From the UHGV virus genome UHGV-1374413: a stretch of 45,179 bases of DNA, one strand, 5' to 3'. The first letter of the stretch is position 1. Every line of letters begins with the position of its first letter. A program made the position numbers and the translations under genes. This DNA comes from a virus. Below are positions 1-45,179 of this stretch, in pieces. The notes under the pieces are model-generated. The model was not told the origin of the DNA and did not search any database. It worked only from the letters and a program-made list of their open reading frames with translations.

Positions 1-1016
1 CTTTTATGATTATCGGTTAATGATTCAAGAAGTTCATCGTTTCCAATTTTTTTGCTCGCATGATGTAATTGAGCTTTTTTCATTGATAATTCTTCAATTA
101 ATTCTTTTTGACCTTCTTTTATAAATTTCAAAAAATTATCGATGAAGTAATTTAATTCTCCTTTATTCATCACACTATTTGTTTTATCGAAAATATCGTA
201 GTAAGTTTTCTTATTATTGTCTATTGCTCGCGATAGAGAAATAGCTGTAAGGTTATCATATTCTTTGTCTAAATATAGGCTATTAATAAAACGGGAAGTT
301 CTTCCGTTCCCGTCATAAAAAGGATGGATATAGCCCATATAATAATGTGATATAGCAATTTTAATTACCAATGCTATGTTGTTAGGAGTATTTAAAAAAT
401 TTAACAACTTTTGCAAATGATTAATTATTTTTTCATGAGGATTTACACCTTCATGTATAATTTTATTAGTTGATGTAACCACCTTCACAGTGTCTTTACG
501 GAATAATTCCCCATCAAGTTTATCACTTGTATTAACTTCTTCTTCAGCAATCATGTTGTATATTTTCTTAATATCTTTAGGAGTTTTAGGTAATTCATTC
601 TGTTCGTATAAAATACCTAAGTACGAATTTAACATACTTTTAAACCTTACTACCTTTTTAGGGTTTTCTTTTATTTCTTTCATACTATTAACAATTTCTT
701 GCTTACTACTTTTAACCCCTTCGATTTGGTTAGTAGAAAAAAGTTCATTTACAATAATGTCCTTGTGCAAAGATTCTGTAGCTGCTTCTGGTAAATTTAT
801 AGTATGCTCGATTAATTTTGAATTATTCTTTTCTATATCATTAACCAAGTTTAAAATTTTCGATGTAGGTATATAGTATAAATTAAACTTATCATTTGTT
901 TTATAGGGTCTAATTGTTAAATCTAATAATTCAACATTAGGTGCAGTTATTCTTTTATCATATTCTTTTTCGTACTTTTGTGGATCTTTATAAAAAACCT
1001 TATACATATATTCCAT
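1..1016 (-). CDS. Fic-family (FIDO, putative AMPylating) protein; start at 1016, 3' end beyond the left edge of the window
   Basis: The minus-strand translation contains the Fic motif HPFYDGNGRTSR. RBS GGTGGTGAG lies upstream of the ATG at 1016. Positions 1..~770 are the exact reverse complement of ~44410..45179. Confidence 0.85.
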   Translation of the reverse strand, partial: MEYMYKVFYKDPQKYEKEYDKRITAPNVELLDLTIRPYKTNDKFNLYYIPTSKILNLVNDIEKNNSKLIEHTINLPEAATESLHKDIIVNELFSTNQIEGVKSSKQEIVNSMKEIKENPKKVVRFKSMLNSYLGILYEQNELPKTPKDIKKIYNMIAEEEVNTSDKLDGELFRKDTVKVVTSTNKIIHEGVNPHEKIINHLQKLLNFLNTPNNIALVIKIAISHYYMGYIHPFYDGNGRTSRFINSLYLDKEYDNLTAISLSRAIDNNKKTYYDIFDKTNSVMNKGELNYFIDNFLKFIKEGQKELIEELSMKKAQLHHASKKIGNDELLESLTDNHK

Positions 1017-1167
1017 TTTCTCACCACCTAAGTTATACTTCTTATGGATTTTATCACTTAGGACAAAGAAAAACAACATAATTGTATAAAAAAAGAGGCA
1101 ACCGTCAGCAACAGTTACCTCAAGTACACTCCGCAGATATGTACCGCAATTTCTATTTGATTATAAC

Positions 1168-1204
1168 ATAAAAAAAGAGGGCAGTCGCTAGGACTACCCT
1201 AAAA
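1168..1204 (-). terminator. Rho-independent terminator downstream of the lysis genes
   Basis: Minus-strand hairpin AGGGUAGUC-CUAGC-GACUGCCCU followed by a U7 run, directly downstream of the endolysin stop (1245). Confidence 0.5.
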
Positions 1205-1244
1205 TGGAGATCTTTGTATAATGTCGTACTATTACCATAACATA

Positions 1245-2954
1245 TTAATACACTTTTGTAATTCTTAAACGCTCATGCCAAATATAACCATTGTTATTTT
1301 TAGAATAAACACGACACCAACCGTCCTTAATTTCAAAGACGTAAAATTGGCTATATCCTGCTTTGTAAATGTCGTTAGTAGTGTACCATTCCTTACCTCT
1401 AAATTTAACTAATGCTGCGCTATAATAATCGACACGCGCTCTAAATTTAGCTTTAGACGACTTTTTCATGTTTAATGGTGGAATACTATTCACTTTTATT
1501 CCTGTTGTATCTGCAAGAATATTACGTTGCGCTACTGCTTGTTTATCATCTTTTTTTGCAAAATTCTTACCACCTGCTGTTTTGTAGATATCTTTAACGA
1601 TTAAGCGTTCATACCATACATAACCGTCATTGCTAGGACTGTAAACTCTAGCCCAACCATTACGAATTTCATAAATGTAGAACACGTCGCCCGGATCGTA
1701 TTCTTCACTCGTAACAACCATTACGTTATTATGGTTAGGTCTACAAATTCTAACGCCCTCGCTATCTGCAACCGCTTTGAAGTATGGTTGATTACTCCAT
1801 GTTAAGTTTAGCGGTGGCTTTTTCTCTAACTTGATTGAACTTTTAGATTTACGTTGAGGTTTTTGTACTTCTTTAATATCAGTTAAATCAACGCTATCGT
1901 CTGCGAAGTCTGGCACAATGAAATGTGTTAAGCCTGTGTAATCATCTTCACGTAATTTAGCTGGCGAATTGGCTTTACTATCGAAGTTTTGTTCTAAGAT
2001 TGTAAATGATTTTGTACCGCCGCTATTGTCCCAAACTAAACCAGTATGTCCCCACTTTTTGTAAATTCCTGACGTATAAATTGGAATTGCACAAATAGGC
2101 GGCACGTAATCTCTTGTATTTTTAACCACTTTCCAACCTTTCGGCATGGCGTTTTTAGTGTGTAACTCTTTAGCGTTACCAATGAAACGTACGCCGCCTG
2201 TTACATGATAGATGAAGTCTACAACGACATCTACACATTGATAAGCCCACTCTTTATCAAAGTCGATATATTGTCCTTTCAAGCTGTGCATGTATTCGAT
2301 TGCTTGTTTATACTTAACCACACTTTGTGGCGAAGGTGTCGGCTTTTTAGTTGTTTTTGTTGATAGTTTCTTGCTCGGTGCTGGTTTAACGCCATTAATA
2401 TATTTAGCGATTTGCTTATCTAAATTCTTAACGTTTCTCGAATATCCACAAGCCTCTAATAAGTTTCCGGGATCAATCTTATCAGCTTGAATATCTTGGT
2501 GTCCCGGCACTTCGGTTTTATAATCAATTCCCCAATAGTTACATAAATACGCTAATACACGCGCCATATTATCCAATGACTTACGCGAACGTTGAATGTT
2601 ACCGGGGAAATAACTACCCTCTACACCAAACGCAACGTCGTTAGCATCAGCATTATACCACTGATTGTCAGTAGGCGTGTTATATAATACATGCCATGCT
2701 TTCTCTGTTACTGGAATACATACAATACACTCTTTATCATCAACAAATATATGAGCGCTAGCAACAATTGACCAATCAATCATATAAGTATTTTTATAAT
2801 AATTCACATTCGTTTGAGCCGATGTGTGAGGGTTTCCAGTGTCATGTGCTACTGCAAATAAAGGTTTCTTACTTGTTAAAGGTTGCCCGCTTCTACGTGT
2901 TCCAATCGGTAAAAAATCATATTTAACTGGTACGCCATTCCATTTTTCTGCCAT
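1245..2954 (-). CDS. Endolysin: N-terminal N-acetylmuramoyl-L-alanine amidase (Amidase_2/PGRP), central CHAP peptidase, two C-terminal SH3b (SH3_5) repeats
   Basis: 569 aa. Amidase_2-like N-terminus. CHAP Cys/His motifs AYQCVD ... WGHTGLVW. Two repeats (YIYEIRNGWARVYS...YVWYERL and YVFEIKDGWCRVYS...YIWHERL) typical of staphylococcal SH3b wall-binding domains. Last gene before the prophage end. Confidence 0.85.
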   Translation of the reverse strand: MAEKWNGVPVKYDFLPIGTRRSGQPLTSKKPLFAVAHDTGNPHTSAQTNVNYYKNTYMIDWSIVASAHIFVDDKECIVCIPVTEKAWHVLYNTPTDNQWYNADANDVAFGVEGSYFPGNIQRSRKSLDNMARVLAYLCNYWGIDYKTEVPGHQDIQADKIDPGNLLEACGYSRNVKNLDKQIAKYINGVKPAPSKKLSTKTTKKPTPSPQSVVKYKQAIEYMHSLKGQYIDFDKEWAYQCVDVVVDFIYHVTGGVRFIGNAKELHTKNAMPKGWKVVKNTRDYVPPICAIPIYTSGIYKKWGHTGLVWDNSGGTKSFTILEQNFDSKANSPAKLREDDYTGLTHFIVPDFADDSVDLTDIKEVQKPQRKSKSSIKLEKKPPLNLTWSNQPYFKAVADSEGVRICRPNHNNVMVVTSEEYDPGDVFYIYEIRNGWARVYSPSNDGYVWYERLIVKDIYKTAGGKNFAKKDDKQAVAQRNILADTTGIKVNSIPPLNMKKSSKAKFRARVDYYSAALVKFRGKEWYTTNDIYKAGYSQFYVFEIKDGWCRVYSKNNNGYIWHERLRITKVY

Positions 2955-3262
2955 TATGCACGACCTCCACCAATTTTATTATTTTTATCTTTAGTTGAAC
3001 CTGTACGTGGTCGAACTGTTTCCCAGATACCAGTAGCCATTAGTCCACTAATCAAACCAGCAAGCAATCGACCTCCGATTGATAATTCGGTAACAATTTC
3101 AGGAATAAAAGCTGTAATACCACCTAAAACAACACCAATACCAATAGCAATTAAAGGCACAATGTTTTTAGGTACGCCAGCTTGCTTAACTAATTGTGTT
3201 AATGCGATTGTGATAACTGAAATTACTGTTGCAAATGCAATAATACTTTCCATTTCTTCCAC
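2954..3262 (-). CDS. Holin (small protein with 3 predicted TM helices)
   Basis: 102 aa, three hydrophobic segments, charged C-terminal tail. Stop overlaps the endolysin start (ATGA). Confidence 0.75.
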   Translation of the reverse strand: MEEMESIIAFATVISVITIALTQLVKQAGVPKNIVPLIAIGIGVVLGGITAFIPEIVTELSIGGRLLAGLISGLMATGIWETVRPRTGSTKDKNNKIGGGRA

Positions 3263-3272
3263 TCCTTATTCA

Positions 3273-3303
3273 AAATAAAAAGCCGACCTAAAAAGGTCAG
3301 CTT
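3273..3303 (-). terminator. Rho-independent terminator between the tail genes and the lysis cassette
   Basis: Hairpin AGCUGACC-UUUUUA-GGUCGGCU followed by UUUUUAUUUUG on the minus strand. A weaker plus-strand reading is also possible. Confidence 0.5.
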
Positions 3304-3309
3304 GTAGTG

Positions 3310-3453
3310 TTATTCTTTAATTGTGTCTTGGTATTCTTGTCCAGTTAATTCTTTAAACTCTTCTTCTGTTACAAAACCTCGTTTTACGAATAAAGCAAAC
3401 TGTTCTTCGTTATATAAACCCATTTTATAGTATCTAATACCTATATTACGCAT
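3310..3453 (-). CDS. Small hypothetical protein (47 aa) not in the ORF track
   Basis: Hand translation MRNIGIRYYKMGLYNEEQFALFVKRGFVTEEEFKELTGQEYQDTIKE. RBS GGAGAGTGG 5 nt upstream of the ATG. Densely packed late region. Confidence 0.4.
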   Translation of the reverse strand: MRNIGIRYYKMGLYNEEQFALFVKRGFVTEEEFKELTGQEYQDTIKE

Positions 3454-3790
3454 TGTTACCACTCTCCAAAACTTGTAATGTTAAATTCGCCATATCATTC
3501 TGTAAATTTACTACTGTATTTTGCGTTTCCATTAATTGTAATGTTAAATCTGCTATTAAAACATCTTTATCATCCGGTGTTTCTTCTACTTCAATTTTAG
3601 GCTGTTGTTCCAACCATTCTTCGTACGGTGTACCCACCCATTTTTCACCATCAAAATGGATAGGTTCATAAAGTCCTTCTGGTGGTGCAATATCAGTCCA
3701 TTGCCCCTCTGGATATTCTAATTCTCCATCTTTATTCTCCATGACTAGAAATGATGTTCCATCATAAAAATAAATTTGTTTTGTTTTCAT
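3446..3790 (-). CDS. Hypothetical tail-module protein
   Basis: The ORF track gives 3446..3847. An internal start at MKTKQIYFYDG (3790) has RBS GGAGAGTGGAGGAT and avoids a 44-nt overlap with the upstream fiber gene. Confidence 0.6.
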   Translation of the reverse strand: MKTKQIYFYDGTSFLVMENKDGELEYPEGQWTDIAPPEGLYEPIHFDGEKWVGTPYEEWLEQQPKIEVEETPDDKDVLIADLTLQLMETQNTVVNLQNDMANLTLQVLESGNNA

Positions 3791-3803
3791 ATCCTCCACT
3801 CTC

Positions 3804-5150
3804 CTATAATGATATTGTTCCTTCGATATAATAAGGTTCATTAGCATCTACTGTACTATTAGGTTCAAATGTTATTTTTAGTTCTCCAGAAGTAATCATA
3901 GTTATATTATATATAGCTGATGTATTCATATATGGATTTATTTTCACTTTTGAATACTCTGCATAACTGCTTATTTTTTGTGAAATATTTGTTGGTAACT
4001 TTGCAAACTCCATTGTTCTTGAAGTAATATTCTTTACTGATCCTTTAATAAATAACAAATTAGTATCATTTATAGTAACAAGTCTATATTTTGGTTGGTT
4101 TGCGGTCCCAGCTTGTGTCGTTCCGTTAATTAATGAAAGTGGTTGCCACCCAGTGTCAATATAGTCGTTACTCAAGTTTTCCCATTCTATCCAACCAATT
4201 GATTCTGAATAAGTTTTAATATATAAATCGTTACGATTATACGAAGAATAATATATTTTCCTACCATTTCCTTCGTTCTTTTGTATAAAAACATATCCAG
4301 TAGCTCCACTAGGAGAATCTTGAGCTTTTAGGTTAAAATAAAATCCCGATTTTGCAGATAAAAGATTATCATTAGTCATTGGATTACCATCATAAAAATT
4401 AGTTATTTGATTACCACTATCATTAGTTAATTTATGTTTTTGCCAATTTGTAAAATCGGGTAAAGTAGGTGTTTCTCCTGGTGGACCTGGAGGTCCTTGT
4501 TCGCCTTGTAGACCTTTTTCTCCAGTATCGCCTTTAGGCCCCATAGGACCTGTTGGACCTGCTGGACCCATTTCACCATCTATTCCGTTTGCTCCTTGTT
4601 CGCCTTTTGGCCCTTGTGGACCAGTATCACCTTTATCGCCTTTTGGCCCTCTAAAACGTTCAATGTCTTTTAACATAATTCGTTCAACGATATCATCTAA
4701 CATATCAACATGAACTTCTTTACCGATTGCTTTTGTGATACCACTATCGTTTACTTTGAAATAGAAATCTGCCACATGTGAACTATCATCAGTCAAATTG
4801 CTACTATCAATTAAGAATAATTTTGCTTGTACACGTCCTACGTGCTTTGTTACATAGTCAGATACGTTGTAACGCACATGACCTTCTTCTGCTTTCACTA
4901 CTTCTAATTCCTCATTAGTAAAAATAGAGCCATCTTCAGCAATTAGATGCAATACTGGTTTGAATGTCGTTTGATTTAAATTTACTGGAATAAATTCTTT
5001 TTCTTCGCTAAAGATATTACGCTTTTTAATATGAATATCTAATACAGAAGTAGAGTTATCCATTGTGTAAAGATTGACATTGATATTACCTAAGTCAATA
5101 CCTCGCTCATCTATACGAGCAATTACTTTACCTTGCTTGAACGTTTCCAT
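3804..5150 (-). CDS. Tail fiber protein with a collagen-like Gly-X-Y triple-helix region
   Basis: 448 aa. About 60 residues of uninterrupted G-X-Y repeats ([59 protein letters not shown]). Position within the tail/baseplate module. Confidence 0.8.
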
Positions 5151-5202
5151 TTAAGCACCTCTTTTACATAAATTTAGGACCACATGCTGACAGCATGTAG
5201 TC

Positions 5203-6966
5203 CTATGTTTGTTTGTATCGGTCACGTATAAAGTGTTCACCTTTTAGACCGATTTTTTCATATAAACTTTTAATTGTATTCGCTTGATGTTGCGCCCAAC
5301 GTACATCAGTAGCGTATTGGTGTGTACCAGGATGTTGAGGGTTCCAACGCATTCTATATAATGTTTGTTGTCCTTGATCGATATATCCTCTTCTAACAAA
5401 CTTAGCACCACCGATGATAGCTTTAGAAGGAGTAGTCCAACCTTGATTTCTAGCAAATGTCATAGCGTAGTTAGGGTTGCTGTCATAAGCAGCAATACCG
5501 AAGTAGTTATAAACGCCGTAACTTCCGCTAGCGAAAGCGGAACGACCATATCCACTTTCTAAGAATGCATGTGCAATTAAGTAGATTTCGTTCACGTTAT
5601 ATTTCTTACAAGCTGAAGCGAAAGCTTTACCTTGTCCGTACAGAGTACCTTTACCTTTGAGTATTTTATTTAACTTGCTTACTGATATGCCTTGATATTT
5701 ACCTAAGTTAAGCATTTGATATTTCTGAGTTGAACTGTTCCAAATCTCTAAACTGTTCATCGCTTTTAATGTAGCCGTTCGACTAGCATTGTACCAACCT
5801 GTACCGTAGTTGATTTGTGGCCATTTTGTCATTTGAATATCAACCGCTCGTTTAAATGAGTAATTACTGTAAACAACCATAACTTTAGGCTTACTAGATA
5901 CTTTTTTTCTTGACGACGATGATGAAGATGAAGATGAGTTTTCTTTCTTCTTAACTTTAATTTTAACTTTAGTTGTTTTACCATTTCTCACTTCTTTGAG
6001 TATCTTGTTTTTATCTTTGTATAACCCAAGTAGTGCTTTTTCAACCCTGTCAAGAACCTTAGAAGAAGGCTTACCGTCGATTAGAGGGTCAAAGTTACCA
6101 TGTTCCATAACGGTACGCCATAAGTCGTCAGTAACCTTCACTGATGATTGTTTAATTGGAATTTTATACCTTTGTAGTTGCCCAACGCCAAATATGATTG
6201 CGTGTAGTTCGTTAAGTAAGAAATCTGTTTTGGTATCGCTGTAATCTCCACACACTTCAATCACAATATGGTCAGGTTCACTAGGCACTTTGATATCTGT
6301 ATATCGTGGTTGCCAGATGTGATGACGGTCAATGTAGAAGTGTGGATATTCATCGTTAGAAATGTATTTGTTTCTGTCATAATACATCTGTTGTACAGAA
6401 CACATTGTTCCGGCATTCTTGACTGATATACCTTTAGGCTTACGAGTTCTTAATTCTCCATGAGCAATTCTGTGGGGGATGAATGTAGGAAAATCAACAT
6501 TCTCATCATCTTCTGCGGTTACTGTAATAATCTTTCGTTTTTTAAGTGGTTCTTTTTTAGTTTTCGGTTTCGGTCTGTCTGAAGAATCGCCTTTGTCATT
6601 AGATGGTGTTGAAGTTTTTGGTTCTTCTTTATAAGGTGGTCGAACGAAGTAGAGACTACCACCCATACCGTTATAATTATGATTAACATACGCAGCTTTG
6701 CTACCGTAATAACTGTTGGCATTGTACCAATTTTGGTCAATACATTTAAAGTTACTTTTATCGCTAGGACCAATAACTATTGCAGTATGACCTGCCGAAC
6801 CATAAGTCCAAACTGCTATATCACCCGGCTTAGGAACGAAATTAGAAGCATTTGCATATATCTTCCAATCACGGCTGGGGTACTGACTACGACGTGCCAT
6901 CGCATTCGCATTACCCCACGTTCTAAATCCCCAATATCTGTCAAAGATATAGTTAGGTAAATCCCA
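5203..6966 (-). CDS. Virion-associated peptidoglycan hydrolase, exon 2 (rest of CHAP domain + C-terminal glucosaminidase domain)
   Basis: The frame opens WDLPNYIFDRYWGF...GHTAIVIG (CHAP His region). The C-terminus has an endo-beta-N-acetylglucosaminidase-like region (YLIAHAFLESGYG...YNYFGIAAYD). Poly-Ser linker. Architecture matches phi11-type tail-associated muralytic enzymes. Confidence 0.8.
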   Translation of the reverse strand, partial: WDLPNYIFDRYWGFRTWGNANAMARRSQYPSRDWKIYANASNFVPKPGDIAVWTYGSAGHTAIVIGPSDKSNFKCIDQNWYNANSYYGSKAAYVNHNYNGMGGSLYFVRPPYKEEPKTSTPSNDKGDSSDRPKPKTKKEPLKKRKIITVTAEDDENVDFPTFIPHRIAHGELRTRKPKGISVKNAGTMCSVQQMYYDRNKYISNDEYPHFYIDRHHIWQPRYTDIKVPSEPDHIVIEVCGDYSDTKTDFLLNELHAIIFGVGQLQRYKIPIKQSSVKVTDDLWRTVMEHGNFDPLIDGKPSSKVLDRVEKALLGLYKDKNKILKEVRNGKTTKVKIKVKKKENSSSSSSSSSRKKVSSKPKVMVVYSNYSFKRAVDIQMTKWPQINYGTGWYNASRTATLKAMNSLEIWNSSTQKYQMLNLGKYQGISVSKLNKILKGKGTLYGQGKAFASACKKYNVNEIYLIAHAFLESGYGRSAFASGSYGVYNYFGIAAYDSNPNYAMTFARNQGWTTPSKAIIGGAKFVRRGYIDQGQQTLYRMRWNPQHPGTHQYATDVRWAQHQANTIKSLYEKIGLKGEHFIRDRYKQT

Positions 6967-7211
6967 CAATTTTGTTGCGATAACAGGCGCTACTTGTTAC
7001 CTTCTTCATATTTCTATGAACGTTCAGACTATATCATCAACCTATTAGGTTGCTCCCCGTTTCCACTCGCTTGAGTGTACGTCTTTCGACTAGTCGTTGC
7101 ACGTTCCTATTTCTAGGCTTCGCTCATGATTGCCCTCGTCTTATGCATTAGGGTTTCCCATGAATTAGAGGAGTTTGCTATAACGATTACTCGTTAAAGG
7201 TGCTAGATTTA
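6967..7211 (-). other. Group I self-splicing intron (245 nt, no internal ORF) interrupting the tail hydrolase gene inside the CHAP active-site motif
   Basis: Exon 1 ends ...GMYGYQC (last nt U), exon 2 begins WDLPNYIF, and the intron ends in G. The intron carries R-like (GUGCAACGACUAGUCG) and S-like (GAUAUAGUCUGAAC) elements able to form P7 (GACUA/UAGUC). Removing it restores an in-frame CHAP domain. Confidence 0.75.
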
Positions 7212-7328
7212 ACACTGATACCCATACATACCATCTATATTGACACCTAATTTGTTATCAGCTAACCATTTAGCCCATGCTACTACCTGTTTGGCTGTTG
7301 GTTTGCCTGATGAAGGTAAAATTGCCAT
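7212..7328 (-). CDS. Virion-associated peptidoglycan hydrolase, exon 1 (39 codons, N-terminus of CHAP domain)
   Basis: Hand translation MAILPSSGKPTAKQVVAWAKWLADNKLGVNIDGMYGYQC. RBS GGAAGGTGGATAA upstream of the ATG at 7328. Ends in the CHAP catalytic Cys context. Confidence 0.75.
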
Positions 7329-7348
7329 TTATCCACCTTCCTTTTTGT

Positions 7349-7378
7349 ATAATAAAAAGCCGATACACGAATGTATCG
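7349..7378 (-). terminator. Rho-independent terminator
   Basis: Minus-strand hairpin GUCGAUACA-UUCG-UGUAUCGGC followed by UUUUUAUUAU, downstream of the XhlA-like gene. Confidence 0.5.
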
Positions 7379-7380
7379 AC

Positions 7381-7791
7381 TTATTTGAATATCAACGGTG
7401 CAAGTTGCATGGCTGTTCCGAGTAAAGCAAATATTCCACTAATAATTGCTGTTGCTATCCCAACATTCCATTTTTGTTTATCACTTACCGTTGCATTAAT
7501 CTTGTCTAATTCATCTGAATGTTTATCTACTTGATTTTTAACTTCGTTGAAACCGTCTTTAAAACTAGTTATTTCTCCACTTATTTTTTCTAAGTGTTTT
7601 TCAGAACGTTCCTGTGATTGATAGTTTTTTTCTTGTATTGCGTTTTGAGTATCAATCTTACCGTTTAAAGCGATAATTTGCTTATCAGTCTGATTGATCC
7701 GTTCATAAATTTTACCGTTACTTCTTTCAAATTCGTGGCGTTTAACGTAATCATTTTCTTCTGACAATCTCAGCACCTCCGAAGAATGCAA
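7381..7791 (-). CDS. XhlA-like protein (coiled coil with C-terminal transmembrane anchor)
   Basis: 136 aa. Long coiled-coil region and hydrophobic C-terminus (WNVGIATAIISGIFALLGTAMQLAPLIF), as in XhlA-family haemolysin/lysis-associated proteins. Confidence 0.6.
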   Translation of the reverse strand: MHSSEVLRLSEENDYVKRHEFERSNGKIYERINQTDKQIIALNGKIDTQNAIQEKNYQSQERSEKHLEKISGEITSFKDGFNEVKNQVDKHSDELDKINATVSDKQKWNVGIATAIISGIFALLGTAMQLAPLIFK

Positions 7792-8170
7792 GTCCCACGT
7801 TTATCATGGTTATCGTGGCGAACTGCAAAGGTGATAACCAGTTAATCGCATTGTAGACACTTGCTGATGTCATAAAAAAATAGAAGATTGCATTTCCGCA
7901 ACCTCCTATTAATATGAGATAGTCAAAGATATGGTTTAATTTTTGTTTTGGTAAAAAAAACGGTGCGATAATGATAAAAATACTACAAATCATTCCTAAA
8001 ACGCCCCATACCCAAATTGGCATGATGTGATGAAGCGCTAAGTAGAAATCACTATCATCAAGAATATCATTTTGTTCTTTCGTCCAAAAGAAACCACGTT
8101 CAAACTCTAATAAACCTATTCCACTAAGCAAAACAACAACTAGTGAATAAAGTATCGTGTTCTTTTTCAA
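7751..8170 (-). CDS. Membrane protein (4 predicted TM helices), function unknown
   Basis: 139 aa with four hydrophobic segments. Overlaps the XhlA-like gene. Confidence 0.6.
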   Translation of the reverse strand: MKKNTILYSLVVVLLSGIGLLEFERGFFWTKEQNDILDDSDFYLALHHIMPIWVWGVLGMICSIFIIIAPFFLPKQKLNHIFDYLILIGGCGNAIFYFFMTSASVYNAINWLSPLQFATITMINVGLAFFGGAEIVRRK

Positions 8171-8190
8171 AGTATTACACCTTCTTTCTA

Positions 8191-9387
8191 TTAAGTTTCA
8201 GTAACATCTGCAATCATTTCACCTACGTTTATATTATTTGTTGCATCGTACCAACTTCCCCAACCCGTTGTACTTCCCATCATATTACGTGAGTAAATTC
8301 TGTGTCTGTTGAACGGTAAGAACAATACTTTCTTATAGCTAGAACTTCTTGACATAACGAATAAGTAACCACTTTGATTATCAGGCTCAGGTGAGTTAAC
8401 TGGATTATACGCGTAATAGAATCCTGAAGATTCGATGCCACTCATAGTGTGTAAGTCAGGACTATCGATTCTTGGAATATAACCGTCATTATCAGTGAAT
8501 GCGAAACGTTGTAATGAAGCGTTAGCTACTGCTTCGTCGACTTTTTCTTTAATGATTGCATCTAAACCTGGTATCTCAGTAGGTTCGGACGGAGTAACGT
8601 CTCCGACATTAGCTTTACCGTCTAATTGTTCAGTTAGTTCTTCGTTAGTTGGATAGTTTGCAAGTAACGTATTTAATTCATCTTCAGTAACAAAATTTTC
8701 TGTACCGTTTTCCAATTCGCTAAGCGTTTGCAGCATTTTGTCGTCAATTGAGTTGAGTCGATCTATAAGGTCTTTTTGCGTATTGTTTGCAAATGCATTC
8801 ATATCATTCTTCATATCATTAACTTGTTTAATGAAAGCATTTTTTTGTGCATTTACAAACGCAGTGAAATCAGCTTGTGCTGTTTCGATATCGCTAAAAT
8901 TTTGTGAAACACTTTCGATTTTTTCTTTGAAGTTATCAATTAAATCGTCAATTTCACGAATATAACTAATTTTGATATCTGCATCAATTTGATTAATTAA
9001 CGCATCTTTGACATAGAAACGGAATTCATTTAATACAACTGTATCTTTACGACCAACAGCTTTGATGTAGATTTGACCTGTGACATAAGTGTCTGTTGCA
9101 GCTTTTAAGAAGTCGTTATCTAAAGTGAGTTGAATGATACCTTGCATTGGATTAACGTAATCAACTTGAACACGTCCAGTTGACGATCCGTTATCAGATA
9201 CAAAGTAAGCATAAATATCGGTATTTACTTTACTGATTTCTAATGGATAATCTTGTTTTCTTACTTGAAACGTTAAAACTGCTGTATTGATATCCATGTT
9301 ATAAAAACCGATATTCTCGTCAGTAATAGGCTTCAAACGTGGCTCATCAACAACTGTGATTTTCGCTTCTTTTTTTAAACCATCCAT
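8191..9387 (-). CDS. Baseplate upper protein / tail fiber (BppU-like)
   Basis: 398 aa. Coiled-coil middle region and conserved C-terminal beta-rich region. Position between the peptidase-containing baseplate protein and the lysis-like genes. Confidence 0.6.
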   Translation of the reverse strand: MDGLKKEAKITVVDEPRLKPITDENIGFYNMDINTAVLTFQVRKQDYPLEISKVNTDIYAYFVSDNGSSTGRVQVDYVNPMQGIIQLTLDNDFLKAATDTYVTGQIYIKAVGRKDTVVLNEFRFYVKDALINQIDADIKISYIREIDDLIDNFKEKIESVSQNFSDIETAQADFTAFVNAQKNAFIKQVNDMKNDMNAFANNTQKDLIDRLNSIDDKMLQTLSELENGTENFVTEDELNTLLANYPTNEELTEQLDGKANVGDVTPSEPTEIPGLDAIIKEKVDEAVANASLQRFAFTDNDGYIPRIDSPDLHTMSGIESSGFYYAYNPVNSPEPDNQSGYLFVMSRSSSYKKVLFLPFNRHRIYSRNMMGSTTGWGSWYDATNNINVGEMIADVTET

Positions 9388-9399
9388 TTAAAAACCTCC

Positions 9400-11274
9400 T
9401 TATTTTTTAGTAATAATCTTATTACGAACATCAAATGGTGCTGGTTTATTTGGATAAATTTGTTTAAATGTTTGCTCTTTTTGGTTGCCATATCCTGTTG
9501 AAGTAAACATTTGAACAGCATTATGAGAATGACTAGGTGTGAATTTAACATTAAGTACCATATTCAATACTTTTGCATATCCTTCTTTTCTCATTACGTC
9601 TACCACTGCCATAACTTCGTTTGTACGTTTAACATTATCTGGTGTTGTTGTAGAAAATTGAACAGGTGCCACTGCATGTAACGGAATAGTATGAATGCCA
9701 GCCGGTAATTTGTGTTCAATTTTAAATAATTGACGTCTTCTTGTTTTGCCATTACCACTAAATGGATTGTAGTTTTGTGCAATTCCCGGATTAACCCCGA
9801 ATACTGTATCTTTAGATAACTGAACTGTGATTGATCCATTTAATTCAACAAAACCATTGGCAGTGACTTTAAACCGTTGTTGTGTCATCAACATACGTTG
9901 ATATCCATCTTTGGCGATAAGTGAGAATGGTTTAACGCCAGAATTGTTATAACGACTACTATATACAAACGATTTAACAATAGGTTCGTTTGCTGTTCTT
10001 CCGTTTTGACCATTATATAAGCTCGACAATCTTAAAAGAATATTTCCTAAGTAATATACACTACGCCACATTTCTTCCGCGCCTCTAGGTTTACCAGCAC
10101 GACCTTCATATACTTCAGGTAAGAATGATGTAATGCCTTTCGTGATACCAACCCAATTTGAAAATGACGCTAATGTACTTGAACCCCAAGTAACATAATC
10201 ACCATAATTCGATAATTCCATTAAAAGTTGTGTCATTTCGTTATTAGGTTGATTTGCAAATCTAGGATAGAATAAGCAATAATCACTAACTTGAGATACG
10301 ATGTTGTGGCAATCCATATGTGCTGTAATTTCGTCTAAACTTTCAACGAGTGTTTTCATATTTCTGCTTTCTCGTTCACTAAATACTTTAGAGCCTTTAT
10401 AGTTCTTACCACTCGGACTTTTACCACTACCATTTTCCCAGTAGTAATCAAAGTTACGGTTTAAATCGACATTATTTACATTTTCACGTTCTTGATTAGC
10501 AAATCCCCATGGATTTACGATAGGAACCATGACAATACGCACATTTTTACGTAAATAAGCGAGTTGAGGGTATTTTTCCCACTCATTTACAACTAAGTTC
10601 ATGAAACGGCTCATAGCATAAAATGCGCTATATTCGTTACCGTGAATACAACAAGTGACTAATACTGTTTTACTGTAATGTTCCGGCTCAAATGTATAAC
10701 TATATACGTTGTATTTGTTTGATTGGTCTTTACCAATGTACTTTTTGAAACAATATTTATTATCGACAAACACGTCATAGAACGCTTTTAAGTTTTCAGT
10801 TGGATCATTACTTAATGGCGTTTCGTTTACACCACGTTCAGCACTTTTCATGTAAGGTGGATTAAATAAATATGCAGGGTCGTCAGTAACGTTCAACAAC
10901 TTATCTGTTTCTTCTTCAATGCGTGAAAAATCGTGTTTTAGACGTTCAGACAATAATGGGTGACTTTGACCATCCATAGAAACACGACTGTCACGCACCT
11001 CTTGTTGTCCATTTCCTAAATTGCCTAATACTAAATTTCTAATACGTTCATTTTGATAATGAAGTTCTTTACCAACCGTAATACTAGGACCCGTAGGAAG
11101 TGTATGTTTAATTTGTTCAGATGTGTGTGCTTTCTTCTCTCTTCGACCATGTCTGTCTAATATCATTTCGATATTTGTTAACATATCTCTTGTGGCAATA
11201 AAATTTAACTCATTTTCTCTAACAAAACGAGCGCCAAAGATTGTATCTAAATCGGTATATATCGTTTTTCTCAT
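9400..11274 (-). CDS. Baseplate/minor structural protein containing a zinc carboxypeptidase (M14-like) domain
   Basis: 624 aa. Motifs CIHGNEYSAFYA (HxxE zinc ligands), VNPWGF and NRNFDYYW match M14/succinylglutamate-desuccinylase-type carboxypeptidases. Lies directly after the Tal-like gene in the tail tip module. Confidence 0.65.
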   Translation of the reverse strand: MRKTIYTDLDTIFGARFVRENELNFIATRDMLTNIEMILDRHGRREKKAHTSEQIKHTLPTGPSITVGKELHYQNERIRNLVLGNLGNGQQEVRDSRVSMDGQSHPLLSERLKHDFSRIEEETDKLLNVTDDPAYLFNPPYMKSAERGVNETPLSNDPTENLKAFYDVFVDNKYCFKKYIGKDQSNKYNVYSYTFEPEHYSKTVLVTCCIHGNEYSAFYAMSRFMNLVVNEWEKYPQLAYLRKNVRIVMVPIVNPWGFANQERENVNNVDLNRNFDYYWENGSGKSPSGKNYKGSKVFSERESRNMKTLVESLDEITAHMDCHNIVSQVSDYCLFYPRFANQPNNEMTQLLMELSNYGDYVTWGSSTLASFSNWVGITKGITSFLPEVYEGRAGKPRGAEEMWRSVYYLGNILLRLSSLYNGQNGRTANEPIVKSFVYSSRYNNSGVKPFSLIAKDGYQRMLMTQQRFKVTANGFVELNGSITVQLSKDTVFGVNPGIAQNYNPFSGNGKTRRRQLFKIEHKLPAGIHTIPLHAVAPVQFSTTTPDNVKRTNEVMAVVDVMRKEGYAKVLNMVLNVKFTPSHSHNAVQMFTSTGYGNQKEQTFKQIYPNKPAPFDVRNKIITKK

Positions 11275-11284
11275 GTCAGACCTC

Positions 11285-12532
11285 CTACTTTAGTTTTAAA
11301 TTACCATTGGAATCTACAACGAATTCAGCATTACTCAAATCAACAGCTGTACCGTCTTCTTTAGTAATCCTCATACCTCTACCTTCGCCTTCTTGTTGGC
11401 GTTGTGTAGTTCTAATAGCTGCGTTTGTCTTGGCAGTTGTTACTTTATATGTGTTGACGAAACTACTTCGTCCTCCTAATCCACCAACTGCCGCCGCTGC
11501 TTCACTTACACGCTTTTTATATCTATCCACACGTTTGAAATCTCCTAGAGTAACGTCTTGTTTGACAATAACATTGTCTTTATCCCTTACTGTTTTTACA
11601 TCAACGATACGAACAAATTCATTAATACCTAATATGGAGTGGTTAATCTTAACGATATCAGCTACTTTAGGAACAGCGTTTGGATAGTGTCTATTCAGAG
11701 CAATGAAATCTAAACTAATTGATGTTTTAACTGAACTTTCGATTAATGATTGAAGTTTTTGGTGCATCACTTCTTCATCTTTGATACGACCATCCTTAAT
11801 TGGTGGCGCATCATAACGACCATAGTCTTTCATATCAGGGTGCTCAAATTTCATAATGAGTCCAGCCCCTTTAATACCATCATCATCATCATAATCACCG
11901 TAACCAACAGCGTATGTGTATAACTCACTACTATCTTCTTCAACCTTCATATTATTAGCATTGATTTCGTCGTCTATGTGATAAGTAGCATCTTTACTCA
12001 AAAAAGGTGTGAATACGAATGTGTAAGTCTTTTTCTTGCTATCGAACTCAATGTCGAATTCTACATCGAAGTGACTACAAAATTTCTTAATCAAATCTTC
12101 TAAACTTTCACCTTCGCCAGCATCTTCAAATCGAGATGAACCAAGGGAACCGTTTATTCTATACTTCAATTTAGTACCGCTGAAAATACGTCTAAGGAAG
12201 TTGTCAGCTGTAAAACTACCGTCTATCGTATCGTAAACACGAGTGTGTTTAATGATGTCTAATGGTTTATAACGACAAGAAACAGACACACGTTGTTTCT
12301 TACCATGTGTCTGTCTGTCGATAATAAATACTACATATTCTCTTTTATCCTTTGGGCCTTGTACTCTTGAAATCGTCCATCTTTTTTGTAAACCTCTGAC
12401 AATTTGATAATTAAACTCATCTTCAACAATTTCGAATTGTAATATTATGTCAGAACCAAGTTTAGATGTTTCGGTAGTAGACACGTACAACGGAATACTA
12501 CGCCCACGTATTGGAGTAACTAATATTGACAT
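11285..12532 (-). CDS. Tail-associated lysin/tail tip protein (Tal-like, N-terminal gp27-like portion)
   Basis: 415 aa. Position immediately after Dit. Acidic DYDDDDG loop. Typical Tal N-terminal domain organisation. Confidence 0.6.
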   Translation of the reverse strand: MSILVTPIRGRSIPLYVSTTETSKLGSDIILQFEIVEDEFNYQIVRGLQKRWTISRVQGPKDKREYVVFIIDRQTHGKKQRVSVSCRYKPLDIIKHTRVYDTIDGSFTADNFLRRIFSGTKLKYRINGSLGSSRFEDAGEGESLEDLIKKFCSHFDVEFDIEFDSKKKTYTFVFTPFLSKDATYHIDDEINANNMKVEEDSSELYTYAVGYGDYDDDDGIKGAGLIMKFEHPDMKDYGRYDAPPIKDGRIKDEEVMHQKLQSLIESSVKTSISLDFIALNRHYPNAVPKVADIVKINHSILGINEFVRIVDVKTVRDKDNVIVKQDVTLGDFKRVDRYKKRVSEAAAAVGGLGGRSSFVNTYKVTTAKTNAAIRTTQRQQEGEGRGMRITKEDGTAVDLSNAEFVVDSNGNLKLK

Positions 12533-12541
12533 GTCTACACC

Positions 12542-13498
12542 TCACAAGTAATAAAATTTCAAGTCAAATGTCACTGATTTAACTTGCTGATTAAATTCAA
12601 AGTTATTCCAACCGGGATAAAACTTTGGTTGTGCGTTTGACGCTAGATCATTAATAGGAATACCGTTTCTAAACGTCTGTACACCATCATAGACAATCTT
12701 GTCGCCTTTTTTTAAGTTAGCCCCTTCAATTGTCATAACATCACTGCTACCTAGCGTAAATTGGAATATCTCTGATGCTTTAACACTTTTTCCTAATACA
12801 ATTGTTACTTTTTTGAATAAGTTGAATTGGTCATTAGGTACATTCCCGTGATAGTACACTGAACTGTTATATACATTAGTGAATGTATATTTACGACGCA
12901 TATTTTCTTCGTCAAAAGGAATTAACATATCATTCGACCACAATTCTCTATCAGGTCGTTTCTCTAATGCCAATGACGTTCCAATACTTTCGGCAAATGG
13001 AAGTTCTACTGTTTCAAATTTAATTGAGAAGTTAATTTTACGCCCGTTCTCTTCGGGTACGATTACATCCGAACACATAACTTGATATTGTTTACCATTC
13101 ACATAATGATTATTGTTAAATGGCTCATGATTAAACACTAAATTGTTGTATTCGTCTATCTCTTGATAGTCGCGTTCAGTAGGTTGTATGAAACGATAGT
13201 TAAGTGGAACTGTCCGTCTTAACTCTCTAATATAAATAGGTTCATTACTATTAGTTAGCGAGTAAAACTCATCTCGTAAACGTGAATTATCGTTTAGTTT
13301 AGTAGAAACTACATAACAATCAACTGTGATATTTCGTTTACGATACTGACTACTTAGAAGAATACGACCACTTGTATTTTCTTTTTTCTCATAATCTGTT
13401 TCTTTTTCAATACTTTCAACGGTAACATTCGTCACTTTGAAACCGAAGTCGCCCAAAGTATAACGTTGTCCGTTTCTTTTCTTAATTTCTATATCCAT
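12542..13498 (-). CDS. Distal tail protein (Dit)
   Basis: 318 aa, immediately downstream of the tape measure gene, as in siphovirus tail modules. Confidence 0.7.
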   Translation of the reverse strand: MDIEIKKRNGQRYTLGDFGFKVTNVTVESIEKETDYEKKENTSGRILLSSQYRKRNITVDCYVVSTKLNDNSRLRDEFYSLTNSNEPIYIRELRRTVPLNYRFIQPTERDYQEIDEYNNLVFNHEPFNNNHYVNGKQYQVMCSDVIVPEENGRKINFSIKFETVELPFAESIGTSLALEKRPDRELWSNDMLIPFDEENMRRKYTFTNVYNSSVYYHGNVPNDQFNLFKKVTIVLGKSVKASEIFQFTLGSSDVMTIEGANLKKGDKIVYDGVQTFRNGIPINDLASNAQPKFYPGWNNFEFNQQVKSVTFDLKFYYL

Positions 13499-13510
13499 TG
13501 AACGACCTCC

Positions 13511-16500
13511 TTAGAATGAAAATACCGTATCATCATTTGCAGTTTGACCATTCACAATCGTTGCTAATGCTTCGTTGTTAACGTCCATTTCAATACGAAC
13601 AACACGTTGTGAAGGGTTTGTTTGAATAGTATGTGTATGTTGGACTTGAGCGTTCATATTAGCGTTTACTTTCTTCATGTTGGCAGTTATGTCTGGAATG
13701 GCTAAATTACTATTAAACGCGTCTGTAATACTATTAGCCATGCTACCCATACCACCGATAACATTTTTACCTTCTTTATTAATTCCGATGCCTAAACCTT
13801 CCATAGTCCATACACCGTATTGTTTAAATAATTTAGAAGGTGAACCAATGTGTAAAGCGCTTTTAGCAGCATTCACTGCACCCATTACTACATTTTTTGC
13901 AACAGATGCAACTTGTCCTGCCATTGCTTTAATACCGTTAATAAGTCCCATGATTAAATCACGACCAACAGAAACCATATGACCGATAAAACTACGTGCA
14001 GCACTTACTGCATTTGATACACCTGACGTTACTGAACTAACCACATTAGACATTCCTGAAATGACAGAATTTACAATTCCGGACATCGCCGAGCCAACTG
14101 CGCTAAGCATGTTAGAAAAACCACTCGATACAAAGCTAACTGCTCTTGATACCGCGTTAGTAATAAAACTAACGATTGATGACCAAATGCTTGAAATCAA
14201 GCTAGAAATGGCACTCATGATTGATGAAGTGACACTCATTAGCGACGACCAACCACTTGATACGAACGAAATGATGCTTGATACAATCGAAGTGATAATA
14301 TTAACAATAGCTGACCAAATAGCGCTTATGAATGCAGAAATTGCAGACATGATTGCGCTTGTTACTGATAAAAGTAAACTCCAACCAGCTTGAACGAAAC
14401 TTACTATACTTTGAACCACTGTTGTAATCACAGTAACTAACGTAGTCCAAATTGTTTGAGCAACTGTAACAAGCAACGTCCAGAAAGTTTGAGCTACTGT
14501 AACAATGGTTTGCCATATAGTTGATAAGAACACACCTAATGTTTGGACTACCGTAACGATTGTAGTAACAATCATTTGCCAAATTGTGGAAGCCACTGTG
14601 ACTAAAGTCGTCCAAATCGTTTGAGCGGTAGTGACAATAGAAGTCCATAAATTCATTAGGAATACACCTAATTGAACGACCACTGTTAATACTGCGCTAA
14701 CGATTGCTTGCCAAATTTGACTAGCCAAACTGATTAATGGTTCAAATATTTGAGAAAAGCCATTCACAATATTTTGCCATGTTTGTTGTAAATAATCTCC
14801 TAGGATTTGCCAAATATTTTTAGCCATATCTACAATGGCTTGCCAAATATCTGCGCCGACTTTTGATATAGTTTCCCATGCACCAGACCAATCACCAGAT
14901 AAGATTTGAAGTAACGCAGTAATTGTGCCAAGAATAACTTCCATTGCTATTTTAACTACCGCTTTAATTATTTCCCATGCCACTTTAATGACGCTAACTA
15001 TCGTATTAAACGCTTGAGATACGATAGGTGTTAGTAATTTAACTGCTGTTTCAACAACTTTTACTATAATATCCCATGTGTTTTTAAATAAAGGAACTAA
15101 TGGCGCTAAGATTGATTGCGCTTCATTCCATAAGTCTTGTAAGAAACCGATAACCGCATGAATAGCATCTCCAACTGCACTAGAAATCGCATTCCATGCG
15201 TCTGTAACTGCATTTCGCAATACAGAAGAAGATTTCCACAATGCAACAAATACAGCGATTACTGCTACTACTGCTGCTATTACTATGCCTACCGGACCAG
15301 ATAACGCTGCAAGTACGCCACCTAAAAATTCTATAGCGCCCATGACAACGCTAATTATTCCACTTAAACCACCGAATGTAGTAATAAGAGGGATAATTAC
15401 TTGAGTTACAAAAATGAACGCTGGTGCTAATGCCATTAATATTCCAGCTAACGTTGCTACGATTCCTACAATCATACCAATAATCGGACTAGCTTCTGTT
15501 AGTTTCCCTATAAACTTGGTAATAGCTAACGCTACATCTAAAACTACTGATGCTAATGGAGCCATAGCTACACCGACATTAATAAGAATATTGATGATAT
15601 TACCTAATAATTGGATAAGTTTAGGTCCGTTCTCTTGAACGTATTCAATGAACTTTTTAAATCCGTCACTCTCTGCAATCGTTGCACTCCATTGTTCAAA
15701 TTGCTTAGCCATATCTGCTAAACCTTGTAATACTAAATGAGTGTTAGGAGCAAATGCTTTCATTAAGTTGAATATACCTCTAAATGTTGAACCGAATATC
15801 TGACCTATCAATGGCAAATTCTGTTTAGTATATTCAATGAATGACTTAATCGCATTTTGTCCTTCAACTGACTGCGCCCACTCATTAAATGCTTGTCCCA
15901 TTTTCTTAAAGCCTTGCGATACCCATTCGGCTAATGGAGCAATTTGTGTAAGTACACTAACTAAACCACTACCAAATGAGCCGGCAGCATCTAACATATT
16001 GTTAAATATTCTTACGCCAGTTGTACCCATCATCTCGAAGAACTTCTGTGCTACTTGTGAGTTTTTAGCCCAATTAAGCATTTTAGCACTTGCTTGTTCC
16101 ATTCCTTTAGATACACCGTTGATAAATGGTGTAAGTCCAGCTAACGCAACTTTAGCAGTATCAATCGCATTTGCTAATGTATTAAAGATTTGTGCTTGAT
16201 TTTGTTTAATAAGGTCTGCCCATGCACCTTTTAAACTTTCTAATGAAGCCTCGTAACGTTCAGTTTCTCTAGTTGCTTCTAATGTACCGTCTGATAACAT
16301 TTTTAAAGCACTGATGCCCATAGCACCAAATGCTACTGCACCTGCGCCAGCTACACCAAATGCACCAGCTACACCTAGCGCACCACCGGCAACTACGCCT
16401 AATGCATTCAATACCGCCATTAGTGCCGGTACTACACTTGCGATTGCTGGAACGAGTAACGAAATGTTAGAAAGTAACGAACCTTTAATCATGTTCCCAA

Positions 16501-17287
16501 ACACTGTTCCAAATGATCTAATATCATTTGCTAAGCTATCTAATGAATTACTGTAATCTTCTAAACCTTTGTGTAGTTGTTTAAAGAAAGCCATTGCTGA
16601 ATTTCCATCTACATCAAGCCGAGTACGATGTCGGTTAGGGATAGAACGTAGCATAGCTTTAAACGCTTTTATGTGAGCAATAGCACCTGCGCTATCAACT
16701 TCAAGATTAGCTTTAGCTTTTTGATGAGCGAAGTCATTTAGCTGTTTCTTAGCCATTTTAATATGTTCTCTTGCTCTAGTTGCATCTGCATCTAATGTTG
16801 CTGAATACTTGCTACCGTCGATACTATCTAGGTTATGTTGCAATTCAGAAATATGCGTAATAGCTTTTCTAATGTTTACATCAGCGTCTGCTTCTGCATT
16901 TGAATTATCATACATATCTAAATAATTCTGTATTTTCTTAATATTTGCAGTAGCTTTAGATACATCGGCATCTAACTCTGCATCACCACGATAAGCATCG
17001 AATTTTTCAACCAACGACTTAGCCTGTGCGACTTTTTCTCTAACATCAGAAATATCTGCGTCAAGTTCTGCATCTGCATGAGTATTATCAAAGCCTTTTA
17101 CGGCATCTCTTGCTGCTTTGACTGCTTTCATTACGCCTGATGAGTCGCCATCTAATTTAGTATCTTTGATTGATTCCTGTGTTTTCTTAAAGTTTTGAGC
17201 CACTTTCTTAGCTGATTGGATAGCACTTTTAAATTTACGTGTGTTCGCCTCAATCTGCGCTTTAATACTATAATTTGCTTCTGCCAC
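13511..17287 (-). CDS. Tail tape measure protein
   Basis: 1258 aa, largest gene. Coiled-coil N-terminus, hydrophobic Gly/Ala-rich central region, and tandem ~11-aa repeats (TIWTTLVTVAQ, QTFWTLLVTVA). Positioned after the G/GT chaperones. Confidence 0.9.
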   Translation of the reverse strand: MAEANYSIKAQIEANTRKFKSAIQSAKKVAQNFKKTQESIKDTKLDGDSSGVMKAVKAARDAVKGFDNTHADAELDADISDVREKVAQAKSLVEKFDAYRGDAELDADVSKATANIKKIQNYLDMYDNSNAEADADVNIRKAITHISELQHNLDSIDGSKYSATLDADATRAREHIKMAKKQLNDFAHQKAKANLEVDSAGAIAHIKAFKAMLRSIPNRHRTRLDVDGNSAMAFFKQLHKGLEDYSNSLDSLANDIRSFGTVFGNMIKGSLLSNISLLVPAIASVVPALMAVLNALGVVAGGALGVAGAFGVAGAGAVAFGAMGISALKMLSDGTLEATRETERYEASLESLKGAWADLIKQNQAQIFNTLANAIDTAKVALAGLTPFINGVSKGMEQASAKMLNWAKNSQVAQKFFEMMGTTGVRIFNNMLDAAGSFGSGLVSVLTQIAPLAEWVSQGFKKMGQAFNEWAQSVEGQNAIKSFIEYTKQNLPLIGQIFGSTFRGIFNLMKAFAPNTHLVLQGLADMAKQFEQWSATIAESDGFKKFIEYVQENGPKLIQLLGNIINILINVGVAMAPLASVVLDVALAITKFIGKLTEASPIIGMIVGIVATLAGILMALAPAFIFVTQVIIPLITTFGGLSGIISVVMGAIEFLGGVLAALSGPVGIVIAAVVAVIAVFVALWKSSSVLRNAVTDAWNAISSAVGDAIHAVIGFLQDLWNEAQSILAPLVPLFKNTWDIIVKVVETAVKLLTPIVSQAFNTIVSVIKVAWEIIKAVVKIAMEVILGTITALLQILSGDWSGAWETISKVGADIWQAIVDMAKNIWQILGDYLQQTWQNIVNGFSQIFEPLISLASQIWQAIVSAVLTVVVQLGVFLMNLWTSIVTTAQTIWTTLVTVASTIWQMIVTTIVTVVQTLGVFLSTIWQTIVTVAQTFWTLLVTVAQTIWTTLVTVITTVVQSIVSFVQAGWSLLLSVTSAIMSAISAFISAIWSAIVNIITSIVSSIISFVSSGWSSLMSVTSSIMSAISSLISSIWSSIVSFITNAVSRAVSFVSSGFSNMLSAVGSAMSGIVNSVISGMSNVVSSVTSGVSNAVSAARSFIGHMVSVGRDLIMGLINGIKAMAGQVASVAKNVVMGAVNAAKSALHIGSPSKLFKQYGVWTMEGLGIGINKEGKNVIGGMGSMANSITDAFNSNLAIPDITANMKKVNANMNAQVQHTHTIQTNPSQRVVRIEMDVNNEALATIVNGQTANDDTVFSF

Positions 17288-17291
17288 GTTA

Positions 17292-17648
17292 TCACTCCTT
17301 TCTTAAAGAATTGTTGTGATTTGCAATCATTTTGAGCAAATCAGATGGTGCATTAACTTCTTGTTTGGAGTCTGAACCAAATTTGAGAGGTTCTCCTCTA
17401 TTAAGACGTTTGACGTTTTCTTCGTAGTCCATGATGTCGTTAGCACTTCTAAAACGATACTCAGTTTCTTCCTTTTTGCCACCACGTTTCTTTTGTTCAG
17501 CCTGAGCGTCACGTATAGCAAAAGCAAGTTTGTACATATCCATATCTTTATCAAGTTGTTCATACTCGAGTGCATACATACGATAGTTAAACTCTCTGAG
17601 CGTCATCATCTCTATTCTGTGCAAGTCATATATCTTTAGTTTGCTCAT
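17292..17648 (-). CDS. Tail assembly chaperone C-terminal extension (T part of a G/GT-like product), probably expressed by -1 frameshifting from the upstream ORF
   Basis: Its reading frame is open upstream across the end of 17690..18055 with no stop. It is the -1 frame relative to the upstream ORF. Position between the major tail and tape measure genes. Confidence 0.5.
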   Translation of the reverse strand: MSKLKIYDLHRIEMMTLREFNYRMYALEYEQLDKDMDMYKLAFAIRDAQAEQKKRGGKKEETEYRFRSANDIMDYEENVKRLNRGEPLKFGSDSKQEVNAPSDLLKMIANHNNSLRKE

Positions 17649-17689
17649 ACAAACGACAACTACTCTATCAAACGTTAATATATCGTCAT

Positions 17690-18055
17690 CTACTTGCTTT
17701 TCTTCTTCTCTTGTTTGTATTCGTCTGGCACTAGGTTTTGGGTTAAAGGTCTCTTTCCCAATTCTTCGATGATTTGTTCGCTAAAAGTATCAATACCTTC
17801 GTTTTCTGCGATATCTTCTAAAACTGTTTCTAATTCTTCATCAGTTTGTGGTTTCTTTTTATGATGAGCAGTTGCTGATTTAATCACTTTAGATAATGCA
17901 ACAATATTTCCGTTTTGTAGGTTAGGTACTAACATGTTTAAACCTTGACCGATTGTCATTTGTTCTACTTCTAAGCCTAATTCTTTATCAATTTTGTTTA
18001 AAAAACCTAACCCGAATGATAATTCTAATTCTTTATCTTTAAAATTAATGTGCAT
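17690..18055 (-). CDS. Tail assembly chaperone (gpG-like)
   Basis: 121 aa, acidic, between the major tail protein and tape measure. Confidence 0.65.
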   Translation of the reverse strand: MHINFKDKELELSFGLGFLNKIDKELGLEVEQMTIGQGLNMLVPNLQNGNIVALSKVIKSATAHHKKKPQTDEELETVLEDIAENEGIDTFSEQIIEELGKRPLTQNLVPDEYKQEKKKSK

Positions 18056-18088
18056 AAATTAAATACCTCACTTATTTTTTTTATTTGC

Positions 18089-18120
18089 GCAAATAAAAAA
18101 GAGGGGATATTCCCCTCATG
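18089..18120 (-). terminator. Rho-independent terminator after the major tail protein gene
   Basis: Hairpin GAGGGGAAUAUCCCCUC followed by UUUUUUAUUU on the minus strand. The adjacent ATTTGCGCAAAT is also palindromic. Confidence 0.6.
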
Positions 18121-18121
18121 T

Positions 18122-18667
18122 TTATACAGTTTCAGCTTCTGTTGGTTGTGGAATGCTTTCAGCCAAACCGTCGTCTGCTGGATCAGCTGCAATAGTATCG
18201 TGGAAGCCATAAGCAGCTTTGTTTGCTTCGATTGCTTGCGGTAATGTAGCATAACCACGTTGTTTTTTAAGATAAACGCCAAATTCTGTTTCGAATTCAG
18301 CGATACCGTCTGCTTCATTCGTACGAGTGATACTGTTCCAGTAACCCTGTCTATATTCAGCTTTATATTTACCTTCACTATTTTTAACACGTTTGTTGAT
18401 TACCCATAATTCGTATGGTGTATCATCTTCTGTTGCGTCTTCGATTTCATCGCATAACGTGTCTTTTTGGTCCATGTAGCAATTGATTGTTACAGTAGAT
18501 TCTAATGTACCACCAGAGTTTACAGAACCATCAAATGTAGCTTCTGTATCTCTGTCTTTTTCAGTTTCACGTTCTAATTCAGTAACTAACATTACTTTGT
18601 TAGCGTCTTTTTTGTCGCCGACTTTACGAATTAAAACTAATTCATCAGTACCTTGTTTTGTTGGCAT
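18122..18667 (-). CDS. Major tail protein
   Basis: 181 aa. Position and composition match phi11-type major tail proteins. Confidence 0.75.
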   Translation of the reverse strand: MPTKQGTDELVLIRKVGDKKDANKVMLVTELERETEKDRDTEATFDGSVNSGGTLESTVTINCYMDQKDTLCDEIEDATEDDTPYELWVINKRVKNSEGKYKAEYRQGYWNSITRTNEADGIAEFETEFGVYLKKQRGYATLPQAIEANKAAYGFHDTIAADPADDGLAESIPQPTEAETV

Positions 18668-18712
18668 AGGTTAAATACCTCCTAAATTTTTGTATTAAAA
18701 AAGCAAGCCTGT

Positions 18713-19102
18713 TTAGTGGCTTGCGTACTCTACACTTATGGTTGTATGTGACAACGTTTGATTAGTTTCTTGTTCTGTACTTTCATTCACACTGATTTGA
18801 GGGAGTGTCAATGTATATCCGTCAAGTTCTATCTCATCTAGTAGGATAGATTGAACTCGAATGTATAACTCATCATTCTTACCTTTATCATCTTCTGTAC
18901 ACCAAATATGGATAATTGCAGTAGGACTACCACTGTAACTGTCAAAAGTTAAACGGTGTATATCATCTCTAATAGATTGAATAGCGATGAAGGGATAAGG
19001 TAATGCTTGATTAAGTTCGCTTGTGCGAATGATAGGCACGCCAAGTTCTTCAAACTTTGTATAAAGATAATTGAACAATTGTAAATTCACTGATTGCTTC
19101 AT
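18713..19102 (-). CDS. Tail completion/terminator-like protein
   Basis: 129 aa, position between head-tail joining genes and the major tail protein. Confidence 0.5.
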   Translation of the reverse strand: MKQSVNLQLFNYLYTKFEELGVPIIRTSELNQALPYPFIAIQSIRDDIHRLTFDSYSGSPTAIIHIWCTEDDKGKNDELYIRVQSILLDEIELDGYTLTLPQISVNESTEQETNQTLSHTTISVEYASH

Positions 19103-19112
19103 CGCATACCTC

Positions 19113-19469
19113 CTAACCGTTAATTAATCTTTCGAGGTCTGCTCTGACTTTTTTAGTGAACTCTTGGTAGACTGGGAACATAAACGTTTCTGGTTCCATG
19201 TAACGAGTACCGTATTCAAGGAAAGATGAATAACCAGCTTTAGAAGTGATACCGTATTTAAGATGTCCTTCTTTAGCATCTTCAACCATTCTTGCTAAGT
19301 TACCAGTCCAATAACCTTTGTTCATTACTTCTTTAGCAGTTTTAACTGTGTCTGTACTAAATTCAATCGCATTGTTTTGCAGCACTTCATCCACATCATC
19401 ATCAATATCATTGTGCATTCGGTCAAAATCTCTGATTAAGTCGTCTAAATCTCCACCACCGAAACGCAT
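19113..19469 (-). CDS. Head-tail joining protein (HK97 gp10-like)
   Basis: 118 aa, gene-order inference. Confidence 0.5.
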   Translation of the reverse strand: MRFGGGDLDDLIRDFDRMHNDIDDDVDEVLQNNAIEFSTDTVKTAKEVMNKGYWTGNLARMVEDAKEGHLKYGITSKAGYSSFLEYGTRYMEPETFMFPVYQEFTKKVRADLERLING

Positions 19470-19771
19470 TACTTAACCTCCTCGATATAGAACACTGTAT
19501 CGTGTTCATAATCAATTCTTTTAGTTATCTGATACTTAGTATCGGTAATATAGGCATGCGTCACAGTAGGCTCAAAATGACCGTTTAAACGTATGACATT
19601 GATGTCTTTATTGATGTCTCCGTATTGCACCACTGTTTTTTGTGGACTTAGCGGACTGATATTACATGGTATTGCATCGTAGCGCTTTTCGTATGTTTCA
19701 GTTCGGCTTGTTTTAGGGTTGTACTGTCCTTTCGTTTCTTTAGCAAACACGACTCTCTTGTTATATCTCAA
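19469..19771 (-). CDS. Head closure/head-tail adaptor protein
   Basis: 100 aa, gene order; translationally coupled (ATGA) to the next gene. Confidence 0.5.
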   Translation of the reverse strand: MRYNKRVVFAKETKGQYNPKTSRTETYEKRYDAIPCNISPLSPQKTVVQYGDINKDINVIRLNGHFEPTVTHAYITDTKYQITKRIDYEHDTVFYIEEVK

Positions 19772-20097
19772 TAGAAAATACCTGCCCCACGTTTATCTGA
19801 GTTTCGTGGCGTATATTGATCTATTACGTCCATATATTCGTCAAAGTCGTTTGCTTGAAACGTATTAGAACGCCCATCTACACTTTCCTGCGTCATACCT
19901 TCTGCGCCAACACGATTAAAGCGCTTGACTGCTACTTCTTCGACGATATATTCCAATCTATCTGGAACTTCATCAATACCGATAGGAAGTAAACTAATCA
20001 AACGCTTTTCAGTGTTACCAATTATTCTTTTTAACAACTCATCTTGTACATTATCGTTAATAGAGAGTAATAACTTAACATTCTCTAATGTTGCCAT
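19768..20097 (-). CDS. Head-tail connector (gp6-like)
   Basis: 109 aa, gene order downstream of the capsid gene. Confidence 0.5.
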   Translation of the reverse strand: MATLENVKLLLSINDNVQDELLKRIIGNTEKRLISLLPIGIDEVPDRLEYIVEEVAVKRFNRVGAEGMTQESVDGRSNTFQANDFDEYMDVIDQYTPRNSDKRGAGIFY

Positions 20098-20098
20098 A

Positions 20099-20368
20099 TT
20101 ATCCCTCCAATGTGTTCAAGATTTCCGCTTTAGTATCATTTTCAGATACTTCAATACCATGTTTATCTGCAATTTCAATTAATTCTGCTTTTGTGTTCTT
20201 GCCATCTACAACTAACTTAATATATTGTTTATTATATTTGTTATCAGCGTGTAGTAATTGAGTAATACGCTCATCTGTAATGTCAGTAGGATAAATGTCG
20301 CCAACTTCATATGGTTTTTTATCTTCTGCGTCTACAAATGGTCGTACTACTTCGTATGAATAAGCCAT
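20099..20368 (-). CDS. Small head-associated protein with SAP/Rho-N-like helix-extension-helix motif
   Basis: 89 aa. C-terminal TKAELIEIADKHGIEV...TKAEILNTL motif. Confidence 0.5.
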   Translation of the reverse strand: MAYSYEVVRPFVDAEDKKPYEVGDIYPTDITDERITQLLHADNKYNKQYIKLVVDGKNTKAELIEIADKHGIEVSENDTKAEILNTLEG

Positions 20369-20390
20369 GTGTCAGACCTCCTTAGATTAA

Positions 20391-21320
20391 TTAGACAGTT
20401 TCAGTGTTTCCACCAGTTGAACCAGAACCAGCTGTTAATTTAGCAAATGCATTATCATCTGCAATGTGGAATGCAACGTCCATAGTTACACGCAAAGCAA
20501 TTAATTCTTGTTCGAATAAGTTTACTGGACTACCATCTTTATTTTGTACAGTAGACAACTGACCATCTTCTGAAATTTTATAAGACATATTGTAAGGAAT
20601 ACCGTAGAACATTTTATTAAAGTCCCCAGCGTATAAGTCGCCTTTTTTAATTTCATCAGATTTTAAATCAACTACTGGAAGTCCGTCTAATGTATTAGAT
20701 GAACGATCATAGTAGCTTTCGTTAGTGTTTTCGTCACGCACACCACGTAAAGCTGTACGGTTTTGTGTTTTAGATAAGAAAGCATTAGCTTCTACATCAT
20801 GTTCTAATAATTTATCCTCTAATTTTAATACGTTATCTAAGTTGATTTCTCCATTTACAGTATTACCTGAAGTTTTTACTGATTGTTCTACTGATTGAGC
20901 AAATGGGTTATCAACGTTTAATAAGCCAGCTTCATCAAATTTCTTATAGAATTGCTCAGCAATTTGTGGTTTCATTGCCTCGAAGAATTGTGAGTAAGTG
21001 TAATTTAAGAACTCACGAGATGCAACAACGATTACACCTAATTTATGAGAACGCATTTTAGCGCTTACTAGGCTAGGTTTAGTAGTTCTGATTTTTTGAC
21101 CTTCGCCTACCCAGTAAGCACCCGGTTTATCCGCCCAATAAGTAAATTCTTTTTCAGATTTACCGTTCATATCTTCATACTTACCTAATTGCATGATTTT
21201 TGAGTTTTGTAATACATCTAAAAGGATAGGTTTGTTGAATTCGTTTAATAATTCGCCTTCCTTATGTTCATGCATCATTACATGATCTGGGTTGAATACT
21301 TGTGGTTTTACATCTGCCAT
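20391..21320 (-). CDS. Major capsid protein
   Basis: 309 aa, immediately after the scaffold gene. Size and position typical of 80alpha/phi11-type major capsid protein. Confidence 0.8.
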
Positions 21321-21335
21321 AGGTTGATACCTCCG

Positions 21336-21947
21336 TTATTTTATAATTCTATTTTCATTAGCAAGTTCTTGAATCGACTTTCCGCTTGTTTGACGACCGC
21401 CAAAACTACTACTTTGATTGCTCGGTGTAGATTGTCGAGTAACTTCTTTCACTTGCTCTTGTACTGCATTGTCAAAATCAGCTTTGATTTCTTTCACAAC
21501 TTCATTAATCTTTTCTACATCTTCTAAATGAATAAGTGACTCTGCAAATGAAGTAGGTAAACCTTTTTCTTTAAGGTCACTCTCAACGTCAGATTTAAGT
21601 TCACGTAGTTTGAACTCTTTTTCTTTTTCAGCTAACGCTTGCTCGCGTTCTTCAATTTCTTTGTCACGCTTTTCTTTTTCAGTTAGTTTTGCGTAGCTTT
21701 CACCCTTTTTTCTAGCTTCTTCACGAGCTTGTTCTAAGTCTTGCTGGTGTTTACGCTCACGTTTCTTCAATGCGCTGTCTACTGCTTTACTGATAGCCGA
21801 GTCTACTTCATTCTTTGTATAAGTTTCTTGCTTGCTATCGTTATCGTTTTCTGACTCTTTATTATCATTTTCGTTAGTGTTTTCAGAATCGCCTTCGTTT
21901 TCTGCAAAAAACTGTAAATTTAATTTGTATAAGTCATCTTTAATCAT
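21336..21947 (-). CDS. Capsid scaffolding protein
   Basis: 203 aa, highly charged coiled-coil, N-terminal LNLQFFAENEG signature typical of staphylococcal phage scaffolds. Confidence 0.75.
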   Translation of the reverse strand: MIKDDLYKLNLQFFAENEGDSENTNENDNKESENDNDSKQETYTKNEVDSAISKAVDSALKKRERKHQQDLEQAREEARKKGESYAKLTEKEKRDKEIEEREQALAEKEKEFKLRELKSDVESDLKEKGLPTSFAESLIHLEDVEKINEVVKEIKADFDNAVQEQVKEVTRQSTPSNQSSSFGGRQTSGKSIQELANENRIIK

Positions 21948-22197
21948 TTTTTATCCTCCTCATAAACGTTAAGTTCTCGAATTTATCGCATAAAAAAAGC
22001 GCCCCAATCAGTCAGTTAAGCCCGATTAGTGCGCTAGATTTATTTTGATAGGGAAACAAGTTTCTTAACCCTTATAATTAGTTATTAGTATGTTTATGAG
22101 CAGTTTAATGACTTACTTAGGTCAAGTAGCTAACGTATGCTACCAACGAGATAATTGGATCACCATTTTCACGTTACGACTTCTCATGAGTACCACC

Positions 22198-22347
22198 TCA
22201 AATAAAGTTTTTAGGTTCAAATGATTTCTTTTTATCTTGCTTAGGTTTCGCTTGTGCTTGGTTACTAGGATTTGTATCGTTCAGACGCTTCAGTTCTACA
22301 TGAATGTGTTCTAAAGCGTCGGCGATACGTTCGAGTGCATTTGTCAT
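22198..22347 (-). CDS. Small hypothetical protein (49 aa) not in the ORF track
   Basis: MTNALERIADALEHIHVELKRLNDTNPSNQAQAKPKQDKKKSFEPKNFI. Strong RBS GGAGGTGTGG. ATGA overlap with the minor head gene stop. Confidence 0.45.
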   Translation of the reverse strand: MTNALERIADALEHIHVELKRLNDTNPSNQAQAKPKQDKKKSFEPKNFI

Positions 22348-23294
22348 TTAACCACACCTCCGAAATATTTACCTTTACGTTCTTCGAAGAACTTATCACG
22401 CCAGTTTTCATCAATGTGCGGAACGACTGCACTTCTGCAAAACGGATGCATAGGCGGAGCATTTACACCCGGAACCATGTCTTTTACTTTAAATGTTTTA
22501 TCATTCAAACTCCTACATGTTTTCGTTGTCTTGCTATCCATTTTTGCTACAAATTCATACTCTGCATCTTCTCCATGCTGATCTAACATATGACGTTTAG
22601 ATGCTAATGTTTGAACTCTTGCAGTTTCAGTTAGTAATAGTCGTTTCATATTGTAAGTTGTTGCTCCTGTGTCTTTGCGTAAGTCTTTCACAAACTCATA
22701 AGGGTGTCTGCCACGTAGTAATACATGACGTGTAGTCTTTTGTACGTGTCGTCTTACCACGTCCATATCCGACCACAACCTTGTACTCCATTTATGCCCT
22801 TCAAATGGTGTAAATATGATTGTTTTAACGTCGTTTATAGACACTTGAAGTGTTTCTCCCAAGATACCTGCTTGTTGCTTTAATGCTCTGTAATAAGCAC
22901 TCTCCATGTAGTTATACATAGATTGTTCTATCTGTGCATAAGCATAAGTAACAATTAGTCCTAGTTGCGCTTGAAGTAACTTCTCACGACTAACATACAT
23001 CTTAGTATTGTAGGCTCTTAGTTCTGCATTAGCTTTATCACTAAAATCTTTATTCTCAACATACTGTTTCGCTTTCTGCTGGAACATTTGAACATCTACT
23101 GCATCAATCTTCTTCTTAGCCTCAATAAATGAGATACCTTCATTAATCGCATATCTTGCATAGAAACGATTGATCTCATCTTCAATATCTTCATTCATCT
23201 CATCAACAATACGTTGTATCTCTTGAGCAATCTCATAATCTGATTTACTTTCTTCATCAATGATTTCCTTTGCTCTATCTTCCCAGTAGGACAT
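22344..23294 (-). CDS. Minor head protein (SPP1 gp7 / Mu F-like head morphogenesis)
   Basis: 316 aa, directly downstream of the portal gene. Confidence 0.75.
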   Translation of the reverse strand: MSYWEDRAKEIIDEESKSDYEIAQEIQRIVDEMNEDIEDEINRFYARYAINEGISFIEAKKKIDAVDVQMFQQKAKQYVENKDFSDKANAELRAYNTKMYVSREKLLQAQLGLIVTYAYAQIEQSMYNYMESAYYRALKQQAGILGETLQVSINDVKTIIFTPFEGHKWSTRLWSDMDVVRRHVQKTTRHVLLRGRHPYEFVKDLRKDTGATTYNMKRLLLTETARVQTLASKRHMLDQHGEDAEYEFVAKMDSKTTKTCRSLNDKTFKVKDMVPGVNAPPMHPFCRSAVVPHIDENWRDKFFEERKGKYFGGVVK

Positions 23295-23300
23295 AGACTA

Positions 23301-24794
23301 TCACTCCTTAATATCAGTTTGGTTGTCTATACCCTGTCTGTACATACGTTCATCTGATTTTTGAATTTGGATATCTTCTTCATTTTCGATACGTTCCATT
23401 TCTTGTTGTGGGTTATCAATGAACGACACAATTGACATCAACGTTTGTTGACTGATTTGTCCACCAGCTTGTAAATACATATCCATTTCATCTTTCACTG
23501 ACTTAGGAATATTACGTGTAAATGTAAATGTTAAATCTTGAATAGCATCTTTATCTAATTCACGATTGATGCTCATAATTTGACCGATTAACTTATAACG
23601 TCTACGCAAGCCTTTTCTGAATAGACCTTCTTTGATTGCAGTACGTTGTTCTAGTCCAAATAACTTATATTTCATAGCTTCACCTGATTGATTGCCACCA
23701 AAGTTTTCATCAGTCATATCTGGTGTGTTAGTGAACATATGAATATTACGACTAATTCTATCTTTATAAGACTCAACACCATTTACATCATATTCTTTAT
23801 AAATGTACTTAGCGTCTACATTGCCCTCAGTCGTTCTCTCATCCATATTTGTGTATTCAGGTGGAACTAAGTGGAACACGTTTGCATCTTTTTGCAATTG
23901 AGCTGTATTGCTATCTAATTCCATGTTTCCGATTACAAGTAACATTGCATCATTTAAATCACTCATGTAGTTAGCTGTGTCTGATTGTGCATTGTCATAT
24001 AAGTCAATAAGTGGAATAACTTTCTCAAAGTCTCCACGACGCTTTTCATTATTGCTAAACTCTGTGATTGTTACCTTACCAAATGAATGTGGCTCTGGTG
24101 GTCTACGTTCTTGCAGCGATAGGTTAGTAGACTTATTCGCATAGAAGAAATTGGTTGCGTTAGGTGTAATGATGTCTACATTGTAAATATCTGTATCATC
24201 ATATTCTCTCGTTGACGTTTGCCAGTATCTCACTGCGATTAAACTATTCTGTTCAATCGTATTATCGTAAATCACAAATGTATGACGTGGATCAGATTTG
24301 TATAATCTCACTTCATCATCTTGATTACGGATAATATATTCGTAAGCACGCCCGAAGATAGACAAGTCTAGTCCGATTGAACGATTGTGTGTGTCGATGT
24401 CATTTAGGTTATGTAGCCCGTTAATCTTCTCTTGTGTACTTTCATCTTCTGTTTGTACTTGTATTGCATGACCGAAGCAATAACCATTAATAAAATCTGC
24501 GATGTATGATGCGAAGTCATGTGCTGCACGATTATCTGCTAAGTGTTTCTCTCTACGTCTACGATTACGCATGATGTTGTAGTTAAGTCCTTGATAGTAA
24601 TCATCAAGCATTTGTAATCTAGGTACTTGTGCCTCTAAATGATGACTAATACACTCACTGATGAAATCATAGTCATCTAGTATCTCGCTTAACGTACCGT
24701 CATAACGATATGTTTCTACTGCGTCACGTCTGTATATCTTATCTCGATGTTGACGGTACTCTGCATCTCTTTCGAATTCATTTACTTTTAACAA
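23301..24794 (-). CDS. Portal protein
   Basis: 497 aa, downstream of the large terminase. Size and composition typical of SPP1-type portal. Confidence 0.85.
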   Translation of the reverse strand: MLKVNEFERDAEYRQHRDKIYRRDAVETYRYDGTLSEILDDYDFISECISHHLEAQVPRLQMLDDYYQGLNYNIMRNRRRREKHLADNRAAHDFASYIADFINGYCFGHAIQVQTEDESTQEKINGLHNLNDIDTHNRSIGLDLSIFGRAYEYIIRNQDDEVRLYKSDPRHTFVIYDNTIEQNSLIAVRYWQTSTREYDDTDIYNVDIITPNATNFFYANKSTNLSLQERRPPEPHSFGKVTITEFSNNEKRRGDFEKVIPLIDLYDNAQSDTANYMSDLNDAMLLVIGNMELDSNTAQLQKDANVFHLVPPEYTNMDERTTEGNVDAKYIYKEYDVNGVESYKDRISRNIHMFTNTPDMTDENFGGNQSGEAMKYKLFGLEQRTAIKEGLFRKGLRRRYKLIGQIMSINRELDKDAIQDLTFTFTRNIPKSVKDEMDMYLQAGGQISQQTLMSIVSFIDNPQQEMERIENEEDIQIQKSDERMYRQGIDNQTDIKE

Positions 24795-24807
24795 GCGTTA
24801 TCCCTCC

Positions 24808-26112
24808 TTATAAGCCCATTGATTTGATTGTGCTAATATTCTTCCTAACATTTGTTTTTGTCTGTTTATGAGGCAAATGGAAACGTTCTAGGGAATAGCG
24901 TAATCCATCGAGCAAATGGTTGTTTCTGTCGATAGGTTGGTTTAACCAATTCCCTTCTTTATCTTGTTCGAATGTGTAAGTGTTCAATTCTTCGATAGTA
25001 TGCACACAAGTTGGATGCACATATATCTTAAAACCTTGTATGAACTGAACACCTTGCATGATTGAACCTTGACCTTTAATTGACGGTTTAATGTTAGGAA
25101 TACCTTTACGCTTAATCTCTGCAATCAAACGTTTCTCAGCACTATCTGCAACAATGAGCGCATCTTTATATCCTTTATCTACATACATTTGATATATCTC
25201 ATCAGTGAGCATACCTTTCTCATAGTGTTCATCGTATATCCATAATTCTTTATTATTCATGTCTACAACGGTACTAATCAATGTAGTCGGATCGTGAGTA
25301 AACCCGAAATCGCTTCCGTGAGCTTTTTCTTGTGTCCGTTTGAATACTTTCAACCAGTCGAACTCTTTCACTTCGAAATTATCAAATACAAGCCCTTCAG
25401 CAACTCCCCATTCACCATCACATACAATTCTTGCACGTCTAGGATTTGTTCTGTACAAGTCCTCGTAACGTGCAATATCGACTTCATCAAGCCATTCATT
25501 CACTCGATATGTTGTTGTGTATGAAAATGTATTGTTTAGCTTAGTATCTTCATCAAAGAATGTAGGTTTGAGCCAATGACGTTCACTCCAAGGGTTGAAT
25601 GTAACTGTAATTTGTTTGAAGAAGTCTGGACTATCGACACTACCACGAATAGACTCAACGACTGTACTAAATTTATCGAATGTTTCAATCTGATAGGCTT
25701 CTTCAAACCATGCAAAACATAATATCCCAGTATCAACCGTGATTGATGTAATCTTCAAAGGATCATCCAATCCTCTGAATAATATCTTCTGGCCAGTAGG
25801 CTTATAAGTAATCTCTGGCAAACTATCGTTAAACTTAAATAAGTGAGCTACACCTAATTGATTTGTAGCCCACTTCAAGTCTGTATATGTTGATTGTTTG
25901 TTGGTATTACTGAAGCGTCTAACTACAAGTAAGTTAGCCCACTCGTATTCCATTAATCTATAAATAAAGTTAAGTGCAGTTGTCTTACTCTTCTTACTAC
26001 CCCTAGAACCTTTCACAACTCTGTAAAAGTTTTTATTGTGCCAGAACTCGTTGTACCCACCACCGATAGTTTTTGTAATACTTAACGTTTTATCAGTCAT
26101 TGGCTGGCACAT
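24808..26112 (-). CDS. terL: Terminase large subunit
   Basis: 434 aa. N-terminal Walker A-like VKGSRGSKKSKT and a C-terminal nuclease region. Overlaps the terS end. Confidence 0.9.
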   Translation of the reverse strand: MCQPMTDKTLSITKTIGGGYNEFWHNKNFYRVVKGSRGSKKSKTTALNFIYRLMEYEWANLLVVRRFSNTNKQSTYTDLKWATNQLGVAHLFKFNDSLPEITYKPTGQKILFRGLDDPLKITSITVDTGILCFAWFEEAYQIETFDKFSTVVESIRGSVDSPDFFKQITVTFNPWSERHWLKPTFFDEDTKLNNTFSYTTTYRVNEWLDEVDIARYEDLYRTNPRRARIVCDGEWGVAEGLVFDNFEVKEFDWLKVFKRTQEKAHGSDFGFTHDPTTLISTVVDMNNKELWIYDEHYEKGMLTDEIYQMYVDKGYKDALIVADSAEKRLIAEIKRKGIPNIKPSIKGQGSIMQGVQFIQGFKIYVHPTCVHTIEELNTYTFEQDKEGNWLNQPIDRNNHLLDGLRYSLERFHLPHKQTKTNVRKNISTIKSMGL

Positions 26113-26548
26113 CGTTTATAAAAGTTGGAGTAATTACTTCTGCCTCAACTTTGTCGGTCCACATGCGATAACGTTTGCCTAATAATTCTGCTGCTTTCGT
26201 TCTAGCGTTAGTATCAGAACGTTTTTCTAGTTCTTCTACTTCCATTTCACCACGACCTACTTGAATTGGTATAAGTTCTTGGTCTGTAATTTCACCACGA
26301 ATGACGGAAGTAAGATATCGAAGTATTTCATCTTGGTCTGCAATCGCTTCTTTTTTAAGTTCTTCCATTCGCTTATCAATTGCTGATTTTATTCCGACAT
26401 TTTCCAACAATTTATGACTTCTAGCTTTAGCGTACTTTTCGCTATATCCAGCCTTAATTGCCGATTGATAAGCATTTCCACTTTTAATATATTCATCTAC
26501 AAACGTTTGTTGTTTAACATTTAATTCGTTCATCTCATATATCACCAA
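26093..26548 (-). CDS. terS: Terminase small subunit
   Basis: 151 aa, HTH-containing N-terminus (QTFVDEYIKSGNAYQSAIKAGYSE). The track start is GTG; an ATG 4 codons in (MNELN) is an alternative. Confidence 0.8.
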   Translation of the reverse strand: MVIYEMNELNVKQQTFVDEYIKSGNAYQSAIKAGYSEKYAKARSHKLLENVGIKSAIDKRMEELKKEAIADQDEILRYLTSVIRGEITDQELIPIQVGRGEMEVEELEKRSDTNARTKAAELLGKRYRMWTDKVEAEVITPTFINDVPAND

Positions 26549-26587
26549 CTCTCACGTTAATAACTTTATTTATTTTTATACAACAAA

Positions 26588-26625
26588 AACCTACCCAAGT
26601 GTTCTCTCGGATAGGTTTAAAGAAA
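26588..26625 (-). terminator. Putative terminator between the late activator gene and the packaging operon
   Basis: Minus-strand hairpin AACCUAUCC-(14 nt)-GGUAGGUU followed by UUUUUGUUG. Confidence 0.4.
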
Positions 26626-26742
26626 GGAGTATGTTTATGAATCATTTAGCAAAAGAATTAACCAACTCATTGTAAGTACCTGATTAACTTACACTATCAT
26701 AATAACGCCTTTTTAAGTGGACTTACATACGTCAAAAGTTCT

Positions 26743-27159
26743 CTACACATAACCAATGTAATCTGCTAACTTCTCAATCATTGCATTTCTTCTTCTCAAT
26801 ATACTTGTTTTATTCGTACCGAAGTAATCAGCCAAATCTTCCCAGTGATAACAACCGATAGGACATTCCCAGTAGCGCTTGTTAATTAAGTCCAAAGTAT
26901 CCTCGTCTGCCTCACTCACTAATCTATCAACGCCATTAACAATATTACTAAGCGTTACATAACGTTTGTCACTTAGCTTCTTAATCGTTTCACGTTCAAT
27001 AGGGTTGCCGGGTAGATTGCTCTTACCTGCGCCTACATTCTCTGGTTCATGATTTTCCAGTAATTCATATTCGCACACTTTCAACTCTTTGCGATAACGT
27101 TCTATATGCTGAATGTATTCTTCTAACTTTTTAATATCGTGGCGTTCAATCGTTATCAC
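26743..27159 (-). CDS. Late gene transcriptional activator (RinA/ArpU-family, sigma region-4-like C-terminus)
   Basis: 138 aa, located immediately upstream of terS as rinA is in phi11/80alpha. C-terminal TSILRRRNAMIEKLADYIG resembles sigma-70 region 4. Confidence 0.6.
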   Translation of the reverse strand: MITIERHDIKKLEEYIQHIERYRKELKVCEYELLENHEPENVGAGKSNLPGNPIERETIKKLSDKRYVTLSNIVNGVDRLVSEADEDTLDLINKRYWECPIGCYHWEDLADYFGTNKTSILRRRNAMIEKLADYIGYV

Positions 27160-27232
27160 TTACGTTCTTCCCCCTTACTCTTTATACATATCCATACTAG
27201 GTATACAATAGGTATTAATACTATCCACCAAG

Positions 27233-27679
27233 TCATTCAACCACCTCTAAATTAGGTTTGTGTTGTAATACTTTCCCACCCAAAATACGCGCATCTTCTT
27301 TAGCTGATCCTAAATTTTTATACGATAAAGCTTCAAATACATTATCAGTTATAATATATGTGTCTCTATAAGAATTTATATGTTTTTTTGCTAAATATAC
27401 TTCGTCTTTTAACTCAACCACGTATTTTCCTAAGCTGCGTTTATTATCTTTATCTTCCATTTCAACTGACTTTCTTTGTATGTGCGTCCTATCATCTATC
27501 AAGTCTGTCTTTCGATTGTTACGCAATTGATTATTTATCCGTGTATTCTCATTCCACGTTTTTATCATGATGTCATAATATCTTTTCGCTTTCTGCTCTG
27601 CCCTTACCCATTTATACGTTGATATTGCCCACATTATAGACAAAATAGCTATCGCAATTAATAGTGGCCATTCCATCAT
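27233..27679 (-). CDS. Membrane-anchored hypothetical protein
   Basis: 148 aa, N-terminal TM helix. Confidence 0.55.
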   Translation of the reverse strand: MMEWPLLIAIAILSIMWAISTYKWVRAEQKAKRYYDIMIKTWNENTRINNQLRNNRKTDLIDDRTHIQRKSVEMEDKDNKRSLGKYVVELKDEVYLAKKHINSYRDTYIITDNVFEALSYKNLGSAKEDARILGGKVLQHKPNLEVVE

Positions 27680-27852
27680 TCACTCACCTCATCGTTCAAA
27701 TGGGTATGATCATACTCATTAAAATCTTGTGGCGCTTGTTCCACCTCATCTTGCTTATATTTGTAGTAATCAATAACTACATTAGTGAGATACTTCCCTA
27801 ACTCGTACATAGCGATGGTAAACCAAATCTTTAATATGCGTTTAAACATCAT
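27676..27852 (-). CDS. Small hypothetical protein (58 aa) not in the ORF track
   Basis: MMFKRILKIWFTIAMYELGKYLTNVVIDYYKYKQDEVEQAPQDFNEYDHTHLNDEVSE. RBS GGAGGTAAG. Stop overlaps the next start (ATGA). Confidence 0.45.
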   Translation of the reverse strand: MMFKRILKIWFTIAMYELGKYLTNVVIDYYKYKQDEVEQAPQDFNEYDHTHLNDEVSE

Positions 27853-28120
27853 ACTTACCTCCTAATCTATGATAGTTATGCCCACAATGATTACATCTCA
27901 TATATTCGATTGGACTGTTATAATCTTTGGCCATTAGGTTTCCGCCTAGCATTTTGCAATTAGGACATTCACTTAATCCTGTGATTTTCTTATGTTTCTC
28001 TTTCGCTTCTTCCTTACTCTCTGCCTCCACAATAAAGAGAGTTTCATTTGTGCGTGCTTTCTCAATATCAGTGTGAATATGACCTGTGCTATCTGTGAAT
28101 TCTCTGATTAGGAATTGCAT
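27842..28120 (-). CDS. Zinc-ribbon hypothetical protein
   Basis: 92 aa, CPNC...CNHC motif. Confidence 0.55.
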   Translation of the reverse strand: MQFLIREFTDSTGHIHTDIEKARTNETLFIVEAESKEEAKEKHKKITGLSECPNCKMLGGNLMAKDYNSPIEYMRCNHCGHNYHRLGGKYDV

Positions 28121-28344
28121 TATTCTACAACCTCTAAAATCTCATGTTTCATTCTGTATTCTTTGACAGTACCATAGCAGCGTTCTGCAATATCCATAGC
28201 ACTATCTAAATAAGAAGTTTTAATAGCTTTTTCTATGTTTTTAGTGAAACTATATACATTTCCAAATGCATTTGTTGATACGTACAAGCCACTCTTTATT
28301 TCAATAATATATTTCTTGTCATTTTGATTATCTTCCATTCCCAC
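28120..28344 (-). CDS. Hypothetical protein
   Basis: 74 aa ORF, translationally coupled to its neighbours. Confidence 0.5.
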   Translation of the reverse strand: MGMEDNQNDKKYIIEIKSGLYVSTNAFGNVYSFTKNIEKAIKTSYLDSAMDIAERCYGTVKEYRMKHEILEVVE

Positions 28345-28345
28345 T

Positions 28346-28483
28346 CACTCCTTACGAAATAATTTTAATGTTAACCAAGACCAAAATATAAGAAACGGGA
28401 TAAATAACGATAAGCTAAATTTAATTTCGGTATTAGCAATGTTGTAAATCACTATTAAAACTTCATAAAGTAAATCACCCATT
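28346..28483 (-). CDS. Small membrane peptide (45 aa) not in the ORF track
   Basis: MGDLLYEVLIVIYNIANTEIKFSLSLFIPFLIFWSWLTLKLFRKE. RBS AAAGGAGTG. Confidence 0.35.
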
Positions 28484-28544
28484 TCCCATCACTCCTTTAA
28501 TCTACATCTTGTGCTATCTGTAAATTCTCTGATTAGGAATTGTG

Positions 28545-28751
28545 TCATCTTTCTAACGCTCCATAATCTACACCAATAGGATAAATCAGTAGAGATAAAA
28601 TATTTAATATTATTCCCAACAAGAAAAAGAATAACAATTCTTTTTTAGATAGTTGTTTATTAGCTATTAAGTCAACTGTAAAAACTGACAAACTTACAAT
28701 CGACCCTATAAAACTCACGCAAAATAACGTTGCTATAACGTACCCTGTCAC
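28545..28751 (-). CDS. Small membrane protein (2 TM)
   Basis: 68 aa, two hydrophobic helices. Confidence 0.5.
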   Translation of the reverse strand: MTGYVIATLFCVSFIGSIVSLSVFTVDLIANKQLSKKELLFFFLLGIILNILSLLIYPIGVDYGALER

Positions 28752-28787
28752 TTCCCTAGCACCTCTTTTACTTTTTCTAGTATGTCT

Positions 28788-29210
28788 TTACTCCCCTGTA
28801 CTTCCGTATGCTCCTCGCTCTGACATTTCTTCAAACTCTTGCACCTCCGTTGGCTCTGGTAACATAACTGGTGTAACAACTAACTGCGCTAAGCGTGTGC
28901 CTGCTTTAACTACGATTGCCTCATCACCGATATTGTCTGTGATAATTCCAATTTCTTTGTTATATGTGTGATCAATTGTTCCAAGCGCTACACGTAATTT
29001 AGTTTTAAGTGAATTACCTGAACGTGGTCTCACTTGCGCCTCATATCCATACGCTAAATCAATTGCAATATGCGTTGGTACTACGACTGTACTATGTGCT
29101 GGAATTGTTGTATCTTCTGCTACATATAAATCTAATCCACTATCTGTTGGATTTGCTCTAGTTGGTAAGATTGCATTTTCTGATAATAATTTAATTGGTA
29201 AGATTCCCAT
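28788..29210 (-). CDS. dut: dUTP diphosphatase (trimeric-type dUTPase)
   Basis: 140 aa with dUTPase motifs RPRSGNS, GTIDHTYNKEIG, AGTRLAQLVV, RGAYGSTG. RBS GGAGGAA. Confidence 0.85.
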   Translation of the reverse strand: MGILPIKLLSENAILPTRANPTDSGLDLYVAEDTTIPAHSTVVVPTHIAIDLAYGYEAQVRPRSGNSLKTKLRVALGTIDHTYNKEIGIITDNIGDEAIVVKAGTRLAQLVVTPVMLPEPTEVQEFEEMSERGAYGSTGE

Positions 29211-29454
29211 TTATTGTTCCTCCGATATTTGAATTAATTGAATGTTGTACCATTCTTGATAAACGTTCCCTTTCTGCTTTTGTATCAACTATTTGATATC
29301 TGTAATTCAACGCAGGTGCTACTGGTGGTTTAAGTGGCGACTGCTTAATAACTACTTTTTGTTCACCGACCAATGTATGAAAACTGCCACCATTCAATAA
29401 GCTGAGTAAGTCATTTTCATCTAGGAATATAGTTTGTTCACTCATCGCTATCAC
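29191..29454 (-). CDS. Hypothetical protein
   Basis: 87 aa ORF. The true start may be MSEQ (29445). Confidence 0.5.
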   Translation of the reverse strand: MIAMSEQTIFLDENDLLSLLNGGSFHTLVGEQKVVIKQSPLKPPVAPALNYRYQIVDTKAERERLSRMVQHSINSNIGGTINGNLTN

Positions 29455-29593
29455 TCTCCAAATCTTTTAATAAAGTTTGAATATAAGTTTTAGATGCACT
29501 TAATAATTCATTTTGATAAGCATTAAGAATTGATTTATCTACTTGCTCGATATGCCATAATGCCTCTTGTAAGTTATCTATATCTTGAAACAT
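29438..29593 (-). CDS. Small hypothetical protein (51 aa) not in the ORF track
   Basis: MFQDIDNLQEALWHIEQVDKSILNAYQNELLSASKTYIQTLLKDLESDSDE. RBS GGAGGT. TAATG coupling to the upstream gene. Confidence 0.45.
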   Translation of the reverse strand: MFQDIDNLQEALWHIEQVDKSILNAYQNELLSASKTYIQTLLKDLESDSDE

Positions 29594-29823
29594 TAATTGT
29601 TGACCTCCTTATATTTGTCTACAATTTTTGTGATTTCATGTGCATAATCATCAGGCGTTACTATATAGTCAACGTTTAAAATCTCATCAAACGCCTCTGC
29701 CTTCCTTTTCACTTCTGCCATATCATTGATGAGTTCATCACGTTGCTTACGGAAACTGTCACGTTCACTTGCAATATGATTTGTTAACATCGTTGATATT
29801 GTTTCTCTATCTCTGGTATACAT
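29593..29823 (-). CDS. Hypothetical coiled-coil protein
   Basis: 76 aa ORF. Confidence 0.5.
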   Translation of the reverse strand: MYTRDRETISTMLTNHIASERDSFRKQRDELINDMAEVKRKAEAFDEILNVDYIVTPDDYAHEITKIVDKYKEVNN

Positions 29824-29824
29824 T

Positions 29825-30073
29825 TAATCGCCCTCCCAACCGTCTTGCCAGTTAAACACTCTAGTTATTTGAAACATAATATTTTGTATGCCACTTAAAA
29901 TTTCGTCATCAATATCGATATTACTTTCAAACAATCTATATTCTTCTGTATTACTACCTTCAAAAACCGCACTAGAAAAACCATCTCTAATACATTGAAA
30001 TTTAAAATCATAACCATCATATTTAACATGGCATTCTAATTCGTCATTGTCGTTTTTTGTATATTTTTATCAT
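29825..30073 (-). pseudogene. Small gene (~82 aa) interrupted by a frameshift in an A6 run (or sequencing error/programmed shift)
   Basis: Strong RBS AACAGGGAGTG and an ATG at 30073 give MIKIYKKRQ*. The +1 frame continues as NDNDELECHVKYDGYDFKF...WQDGWEGD to a stop coupled (TAAaATG) to the next gene. Deleting one A restores a single ORF. Confidence 0.35.
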
Positions 30074-30091
30074 CTAAAACACTCCCTGTTC

Positions 30092-30271
30092 TTATTGATT
30101 TGGTAGTCCATTACTCATTACTTCGTCATACGCTATATCGTCATTTAATTCATCTATCAAATCGCTTATCTCTTTATGCGTCATTGCTTTTATTTCTTTG
30201 CGACTGTAATCAGTAAGTGAAGTTTGATTTTGTAAACTGTCAACATACTCAACTTGTTTATCTGTTGCCAT
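30092..30271 (-). CDS. Small acidic hypothetical protein (59 aa) not in the ORF track
   Basis: MATDKQVEYVDSLQNQTSLTDYSRKEIKAMTHKEISDLIDELNDDIAYDEVMSNGLPNQ. The same AGGGAGTGT RBS context as the neighbouring gene. Confidence 0.4.
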   Translation of the reverse strand: MATDKQVEYVDSLQNQTSLTDYSRKEIKAMTHKEISDLIDELNDDIAYDEVMSNGLPNQ

Positions 30272-30467
30272 TCCTTACACACTCCCTGTTCATATCCTTA
30301 CTTTCTGTCGGCACTCGCATTGTTACATGTACATTCGTCATACGAATAACAAAACCTTCAATACCCATAGCCTTTAGTTCGTGCTGCACTTCGGTAGGCG
30401 ATTTACCTTTTGTTTGATATTTATACGTTTGTTTTACTGTTTTATTTAACTCAAAAATATTGGTCAT
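30258..30467 (-). CDS. Hypothetical protein
   Basis: The ORF track gives 30258..30485. An internal ATG (MTNIFELNK) overlaps the upstream stop as ATGA. Confidence 0.5.
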   Translation of the reverse strand: MTNIFELNKTVKQTYKYQTKGKSPTEVQHELKAMGIEGFVIRMTNVHVTMRVPTESKDMNRECVRNGNR

Positions 30468-30928
30468 GAGACTAACTCCTCGCATATCTCATCAAACGTT
30501 TGGATACCTCTGCCGTCAGTGATATCCATAATTACGCCATACACATATTGGTTTATGCTAAATTCAAATCTGTCACTCTCTTTAGGTATGTGATCGTTGC
30601 CCTGTCTAATGTCAGTGCATTGGACGTAAATCTTAATATCCTTCTCACTAGCTTTTTTAAGATGCTGCGCGTACCCCATTTCGCAAATCGTACCCTGTGC
30701 ATGTGGTAAGTAATCGAATATCATTACATCGCTTGTTTCCATGCCTAGTGTGTCGTTGAACACAATTCTCTCTGCCAGTTTATCTTGATTAGCATTCGCT
30801 TTGTCATTGATATCCTTATCGTCGTGTGGTGCGTAGACTTTAAAACCTAATCGTTGTAACTCTTGTTTCTCCCACTCACGACGCATTTGTTGTCCTATAC
30901 TTAGCATGTCGCCACCTAAATAGATCAT
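30464..30928 (-). CDS. Nucleoside 2-deoxyribosyltransferase-family protein
   Basis: N-terminal MIYLGGDM (glycine-rich nucleotide-binding loop of the NDT fold) with RBS GGGAGGACC. Acidic catalytic-type residues downstream. Confidence 0.55.
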   Translation of the reverse strand: MIYLGGDMLSIGQQMRREWEKQELQRLGFKVYAPHDDKDINDKANANQDKLAERIVFNDTLGMETSDVMIFDYLPHAQGTICEMGYAQHLKKASEKDIKIYVQCTDIRQGNDHIPKESDRFEFSINQYVYGVIMDITDGRGIQTFDEICEELVS

Positions 30929-31560
30929 TGTTGGTCCTCCCACTTCTCAAATGCACGATGTCTGTACCATTTGTAACCTCTGTGTTGAGAATACTCTCCT
31001 CTTAAGCAAGCGCTTATAGCACCTTGATGGAAACCATTCCTACCAGCTTCTCTTGCTGATTCAAAATACACAGCATCTCCAGTTTTTATATTGATTCCTT
31101 TTATAGGTATACTTCTTGTTTTAGCGCTATTTTTAATTGCTACCTTAAATTTTTCACTATCATAATATCCCGATAGCATTCTTGTTTTCACTCTGCGTTC
31201 ATGTAAATTGTTATAACCATAATTTTCTGATAAAGTTGCCCACTCTAAATTTTCAAAATAATTATTCATTTTATTTTCATCGATATGATTTACTTGAGGT
31301 TTATTTTTAGGATTAGGAATAAAAGCTTGAGCTACCAATCTATGAACTAACTTGTTATCTTGCTTTGCTCCTTTATATTTACGTAACCCTACTGTTGAAT
31401 ATAAACCAGCTGTATTAATACTCATTTTTCTGTTTATGTTGTAAGACCAAACATTTCCATAATTGCTGATCGCATAATTTTCATAACCGTCTATCACTTT
31501 CCAAACTTCAACCTTCCCATTTATCGAATAATCTTTGCACATAGTATTTTGCTTTACCAA
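30925..31560 (-). CDS. HNH homing-type endonuclease (NUMOD4 + HNH_3-like)
   Basis: 211 aa. NYGNVWS (NUMOD4-like) and KLVHRLVAQAFIPNPKNKPQVNHIDENKMNN (HNH_3). TTG start after AAGGAGGG. Overlaps the 3' end of the upstream gene in another frame. Confidence 0.7.
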   Translation of the reverse strand: MVKQNTMCKDYSINGKVEVWKVIDGYENYAISNYGNVWSYNINRKMSINTAGLYSTVGLRKYKGAKQDNKLVHRLVAQAFIPNPKNKPQVNHIDENKMNNYFENLEWATLSENYGYNNLHERRVKTRMLSGYYDSEKFKVAIKNSAKTRSIPIKGINIKTGDAVYFESAREAGRNGFHQGAISACLRGEYSQHRGYKWYRHRAFEKWEDQQ

Positions 31561-31753
31561 TGTCTTCTTGCCCTCCTTTTTGTGTCGCTCTACTTAGATA
31601 CTTAATTGCATTAAATACATAAGGTGATAATTCTGGTGGATATGTTTTACACACTTGGTCACAATAATCTACAACTTCAACATCGCCATACGTGTAATGT
31701 GGTGGTTCATTCACCATATCTACTTTTTTATTACTGATAATCGTCATTTTCAT
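31508..31753 (-). CDS. Hypothetical phage protein
   Basis: 81 aa ORF, PPHYTYGDVEVVDY motif. Confidence 0.5.
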   Translation of the reverse strand: MKMTIISNKKVDMVNEPPHYTYGDVEVVDYCDQVCKTYPPELSPYVFNAIKYLSRATQKGGQEDIGKAKYYVQRLFDKWEG

Positions 31754-31936
31754 CTACACCTTTACTATGTCGTATCTATCATCAATCTTTACTAACTCAC
31801 TACCAACGCGAACCATAAGATAAGGTTCACCATTAAAGTTATAATTCAATTCTTCCACAACTGCTGGGAATGATGTTTTAGCTTTAGGATATTTAAACCA
31901 AATGTCATCTCCTGGATTTAATTCATGTAATTCCAT
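31754..31936 (-). CDS. Hypothetical protein
   Basis: Internal start MELHELNPGDD, with RBS AGAGGGGG, is preferred over the track start. Confidence 0.45.
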   Translation of the reverse strand: MELHELNPGDDIWFKYPKAKTSFPAVVEELNYNFNGEPYLMVRVGSELVKIDDRYDIVKV

Positions 31937-31940
31937 TCCG

Positions 31941-32213
31941 CTACCCCCTCTGAACATTGCCGTATTGATCTGTTTTGACTTTAACCATAAGATTGTTTTG
32001 TACTAGATTTTTAAAGTATCTAGTGTTAACTCTGTGCTTAGCAACTTCACGCTCTGCACGTTTAGCCCTAGCAATACGTTCTTCTCTACGTTTGCGTTTT
32101 AAGGCTCTTTCATGTCTAATCTCAGCTTGCTGTATCTCATACAACTGCTTAGCTGTTAATTGCTTTTCATTTCTTTCGTACGTCTGCACCATATTCATAT
32201 ACTCCCTTGCCAT
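31941..32213 (-). CDS. Hypothetical basic protein
   Basis: 90 aa ORF, Arg/Lys-rich helical. Confidence 0.45.
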   Translation of the reverse strand: MAREYMNMVQTYERNEKQLTAKQLYEIQQAEIRHERALKRKRREERIARAKRAEREVAKHRVNTRYFKNLVQNNLMVKVKTDQYGNVQRG

Positions 32214-32337
32214 GTATTAATTCTGGACCACGCAAACCTTCTTTATATCTCTTACGAACTGTGCTATCTGATACATCAAAGTATTTATAAACGTCACATA
32301 ACCGATAACGTTTACCGTTTATATTCACTTTTGGCAT
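32167..32337 (-). CDS. Small hypothetical protein
   Basis: The track ORF 32167..32463 trimmed to internal MPKVNINGKRYRL, with RBS GGAAGTGA, to avoid a 120-nt overlap. Confidence 0.4.
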   Translation of the reverse strand: MPKVNINGKRYRLCDVYKYFDVSDSTVRKRYKEGLRGPELIHGKGVYEYGADVRKK

Positions 32338-32341
32338 GGTG

Positions 32342-32536
32342 TCACTTCCAATCTGCGTAACTGACACTAACGTCAGTAATGTTTTTAATATTATCGAGTA
32401 AATTGTCAGGATCATTTTTATATCTATTAGAGTAATGTTCAATGTAGTTTTCTCTATCTGCATGTTTGTTTATCCAAATAGGTTGCTCTACTTCAACTGT
32501 TAGGTCGAATGTGAGTTTTAGTGTTTCTTCCTGCAT
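32342..32536 (-). CDS. Hypothetical protein
   Basis: 64 aa, TAATG coupling to the rusA stop. Confidence 0.45.
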   Translation of the reverse strand: MQEETLKLTFDLTVEVEQPIWINKHADRENYIEHYSNRYKNDPDNLLDNIKNITDVSVSYADWK

Positions 32537-32967
32537 TACACTTCCTCCACTTCTAAAATAATTTTTGGTTCCTCTGCATATTGCTTAAAACTGTGTATTT
32601 CAACGATTTGATTATCGTCTTTCCATAGGTGATCGTTTGCTGCATCTAACACAGTTTTGATTAAATTATCTATATCTGGTTTAGTACGTTTGTACTGACC
32701 TATCGCTATCAGTTTCTGTTTTTTCGACCAACTCTTAGGTGGTTTAAAATAAAAATAAAGCGACACCTTAAGTTGTGTATTCAACATCTTTTTAGGTAAC
32801 TGGCTCTGTATAAACTTCTTATGCGCCGTATATGACGTTGGCATGTACGTTTGAACAAATCTACCTGTATTTCTGAAACGTGGACGAGGCGAGCCAATAG
32901 GTGCCTCATACGTTTCGTTAAAGTTGATTTCTATCTGCACGTTGTCACTCCTAGAACAAGAATTCAT
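32536..32967 (-). CDS. rusA: Holliday junction resolvase RusA
   Basis: 143 aa. RusA catalytic-region motif PDIDNLIKTVLDA and overall size. Confidence 0.75.
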   Translation of the reverse strand: MNSCSRSDNVQIEINFNETYEAPIGSPRPRFRNTGRFVQTYMPTSYTAHKKFIQSQLPKKMLNTQLKVSLYFYFKPPKSWSKKQKLIAIGQYKRTKPDIDNLIKTVLDAANDHLWKDDNQIVEIHSFKQYAEEPKIILEVEEV

Positions 32968-33193
32968 CTATTGTTGTCTGCTGTTGTAATTCTTCTTTTC
33001 TAAATAATTTATGTTTTCGTTTCATCTTTGCTAACTCATCTTTAGTTACAGATGCTTTAAAATGCTTATCACTCATTCCACCTTTATTAGCAAGATAGAA
33101 AGTACCGTCATCTCTAGGCAGAACCCTAAGCATTTCCCAACCGTCGCTTTCATATAGGCTATATGCGTTAGGTTGATTTTCTATAAGTCCCAT
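32951..33193 (-). CDS. Hypothetical protein
   Basis: The track ORF trimmed to MGLIENQ with RBS GGAGG. Confidence 0.4.
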   Translation of the reverse strand: MGLIENQPNAYSLYESDGWEMLRVLPRDDGTFYLANKGGMSDKHFKASVTKDELAKMKRKHKLFRKEELQQQTTIDEFLF

Positions 33194-33392
33194 CGCTTTG
33201 CCTCCACTTTGTTTCATCTAATATTTTTGATTTAACATTATCGAAGTCATCAAAAAATGTTATTTCTTCGCTTTTTAATAATCTGTCTACTGCCCAACCC
33301 ATTTCTAAAATGCTTTTTTGAATGATTGGGTCATCTTTGTAATCGTTACGGTACAAGTCGCCTAACAACGTTTGTAATTCTGCAATAATCAT
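33168..33392 (-). CDS. Hypothetical protein
   Basis: 74 aa ORF directly downstream of the helicase gene. Confidence 0.45.
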   Translation of the reverse strand: MIIAELQTLLGDLYRNDYKDDPIIQKSILEMGWAVDRLLKSEEITFFDDFDNVKSKILDETKWRQSDGTYRKST

Positions 33393-34639
33393 TAGTAAAA
33401 CCTCTGCGTCTTTTTATAAAATTCGAGTTCAACGACACCCGTCTCGCCGTCTTTGTTTTTAGCGACGTTTAACTCAATATCTGATTTGCCAGTTTCATCA
33501 TCTGCAAGTTCACGATTATAGTAATCATCTCGGTAAAGCATGAATATCATGTTTGCATCTTGCTCAATGCCTCCAGCCTCTCTCAAGTCAGACATCATAG
33601 GGCGTTTGTCTTGCCTACTTTCAACACCCCTGCTTAATTGTGATAGTGCGATAATTAGGCAACCTGTTTCTTTTGCGATAATTTTTAAATCACGACTGAT
33701 TTTTTCAACTTCTAAGCGTCTATCTTTTTGTGGTAAGTCAGTTTTCATTAACTGCAAATAGTCGATACATATAATTTGTGGTTTATCGCTATCTCGCATT
33801 GCAATTTCTCTAACATCTTGTGGTGTGATTTGAGCGTGATCTTCAATTCTAAAGTTGCTATGTTGTTTAATGTCGTTGATTGCTGACATTATTCTTTCAA
33901 CTTCATCATCATTTAGCCCATCTGACTTTTTAATCTTATAAAGTGGCACACCAGATATCGCAGACGTTAGACGTTCAACAATGTTGTTACCTCCAGTTTC
34001 TAAACTGAAGAAGGTAGTCGGATACCCCTGTTGTGTCAGGTTCCAAATCATATTTAATGCTAGGGCAGTTTTGCCTGTACTAGGTCGCCCTGCAAGCACG
34101 TTTAATTGTCCTTCTTCAAAGCCATGTATCTTTTCATCTAACTTATTAAAGTTCGTCGTTATAAACGTCTTAGGCGTATCTGATAAGATGTTTTCCATAA
34201 CAGTTGTTAGAAATTGGTCTGTCGGGTTATCTTTCTCAATGTTTAACTCACTTAACCCTTTTAATTGGTCGATTAGATAAGTAAAATTCTCTTTTGTTGG
34301 TACTGATTGAAACTCGCTAACTTCGACCCTAGCCTTATTCAAAATGTAGTTGTTTAAGATATTTAGTTGATCCTGCATAAAAAACACTTTGTCTGTACCT
34401 TTAGAGTTATACAATTGGGTTAATACCTTAGTTGGTATAAATTCAGCATCTTCTCTGCTTTTGTAGTAAATCTCGTTTACATCTACTTTGCCTTGTTCAA
34501 GTACATACTCGATAAATTTTTGCGCAGTAACATCTGTAAACATTACAGGTTTGAGTTTTAACTTACTTAACAATTTAGGGTAGTTCATCAGATTTGAAAC
34601 AATAGAGTGTTCGGTTGATAAAACATCAATATTCTTCAT
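33392..34639 (-). CDS. Replicative DNA helicase (DnaB family)
   Basis: 415 aa. Walker A GRPSTGKTALALNMIWN, Walker B IICIDYLQLM, RecA-like C-terminal domain. Confidence 0.85.
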   Translation of the reverse strand: MKNIDVLSTEHSIVSNLMNYPKLLSKLKLKPVMFTDVTAQKFIEYVLEQGKVDVNEIYYKSREDAEFIPTKVLTQLYNSKGTDKVFFMQDQLNILNNYILNKARVEVSEFQSVPTKENFTYLIDQLKGLSELNIEKDNPTDQFLTTVMENILSDTPKTFITTNFNKLDEKIHGFEEGQLNVLAGRPSTGKTALALNMIWNLTQQGYPTTFFSLETGGNNIVERLTSAISGVPLYKIKKSDGLNDDEVERIMSAINDIKQHSNFRIEDHAQITPQDVREIAMRDSDKPQIICIDYLQLMKTDLPQKDRRLEVEKISRDLKIIAKETGCLIIALSQLSRGVESRQDKRPMMSDLREAGGIEQDANMIFMLYRDDYYNRELADDETGKSDIELNVAKNKDGETGVVELEFYKKTQRFY

Positions 34640-34988
34640 CTACAACACCCCATTCTTGTTTCATCTGCGCCCATTTTTTCTTACGTTCTTCATGACGTTT
34701 TTTGTATTCTGGGTCATGCTGTAATTTGTATGCTTTAGTTTGTTCTTTAGGTATCGTGTCAATCACTTTTGTTTTAGGTTTATAAGCTAATATGTCAGAT
34801 AAAGTAGGTTTATACTTCTTTTCTCTGATGTATTGCTCTGTTTTTAATAATGTCGGTTGATAGTCCCCGTATTTTATTAATAGGTGTAGCCATTCTTTCA
34901 AAACTTGTTCGTCACTATCGAACTTCATATTGTAAATAGTATTGATTTTATTAAGAATGATTGCAGCCTCTTTTTTAGTCATAGGCAT
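34626..34988 (-). CDS. Hypothetical protein of the replication module
   Basis: 120 aa, basic C-terminus, between the replisome organizer and the helicase. Confidence 0.45.
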   Translation of the reverse strand: MPMTKKEAAIILNKINTIYNMKFDSDEQVLKEWLHLLIKYGDYQPTLLKTEQYIREKKYKPTLSDILAYKPKTKVIDTIPKEQTKAYKLQHDPEYKKRHEERKKKWAQMKQEWGVVDEEY

Positions 34989-34994
34989 TTGTTA

Positions 34995-35789
34995 TCACTC
35001 CTCGTTCAATATGTCGTCTAGTAAAGTTCCTTTTACTTGTTGTTTAGGTTTTACTTTGTTTTGAGCATCTTCTTTAGTTTTCACATTTTCTTTAGCCCAA
35101 TTATTTAAAACTTGAATTAAATAACCAACATGACACCCTTTTTCTTTCGTGTAATCAGTAGCAATTTCGATAACCTCATCAGCATGTTCCCCTATATCGT
35201 CGACTGCATATCCTATCTGTTCCATTTGATAAGGGGTTAAGTTATTATCTAAAAATGTGATTACATAATTAATTGCTTTTGAGAAGACGTCGTTACTTCT
35301 ATCTTCTCTATTCTTATTCTTATATTCTTCTTCTCTTTCTTCTTCTTCTTCTGTATCGTTACGTAACGTTACGGTAACGTTATTTCCTATTTGGTTTTGT
35401 TTTTGTCGTTCTCTATATCGTTGTTGTCGAAGTCTATTCTTTTCGTTATGCTTACTTTTACTATCTAAACTTTGATGTTTCTCCCAATTTTTAACTTTGT
35501 ATGCACCTCTGACTTCTTCTACCATTCCTAATTCTTCAAAAGTTCTCATTGCTAATCTGATTGAATTAATAGGTCGATTGAATTCATTAGCTAACATTTC
35601 ATCGTTGTAAGGTAAGTTTTCTGATAGCATGATGTAACCTTGTTCATTGTATTTACCAGCAAGAGTTAGCAACTTAACCCAAACGGTTATGATTGTGTCA
35701 CGCTCTGGTAATGCCTCTATATATTTAATTTTGCTATCATCAAACATTCCGACTTTTAATTTTATCCATGATACTTCAGCCAATATCAC
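34995..35789 (-). CDS. Replisome organizer / replication initiation protein (phage Rep N-terminal + DnaD-like C-terminal domains), with internal origin iterons
   Basis: 264 aa. Central acidic EEEEEREEE linker. The DNA inside the gene carries a polypyrimidine tract and GTTACGTAAC-type repeats. Confidence 0.7.
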   Translation of the reverse strand: MILAEVSWIKLKVGMFDDSKIKYIEALPERDTIITVWVKLLTLAGKYNEQGYIMLSENLPYNDEMLANEFNRPINSIRLAMRTFEELGMVEEVRGAYKVKNWEKHQSLDSKSKHNEKNRLRQQRYRERQKQNQIGNNVTVTLRNDTEEEEEREEEYKNKNREDRSNDVFSKAINYVITFLDNNLTPYQMEQIGYAVDDIGEHADEVIEIATDYTKEKGCHVGYLIQVLNNWAKENVKTKEDAQNKVKPKQQVKGTLLDDILNEE

Positions 35790-36453
35790 TACCTCCTTTA
35801 AGCATATTATTTAGTCGATCGTCCACATCAACCCAGCTATCTGTTAAGTGATATTTTTGATTGAATGTGTCCATTCCTATCTGGTGCTGTTCTGTGTGGT
35901 GGTTCCTGCACAACGCTAATACTTGGTTACCTACATGATTTATCTTGTTACGATTTCGACCTTTACCTACTGCGTATCGATGCGCTAAGTCAGAATGTGG
36001 TTTCCCACAAATTACACAGTTGCGATTGACCGTTGACCAATATAGAAATGCTTTATCATTTTTAAGTAAGTCGCTTGTTTTATAGTTGAGTGGGATATTG
36101 TTATGAAACACCCAGTCGAGAATGACTTCGATTAATTGTCTAGCTTGTCCTCTTGAACAATTACTTAATGACAAGCGTTTATCATAGCCATTTAGAAACG
36201 TTATATAATCTTGGAACATTTCCCTCATGTATTCTCTGGGCTGTCCTGTATAAGCCTCTATATCGTTACAGAGAGCAAACACTTTCCGTCGTTGCTTATC
36301 AGTAATTAGGAATGGATCAATAGCTTTAACTTCACATTCAACTTCCAGTCCGTTATCCAGTAATAACGATGTTTTGTTATCTATATCTACATCCTCAATG
36401 ACAACGGTAGTTGTACCGTCATCTTGAGTAATGTAATTTTTAATAATTGGCAC
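35776..36453 (-). CDS. HNH-like nuclease domain protein (Cys/His-rich)
   Basis: 225 aa. CVICGKPHSDLAHRYAVGKGRNRNKINHVGNQVLALCRNHHTEQH. Confidence 0.5.
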   Translation of the reverse strand: MPIIKNYITQDDGTTTVVIEDVDIDNKTSLLLDNGLEVECEVKAIDPFLITDKQRRKVFALCNDIEAYTGQPREYMREMFQDYITFLNGYDKRLSLSNCSRGQARQLIEVILDWVFHNNIPLNYKTSDLLKNDKAFLYWSTVNRNCVICGKPHSDLAHRYAVGKGRNRNKINHVGNQVLALCRNHHTEQHQIGMDTFNQKYHLTDSWVDVDDRLNNMLKGGSDIG

Positions 36454-36467
36454 TTAAATCACTCCGA

Positions 36468-36896
36468 TTAGAATGGAAGGTCATCATCACTAATATCAAT
36501 TGGACCATTAGCATTTGCAAATGGATTATTTCCTGTTGGTGCTTGACCTTTTTGTTGTTGAGGTTGGTTGTTTTGTTGATTGTTATTCTTTGGTTCTAAA
36601 AATTGAACGCTGTCAGCCACGACTTCCGTTACATATACACGTTGGCCGTCTTTTTCATAACTGCGCGTCTGAATACGACCATCTACTCCAGCAAGTTGTC
36701 CTTTTGATAGATAATTATTTACGTTTTCCGCTTGTCGTCTGAAAGCTACTACGTTTATAAAATCAGCCTCTTGTTCGCCATTTTTATTTTTATACGGTCT
36801 ATTTACTGCTAATGTAAATTTTGCATTCGCTACATTACCTTCATTAAAGTTTGGATCTTTCGTTAATCTACCTACTAAAACTACTCTGTTTATCAT
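36468..36896 (-). CDS. ssb: Single-stranded DNA-binding protein
   Basis: 142 aa, OB-fold N-terminus, Q/N-rich linker, acidic C-terminal tail DISDDDLPF. Confidence 0.9.
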
Positions 36897-37531
36897 TTGT
36901 CATTCTCCTTATCTAATTCTTTAGTTATGTCGTCTAATTTGTTATGTGCTTCAGCTATTTGCTTTTTGCTCAAATCGTTTATGTCAGAAATTTTTAACCA
37001 TCGTTTTGTTTTTTCTACTGATGAGTCTCCGCCTTTTTCATTTGCTAAATTTACAAATTCATTTATACGTTCCTCTAAAATTGTTATATCGTCATCGCTT
37101 CCACTCGGCGTTTCTTCGCCTAAATATAAATAGTTACCTAGTCCAAACTTAGCTGCACATTTAACCATGCATCGCTTAGTTGCTTTGTTAATATCAAATA
37201 TTGCGGTAGCACTTCCTACGGTTACCGGTTTGTTTCTAAAGTCTAATACTGGTAACCATTCACGCTTAGTTACTCCGAATACTGTTAATTCGACGCATAC
37301 CATGTAACCTTCGTTGGTTTTGAGATAGGGAACAAAAAAGTTTTCATTTGTGCTATCTGGATAAGGGAACTCGATTACTCTTTCGGTATAATTTGGATCT
37401 TCTTTAGTTAATTCTTGTTGTACATACGCCCACGATAAGTAATTCAAGTTTTGTTTTTTTTCAACATGCGCACTTACATCTCTACTGTTTAATTCTCTGA
37501 ACTTGTCTGAGAAGTTAGGTTGTTCAGCCAT
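36893..37531 (-). CDS. Putative single-strand annealing protein (Rad52/Sak-like)
   Basis: 212 aa, immediately upstream of and coupled to ssb, as is typical for phage recombinase/SSB pairs. No Walker motif. Confidence 0.45.
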
Positions 37532-37781
37532 CGTTTACCTCCTCCAAATCTTCAAAATTGTATACTTTACGTGTTTCTTTCGTTTCAATTCTCGATACTT
37601 CAATCAAGTGTTTGTCCCAATCTATATCTATTTCGTCTAAACCGTTGAATTTGCGAGCATTACTTCTTAAAGCGTTGTAATTAGCATATTCTTGAGCAGT
37701 AGGTTTATTAGTGATCCAACGTCCAAAGTGATTATCTTTAATGCGATACTCTACTTCACAATTTAATATTGGCTCTTGCAT
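37524..37781 (-). CDS. Hypothetical protein
   Basis: 85 aa ORF. Confidence 0.45.
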   Translation of the reverse strand: MQEPILNCEVEYRIKDNHFGRWITNKPTAQEYANYNALRSNARKFNGLDEIDIDWDKHLIEVSRIETKETRKVYNFEDLEEVNDG

Positions 37782-38007
37782 TCACGTACTCCCCCCATCG
37801 TTGGTCAGCCCTGTCTGCTCTAGCATCAGCGCTTTGGTACAATTCCATATAAAACTTGATGTCGTTTTGCAATTCTTCAATATGGTCCTGAGCAGTTTGA
37901 TACTGGCGTTCTAAAAATTTATAATCATTAGCAAGTAAAACTAAGTCGATACTGTCTTTACAATATTTGTTAAAATCCTTTTTACTTACCTCTATTGTTT
38001 CGGCCAT
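37756..38007 (-). CDS. Hypothetical coiled-coil protein
   Basis: 83 aa, RBS AAGGAGGT. Confidence 0.5.
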   Translation of the reverse strand: MAETIEVSKKDFNKYCKDSIDLVLLANDYKFLERQYQTAQDHIEELQNDIKFYMELYQSADARADRADQRWGEYVNARANIKL

Positions 38008-38089
38008 AGTTGACCTCCTTCGTGTATTTTGGTTAAATTAAATTGTGTGTTTTGGTTAAATTTTGACTGTTACTCATTGGCGTGGGTAT

Positions 38090-38260
38090 CAGTCTTTTTT
38101 TGTGTAGTAACATCGGTCGAAAAACAAAAATGTTACTGTTGATGCAACTATTGCAATCGCTACTGCATTAGTGATGAATACGCTCATCATCATTGATAAG
38201 AAGAATGTTACGTTAAACATCATTCCTGATATTAGAACTGTTTTATCGTTTGATTTCATA
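38090..38260 (-). CDS. Small membrane protein (56 aa) not in the ORF track
   Basis: MKSNDKTVLISGMMFNVTFFLSMMMSVFITNAVAIAIVASTVTFLFFDRCYYTQKKD. Confidence 0.35.
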
Positions 38261-38261
38261 T

Positions 38262-38579
38262 TTATCTCCCCTTTCCATAAATTTCTTCAAAATGTTCATC
38301 GATGAATTTATTCATCTTTCTTGCGTTGATTCTCCAACGATTCAAACTTTCATCTGGATAATGTACGATGCCTTGCTTTTTGAGTAATTTCTCAAATTTT
38401 GGGTGGGTTAATAATCTTTCTTTAATCGTGTCGTCAGCTGACATTTTGAGTTTCTTTTTCAATTCTTTTAAGTCCCAAACAGGATCAAGTGAGTAACTTA
38501 ATAGTTCTTCGTATTCATCTTTAGCGACCAATATGTGTGTGTCTGGTATTGGGACGGTTACGTTTAAAGTTTGCGTCAT
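38262..38579 (-). CDS. Hypothetical phage protein
   Basis: 105 aa ORF. Confidence 0.5.
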   Translation of the reverse strand: MTQTLNVTVPIPDTHILVAKDEYEELLSYSLDPVWDLKELKKKLKMSADDTIKERLLTHPKFEKLLKKQGIVHYPDESLNRWRINARKMNKFIDEHFEEIYGKGR

Positions 38580-38637
38580 CTTAGATACTCCTTTCGTGTA
38601 TAATGTTGTTATCCCTTAATGAAGGGAGGTGGATTGA

Positions 38638-38850
38638 ATGAAAGCTTTTATAAAATATTCTTCCGGAGATGAATCAATCGTCGAGAATTTCCAATATCTT
38701 CTTATGAGTTCTAATAGTGGTAATACTAAAGTTTCTAAAGAAGATGTATCTTCAAAAGTATTTTCTTCAGGTAAACGTTATACTTTTGTTGGTGATAGAA
38801 CAGTTAGTACTGTAAGTGCTGGAATTTCTTATATCGAATTCATCGACTAA
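38638..38850 (+). CDS. Opposite-strand small protein (70 aa) with its own strong promoter
   Basis: Extended -10 TGTATAAT at ~38597. RBS GGGAGGTG. Embedded among minus-strand early genes. Confidence 0.55.
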   Translation: MKAFIKYSSGDESIVENFQYLLMSSNSGNTKVSKEDVSSKVFSSGKRYTFVGDRTVSTVSAGISYIEFID

Positions 38851-38983
38851 TTTCTTTAAGCAACTCTGCAACTGCTCGCAACAGTTCAGGGTTGTTTCTT
38901 GTTTCTAAGTTACTGTTTGCATGTTTTAATAAATTAAGTTTTAATTTGCTTTTTTCTTTAGCTATTTTTAGTTTTTGCAGCAT
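38840..38983 (-). CDS. Small basic hypothetical protein (47 aa) not in the ORF track
   Basis: MLQKLKIAKEKSKLKLNLLKHANSNLETRNNPELLRAVAELLKEISR. RBS AAAGGAGGAAG. Its 3' end overlaps the plus-strand gene convergently. Confidence 0.35.
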   Translation of the reverse strand: MLQKLKIAKEKSKLKLNLLKHANSNLETRNNPELLRAVAELLKEISR

Positions 38984-39021
38984 GTGTTCTTCCTCCTTTA
39001 AGTTGTTTGTTCGATTGTGGG

Positions 39022-39561
39022 TTAAGCGAGTCTTTTTAAGACTTCAAAATCTCCATGCCTTTCAGCAACATCAATTTGATGATCTGTAAGTCTTAAAAAA
39101 TGAGGTGGCATATTTACTAATTCTAGATTTCCTATAAATTCCATAGCTTTTTCGAAGTCGACATGTCTAATTGTTGTGTAAGTAATTGAATTGAAATGTC
39201 TATTAAGTGTCGAATAAATACCTTGAATAAAGTGACAGCGTTTTTTATGGTAAAGTTCTTTAGATACATGTTCTTTGAAAAATTGGTCGGTTAAATAATA
39301 TGAGCGCTCTCCTACTTTTGATTGAATATACTTCCCTTCACCACGACTTAATACGTTGTTTTTTTCATTTTCTTCCATACGTTTATTGAGTCTGTTTTCC
39401 GTATCAATCATTTTGCTTTCAAACTCATTCATTTTTTCATCTTGTTCTTTCATTTTTTTATCGTGCTCTTCCATTTTGATAAAAAGTTCTCTGCTAAATT
39501 CTGCTTGCTGTACTAATTGGTCTGCTTGTCGTCTACTGATATCGATTAAATTTTTAGACAT
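39022..39561 (-). CDS. Hypothetical early protein
   Basis: 179 aa, coiled-coil N-terminus, conserved C-terminal region. Confidence 0.5.
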   Translation of the reverse strand: MSKNLIDISRRQADQLVQQAEFSRELFIKMEEHDKKMKEQDEKMNEFESKMIDTENRLNKRMEENEKNNVLSRGEGKYIQSKVGERSYYLTDQFFKEHVSKELYHKKRCHFIQGIYSTLNRHFNSITYTTIRHVDFEKAMEFIGNLELVNMPPHFLRLTDHQIDVAERHGDFEVLKRLA

Positions 39562-40480
39562 CGATTACATCTCCTTTTGATATTTGTTTGTTCAGTTTTT
39601 GAGATAAATCTAATAAATCATCTGCAATTTTCTTGATAGGTTTAATTGCATATTCGTTACTTAAAATGTATTCATCATGAATGAAGTAAGTCATAGGTGC
39701 GATTTCTTTTATTAGTTCCTCACCTTTTTTAACAAGGTCGTACACTTCTTTTTGGGCCTTTAATCTACGTTGTCCGTCATCTAACTTTCTATTCATATCG
39801 CCTAACGCTTTATTTAATTCATCATATTTCTGCGACTTCTCACTCACTTCATCTCTGCGTTGTTCCATTTCTTTGATGTCTTTTTCTAACTTCTGATTAC
39901 GTTGTTCAATCAGTTTTTGTTGGTGTCTTGATTGAGCGAGCGCATTTTTAGTTTCTTGATAGTCCTCAGGCTCCATATACTTCTCGATAACTTCAGGTTC
40001 TCTACTCTCTGCATCTTCTAGTTGTTTCTTCGCAATCTCTTCTGAACGTTGTGCTTGTTCTACTTGAGATTGGAGTTTGGCATTTTGTTCGTCGCGTTGT
40101 TTGAGTTGTTTCTTTAACTCTCGTAATTCTCGAACAGTCATCTCGTCTGGAGTTTTTGTTTCTCCGTTTGATGTTGTATGTTCTTTGGTACGTTCTGGTT
40201 CGGGGAGAGTCGCGATTTGATAAAGAGCTTCAACACCTAAAGTGTTCGACATCGAACGCTTTTGAAATTCGTCAGATACTTTTATAAATTTTCTAGCTTG
40301 TGAGTCATTAAAGTTTACTGACTTCAACCATTTTGACCATTCTCCATGTACTAAGTCATTTTCTTTCACGTGTTTCAATCTACGACCAATCTCGAAAATA
40401 GATTGACCAGCGATGTTTTGATAACTTTTTATTTCAGTTTCAATTGTGATTAGGTCATTACTCAGTTGTAATTCGTTCAT
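39554..40480 (-). CDS. Putative anti-repressor-like early protein (N-terminal conserved domain + long coiled coil)
   Basis: 308 aa. First gene after cro in the early operon. RBS AGGAGGG. An operator-like site lies immediately upstream. Confidence 0.45.
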   Translation of the reverse strand: MNELQLSNDLITIETEIKSYQNIAGQSIFEIGRRLKHVKENDLVHGEWSKWLKSVNFNDSQARKFIKVSDEFQKRSMSNTLGVEALYQIATLPEPERTKEHTTSNGETKTPDEMTVRELRELKKQLKQRDEQNAKLQSQVEQAQRSEEIAKKQLEDAESREPEVIEKYMEPEDYQETKNALAQSRHQQKLIEQRNQKLEKDIKEMEQRRDEVSEKSQKYDELNKALGDMNRKLDDGQRRLKAQKEVYDLVKKGEELIKEIAPMTYFIHDEYILSNEYAIKPIKKIADDLLDLSQKLNKQISKGDVIDV

Positions 40481-40494
40481 TCCAACCCTCCTGT

Positions 40495-40509
40495 ATCACA
40501 TTTTGTGAT
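40495..40509. promoter_or_regulatory. Operator-like inverted repeat ATCAC-N5-GTGAT (third copy, downstream of cro)
   Basis: ATCACATTTTGTGAT. Confidence 0.45.
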
Positions 40510-40510
40510 A

Positions 40511-40750
40511 TTAATAATTAAAAAAAATATCTTCGACACTAACATCGAAAGTTTTAGCTAAGATTTCCATTTCATAATCGTTGAAAGGATATTTACCTTG
40601 TTCTTTCTGCTCATACTGCCTACGTTGTAAACCTATCAAATTAGCTACATACTCTGTGGTAAACTCTTCAGATAATCTAAGTTTACGCAATTTAGTTTTA
40701 GGTTTTAAATATTTTTCTTTAAGCATTTTCTTTTTATCTGTCGCCGTCAT
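40511..40750 (-). CDS. cro: Cro-like HTH (XRE-family) regulator
   Basis: 79 aa, HTH TEYVANLIGLQRRQYEQKEQGK. Divergent from the repressor gene. Confidence 0.75.
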   Translation of the reverse strand: MTATDKKKMLKEKYLKPKTKLRKLRLSEEFTTEYVANLIGLQRRQYEQKEQGKYPFNDYEMEILAKTFDVSVEDIFFNY

Positions 40751-40784
40751 TTATTATCACCTCCGATGACTGTATATAAACTAT

Positions 40785-40832
40785 ATCACGTTTCGTGATA
40801 CATTTCAAACATTTTTTATCACATTTTGTAAT
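40785..40832. promoter_or_regulatory. Divergent cI/cro promoter-operator region with two ATCAC-N5-GTGAT-type sites
   Basis: ATCACGTTTCGTGAT (40785..40799) and ATCACATTTTGTAAT (40818..40832). Confidence 0.55.
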
Positions 40833-40890
40833 ATTTTTTATTGTTTCCTTATTATAGATGTGTTATATTTATCTCAAGGAGTGATACCAA

Positions 40891-41511
40891 ATGAGCAAAA
40901 ATGTGATAGGAAAAAGAATAAAAGAACTAAGAAAACAGAAAAAACTAACTCAAAATGATCTAAGTAAGTTGACTGGATACAAACAAAATACTATTTCATC
41001 TCATGAAAATGGGACTCGAGGAATAGACGAGATAGATATAATGAACTATTGTGAGGCTCTCGGTGTGACTCCGACAGATTTATTTCAAAAACATGAACAA
41101 CCTCAACTAGAAACCCTACCAGTCAAAAAGATTCCAGTTGTTTCAAAAGTATCTGCTGGCTTACCTATATATAGTGAAGAAAATTTGATTGATTACATAT
41201 ACTTTGCTACTAACAAACTTAATTCTGATAAAGAAGAATTTGGTTTAAAAGTTTCTGGCGATAGTATGGATAAGATTTTCCAAGATGGCGATATCGTTGT
41301 GGTAGAAAAAGACTCTGTTGTTGAAAACGGTCAATTAGGTGTCGTTATGATTAATGGTTATAACGCTACCGTTAAACGTATTAGATACAATGGCGACCAA
41401 ATTATATTAATTCCAGAATCAAATAATCAAAACCATTACCCACAAGTGTATGGCAAAGACGATGAAGTAAAAATAATCGGTAGAGTTGTAGCAAGTCAAA
41501 AACTATTTTAA
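40891..41511 (+). CDS. cI-like repressor (N-terminal XRE HTH + C-terminal S24 LexA-like peptidase domain)
   Basis: 206 aa. HTH LTQNDLSKLTGYKQNTISSHENG. S24-like SGDSMDKIFQDGDIVVV...K catalytic context. Confidence 0.85.
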   Translation: MSKNVIGKRIKELRKQKKLTQNDLSKLTGYKQNTISSHENGTRGIDEIDIMNYCEALGVTPTDLFQKHEQPQLETLPVKKIPVVSKVSAGLPIYSEENLIDYIYFATNKLNSDKEEFGLKVSGDSMDKIFQDGDIVVVEKDSVVENGQLGVVMINGYNATVKRIRYNGDQIILIPESNNQNHYPQVYGKDDEVKIIGRVVASQKLF

Positions 41512-41562
41512 TAAGCGTCCTAGTGGCGCTTTGATATAAATTATTTTAAGGAGAAATGTAGA

Positions 41563-42126
41563 ATGAAAAAAGTCTTATTTATTTTATTATCTTGTTTCTT
41601 AGTTTTAGCGGCATGTAGTAACAACAATAGCAATTCGAAAAAGTCGACTTCCGTTGATGAAAACAAAGTACAATTCACTAATGATACTTTAGTTCTTGAT
41701 CAAGCTGTTTTAAAAATAAAAGACACATTTTTAGTTAACGATAAGGATTCGGATAACGGAAAGAAATTATTAGCATTTAAATACGAGGTTAAAAGTAAAG
41801 ACGGAGATGAACAAATAACGCCAATGAATGTTTGGATTGCGTCAATGGAAGCCGTTCAAGATAGCGAAAATACCGAAAGTAAACTTGAAGTTGGTCCAAC
41901 GCCTAATACTGGTAAATTCGAAGAATGGGACAAACACAACAGCGATGTGATTAAGAAAGGTAAAAGTGCTAAAGGTATTATCACTTATGAGTTAGAAAAT
42001 GATAAGCAAGTAACGCTGAAAGCTACTAAAGGAACAGAAGGCAAAAAACTTGGCAGTAAGAAAATAGATGTCAGTAAATTAAAAACTGTAGATTATTCAG
42101 CTGTTGAAGATATTACAAACAATTAA
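41563..42126 (+). CDS. Prophage lipoprotein 1
   Basis: Signal peptide with lipobox LVLAAC. 187 aa. Same strand as cI and int. Confidence 0.75.
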   Translation: MKKVLFILLSCFLVLAACSNNNSNSKKSTSVDENKVQFTNDTLVLDQAVLKIKDTFLVNDKDSDNGKKLLAFKYEVKSKDGDEQITPMNVWIASMEAVQDSENTESKLEVGPTPNTGKFEEWDKHNSDVIKKGKSAKGIITYELENDKQVTLKATKGTEGKKLGSKKIDVSKLKTVDYSAVEDITNN

Positions 42127-42149
42127 ATATAACAAAGGGGAAATGTAAA

Positions 42150-42788
42150 ATGAAAAAGGTTCTATTTTTAATTTTTGCTAGTTTATTAGTATTAGGTGCA
42201 TGTGGACAAGATGAGGATAACCCGAATAAAGATGATAATAAAAAGTCAGAAAGCAAATCAGATAAAAAGTCTAACGATCCAAAGAAAGATAAGAAATTAG
42301 AAAACAAGGACAAATCAAACAAAAACACTAATGATGATAAACAACAAGTTAGTTCAGATGATAGCAATAATGATACTGCTAACAAAGAATCTGAAAGCAC
42401 ATCTAAAAATGATAATGAGAAAACTCAAAATGCTAACGGTAATATTGAACGTCCAAAGGGTGAAAAGATTCAACCAACTCAACAAAACAACCAACAACAA
42501 GCTAACAATAACCAACAACAAAGTAGCAATCAACAATCACCAAACAACAATGATTATATGACTCAAGATGAAATTAACGAATGGAATAAAAATAAACCTA
42601 CTACACATGACGAATCTCAAATGGGTTATGGTCGTGGAGATTATGAAGCTGCTAAAGAAGCAAGTGAAAAAGTAAGAAACGATCCAAATGCACACGTTGG
42701 TGGTCCCGGTTGGGTTAATGAAAACGAAGGGTATGATAGTTGGAAGCAAAGACAACAAGAAGCACAAGAAGCAGTAGTACAACAATAA
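42150..42788 (+). CDS. Prophage lipoprotein 2 (low-complexity, K/D/N/Q-rich)
   Basis: Lipobox LVLGAC. Long charged/polar repeats, conserved C-terminal GGPGWVNENEGYDSW. Confidence 0.7.
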   Translation: MKKVLFLIFASLLVLGACGQDEDNPNKDDNKKSESKSDKKSNDPKKDKKLENKDKSNKNTNDDKQQVSSDDSNNDTANKESESTSKNDNEKTQNANGNIERPKGEKIQPTQQNNQQQANNNQQQSSNQQSPNNNDYMTQDEINEWNKNKPTTHDESQMGYGRGDYEAAKEASEKVRNDPNAHVGGPGWVNENEGYDSWKQRQQEAQEAVVQQ

Positions 42789-42790
42789 TA

Positions 42791-42830
42791 TTTTTAGGGT
42801 AGCCCGTCTACCCTTATTATTTTTTACCTT
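42791..42830 (+). terminator. Rho-independent terminator after the lipoprotein genes
   Basis: AGGGTAGCCCGTCTACCCT hairpin followed by TATTATTTTTT. Confidence 0.55.
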
Positions 42831-42847
42831 TTTTGAGGAGGGATAAC

Positions 42848-43873
42848 ATGCAAACACGATGTTATGACGGTAAAAAATGGCAATACGAGTTTAAATATGA
42901 GGGTAAGAGATATAGAAAGAAAGGCTTTAGAACGAAACGTGAGGCTAATTCTGCAGGATTAGATAAGTTAAATGAATTAAAACAAGGTATCGAGTACGAA
43001 CCAAATTTAACGTTATACGACTATTTCAAAACTTGGTGCGAAACGTTTAAAAAATCGACGGTAACACCTAAAACCTACAAGTCCTATTCTTCTGCTATGG
43101 AACACATCAATAACCACCCTATTGGTAAGAAAAAGTTAAAAGATATTACGAGATACCACTATCAAGATTTTATTAACGAGTTTTCAAAACATCATTCGAA
43201 AGAATCTATTAGAAAACTAAACGGTTATATTAGAACATCGTTAGATGATGCAGTATACGAAGGGCTTATAGTAAAGAACCCTACCTTTAAAGTTAGTTAT
43301 AGAGCTAGTAACCCAAACAAAAGTGAAGATAGTAAGTATATAAATCTAAAAGATTATGAAGTGTTAAAACAGCATTTGATGACTAAAGACAACGCATCAT
43401 CACTCGTACTATTCATCATGATTTGTACTGGTTGTCGCATAAGTGGTGCTTTGAATCTAAAACGTGAATATATTAACCAAGTTAAAAGCGAAATTTATAT
43501 TGATGAGCATAAAACAGATTCGTCACCACGTTACGTGTCCATTAGTCAAAAAGATATGAACCATATCATTAAGTCTATTAATCAATTACCTAGAACAATT
43601 GACGGAACTATATTTGGTGAACTAACAAACAATGCAGTTAACAAACGTTTAAAAATATATTGTAACAATTTAGGTATCAAAGAAATCACTTCACATGCTT
43701 TACGTCATACTCACTGTTCATATTTATTAGCTAAAGGTATTTCTATATATTACATTTCAAAAAGATTAGGGCATAAAAATATATCAGTAACCACAGAAGT
43801 ATATTCACATTTACTTGAAGAAACATATAAAGAAGAAGATGAAAAAGCAACACAAATAATAAGCGCAATGTGA
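42848..43873 (+). CDS. int: Tyrosine integrase
   Basis: C-terminal catalytic residues in HALRHTHCSYLLAKG...LGH...Y. RBS GAGGAGGG. The ORF-track TTG at 42833 is less likely than the ATG at 42848. Confidence 0.85.
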   Translation: MQTRCYDGKKWQYEFKYEGKRYRKKGFRTKREANSAGLDKLNELKQGIEYEPNLTLYDYFKTWCETFKKSTVTPKTYKSYSSAMEHINNHPIGKKKLKDITRYHYQDFINEFSKHHSKESIRKLNGYIRTSLDDAVYEGLIVKNPTFKVSYRASNPNKSEDSKYINLKDYEVLKQHLMTKDNASSLVLFIMICTGCRISGALNLKREYINQVKSEIYIDEHKTDSSPRYVSISQKDMNHIIKSINQLPRTIDGTIFGELTNNAVNKRLKIYCNNLGIKEITSHALRHTHCSYLLAKGISIYYISKRLGHKNISVTTEVYSHLLEETYKEEDEKATQIISAM

Positions 43874-43875
43874 TT

Positions 43876-44090
43876 TTTAGGGACCCATTAGGGACCCAAA
43901 CCCCCATGAAACCCGTCGTTATAAGGTTTATAGTATCCCTCCCAGGACGCTAATAACCGAAAATTAAACACTTTTCGAAATCAAGAATCCCATAGCGACG
44001 GGGTTCTTTTTATTTTGCCTATTAATAACACACCATATAAAACGAATTTTTAGGGACTTTTTAGGGACCCGAGTCCCTAAATAAAAAACC
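43876..44090. promoter_or_regulatory. attP-arm-like region with repeated TAGGGAC(CC) motifs and an int terminator
   Basis: Five copies of TTAGGGAC, including the palindrome TTTAGGGACCCGAGTCCCTAAA. A hairpin plus T-run lies at ~43986..44020. Confidence 0.4.
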
Positions 44091-44165
44091 ACGCTCATAA
44101 GAACGTGGTTAGTAGAATATAGTATCAATAAGATGTTATTGTTAGGTGTATTATAAAATAAAAAA

Positions 44166-44411
44166 TTAGAAATATCCTTCTATTGCTTTATAACGAACCG
44201 GTCTAATACCACTCTTATCAACATACTTTAATTCTATTAATTTATTCATCAATTTTCTGACTGTTTGCTCCGATACCTTTAAGTAAGCTGACAACTCTTG
44301 AACTGTTGTAGTTTCCTCCAATGAAAAATATTGGATTTGAGCCAGTATAAACATTATACTTTTATGATTATCGGTTAATGATTCAAGAAGTTCATCGTTT
44401 CCAATTTTTTT
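44166..44411 (-). pseudogene. Directly oriented 3' fragment of the Fic-family gene (last ~81 codons incl. C-terminal winged-helix region)
   Basis: 44358..44411 is identical to window 1..54. The minus-strand reading gives KKIGNDELLESLTDNHKSIMFILAQIQYFSLEETTTVQELSAYLKVSEQTVRKLMNKLIELKYVDKSGIRPVRYKAIEGYF*. Confidence 0.6.
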
Positions 44412-45179
44412 GCACAAGGACATTATTGTAAATGAACTTTTTTCTACTAACCAAATCGAAGGGGTTAAAAGTAGTAAGCAAGAAATTGTTAATAGTATGA
44501 AAGAAATAAAAGAAAACCCTAAAAAGGTAGTAAGGTTTAAAAGTATGTTAAATTCGTACTTAGGTATTTTATACGAACAGAATGAATTACCTAAAACTCC
44601 TAAAGATATTAAGAAAATATACAACATGATTGCTGAAGAAGAAGTTAATACAAGTGATAAACTTGATGGGGAATTATTCCGTAAAGACACTGTGAAGGTG
44701 GTTACATCAACTAATAAAATTATACATGAAGGTGTAAATCCTCATGAAAAAATAATTAATCATTTGCAAAAGTTGTTAAATTTTTTAAATACTCCTAACA
44801 ACATAGCATTGGTAATTAAAATTGCTATATCACATTATTATATGGGCTATATCCATCCTTTTTATGACGGGAACGGAAGAACTTCCCGTTTTATTAATAG
44901 CCTATATTTAGACAAAGAATATGATAACCTTACAGCTATTTCTCTATCGCGAGCAATAGACAATAATAAGAAAACTTACTACGATATTTTCGATAAAACA
45001 AATAGTGTGATGAATAAAGGAGAATTAAATTACTTCATCGATAATTTTTTGAAATTTATAAAAGAAGGTCAAAAAGAATTAATTGAAGAATTATCAATGA
45101 AAAAAGCTCAATTACATCATGCGAGCAAAAAAATTGGAAACGATGAACTTCTTGAATCATTAACCGATAATCATAAAAG
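44412..45179 (+). pseudogene. Inverted, 5'-truncated copy of the Fic-family gene (lacks the first ~83 codons); runs off the right edge
   Basis: Exact reverse complement of window 1..~770. Contains HPFYDGNGRTSR. No start codon or RBS at its 5' end. Confidence 0.7.

Follow-up and report, generated by a model that had tools for sequence, protein, structure and literature searches.

Circular genome of a Staphylococcus haemolyticus temperate siphovirus whose contig ends in a probable foldback branch

The viral contig UHGV-1374413, analysed here over its whole length of 45,179 nt (the window), begins and ends in an inverted repeat made of Fic gene sequence, which raises the question of whether this repeat belongs to the phage genome, to a rearranged host chromosome or to the assembly. 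An initial annotation had read the window as an integrated prophage bracketed by two Fic copies, with chromosomal inversion/duplication and mis-assembly as further options. The present analysis establishes that bases 1-44358 are one complete circular genome (44,358 bp) of a Staphylococcus haemolyticus temperate siphovirus, followed by 821 nt of overshoot. The window is thus very probably a circular phage genome in which the inverted repeat is a foldback branch, i.e., the same DNA read twice and not two loci.

Self-comparison of the window places the arms of the repeat at 1-771 and 44409-45179 (771 nt each, with 100% complementarity up to the very ends of the window), so that its reported perfection holds, while its standing as a genome feature gives way to a circle plus a foldback artefact. 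The right arm, composed of bases 44409-44413 and the foldback segment, is truncated as described earlier and begins at Fic residue L83, with 82 codons missing rather than approximately 83. Apart from the inverted repeat, the window carries an exact direct repeat of 55 nt (1-55 = 44359-44413; earlier counted as 54 bp), the 3' end of which lies at the junction. Here, base 55 of the + strand continues at 771 of the opposite strand, so that 711 nt are left out, and the common stretch of the two partners was confirmed to be exactly 5 nt, TTTGC (44409-44413 = 51-55 = reverse complement of 767-771). Among 200,000 random inverted junctions simulated from this genome, 0.64% had a shared run of at least 5 nt (P = 0.0064). 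Beyond these 5 nt, no structural feature favouring a junction at sites 55 and 767 was found. The features of the window are collected in Table 1.

Table 1. Coordinates of the features of the window, with strand where one is assigned
Feature	Position	Strand	Remarks
Fic, codons 1-339	1..1016	-	ATG at 1016-1014; continues over the circle join into 44358-44166
Inverted-repeat left arm	1..771	.	Within the Fic codons 1-339 segment
Remainder of single-copy temperate siphovirus genome	772..44358	-	Collinear with StB12 and IME1318_01, ~89% identity
Endolysin	1245..2954	-	Amidase_2 + SH3b; neighbour of Fic on the circle
Holin	2954-3262
Tail fibre	3804-5150
Tail hydrolase	5203-6969
Tape measure	13511-17287
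Major head	20391-21320
Portal	23301-24794
TerL	24808-26112
TerS	26093-26548
DnaB	33392-34639
DnaD-like loader	34995-35789
cro-like	40511-40750
cI-like	40891-41511	+
Tyrosine integrase, 341 aa	42848..43873	+	Pfam Phage_integrase + SAM-like domains
TTTTTAGGGAC(CC) repeats, candidate integrase arm-type site	43873..43904	+	int side of the core; direct-repeat family D8; putative function
attP core ATCCCTCCCAGGACGCTAATAA	43935..43956	+	Same sequence as the host tRNA-Arg(TCT) 3' end; occurs once in the window
TTTTTAGGGAC repeats, second set, candidate arm-type site	44046..44077	+	Fic side of the attP core; family D8; putative function
Intrinsic-terminator-like hairpin	44087..44110	-	3' of Fic
Fic, codons 340-402 + stop	44166..44358	-	Winged-HTH part; sole copy in the window; adjoins base 1 of the circle
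55-nt direct repeat of 1-55	44359..44413	.	k-mer overlap marking closure of the 44,358-bp circle; branch vertex V1 of the k=55 graph
TTTGC microhomology of the foldback junction	44409..44413	.	= 51-55; simulated-junction P = 0.0064
Foldback segment	44414..45179	+	Reverse complement of 766-1; Fic codons 83-339 on the + strand; not phage genome

Joining base 44358 to base 1 restores a single intact Fic ORF of 402 aa. The Fic segment at the left edge, previously taken for an intact copy, leaves the window at codon 339 of 402, and what had been listed as an extra copy of the Fic 3' end (44166..44411) contains, in 44166-44358, the only copy of codons 340-402 in the window. The two copies thought to bracket the phage are therefore one Fic gene, split at the arbitrary opening of a circular contig. 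Full-length, collinear Fic homologues of 399-409 aa number more than 100, and an identical protein has been annotated in S. haemolyticus and occurs on 33 contigs.

Independent contigs cover the same region without interruption. Contig SRR5273900_1324 (Logan, 20,415 bp; L012 + L016) aligns at 100% identity and without gaps from window position 42167 through 44358 and 1 to 5954, crossing the wrap point and both breakpoints (55|56 and 766|767). A contig from another run (L009) covers this wrap and breakpoint span in a single 1446-bp HSP, while L011 is collinear over the wrap (98% overall), with a lysin-Fic part that is 100% identical and an attP-int side that diverges. An integrated copy is available in L010, a 352-kb S. 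haemolyticus contig (GCA_022486125.1) that is 100% identical to the window from the lysin through an intact Fic; the Fic proteins called in L010, L011 and L012 are identical to the 402-aa protein. L009, L010, L011 and L012 are all collinear from 44166-44358 into base 1 of the window, and the foldback segment is absent from L009, L010, L011 and L012/L016, each of which reads straight through 55|56 and 766|767. Furthermore, the exact TerL is on record in one run only, and its contig is 100% identical and without the junction. No mention of run SRR5273900 was found in the literature. The chimeric ORF that exists only across the junction (174, 153 or 85 aa, depending on the start) has no record in a 153-billion-gene index; a 45-mer of the foldback and a 43-mer of normal Fic found no match in IMG/VR, and a 34-mer common to both forms found none in GTDB genomes or JGI metagenomes; neither the source contig nor any exact relative is thus present in these collections.

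The option of a mis-assembly, supported by this read-through, gains further support from the geometry of the assembly graph. Built at k=55, the de Bruijn graph of the window branches at two vertices only (1-55 and 717-771). The vertex 1-55, which is produced by the chimeric junction, is also the first 55-mer of the window, and its reverse complement is the last. Among the k values tested, the contig ends on a branch vertex at k=55 only, and the path lengths at this k sum exactly (771 + 43697 + 105 + 771 - 3x55 = 45179). The edges of the window are symmetric because both ends are the same branch vertex, and the earlier expectation that the repeat extends past both edges, which had been drawn from this symmetry, loses its ground. 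The usual final k in SPAdes is 55, and the exact coincidence of coordinates suggests that a SPAdes-type assembly at this k produced the window as one entire contig. Both marks of a circular genome delivered as a linear de Bruijn contig were found, namely a direct overlap of length k (55 nt) and collinearity across the join (the 402-aa Fic ORF; L009, L010, L011 and L012/L016). The window thus resembles circular contigs of SPAdes/metaSPAdes (final k=55) in its k-length direct overlap and in a gene split at an arbitrary opening. In those contigs, however, the overlap is terminal, whereas here 766 nt more follow, reversed, through a chimeric branch, and the ends form a terminal inverted repeat in place of the terminal direct repeat of de Bruijn circular contigs.

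Such a contig was probably produced in a few steps. The assembler would have opened the circle within Fic by chance, and the contig path would have passed the closure (the 55-nt overlap, 44359-44413 = 1-55) without stopping. The path would then have entered a side branch of the graph, contributed by chimeric foldback molecules and leading from + strand base 55 to base 771 of the opposite strand, and would have re-read 766 nt of used sequence in reverse until reaching its starting vertex. The foldback junction must derive from reads: a graph of k>=21 could not by itself make a join over 5 nt. In the molecules themselves, a single-stranded 3' end at 771 would fold back to anneal with 51-55 of the same strand and then be extended, either in multiple displacement amplification (MDA) by phi29 or by an end-repair polymerase acting on partly single-stranded fragments. 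The form of the junction supports the earlier proposal of microhomology-mediated template switching rather than att recombination, and the TTTGC chimera most likely arose in vitro. Among MDA chimeras, more than 85% are inverted with an intervening deletion and more than 70% are primed on 2-21 nt (PMC1855051). The junction in the window is likewise inverted and connects nearby sites of one molecule across the skipped 711 nt, with a 5-nt complementarity that is above chance (P = 0.0064) and within the published 2-21 nt; it shares its inverted, intramolecular form, short skip and few-base priming with the MDA foldback chimeras of Lasken and Stockwell (2007; PMC1855051). By an alternative route, single-stranded DNA anneals by short reverse complements and T4 polymerase fills in (PMC8458033; PMC10908179), and the snap-back artefacts of end repair described there have a form related to that of the present junction. 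Both kinds of chimera are known in single reads, whereas here one is built into a finished contig.

Rare chimeric edges are normally pruned by assemblers. The retention of the junction edge, and its preference over simple closure, suggest appreciable junction coverage, which fits early MDA chimeras and fits a genuine subpopulation as well. Hence, an in vivo origin has to be weighed, wherein a fraction of the replicating or packaged phage genomes would be snap-back or inverted-dimer (head-to-head) molecules. They would arise during replication or break repair, when a 3' end at 771, freed by resection or strand displacement, primed on 51-55 of the same strand. The assembler would then have combined these minority molecules and the normal circle in one contig, and the normal genome would still have a single Fic. 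The presumed need for the junction to exist in reads is satisfied by such molecules too, the non-random 5-nt microhomology is equally typical of in vivo priming, and survival of the edge through assembler clean-up suggests more than one read. Nevertheless, no independent assembly of this phage or of a near-identical one contains the junction, the 100%-identical contig included, and sites 55 and 767 offer no favouring feature beyond the 5 nt. Any single junction would, moreover, be expected to be very rare unless clonally amplified, and in vitro amplification multiplies early chimeras (PMC1855051). An in vivo foldback is on balance unlikely; if true, it would imply microhomology-primed strand switching inside Fic, with products abundant enough to assemble.

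The attachment site bears on whether the window is an integrated prophage. The att core was located by aligning the window with IME1367_01 and IME1365_01, in which att sites are annotated and have the same core, and with the circular IME-SA4 genome. The attP of the window is intact and has phage sequence to its left and right, with matches to IME1367_01 (attL side) and IME1365_01 (attR side). It is collinear with the circular phage IME-SA4, whose int, attP and endolysin are neighbours. As had been observed, the window holds no att direct repeat, and the core is single; a pair of attL and attR is not expected, because the one intact attP is flanked by phage DNA. An integrated prophage has two direct cores with host DNA outside, while the window has one core and contains no host DNA. 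ARAGORN detected zero tRNA in the window, since attP holds only a 3' fragment of the tRNA gene. In L010, divergence from the window begins exactly at the att core and leads into tRNA-Arg(TCT) and PSM-beta genes, and attR includes a complete tRNA-Arg(TCT) (6363-6437) with the core as its 3' end; attL is seen in L014. The core is thus the 3' end of a tRNA that is regenerated at attR, as with tRNA-targeting tyrosine integrases, and the exact integrase protein occurs on 23+ contigs, adjoining attP or attL. A comparison with an uninfected relative had been proposed for identifying attB, and attL and attR, from different strains (L014 and L010), point to the 3' end of tRNA-Arg(TCT) as the probable site; the unoccupied form (tRNA 3' end with host flank) was not found in GTDB genomes. 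The gene order is lysin, Fic, attR/tRNA-Arg and host in the integrated prophage, and lysin, Fic, attP and int in the circular-form contigs.

An integrated prophage, or a chromosomal rearrangement, between two inverted host copies of Fic that extend past the window is therefore very improbable. The perfect 771-nt inverted repeat, symmetric at the window ends, speaks for it, and nothing else does. The intact attP and the lack of host DNA are contrary to it, as is the position of Fic inside the phage, between lysin and attP/attR, in integrated and circular forms alike; attB at tRNA-Arg is a further objection. It leaves the 55-nt direct repeat and its coincidence with a k=55 vertex unexplained, and a Fic that has lost its 5' part and is joined, inverted, to the Fic 3' part is found in no other assembly. 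It is also contradicted by L010 and L012, and the single intact Fic of the 352-kb contig and of the 100%-identical circular-form contig gives no hint of an inversion or duplication of the chromosome. A linear phage genome with genuine 771-bp inverted terminal repeats (ITRs), of protein-primed or hairpin-telomere type, is scarcely credible: viral pipelines do apply the flag 'ITR, putatively complete' to terminal inverted repeats of >=20 nt (PMC9610469; PMC12807716), but the repeat sits within coding sequence and truncates Fic, the independent contigs continue through both 'ends', the relatives are circularly permuted or integrating and without ITR, and the tyrosine integrase, attP, TerS/TerL/SPP1-portal packaging and DnaB/DnaD-type replication are, as far as ORFs were scanned for PolB/protelomerase, not those of a protein-primed phage. 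An invertible segment of the invertase type was ruled out by independent assemblies without a second Fic segment, and a palindrome from long-read adapter or duplex read-through would be spacer-less and leaves the exact 55-nt overlap unexplained.

The value of a circle with a foldback branch lies mainly in the quality control of viral genome contigs. Pipelines that flag an ITR of >=~20 nt (PMC9610469, PMC12807716) would accept this contig as an ITR genome of 45.2 kb in which Fic is duplicated and truncated. As a suggested diagnostic, direct recurrence of the first k bases just inside the far arm of an inverted repeat would indicate a circle plus foldback branch, and contigs of this kind should be trimmed and treated as circular.

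The phage biology itself is ordinary, that of a staphylococcal siphovirus integrating at tRNA-Arg. The circle of 44,358 bp fits the size of the relatives (41.8-45.2 kb), and most structural, lysis and integration modules have ~89-92% nucleotide identity with coagulase-negative staphylococcal siphoviruses of the StB12, IME1318_01 and IME-SA4 kind, in which int, attP, (cargo) and endolysin follow one another in the same order. In IME-SA4 and IME1365_01, two small genes occupy the cargo position between attP and endolysin, whereas here it is filled by the Fic cassette (44093-44358 + 1-1153). Fic is cargo of the phage and not an insertion target; its use as integration target is ruled out by the intact gene inside the L010 prophage. 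The protein has a Pfam Fic domain and a C-terminal HTH, with HPFYDGNGRTSR (aa 231) as its Fic motif and TNQIEG (aa 95) as that of the inhibitory helix. SoFic is a single-gene Fic-domain family of anti-phage defence (PADLOC model PDLC03963), and the match to this profile is near full length (E = 1.8e-42; aa 49-388 on profile positions 20-340 of 361). As in SoFic, a canonical HxFx(D/E)GNGRxxR motif (HPFYDGNGRTSR), an N-terminal inhibitory-helix motif and a C-terminal winged HTH are present; in contrast to SoFic, the gene is cargo of a temperate phage. Judged by family membership, this Fic may act in defence or superinfection exclusion, and, for the study of defence genes in prophages, a SoFic-like gene at the lysin-attP cargo position may have modest interest.

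The window represents a circle with a single copy of Fic, and the inverted repeat at its ends is no genuine feature of the genome. The structure combines two well-known classes of artefact: the k-mer overlap left when a circular genome is written out as a contig, and a chimeric junction in inverted orientation. The repeat as such, recorded in the initial annotation, was borne out by a repeat scan as well as by direct comparison, its arms being perfect reverse complements and exactly terminal. The accompanying direct repeat, given earlier as 54 bp, measures exactly 55 nt and its end coincides with the junction. Joining 44358 to 1 yields a minus-strand ORF of 402 aa with a winged HTH at the C terminus, the Fic motif HPFYDGNGRTSR and, as inhibitory-helix motif, TNQIEG. 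The left Fic copy, previously taken to be intact, runs off the window edge at codon 339 of 402, while the supposed duplicate of the Fic 3' end (44166-44358) is the window's sole copy of that stretch. More than 100 database proteins (399-409 aa) align across 100% of this 402-aa Fic, and the identical sequence is present on 33 contigs. Logan contig SRR5273900_1324 (20,415 bp; comparison loci L012 and L016) matches the circularised window at 100% identity, free of mismatches and gaps, from 42167 through 44358|1 to 5954, passing unbroken through the wrap point and both breakpoints of the foldback (55|56 and 766|767). A locus from a different run (L009) gives a single 1446-bp HSP spanning 1165 to 1 and 44358 to 44081, and the gene order in a further locus (L011) is lysin, intact Fic, integrase. 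Run SRR5273900 is the only one recorded with the window's exact TerL, and the contig bearing it is also 100% identical; thus, a different assembler gave no foldback in the single public run where this exact phage is known to occur.

The shape of the contig was analysed with de Bruijn graphs built from the window's own sequence at several k values. At k = 55 the graph has only two branch vertices (V1 and V2), and the window starts with the 55-mer V1 and finishes with its reverse complement; the vertices fall inside the contig at k = 21 or 33, and with k of 77 upwards V1 can no longer be placed at the contig start. The window follows the path E1, E2, E3 (the chimeric edge) and the reverse complement of E1, which, with 55-nt overlaps, sums to its full length (771 + 43697 + 105 + 771 - 165 = 45179); the path ends where the sole continuation is an already-used edge. 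The symmetric window edges, from which a repeat extending beyond both ends had been predicted, are therefore a property of the k = 55 graph walk, both ends lying on V1 or its reverse complement, and no sign of a continuation of the repeat in a chromosome. For short reads, SPAdes and metaSPAdes finish at k = 55 by default. Since the window coordinates coincide with the k = 55 vertices, we infer that an assembler of the SPAdes type produced the window as one entire contig. The source contig was looked for in IMG/VR, GTDB genomes and JGI metagenomes and was absent from all of them.

A 5-base overlap is unable to form an edge at k of at least 21, from which we infer that the library contained molecules carrying the junction. 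The two junction partners have TTTGC in common, and among 200,000 inverted junctions simulated from the window genome, 0.64% had microhomology of at least 5 nt; the junction therefore arose by annealing and priming and not by blunt joining. In the opposite-strand reading, a + strand 3' end at 771 (...GCAAA) pairs with its own strand at 51-55 (TTTGC); such an end would fold back onto this site and then be extended, leaving a loop of 711 nt. The geometry is that of a standard snap-back and, together with the shared 5 nt, upholds the microhomology-mediated template switching proposed in the initial annotation. In phi29 multiple displacement amplification (MDA), snap-back is the dominant type of chimera: such chimeras mostly arise within one molecule, more than 85% are inverted and have lost the sequence in between, and priming on 2-21 nt accounts for over 70% (PMC1855051). 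End repair yields the same chimera: fragments that are single-stranded in part pair with each other or themselves through short reverse-complementary stretches, and fill-in follows (PMC8458033; PMC10908179). The same reaction is possible in vivo, and the sequence does not distinguish between the two origins. Formation in vitro is favoured, because one specific junction reached assembly-level abundance, like early amplification chimeras, and because the foldback junction was not seen in other assemblies of the window phage or closely related phages. A genuine ITR genome was rejected, as the repeat lies inside coding sequence, the biology is of the integrase, terminase and DnaB type, and other contigs continue past the ends. 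Authors of gut-virome surveys have noted that ITR contigs are suspiciously common, some vOTUs containing both DTR and ITR members (PMC9610469).

The annotated att cores of IME1367_01 (attP-L) and IME1365_01 (attP-R) both map to the same 43935-43956 segment, and the window matches the integrase side of the former and the lysin side of the latter. In circular IME-SA4, integrase, attP and endolysin are adjacent, and the window is collinear with it through the core. The window therefore carries an intact attP, which explains the earlier failure to find an att direct repeat, and is not the integrated prophage initially proposed. The integrated form is seen in loci L010 and L014. L010, a 352-kb S. 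haemolyticus contig (GCA_022486125.1), matches the window at 100% identity from 3287, near the holin, through lysin and intact Fic to 43935 and departs from it exactly at the core, which there completes a tRNA-Arg(TCT) gene (6363-6437) followed by PSM-beta genes. At the L014 junction (about 4088-4110), integrase and core are followed by host metallophosphoesterase/RdgB/MurI. The insertion mode is textbook tyrosine-integrase integration into a tRNA 3' end. An unoccupied attB was sought in GTDB genomes and was not retrieved. In S. haemolyticus, the integration site of the group is the tRNA-Arg(TCT) 3' end, between the PSM-beta cluster and the metallophosphoesterase/RdgB/MurI block.

Fic is cargo in the attP-endolysin slot and not the integration target; in IME-SA4 and IME1365_01 two small, unrelated genes occupy this slot instead. 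The 402-aa Fic matches the PADLOC model of the SoFic anti-phage defence family over nearly its full length (E = 1.8e-42), and, judged by this match, may serve the prophage in defence or superinfection exclusion. A homologue with 86% identity is located in an island adjoining smpB in S. arlettae (L004).

The gene set of the window is one complete, single-copy collection of temperate siphovirus modules. StB12, IME1318_01 and IME-SA4, phages of coagulase-negative staphylococci, show 89-92% identity over most of the window, and annotated Staphylococcus haemolyticus genomes contain its Fic and endolysin proteins in exactly the same form. Beneath the artefact lies an ordinary phage of a known group.

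Coordinates of repeats, graph elements and gene modules in the window
Feature	Position	Details
Inverted-repeat arms	1-771; 44409-45179	
Direct repeat	1-55; 44359-44413	
TTTGC	51-55; 44409-44413; 767-771	Reverse complement at 767-771
V1	1-55	
V2	717-771	
E1	1-771	
E2	717-44413	
E3	44359-44463	
Fic ORF	1016 to 1, then 44358 to 44166	
Lysis module	1245-2954 (endolysin)	Endolysin, holin
Structural module		Tail fibre with collagen repeats, tail hydrolase, tape measure, major head
Packaging module		SPP1-type portal, TerL, TerS
Replication module		DnaB helicase, DnaD-like loader
Lysogeny module	42848-43873 (integrase)	Cro-like and cI-like (HTH plus S24) regulators, tyrosine integrase
Collagen-like Gly-X-Y coding repeats	4494-4659	Within 448-aa tail fibre gene (BppU_N plus Collagen)
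33-nt direct repeat	28085-28117; 28510-28542	97% identical, 425 nt apart, amid small early genes
Repeat containing the palindrome TATCACATTTTGTGATA	40478-40519; 40801-40842	Two copies
Tandem TTTTTAGGGAC(CC) motifs	43873-43904; 44046-44077	Flank attP core

The two copies of the palindrome-containing repeat flank the cro-like gene on both sides, one of them sitting in the interval that separates the cro-like gene from the divergently oriented cI-like gene, and are probably lysogeny-switch operators. The tandem motifs around the attP core look like candidate arm-type binding sites of the integrase. The same 341-aa integrase is common to otherwise different phages, for example those at L013, L015 and L017, with an Eco47II-type restriction-modification pair adjoining int. 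Upstream of window 3287, L010 (position 2668) switches abruptly to a different tail-fibre module with a 1566-aa Peptidase_S74 protein; the mosaic boundary between these two phages, identical otherwise, is sharp.

Follow-up and report, generated by a model that had tools for sequence, protein, structure and literature searches.

The locus described here lies on the minus strand of a viral genome (UHGV-1374413), whose 45,179 nucleotides were analysed as a whole and are called the window in the following. It contains the gene of a tail-associated peptidoglycan hydrolase, interrupted by 245 nt between a short exon 1 and a long exon 2 and flanked by genes for tail proteins and a collagen-like tail fibre. 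The features of the gene and its immediate surroundings are:

7357..7382, minus strand: terminator-like hairpin, an 11-bp stem followed by a T-run (consensus scan; context, outside the intron)
7212..7328, minus strand: tail-associated hydrolase gene, exon 1 with 39 codons, MAILPSS...DGMYGYQC (ORF list and translation)
6967..7211, minus strand: group I intron of subgroup IA type, 245 nt, ORF-less (RF00028 match, covariation on alignment A1, boundaries kept in 45 other copies)
5203..6966, minus strand: exon 2, from WDLPNYIF... to the stop codon (translation, Pfam, alignment to CHAP lysins of solved structure across the junction)

The interrupted hydrolase gene

As called, the exon 1 ORF extends from 7328 to 7209 and ends with ...DGMYGYQC and a TAA stop codon. 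Its ATG is preceded at a distance of 4 nt by a strong ribosome-binding site, GGAAGGTGGA, and the first 29 residues agree at every position with the N-terminus of the StB27 hydrolase, which is uninterrupted. The last exon 1 codon, TGT, encodes the catalytic cysteine of the CHAP domain and supplies, as its third base, the U of the 5' splice site (U7212). The long ORF 6969..5203 begins with TTG-TGG-GAT, where the apparent TTG start codon consists of the last three bases of the intron; the sequence upstream of it, ...UGUUAUCGCAACAAAAUUG, contains no Shine-Dalgarno motif. Exon 2 contributes the remaining CHAP domain including His99 in the motif GHTAIV, a linker and a C-terminal glucosaminidase domain. 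The linker between the two domains is rich in lysine and carries a run of nine serines, KKKENSSSSSSSSSRKK.

Removal of 7211..6967 joins TGT to TGG in frame and yields a protein of 626 amino acids reading ...GYQC|WDLPNYIF..., with a predicted ligated-exon sequence of ...TATCAGTGT|TGGGATTTA... and a predicted junction-spanning peptide of ...YGYQCWDLPNYIFDR... The spliced product aligns without gaps to the uninterrupted homologues of StB27, IME1348_01, SN8 and phage 53, all of which read ...QCWDLPNYIF...; in StB27, the closest relative for the hydrolase region of the window, the DNA at the junction is CAATGT|TGGGAC. The spliced protein matches the Pfam CHAP profile (PF05257) with 45.9 bits over positions 5-81 of 81 at a cut-off of 26, compared with 36.6 bits over positions 15-81 for the unspliced ORF of 588 amino acids, and its C-terminal part matches the Glucosaminidase profile (PF01832) with 54.2 bits at a cut-off of 30.2. 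Cys39 in QC and His99 in GH align with those of CHAP lysins of solved structure such as LysK, and the cysteine is embedded in the motif G-x-Q-C-(M/W)-D-L. Annotations of the orthologues read tail-associated cell-wall hydrolase, and the host gene is a staphylococcal tail-associated (virion) peptidoglycan hydrolase with CHAP and glucosaminidase domains.

The original prediction, made from the letters of the window, had described a 39-codon ORF with a good ribosome-binding site ending in the CHAP cysteine motif, a long ORF starting abruptly inside the CHAP domain, and between them a 245-nt gap without ORF, beginning after an exon-terminal U, ending in G and leaving an in-frame junction upon splicing. 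All these elements were recovered, the coordinates and sequence strings included; the boundaries it proposed, a 5' splice site after U7212 and the terminal G at 6967, are exactly right.

The terminator-like hairpin separates the upstream phrog_2990 gene (7791..7381) from the exon 1 ribosome-binding site. Near it, the minus strand shows no sigma-70-like promoter, and the hydrolase gene may thus depend on read-through across the hairpin. On the other side of the hydrolase gene, the downstream tail-fibre gene (3804..5150, minus strand) contains a block of collagen-like G-X-Y repeats.

Identity and boundaries of the intron

The interrupting element belongs to the group I intron family. The Rfam model RF00028 (Intron_gpI) matches 7221..7004 on the minus strand with 104.3 bits and an E value of 3.8e-26 (gathering score 50), and the alignment is not truncated, covering model positions 1-253 of 253. 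Across the 45-kb window, no second Rfam match came up at a threshold as lenient as E<=1, and at this threshold the window also lacks further introns of the kind of the second StB12 hydrolase intron or the terL intron of PH15. The GC content of the intron is 41.6% compared with 34.8% for the window.

The model places the conserved splice-site U at the third position of the Cys codon (7212), where it pairs with G7203 of the internal guide sequence. The intron starts directly after this U with UAA, an in-frame stop codon. At the other end the Rfam model stops at P9, while the intron runs on through P9.1 and a conserved tail to its terminal (omega) G, G6967, the last three bases being TTG. This 3' end was set by comparison: 10 homologous introns, which interrupt two different host genes, have the conserved sequence ...AUCGUAAC(A)AAAUUG in common, and the similarity among them stops right after the terminal G. 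The omega G is present in 10 of 10 aligned homologues, and 38 of 38 further copies end in ...TTG.

Two other placements were considered and rejected. A 3' splice site at G7004, the end of the Rfam match, would leave 37 extra nucleotides and shift the frame into a stop; moreover, the conserved 3' tail with P9.1 reaches G6967 in every homologue. A slide of both boundaries by one base (7210..6966) would give the same ligated sequence; against it stand an intron end in U instead of G and the invariant U•G pair, which involves U7212.

The 245 nt have no coding capacity on the sense strand. Stops occur in all three sense frames, no sense-strand ORF reaches 25 amino acids, and an intron-encoded homing endonuclease ORF, which would mark a mobile intron, is absent from this strand. 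The opposite strand contains two tiny ORFs of 26 and 33 amino acids.

Secondary structure and covariation

The secondary structure was drawn by hand on the window sequence and evaluated on a MAFFT alignment (A1) not fitted to any structure, which comprises 7 hydrolase introns and 4 introns from tail-tube genes of Twort-like myophages (n=11). As controls, the 3' partners were slid by 1-3 columns and 500 shuffles were run. Covariation was used instead of a minimum-free-energy fold since the latter cannot show the P3/P7 pseudoknot; the fold of the single sequence recovers most hairpins with z = -2.5. The helices, all on the minus strand, are:

7200..7215: P1, exon GUGU and intron UA (7215..7210) with the internal guide sequence UAGCAC (7205..7200); covariation on A1
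7181..7196: P2, hairpin UAACGA GUAA UCGUUA; 4 of 6 pairs compensatory, 100% of cells paired
7053..7173: P3, 7173..7168 with 7058..7053; compensatory pairs; encloses P4, P5, P6, P6a, the P7 5' strand, P7.1 and P7.2
7163..7158 / 7129..7124: P4; invariant
7153..7150 / 7136..7133: P5; compensatory pairs
7123..7121 / 7103..7101: P6; compensatory pairs
7117..7114 / 7109..7106: P6a; compensatory pairs
7026..7097: P7, the helix that binds guanosine, A7097 and GACUA 7095..7091 (C7096 bulged) with UAGUCU 7031..7026; 6 of 6 pairs invariant, paired in 11 of 11 sequences
7090..7081: P7.1, GUC GAAA GAC; 3 of 3 pairs compensatory
7077..7064: P7.2, CACUC AAGC GAGUG; 3 of 5 pairs compensatory
7038..7052: P8, hairpin CAACCU AAU AGGUUG; 3 of 6 pairs compensatory
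7020..7005: P9, UUCAUA GAAA UAUGAA; 4 of 6 pairs compensatory
7001..6995 / 6985..6979: P9.1, GGUAACA...UGUUAUC; 4 of 7 pairs compensatory, followed by the conserved 3' tail AUCGCAACAAAAUUG

Throughout P1-P9.1, 99.2% of 746 cells of the alignment are standard pairs, compared with 34-45% in the slid controls, and both-sided (compensatory) changes are found in 34 of 68 pairs versus 0-5 in the controls. The observed values of pairing and covariation were reached in none of the 500 shuffles. All core helices are drawable and 97-100% paired, the P3/P7 pseudoknot included. Compensatory changes occur in every helix except P4 and P7, which are invariant and about which covariation is consequently uninformative; their invariance is as expected for the catalytic core.

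The original prediction had pointed to sequences resembling the group I R and S elements and able to pair as P7, and had named a comparison with RF00028 and a drawable P1-P9 structure as the means of checking it. Both lines lead to the same result. The elements correspond to CAACGACUAG (7099..7090) and GAUAUAGUCUGAAC (7035..7022), which together form P7; the helix agrees with the RF00028 consensus GACUA / UAGUC and forms the pseudoknot with P3. With the family match, the covariation, the junction and the orthologues in agreement, the description as a compact ORF-less group I intron in a tail gene is supported.

The splice-site wobble U7212•G7203 in P1 is invariant in 11 of 11 sequences. 3 of the 6 P1 pairs are compensatory between the hydrolase and the tail-tube introns and covary with the different exons. 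In the Rfam alignment, the stretch of P7.1 and P7.2 is inserted with respect to the general model. On the basis of these two covarying hairpins between P7 and P3' we place the intron in subgroup IA as a whole of the Michel and Westhof classification, to which the introns of the phages Twort and T4 also belong. The 3' tail AUCGCAACAAAAUUG is kept across introns of different host genes, and divergence sets in immediately past the terminal G. A candidate P10 of 4-5 bp, judged by eye, can be formed by the first bases of exon 2 (UGGG) with the loop of the guide sequence (..UCUA) in all variants but that of IME1323_01, in which it is poor; an alignment of the 3' exon by this helix is plausible.

Distribution and phage lineage

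Besides the window copy, 45 other copies were found in staphylococcal phages and prophages, all inserted at the QC|WD site, 243-248 nt in length and opening with an in-frame TAA or TGA. They derive from seven named phages whose sequence was inspected and from 38 further loci. The inspected phages with the intron at QC|WD include IME1318_01, StB12, IME1323_01, HOB 14.1.R1, phiIPLA5 and PH15. Of the further loci, two lie in bacterial genomes (S. petrasii and S. caeli) and 36 in viral contigs; their introns measure 244-248 nt and end in TTG. BLAST matches in E72, BE01 and BE21 fit the same pattern, as judged from the matches alone and not from the junction sequence of these phages.

All 45 intron-bearing alleles end exon 1 with CAG-TGT, whereas the four intronless alleles vary between CAA and CAG and between TGT and TGC. 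This usage is suggestive of a constraint that P1 may impose on the exon, in a comparison of related sequences with only four intronless alleles.

The window phage is a Staphylococcus siphovirus or prophage of the Azeredovirinae resembling StB12 and IME1318_01, to whose genomes it is ~89% identical. No deposited phage record identical to the window was present in the collection searched. Two prophage-derived IMG/VR contigs come close to it in the part that contains the intron: L027 (IMGVR_UViG_2690316334_000001) is 98.4% identical over 6.6 kb with a 100% identical intron, and L043 is about 96% identical to the same part of the window with an intron identity of 99.6%. The phage lineage of the window thus exists in public isolate genomes.

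Probable splicing of the intron and alternative scenarios

An orthologue of the intron is already known from the same site of the gene ph24 of S. epidermidis phage PH15. The gene, annotated as 'hydrolase', is deposited as a joined CDS of two pieces; the PH15 genome has just one other joined CDS, terL, whose intron carries a nested SegB-like endonuclease ORF. According to the passage in PMC7235722 that cites the PH15 source paper (Daniel, Bonnen & Fischetti 2007, J Bacteriol 189:2086), the phage has two introns, for both of which splicing in vivo has been shown. In the literature found on StB12 or phiIPLA5 introns, nothing was specific to the hydrolase intron. By analogy with the reported splicing in PH15, the window copy is presumably spliced as well. 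In view of the family match, the structure, the junction and the orthology to the PH15 intron, we consider it highly probable that the minus-strand segment 7211..6967 is a group I intron without ORF that splices itself, is of the Twort-like subgroup IA type and interrupts the tail-associated hydrolase gene between the codon of the catalytic Cys and the adjoining Trp codon.

The standard group I pathway is the best explanation of the reaction, which would proceed as follows. P1 would form in the precursor mRNA between GUGU at the end of the exon and GCAC of the guide sequence, with a U•G wobble marking the point of cleavage. Exogenous guanosine, docked in P7, would then attack after U7212. A short P10 between UGGG and the guide-sequence loop would align the 3' exon, and the terminal G6967 would replace the guanosine in the G-site, leading to ligation of the exons. 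The ligated product would encode the continuous virion hydrolase of 626 amino acids with its CHAP and glucosaminidase domains. Unspliced RNA, on the other hand, is predicted to yield only the 39-aa peptide because an in-frame UAA opens the intron and no ribosome-binding site precedes exon 2.

The fixation of the ORF-less intron at a single site, the catalytic Cys codon, in no fewer than 46 siphophages and prophages of staphylococci from several host species, with its closest relatives in the tail-tube gene of Twort-like myophages, might be taken to mean that it is not a passive passenger. It could spread between unrelated phage families during co-infection, by means of a trans-acting free-standing endonuclease or by reverse splicing, or it could gate the production of the active virion hydrolase through its splicing; we regard this proposal as improbable.

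A very improbable reading is that splicing is regulated or partial and serves as an expression gate, for example through coupling to exon 1 translation or to the level of GTP, and tunes the amount of active hydrolase late in infection. In its favour, the first intron codon is an in-frame stop in every copy and would halt ribosomes at the 5' splice site, and the intron is retained at a single site in many phages without a homing endonuclease gene. A stop at the 5' splice site is a common arrangement in phage introns, as known from the literature on the T4 td intron. On the other hand, close relatives such as StB27 do without the intron, which makes it dispensable, and selfish persistence accounts for the distribution equally well.

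A splicing-dead relic would leave the gene permanently split into the 39-aa peptide and a 588-aa protein started at TTG 6969, which would lack the catalytic Cys and retain a structural role in the tail tip only. Separate annotation of two CDSs in several public records and the structural virion role ascribed to the phi11 hydrolase (discussed in PMC4124061) would be in line with such decay, but it is rendered very improbable by an intact ribozyme core under purifying selection on structure (34 compensatory pairs, 99.2% pairing), by the conservation of the U•G pair in 11 of 11 aligned sequences and of the terminal G in every copy examined, by the missing Shine-Dalgarno motif at TTG 6969 and by the splicing reported for the PH15 orthologue in the part of PMC7235722 concerned with it. 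A self-splicing intron accordingly remains the preferred reading of the locus.

Consequences for annotation

The practical value of this assignment lies in annotation repair, as several public records split the hydrolase gene into separate CDSs. The gene is mis-annotated in the records of IME1318_01 (L004), IME1323_01 (L009), StB12 (L002) and phiIPLA5 (L003), where the split CDSs are labelled 'bifunctional autolysin' (twice), 'endo-beta-N-acetylglucosaminidase' (twice) and 'peptidoglycan hydrolase' (three times). In the phiIPLA5 record, exon 1 is not annotated and the CDS begins inside the intron. If the splice is ignored, the hydrolase is called as a 39-aa orphan and a 588-aa protein devoid of the catalytic cysteine. 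Cloning of the enzyme as an antimicrobial requires the spliced sequence of 626 amino acids; in the study on phage DW2, a truncated hydrolase construct had low activity.

Relation to known introns

The intron of the window raises no new question and adds one more copy to a well-documented pattern, namely that group I introns of Staphylococcus phages occupy those codons of a gene which are most conserved and essential for catalysis. Its counterpart in PH15 ph24 resides in the same gene at the same QC|WD site, is likewise ORF-less and is ~89% identical, although PH15 belongs to Rockefellervirus and the window phage to the StB12 / IME1318_01-like Azeredovirinae. The hydrolase introns of PH15, phiIPLA5, E72, BE01, StB12, IME1318_01, IME1323_01 and HOB 14.1.R1 measure 243-246 nt and show 82-90% DNA identity over the compared stretch. 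The aligned copies possess the helices of the window intron and differ from it in sequence only, with much of the difference being compensatory in P2, P5, P6a and P9.1.

The nearest relatives outside the hydrolase gene interrupt tmpA, the tail-tube gene (Twort orf142-type) of Twortvirinae myophages such as Fi200W/G1, phage 110, VL10 and phiSA_BS1, and are ~76-77% identical over the core. They share P7.1, P7.2, P9.1 and the conserved 3' tail AUCGUAACAAAAUUG with the window intron, and they are also ORF-less and inserted in a virion structural gene. In contrast, host gene and phage family are different, the P1 guide sequences are matched to their own exons, and the introns form tandem arrays of 2-4 per gene instead of the single intron of the window hydrolase. 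Such tandem ORF-less arrays, some of whose introns are the nearest relatives just named, are located at 558-1748 of L013, 1448-2054 of L012 and 1096-1743 of L011; Silviavirus VL10 has four introns, none of them annotated.

Two further introns concern the hydrolase gene itself. In phage DW2 (NC_024391.1; L054, about 345-695), a putative intron of 349 nt is present in the same gene, is also ORF-less and also cuts the region of the CHAP Cys motif. It differs from the window intron in length and in its UAGUCUAGUC-type J7/9 region, and identity of the two was ruled out by sequence and by site, GA|QC, two codons (6 nt) upstream of the window-type site. The CHAP Cys motif thus hosts two distinct insertion sites, 6 nt apart. 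The DW2 paper (2014) claimed that no tail-hydrolase intron had previously been reported. In StB12 (JN700520.2; L002, 3081-3348, plus strand), a second, different group I intron matching RF00028 with 94.8 bits is found just upstream of the conserved CHAP DQNW motif, and the deposited record splits the gene into three CDSs. No intron of this type is present in the window, its exon 2 being continuous.

Some staphylococcal phage endolysin introns, as that of lysK, carry homing endonuclease ORFs. The endolysin-gene group I introns of phages 85, G1 and K resemble the window intron in that they, too, break up the gene for a peptidoglycan hydrolase in a Staphylococcus phage, and differ from it in their host gene, an endolysin of the lysis cassette and not a virion-associated hydrolase. 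Endolysin-gene group I introns were reported in 20 of 205 staphylococcal phages (PMC6507118), and group I introns are widely documented in lysin, morphogenetic and replication genes of these phages.

Follow-up and report, generated by a model that had tools for sequence, protein, structure and literature searches.

The gene at positions 9400..11274 of the window (the whole 45,179-nucleotide stretch of the virus genome UHGV-1374413 that was analyzed) encodes a 624-aa baseplate protein that carries the motifs HGNE, NPWG and NRNF, and the locus thus raises the question of whether these motifs mark a genuine M14 zinc carboxypeptidase and, if so, what such an enzyme does at the receptor-binding protein (RBP) position of a virion. 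The source genome is a prophage of coagulase-negative staphylococci, a siphovirus similar to StB12/StB27 and of the Staphylococcus hominis type, and all features described here lie on the minus strand. The list of open reading frames and the Pfam matches give the gene order TMP-Dit-Tal-M14 gene, with Dit, the distal tail protein, at 12542..13498 (Pfam Sipho_tail; PHROG 33 'distal tail protein Dit') and a short form of Tal, the tail-associated lysin scaffold, at 11285..12532, immediately upstream of the M14 gene (Pfam TT1_Tal, E = 3.5e-35; Prophage_tail, E = 1.7e-18). Immediately downstream is a gene for a BppU_N-containing baseplate or fibre protein (8191..9387; Pfam BppU_N, E = 2.5e-13; PHROG 257). 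The M14 protein itself, which consists of a stem, an M14 domain and a TNF-like head, is aligned through residues 3-624 to positions 1-622 of the 622-position profile of PHROG 4722, 'zinc carboxypeptidase'. The separate CHAP/glucosaminidase hydrolase that the original prediction had ascribed to this virion is indeed encoded, as a tail-associated enzyme, at 5203..7328 (Pfam CHAP and Glucosaminidase; PHROG 759), by a split gene in which exon 1 (7328..7212) and exon 2 (6966..5203) flank a group I intron at approximately 7211..6967 (Rfam RF00028, 104.3 bits, E = 4e-28, at 7004..7221).

The central domain, residues 140-428 (9991..10857), matches Pfam PF00246 with 70.9 bits compared to a gathering score of 21.6 (E = 1.8e-19) and has the carboxypeptidase alpha/beta fold, with CPB, CPA and CPT as the closest folds; it is closest to the M14A/CPT enzymes (bovine CPA, CPB and CPT of Thermoactinomyces). 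To assign individual residues, we aligned the domain to bovine CPA with hhalign, using a CPA query that is not a database record and whose numbering was verified at 19 landmark positions; conservation was scored in 86 homologues with identity down to 23%. In HGNE, residues 211-214 (10633..10644), H211 and E214 correspond to the zinc ligands H69 and E72 of CPA, and H211, G212 and E214 are invariant in 86/86 homologues. The third zinc ligand, H323 (10306..10308; CPA H196), falls in 'HMDCHN', aligned to CPA 'FISIHS', and is as invariant as D321 (86/86 for both). M14 enzymes combine HxxE with a third histidine about 110-125 residues downstream, the arrangement that H211/E214 and H323 form here, and from the alignment to the CPA ligands together with the close superposition we infer that the three ligands are clustered in space. 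NPWG, residues 254-257 (10504..10515), is the conserved M14 loop that reads 'NPDG' in CPA (aligned to 'TNPDGF'), with N254 conserved in 86, W256 in 79 and G257 in 84 of the 86 homologues. R263 (10486..10488; hhalign; 86/86) is the counterpart of CPA R127, which polarises the scissile carbonyl. NRNF, residues 272-275 (10450..10461), lies in 'VDLNRNF', aligned to CPA 'VDPNRNW', so that N272 and R273 take the places of N144 and R145, which bind the free carboxylate of the substrate (R273 and N274 in 86/86, N272 in 80/86 homologues).

Beyond CPA residue 207, the global hhalign alignment has near-zero confidence, and the counterparts of E270, W257 and I255 were therefore mapped by secondary structure and spacing alone. 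E387 (10114..10116) is the probable general base: it is invariant (86/86), it ends the strand 382-389 of the structure model, and the spacing of 13 from W374 to E387 equals that from W257 to E270 in CPA, which together suggest its equivalence to CPA E270. No obvious counterpart of Tyr248 is conserved (spacing points to S365 or W363), and the N272/R273 part of the carboxylate anchor is present and conserved. The position that corresponds, by spacing only, to the specificity position 255 of CPA holds Ser or Thr rather than a basic residue; Glu-specific M14 enzymes have a basic residue there. This and the Tyr248 position count against the enzymatic reading given below. Invariance of the catalytic set (H211, E214, R263, R273, H323 and E387, with N272 in 80/86) argues for selection for catalysis and not for the fold alone. 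Thus, the claim that HGNE...NPWG...NRNF denotes a genuine M14 domain is borne out by the PF00246 score, the M14 fold and the intact zinc ligands, R263, R273 and E387; the Pfam search and the structure prediction, both of which the original prediction had named beforehand as possible refutations, each gave M14. At the level of subfamilies, the protein scores 19 bits with the MpaA equivalog model (M14C gamma-D-Glu-diamino-acid peptidases, MpaA/ENP1), for which the cut-off is 157, and so falls outside that family. It also has no match to PF05908 (PghP-type) at E<=1, in a library that gives StB12 PghP 195.5 bits, a failure that bears on family membership only and not on the ability to cut gamma-glutamyl bonds.

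The M14 domain is flanked by two domains that place it in a baseplate RBP. Residues 1-139 (10858..11274) form a predicted trimeric coiled-coil stem at the N-terminus, the putative baseplate anchor, in which residues 4-132 match gp61 (6v8i, E = 2e-20) and 5efv (E = 4.8e-20) in a phmmer search of the PDB. The stem contains a His42-X7-His50 motif, LDRHGRREKKAHTSEQ (11125..11151), along with E46 and Q54, and H42, H50 and Q54 are invariant across 21 staphylococcal homologues. In phi11 Gp45, whose stem comprises residues 1-141, His42 and His50 bind Fe3+ on the three-fold axis, and Glu46 and Gln54 have roles as well (PMC4901313). The domain borders 139|140 and 428|429 nearly match the Gp45 borders 141|142 and 439|440, so that the M14 domain takes the place of the Gp45 'platform' and residues 429-624 (9403..9990), a TNF/C1q-like jelly roll, that of the 'tower'. 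This C-terminal domain, whose fold is shared with lectins and with the heads of phage RBPs, is probably a trimeric lectin-type head, in keeping with the earlier expectation that the M14 motifs precede a C-terminal region of the receptor-binding type; the M14 protein as a whole presumably forms trimers.

The M14 assignment as such is already known. The protein is 97% identical in amino acid sequence to the 'Zn carboxypeptidase, tail protein' of StB27/StB12, and the GenBank records of these phages have carried the annotation 'Zn carboxypeptidase; tail protein; PF00246' since 2012, so the novelty that the original prediction implied does not hold. What is new here is the three-part anatomy: a Gp45-type stem, M14 at the platform place and a jelly roll at the tower place. 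Our literature searches found no functional, biochemical or genetic study of any phage M14 tail protein, and the paper on the S-CoN_Ph phages does not discuss their M14 protein. The homologues in IME1323_01 and IME1318_01 are labelled 'putative major teichoic acid biosynthesis protein C', a lead that we dropped because S. aureus RBPs sharing the stem alone bear the same label, which makes it uninformative on the M14 domain.

Among 50,697 phage records, those with the M14-plus-head module comprise 18 from phages of coagulase-negative staphylococci, 13 from B. megaterium phages and f2b1, and no others. The two domains are a conserved unit behind interchangeable N-terminal adaptors, and the genome contexts of the homologues vary: in Page and phi24R, the homologue adjoins tailspike or appendage genes, and in a P. 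megaterium prophage, its neighbours are tail proteins of the GDPD, GDSL-esterase and S74 kinds. A PghP-type poly-gamma-glutamate hydrolase accompanies the module in 14 of its 18 staphylococcal records and, conversely, every staphylococcal siphophage among the best 60 of 227 PghP-positive records is an M14-RBP phage, an association that covers two phage lineages only, StB12 and StB20-like. PghP was not found in the window, and none is annotated in the Page RefSeq record. More distant M14 tail proteins extend to C. perfringens phages and to phages that infect Gram-negative bacteria, hosts that are not known to us to make poly-gamma-glutamate (PGA). A scan of contigs with VDLNRN and HGNE gave no usable host distribution because these motifs are too generic, 76 of the 80 loci being unrelated M14 genes from Actinomycetota and similar groups, and it was rejected.

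The reading that we favor, at a probability of about 0.65, builds on the fold, the intact and invariant catalytic residues, the domain order and the gene position shown here: the M14 protein would be an enzymatically active RBP of the baseplate, with its catalysis predicted from sequence. The Gp45-type trimeric coiled-coil stem would plug into the Dit/Tal hub, placing the predicted catalytically competent M14 domain where Gp45 has its GlcNAc-binding propeller platform; the trimeric TNF/C1q-like head would dock on a wall glycopolymer, and the three M14 domains would then, at adsorption, cut a peptide polymer of the cell surface at an amide that adjoins a free carboxylate. This reading also draws on the place of the gene directly behind Tal, on a B. 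cereus prophage described below, on the tailspike or appendage genes beside the Page and phi24R homologues, and on the conservation of M14 and head as one unit. As the substrate, we tentatively prefer the PGA layer of the host, itself putative for S. hominis. PGA suits an N144/R145-type site because every gamma-linked Glu bears a free alpha-carboxylate, and genes for PGA synthesis are reported, by way of secondary citations (PMC6225691, PMC4585213 and PMC12724294), from the S. epidermidis group and from further coagulase-negative species. Both the range of hosts and the co-occurrence with PghP speak for PGA at least as strongly as for an activity on stem peptides or teichoic acids. The same co-occurrence can be turned against PGA, since most of these phages already have a dedicated PghP and a second enzyme would be redundant. 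Against PGA also count the missing PghP in the window and in the Page annotation, the distant M14 tail proteins of phages whose hosts are not known to us to make PGA, and the limitation of the PghP association to two lineages. It is possible, although far from certain, that the baseplate M14 domain is a virion-borne gamma-glutamyl peptidase and that PGA is the primary receptor or barrier for phages of the StB12/StB20 type and for B. megaterium phages. In that case, the M14 domains might chew or grip PGA until the TNF-like head reaches the wall glycopolymer, and soluble PghP from the same genomes might clear PGA for the progeny.

The main alternative substrate is the terminal residue of peptidoglycan stem peptides, as in the original prediction, which had put forward trimming of stem-peptide D-Ala/Lys or a change to the teichoic acid environment. 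At adsorption, the enzyme would remove the terminal D-Ala or cut iGln-Lys in uncross-linked stems, loosening the wall locally or using the stem termini as a binding site. We consider this doubtful, given that the domain falls outside the MpaA family and is closest in fold to CPB, CPA and CPT, that the peptidoglycan mesh stays closed when a terminal D-Ala is lost, and that the virion, as predicted from the split hydrolase gene, already carries CHAP and glucosaminidase. The position of the protein is that of a peripheral RBP and not that of the tail tip or a tail-tip lysin. Moreover, stem termini are common to S. aureus, yet no S. aureus siphophage with the M14-plus-head module is among the matches listed, and S. 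aureus lies outside the host range of StB20-like phages (PMC11001980).

Two further interpretations, each of which we judge unlikely, retain the domain but change its task. The M14 domain might have been co-opted, with or without zinc, as a receptor pocket that holds a carboxylate ligand without turnover, host recognition being its sole function. This would fit its location, the same as that of the ligand-binding propeller of phi11 Gp45, and one B. cereus prophage, in which a BppU_N-M14 homologue is the sole protein between Tal and the integrase/lysis genes and, with no other tail protein after Tal, has to act as the RBP. Pseudo-enzymes, however, normally lose such catalytic residues, and here E387, R263 and all three zinc ligands are invariant in 86/86 homologues. 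Equally improbable is a hydrolase of some other carboxylate-bearing or ester-linked part of the envelope, such as teichuronopeptide-like polymers, amino-acid-substituted glycopolymers or D-alanyl esters of teichoic acids. Esterase activity also occurs among M14 enzymes, the wider M14/AstE-AspA clan includes many N-acyl-amino-acid deacylases, and the GDPD/GDSL/S74 neighbourhood in P. megaterium suggests an enzyme battery against wall polymers; but the closest relatives of the domain are true alpha-peptide carboxypeptidases, and the carboxylate for which the conserved N272/R273 site is made is missing from teichoic acids.

An enzymatically active RBP would be of interest in several respects. We know of no M14 virion protein with a known substrate, and carboxypeptidase-type peptidases are considered rare in phages (PMC6116005). 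Here, an M14 domain occupies the host-recognition position in phages of the skin staphylococci S. hominis, S. epidermidis, S. capitis, S. haemolyticus and S. caprae. These hosts are important opportunists, and the receptors of their phages are poorly defined. If active, the protein would define an enzymatic RBP for Gram-positive siphophages; if its substrate is PGA, it would supply an anti-capsule enzyme, ready to use, against a polymer by which S. epidermidis evades immunity. Should it prove to be a gamma-glutamyl peptidase, it would be without precedent both as a polypeptide-capsule depolymerase carried on a virion and as an M14 enzyme with demonstrated activity on PGA. The modularity of stem adaptor, enzyme and head could also be useful for RBP engineering.

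Among known systems, the closest counterpart is the StB27/StB12 protein of S. hominis phages (JN700519/JN700520), which shows 95% nucleotide identity, has equal length, is also encoded after Tal, and bears the depositors' own Pfam label PF00246 and the NCBI name 'M14 family metallopeptidase'; StB12 has PghP downstream, whereas the window lacks it, but this is otherwise the same protein in a related prophage. With phi11 Gp45 and 80alpha gp61 (5efv, 6v8i), RBPs of a type arranged as six trimers around the baseplate, the M14 protein shares a homologous stem, the iron motif, the three-part layout and the position of the gene in the baseplate region. It has neither the five-bladed propeller nor the double-domain tower of the Gp45 type: the M14 peptidase stands in for the five-bladed beta-propeller platform, and one TNF/C1q-like jelly roll for the double beta-sheet tower. 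Gp45 binds GlcNAc on the ribitol-phosphate teichoic acid of S. aureus, whereas the hosts here are coagulase-negative staphylococci. PghP/PghL (PF05908; 3a9l) are zinc hydrolases of phages whose metal site resembles that of carboxypeptidase A (PMC6506827), and PghP is co-encoded with the M14 protein in StB12, StB20 and S-CoN_Ph18-25. The B. megaterium podophages Page, Pony, Palmer, Pavlov, Pookie and poppyseed and the myophage Moonbeam have the module in common with the M14 protein (28-31% identity over 85-96% of residues 136-624) and encode it among tailspike and fibre genes, but differ in N-terminal adaptors and virion morphologies. By analogy, the M14 protein may be compared, as an enzymatic RBP, to the tailspike depolymerases.

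In the 624-aa baseplate protein encoded after Tal (9400..11274, minus strand), the motifs HGNE, NPWG and NRNF, put forward in the original prediction as the signature of an M14 carboxypeptidase, are found at residues 211-214, 254-257 and 272-275, respectively. The Pfam model Peptidase_M14 matches residues 199-346 well above its gathering score (70.9 bits vs. 21.6; E = 1.8e-19), and the related models DUF2817 and AstE_AspA_cat likewise pass. When searched against the PDB, a profile of 86 homologues recovers the carboxypeptidases CPA, CPB, CPO, MpaA, CPM, CPD and CPT (best E 4.6e-15). The AlphaFold2 model based on the alignment of these homologues has a mean pLDDT of 87.7, with values >90 through the M14 domain, and Foldseek searches with the model agree with the M14 fold (E ~1e-15, target TM ~0.70). 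Thus, by sequence, conservation and fold, the predicted M14 domain is genuine and statistically secure.

In a profile-sequence alignment with bovine CPA (CPA numbering checked at landmark residues), H211, E214, R263, N272, R273 and H323 correspond to CPA H69, E72, R127, N144, R145 and H196. Alignment with CPA is poor in the second half of the domain; there, the conserved W374 lies 13 residues ahead of the invariant E387, exactly the spacing between W257 and E270 in CPA, and in the model, E387 is located at the end of strand 382-389. Given this spacing and location, we infer that E387 is probably the general base (CPA E270). No equivalent of Tyr248 was clearly identifiable in the protein or in the homologue alignment, and most homologues have Ser or Thr at the position of CPA residue 255, which lies at the base of the specificity pocket. 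All 86 homologues, with identity to the 624-aa protein down to 23%, share residues H211, G212, E214, P251, N254, R263, N265, R273, N274, G294, E302, D321, H323 and E387 without exception. That the metal ligands, the carbonyl-polarising Arg and the presumed general base have all been kept speaks for an active enzyme and against a relic fold. We put the probability that the protein is a catalytically competent, enzymatic receptor-binding protein (RBP) at about 0.65; that the module serves in binding only appears improbable.

As an annotation, the carboxypeptidase is already known, from GenBank since 2012, PHROGs and NCBI naming. The protein shares 97% identity with the StB27/StB12 gene product entered as "Zn carboxypeptidase; tail protein; PF00246" and is matched end to end by PHROG 4722, "zinc carboxypeptidase"; NCBI uses the name "M14 family metallopeptidase" for the copies in prophages of S. 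epidermidis, S. caprae and S. auricularis, and a tail module with a "Zn2+ carboxypeptidase" has been reported in S. lugdunensis prophages (PMC5425232). The homologues in IME1323_01 and IME1318_01 (KY653117.1, KY653116.1) are labelled 'putative major teichoic acid biosynthesis protein C', a label also carried by the RBP of S. aureus phage SAP33, which is similar in the stem only; this has the look of an annotation error that has been passed on with the stem region and is unrelated to the M14 domain.

The window is a temperate siphovirus of coagulase-negative staphylococci, StB12/StB27-like (~89% nucleotide identity to StB12 across 64% of the first 25 kb queried). Its tail module, on the minus strand, comprises, in reading order, the tape measure protein (13511..17287), Dit (12542..13498; Sipho_tail), Tal (11285..12532; TT1_Tal and Prophage_tail), the M14 protein, a BppU_N protein (8191..9387), two small ORFs (7381..8170), the separate CHAP/glucosaminidase hydrolase that had also been predicted (5203..6969 plus an upstream exon) and a BppU_N/collagen fibre (3804..5150). 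The small ORFs (139 aa, hydrophobic; 136 aa, a coiled coil with a C-terminal hydrophobic segment) gave no Pfam match at E ≤ 0.01 except for a weak match to FapA; the counterpart place in StB12 is annotated 'holin (PF05105)'. The hydrolase gene contains a group I intron (RF00028, 7004..7221, minus strand; 104.3 bits, E = 4e-28) directly after the codon for the CHAP catalytic Cys, within the split region 6967..7328. Exon 1 (7328..7212) ends in GMYGYQC, exon 2 (from 6966) starts with WDLPNYIF, and there is an in-frame TAA at the intron start. The downstream ORF alone matched positions 38-625 of PHROG 759, and the spliced product, with 38 + 587 = 625 aa, has the length of that family; the unspliced product, as read from the sequence, would be a CHAP domain without its nucleophile. 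The StB12 hydrolase (JN700520.2 36946..39436) is annotated as three 'peptidoglycan hydrolase' CDS of 120, 240 and 1521 nt, with gaps of ~240 and ~370 nt, suggestive of two unannotated introns, compared to one in the window.

Across homologues, the M14 and C-terminal domains travel as a pair, and the N-terminus is variable: staphylococcal members have a stem like that of Gp45, the RBP of phage phi11, and those of Bacillus and relatives have BppU_N or another adaptor. When residues 136-624 were compared with 50,697 phage records by tblastn, only 38 matched, including 18 siphophages of coagulase-negative staphylococci (StB12, StB27, StB20, StB20-like, IME1323_01, IME1318_01, S-CoN_Ph18-25), 13 B. 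megaterium phages (Page-like podophages and the myophage Moonbeam), phage f2b1, and phages of C. perfringens, Halomonas, Stenotrophomonas and Acinetobacter in which the M14 match is partial. S. aureus siphophages were absent from this search and, among the full-length-search matches listed, showed stem-only similarity. The gene contexts are consistent with a tail role: the homologue lies between the pectin-lyase tailspike and structural/fibre genes in Page, adjoins the pre-neck appendage gene in phi24R, is the sole gene (BppU_N-M14) between Tal and the integrase/lysis genes in a B. cereus prophage, and is found among tail proteins with GDPD, GDSL and S74 domains in a P. megaterium SPbeta-like prophage. 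In the SPbeta-like prophage of Priestia megaterium GCA_947495485.1, a 799-aa M14 homologue belongs to a run of tail proteins (Prophage_tail with GDSL lipase, GDPD phosphodiesterase, Peptidase_S74, M14, GDSL with Laminin_G, cellulase-family) that looks like an enzyme battery against wall polymers. Two phage-genome-sized, 41,200-bp contigs assigned to 'Nocardioides sp. NPDC127503' and 'Micromonospora sp. NPDC050417' encode M14 proteins 50% identical to the window protein over residues 42-620, the same span and identity as in the StB20-like S-CoN_Ph phages, and a 'Mycobacteroides abscessus' entry shows 72% identity to it; contamination of the assemblies by staphylococcal phage or from skin is the most likely source of these sequences.

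Literature searches on what a phage M14 tail protein cuts found nothing, and carboxypeptidases are rarely made by phages (PMC6116005). The conserved N272/R273 pair implies that the substrate would carry a free carboxylate beside the scissile amide. Two candidates fit, poly-gamma-glutamate (PGA) and the C-terminal residue of peptidoglycan stem peptides, so that stem-peptide trimming, the activity originally proposed, is not the only reasonable one. The M14 relatives MpaA and the cytosolic carboxypeptidases cleave gamma-glutamyl or polyglutamate linkages, and as each gamma-linked residue of PGA exposes an alpha-carboxylate, residues within the chain or at its end could be engaged by an M14 site. 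Moreover, RBP-mounted enzymes are typically depolymerases of surface polymers, and the host distribution of the module matches PGA producers, with B. megaterium as one PGA-making host. Among staphylococci, capBCAD is reported from the S. epidermidis group and from further coagulase-negative species (PMC6225691, PMC4585213, PMC12724294). Furthermore, StB12 encodes a PghP-type PGA hydrolase between the fibre genes and the holin (JN700520.2 41088..41708; PF05908, 195.5 bits, E = 8e-58). PghP homologues were detected by tblastn in 227 phage records (150 Bacillus, 75 Staphylococcus); among the best 60 of these, every staphylococcal siphophage carries the M14 module (14 records: StB12, StB20, StB20-like, S-CoN_Ph18-25), and the other staphylococcal matches listed are myophages of ~128-154 kb, mostly with coagulase-negative hosts. 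That 14 of the 18 staphylococcal siphophages with the module encode PghP, an association resting on two lineages, shows that PGA matters to these phages and supports an ecological link.

The presence of PghP also cuts the other way, however, because a dedicated PGA hydrolase is already there, and the homologue alignment shows no conserved basic residue in the M14 pocket, which likewise counts against PGA. No PghP was found in the window, where the corresponding place (1245..3847) holds a hypothetical protein, a Hol118-type holin and an Amidase_2 + SH3b_T endolysin, and none is annotated in the Page RefSeq record. On balance, PGA is a tentative candidate, only slightly favoured over stem peptides. 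Stem peptides are what the wall-directed bacterial M14 enzymes known to us act on, and peptidoglycan is a polymer shared by all hosts. Several points speak against them: the score with the MpaA model is far too low (19 bits vs. 157), trimming of a terminal D-Ala does not breach the wall, CHAP and glucosaminidase activities are already present in the virion, the RBP position that the protein occupies is peripheral, and stem termini would not explain the restriction of the module to phages of coagulase-negative species. Yet another substrate has little probability. Both the substrate and the role in adsorption are readily testable.

Residues 4-132 are homologous to the N-terminal RBP stem of 80alpha gp61 (6v8i, E = 2e-20) and phi11 Gp45 (5efv, E = 4.8e-20). 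A stem-region match (residues 24-131, E = 1.3e-07) was also found in 'Gp17' (9m7x_A, 626 aa), which does not share the M14 domain and is presumably another member of the Gp45-type scaffold with a different payload. [quoted passage not shown] The C-terminal domain resembles chlamydial Pgp3 (score 10.3), BclA (8.9), cyanophage tail-fibre domains (8.4-8.5), PRD1 P5 (8.1) and the RBP heads of lactococcal phages 1358 and Tuc2009 (7.5-7.6), all of which are trimeric and many of which bind carbohydrates. Gp45 consists of a stem (1-141), a five-bladed-propeller platform (142-439), the presumed binding site for GlcNAc on wall teichoic acid, and a tower (440-636) (PMC4901313); the borders in our model, with the stem to ~139, the M14 domain at 140-428 and the C-terminal domain at 429-624, coincide with these. 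Therefore, judging from the stem homology, the modelled borders and the trimeric, lectin-like head matches, the protein is, as predicted, an M14 domain placed ahead of a receptor-binding-type head and, more specifically, appears to be a Gp45-type RBP scaffold with a one-to-one domain replacement, whereby a peptidase takes the place of the propeller and a lectin-type head that of the tower.
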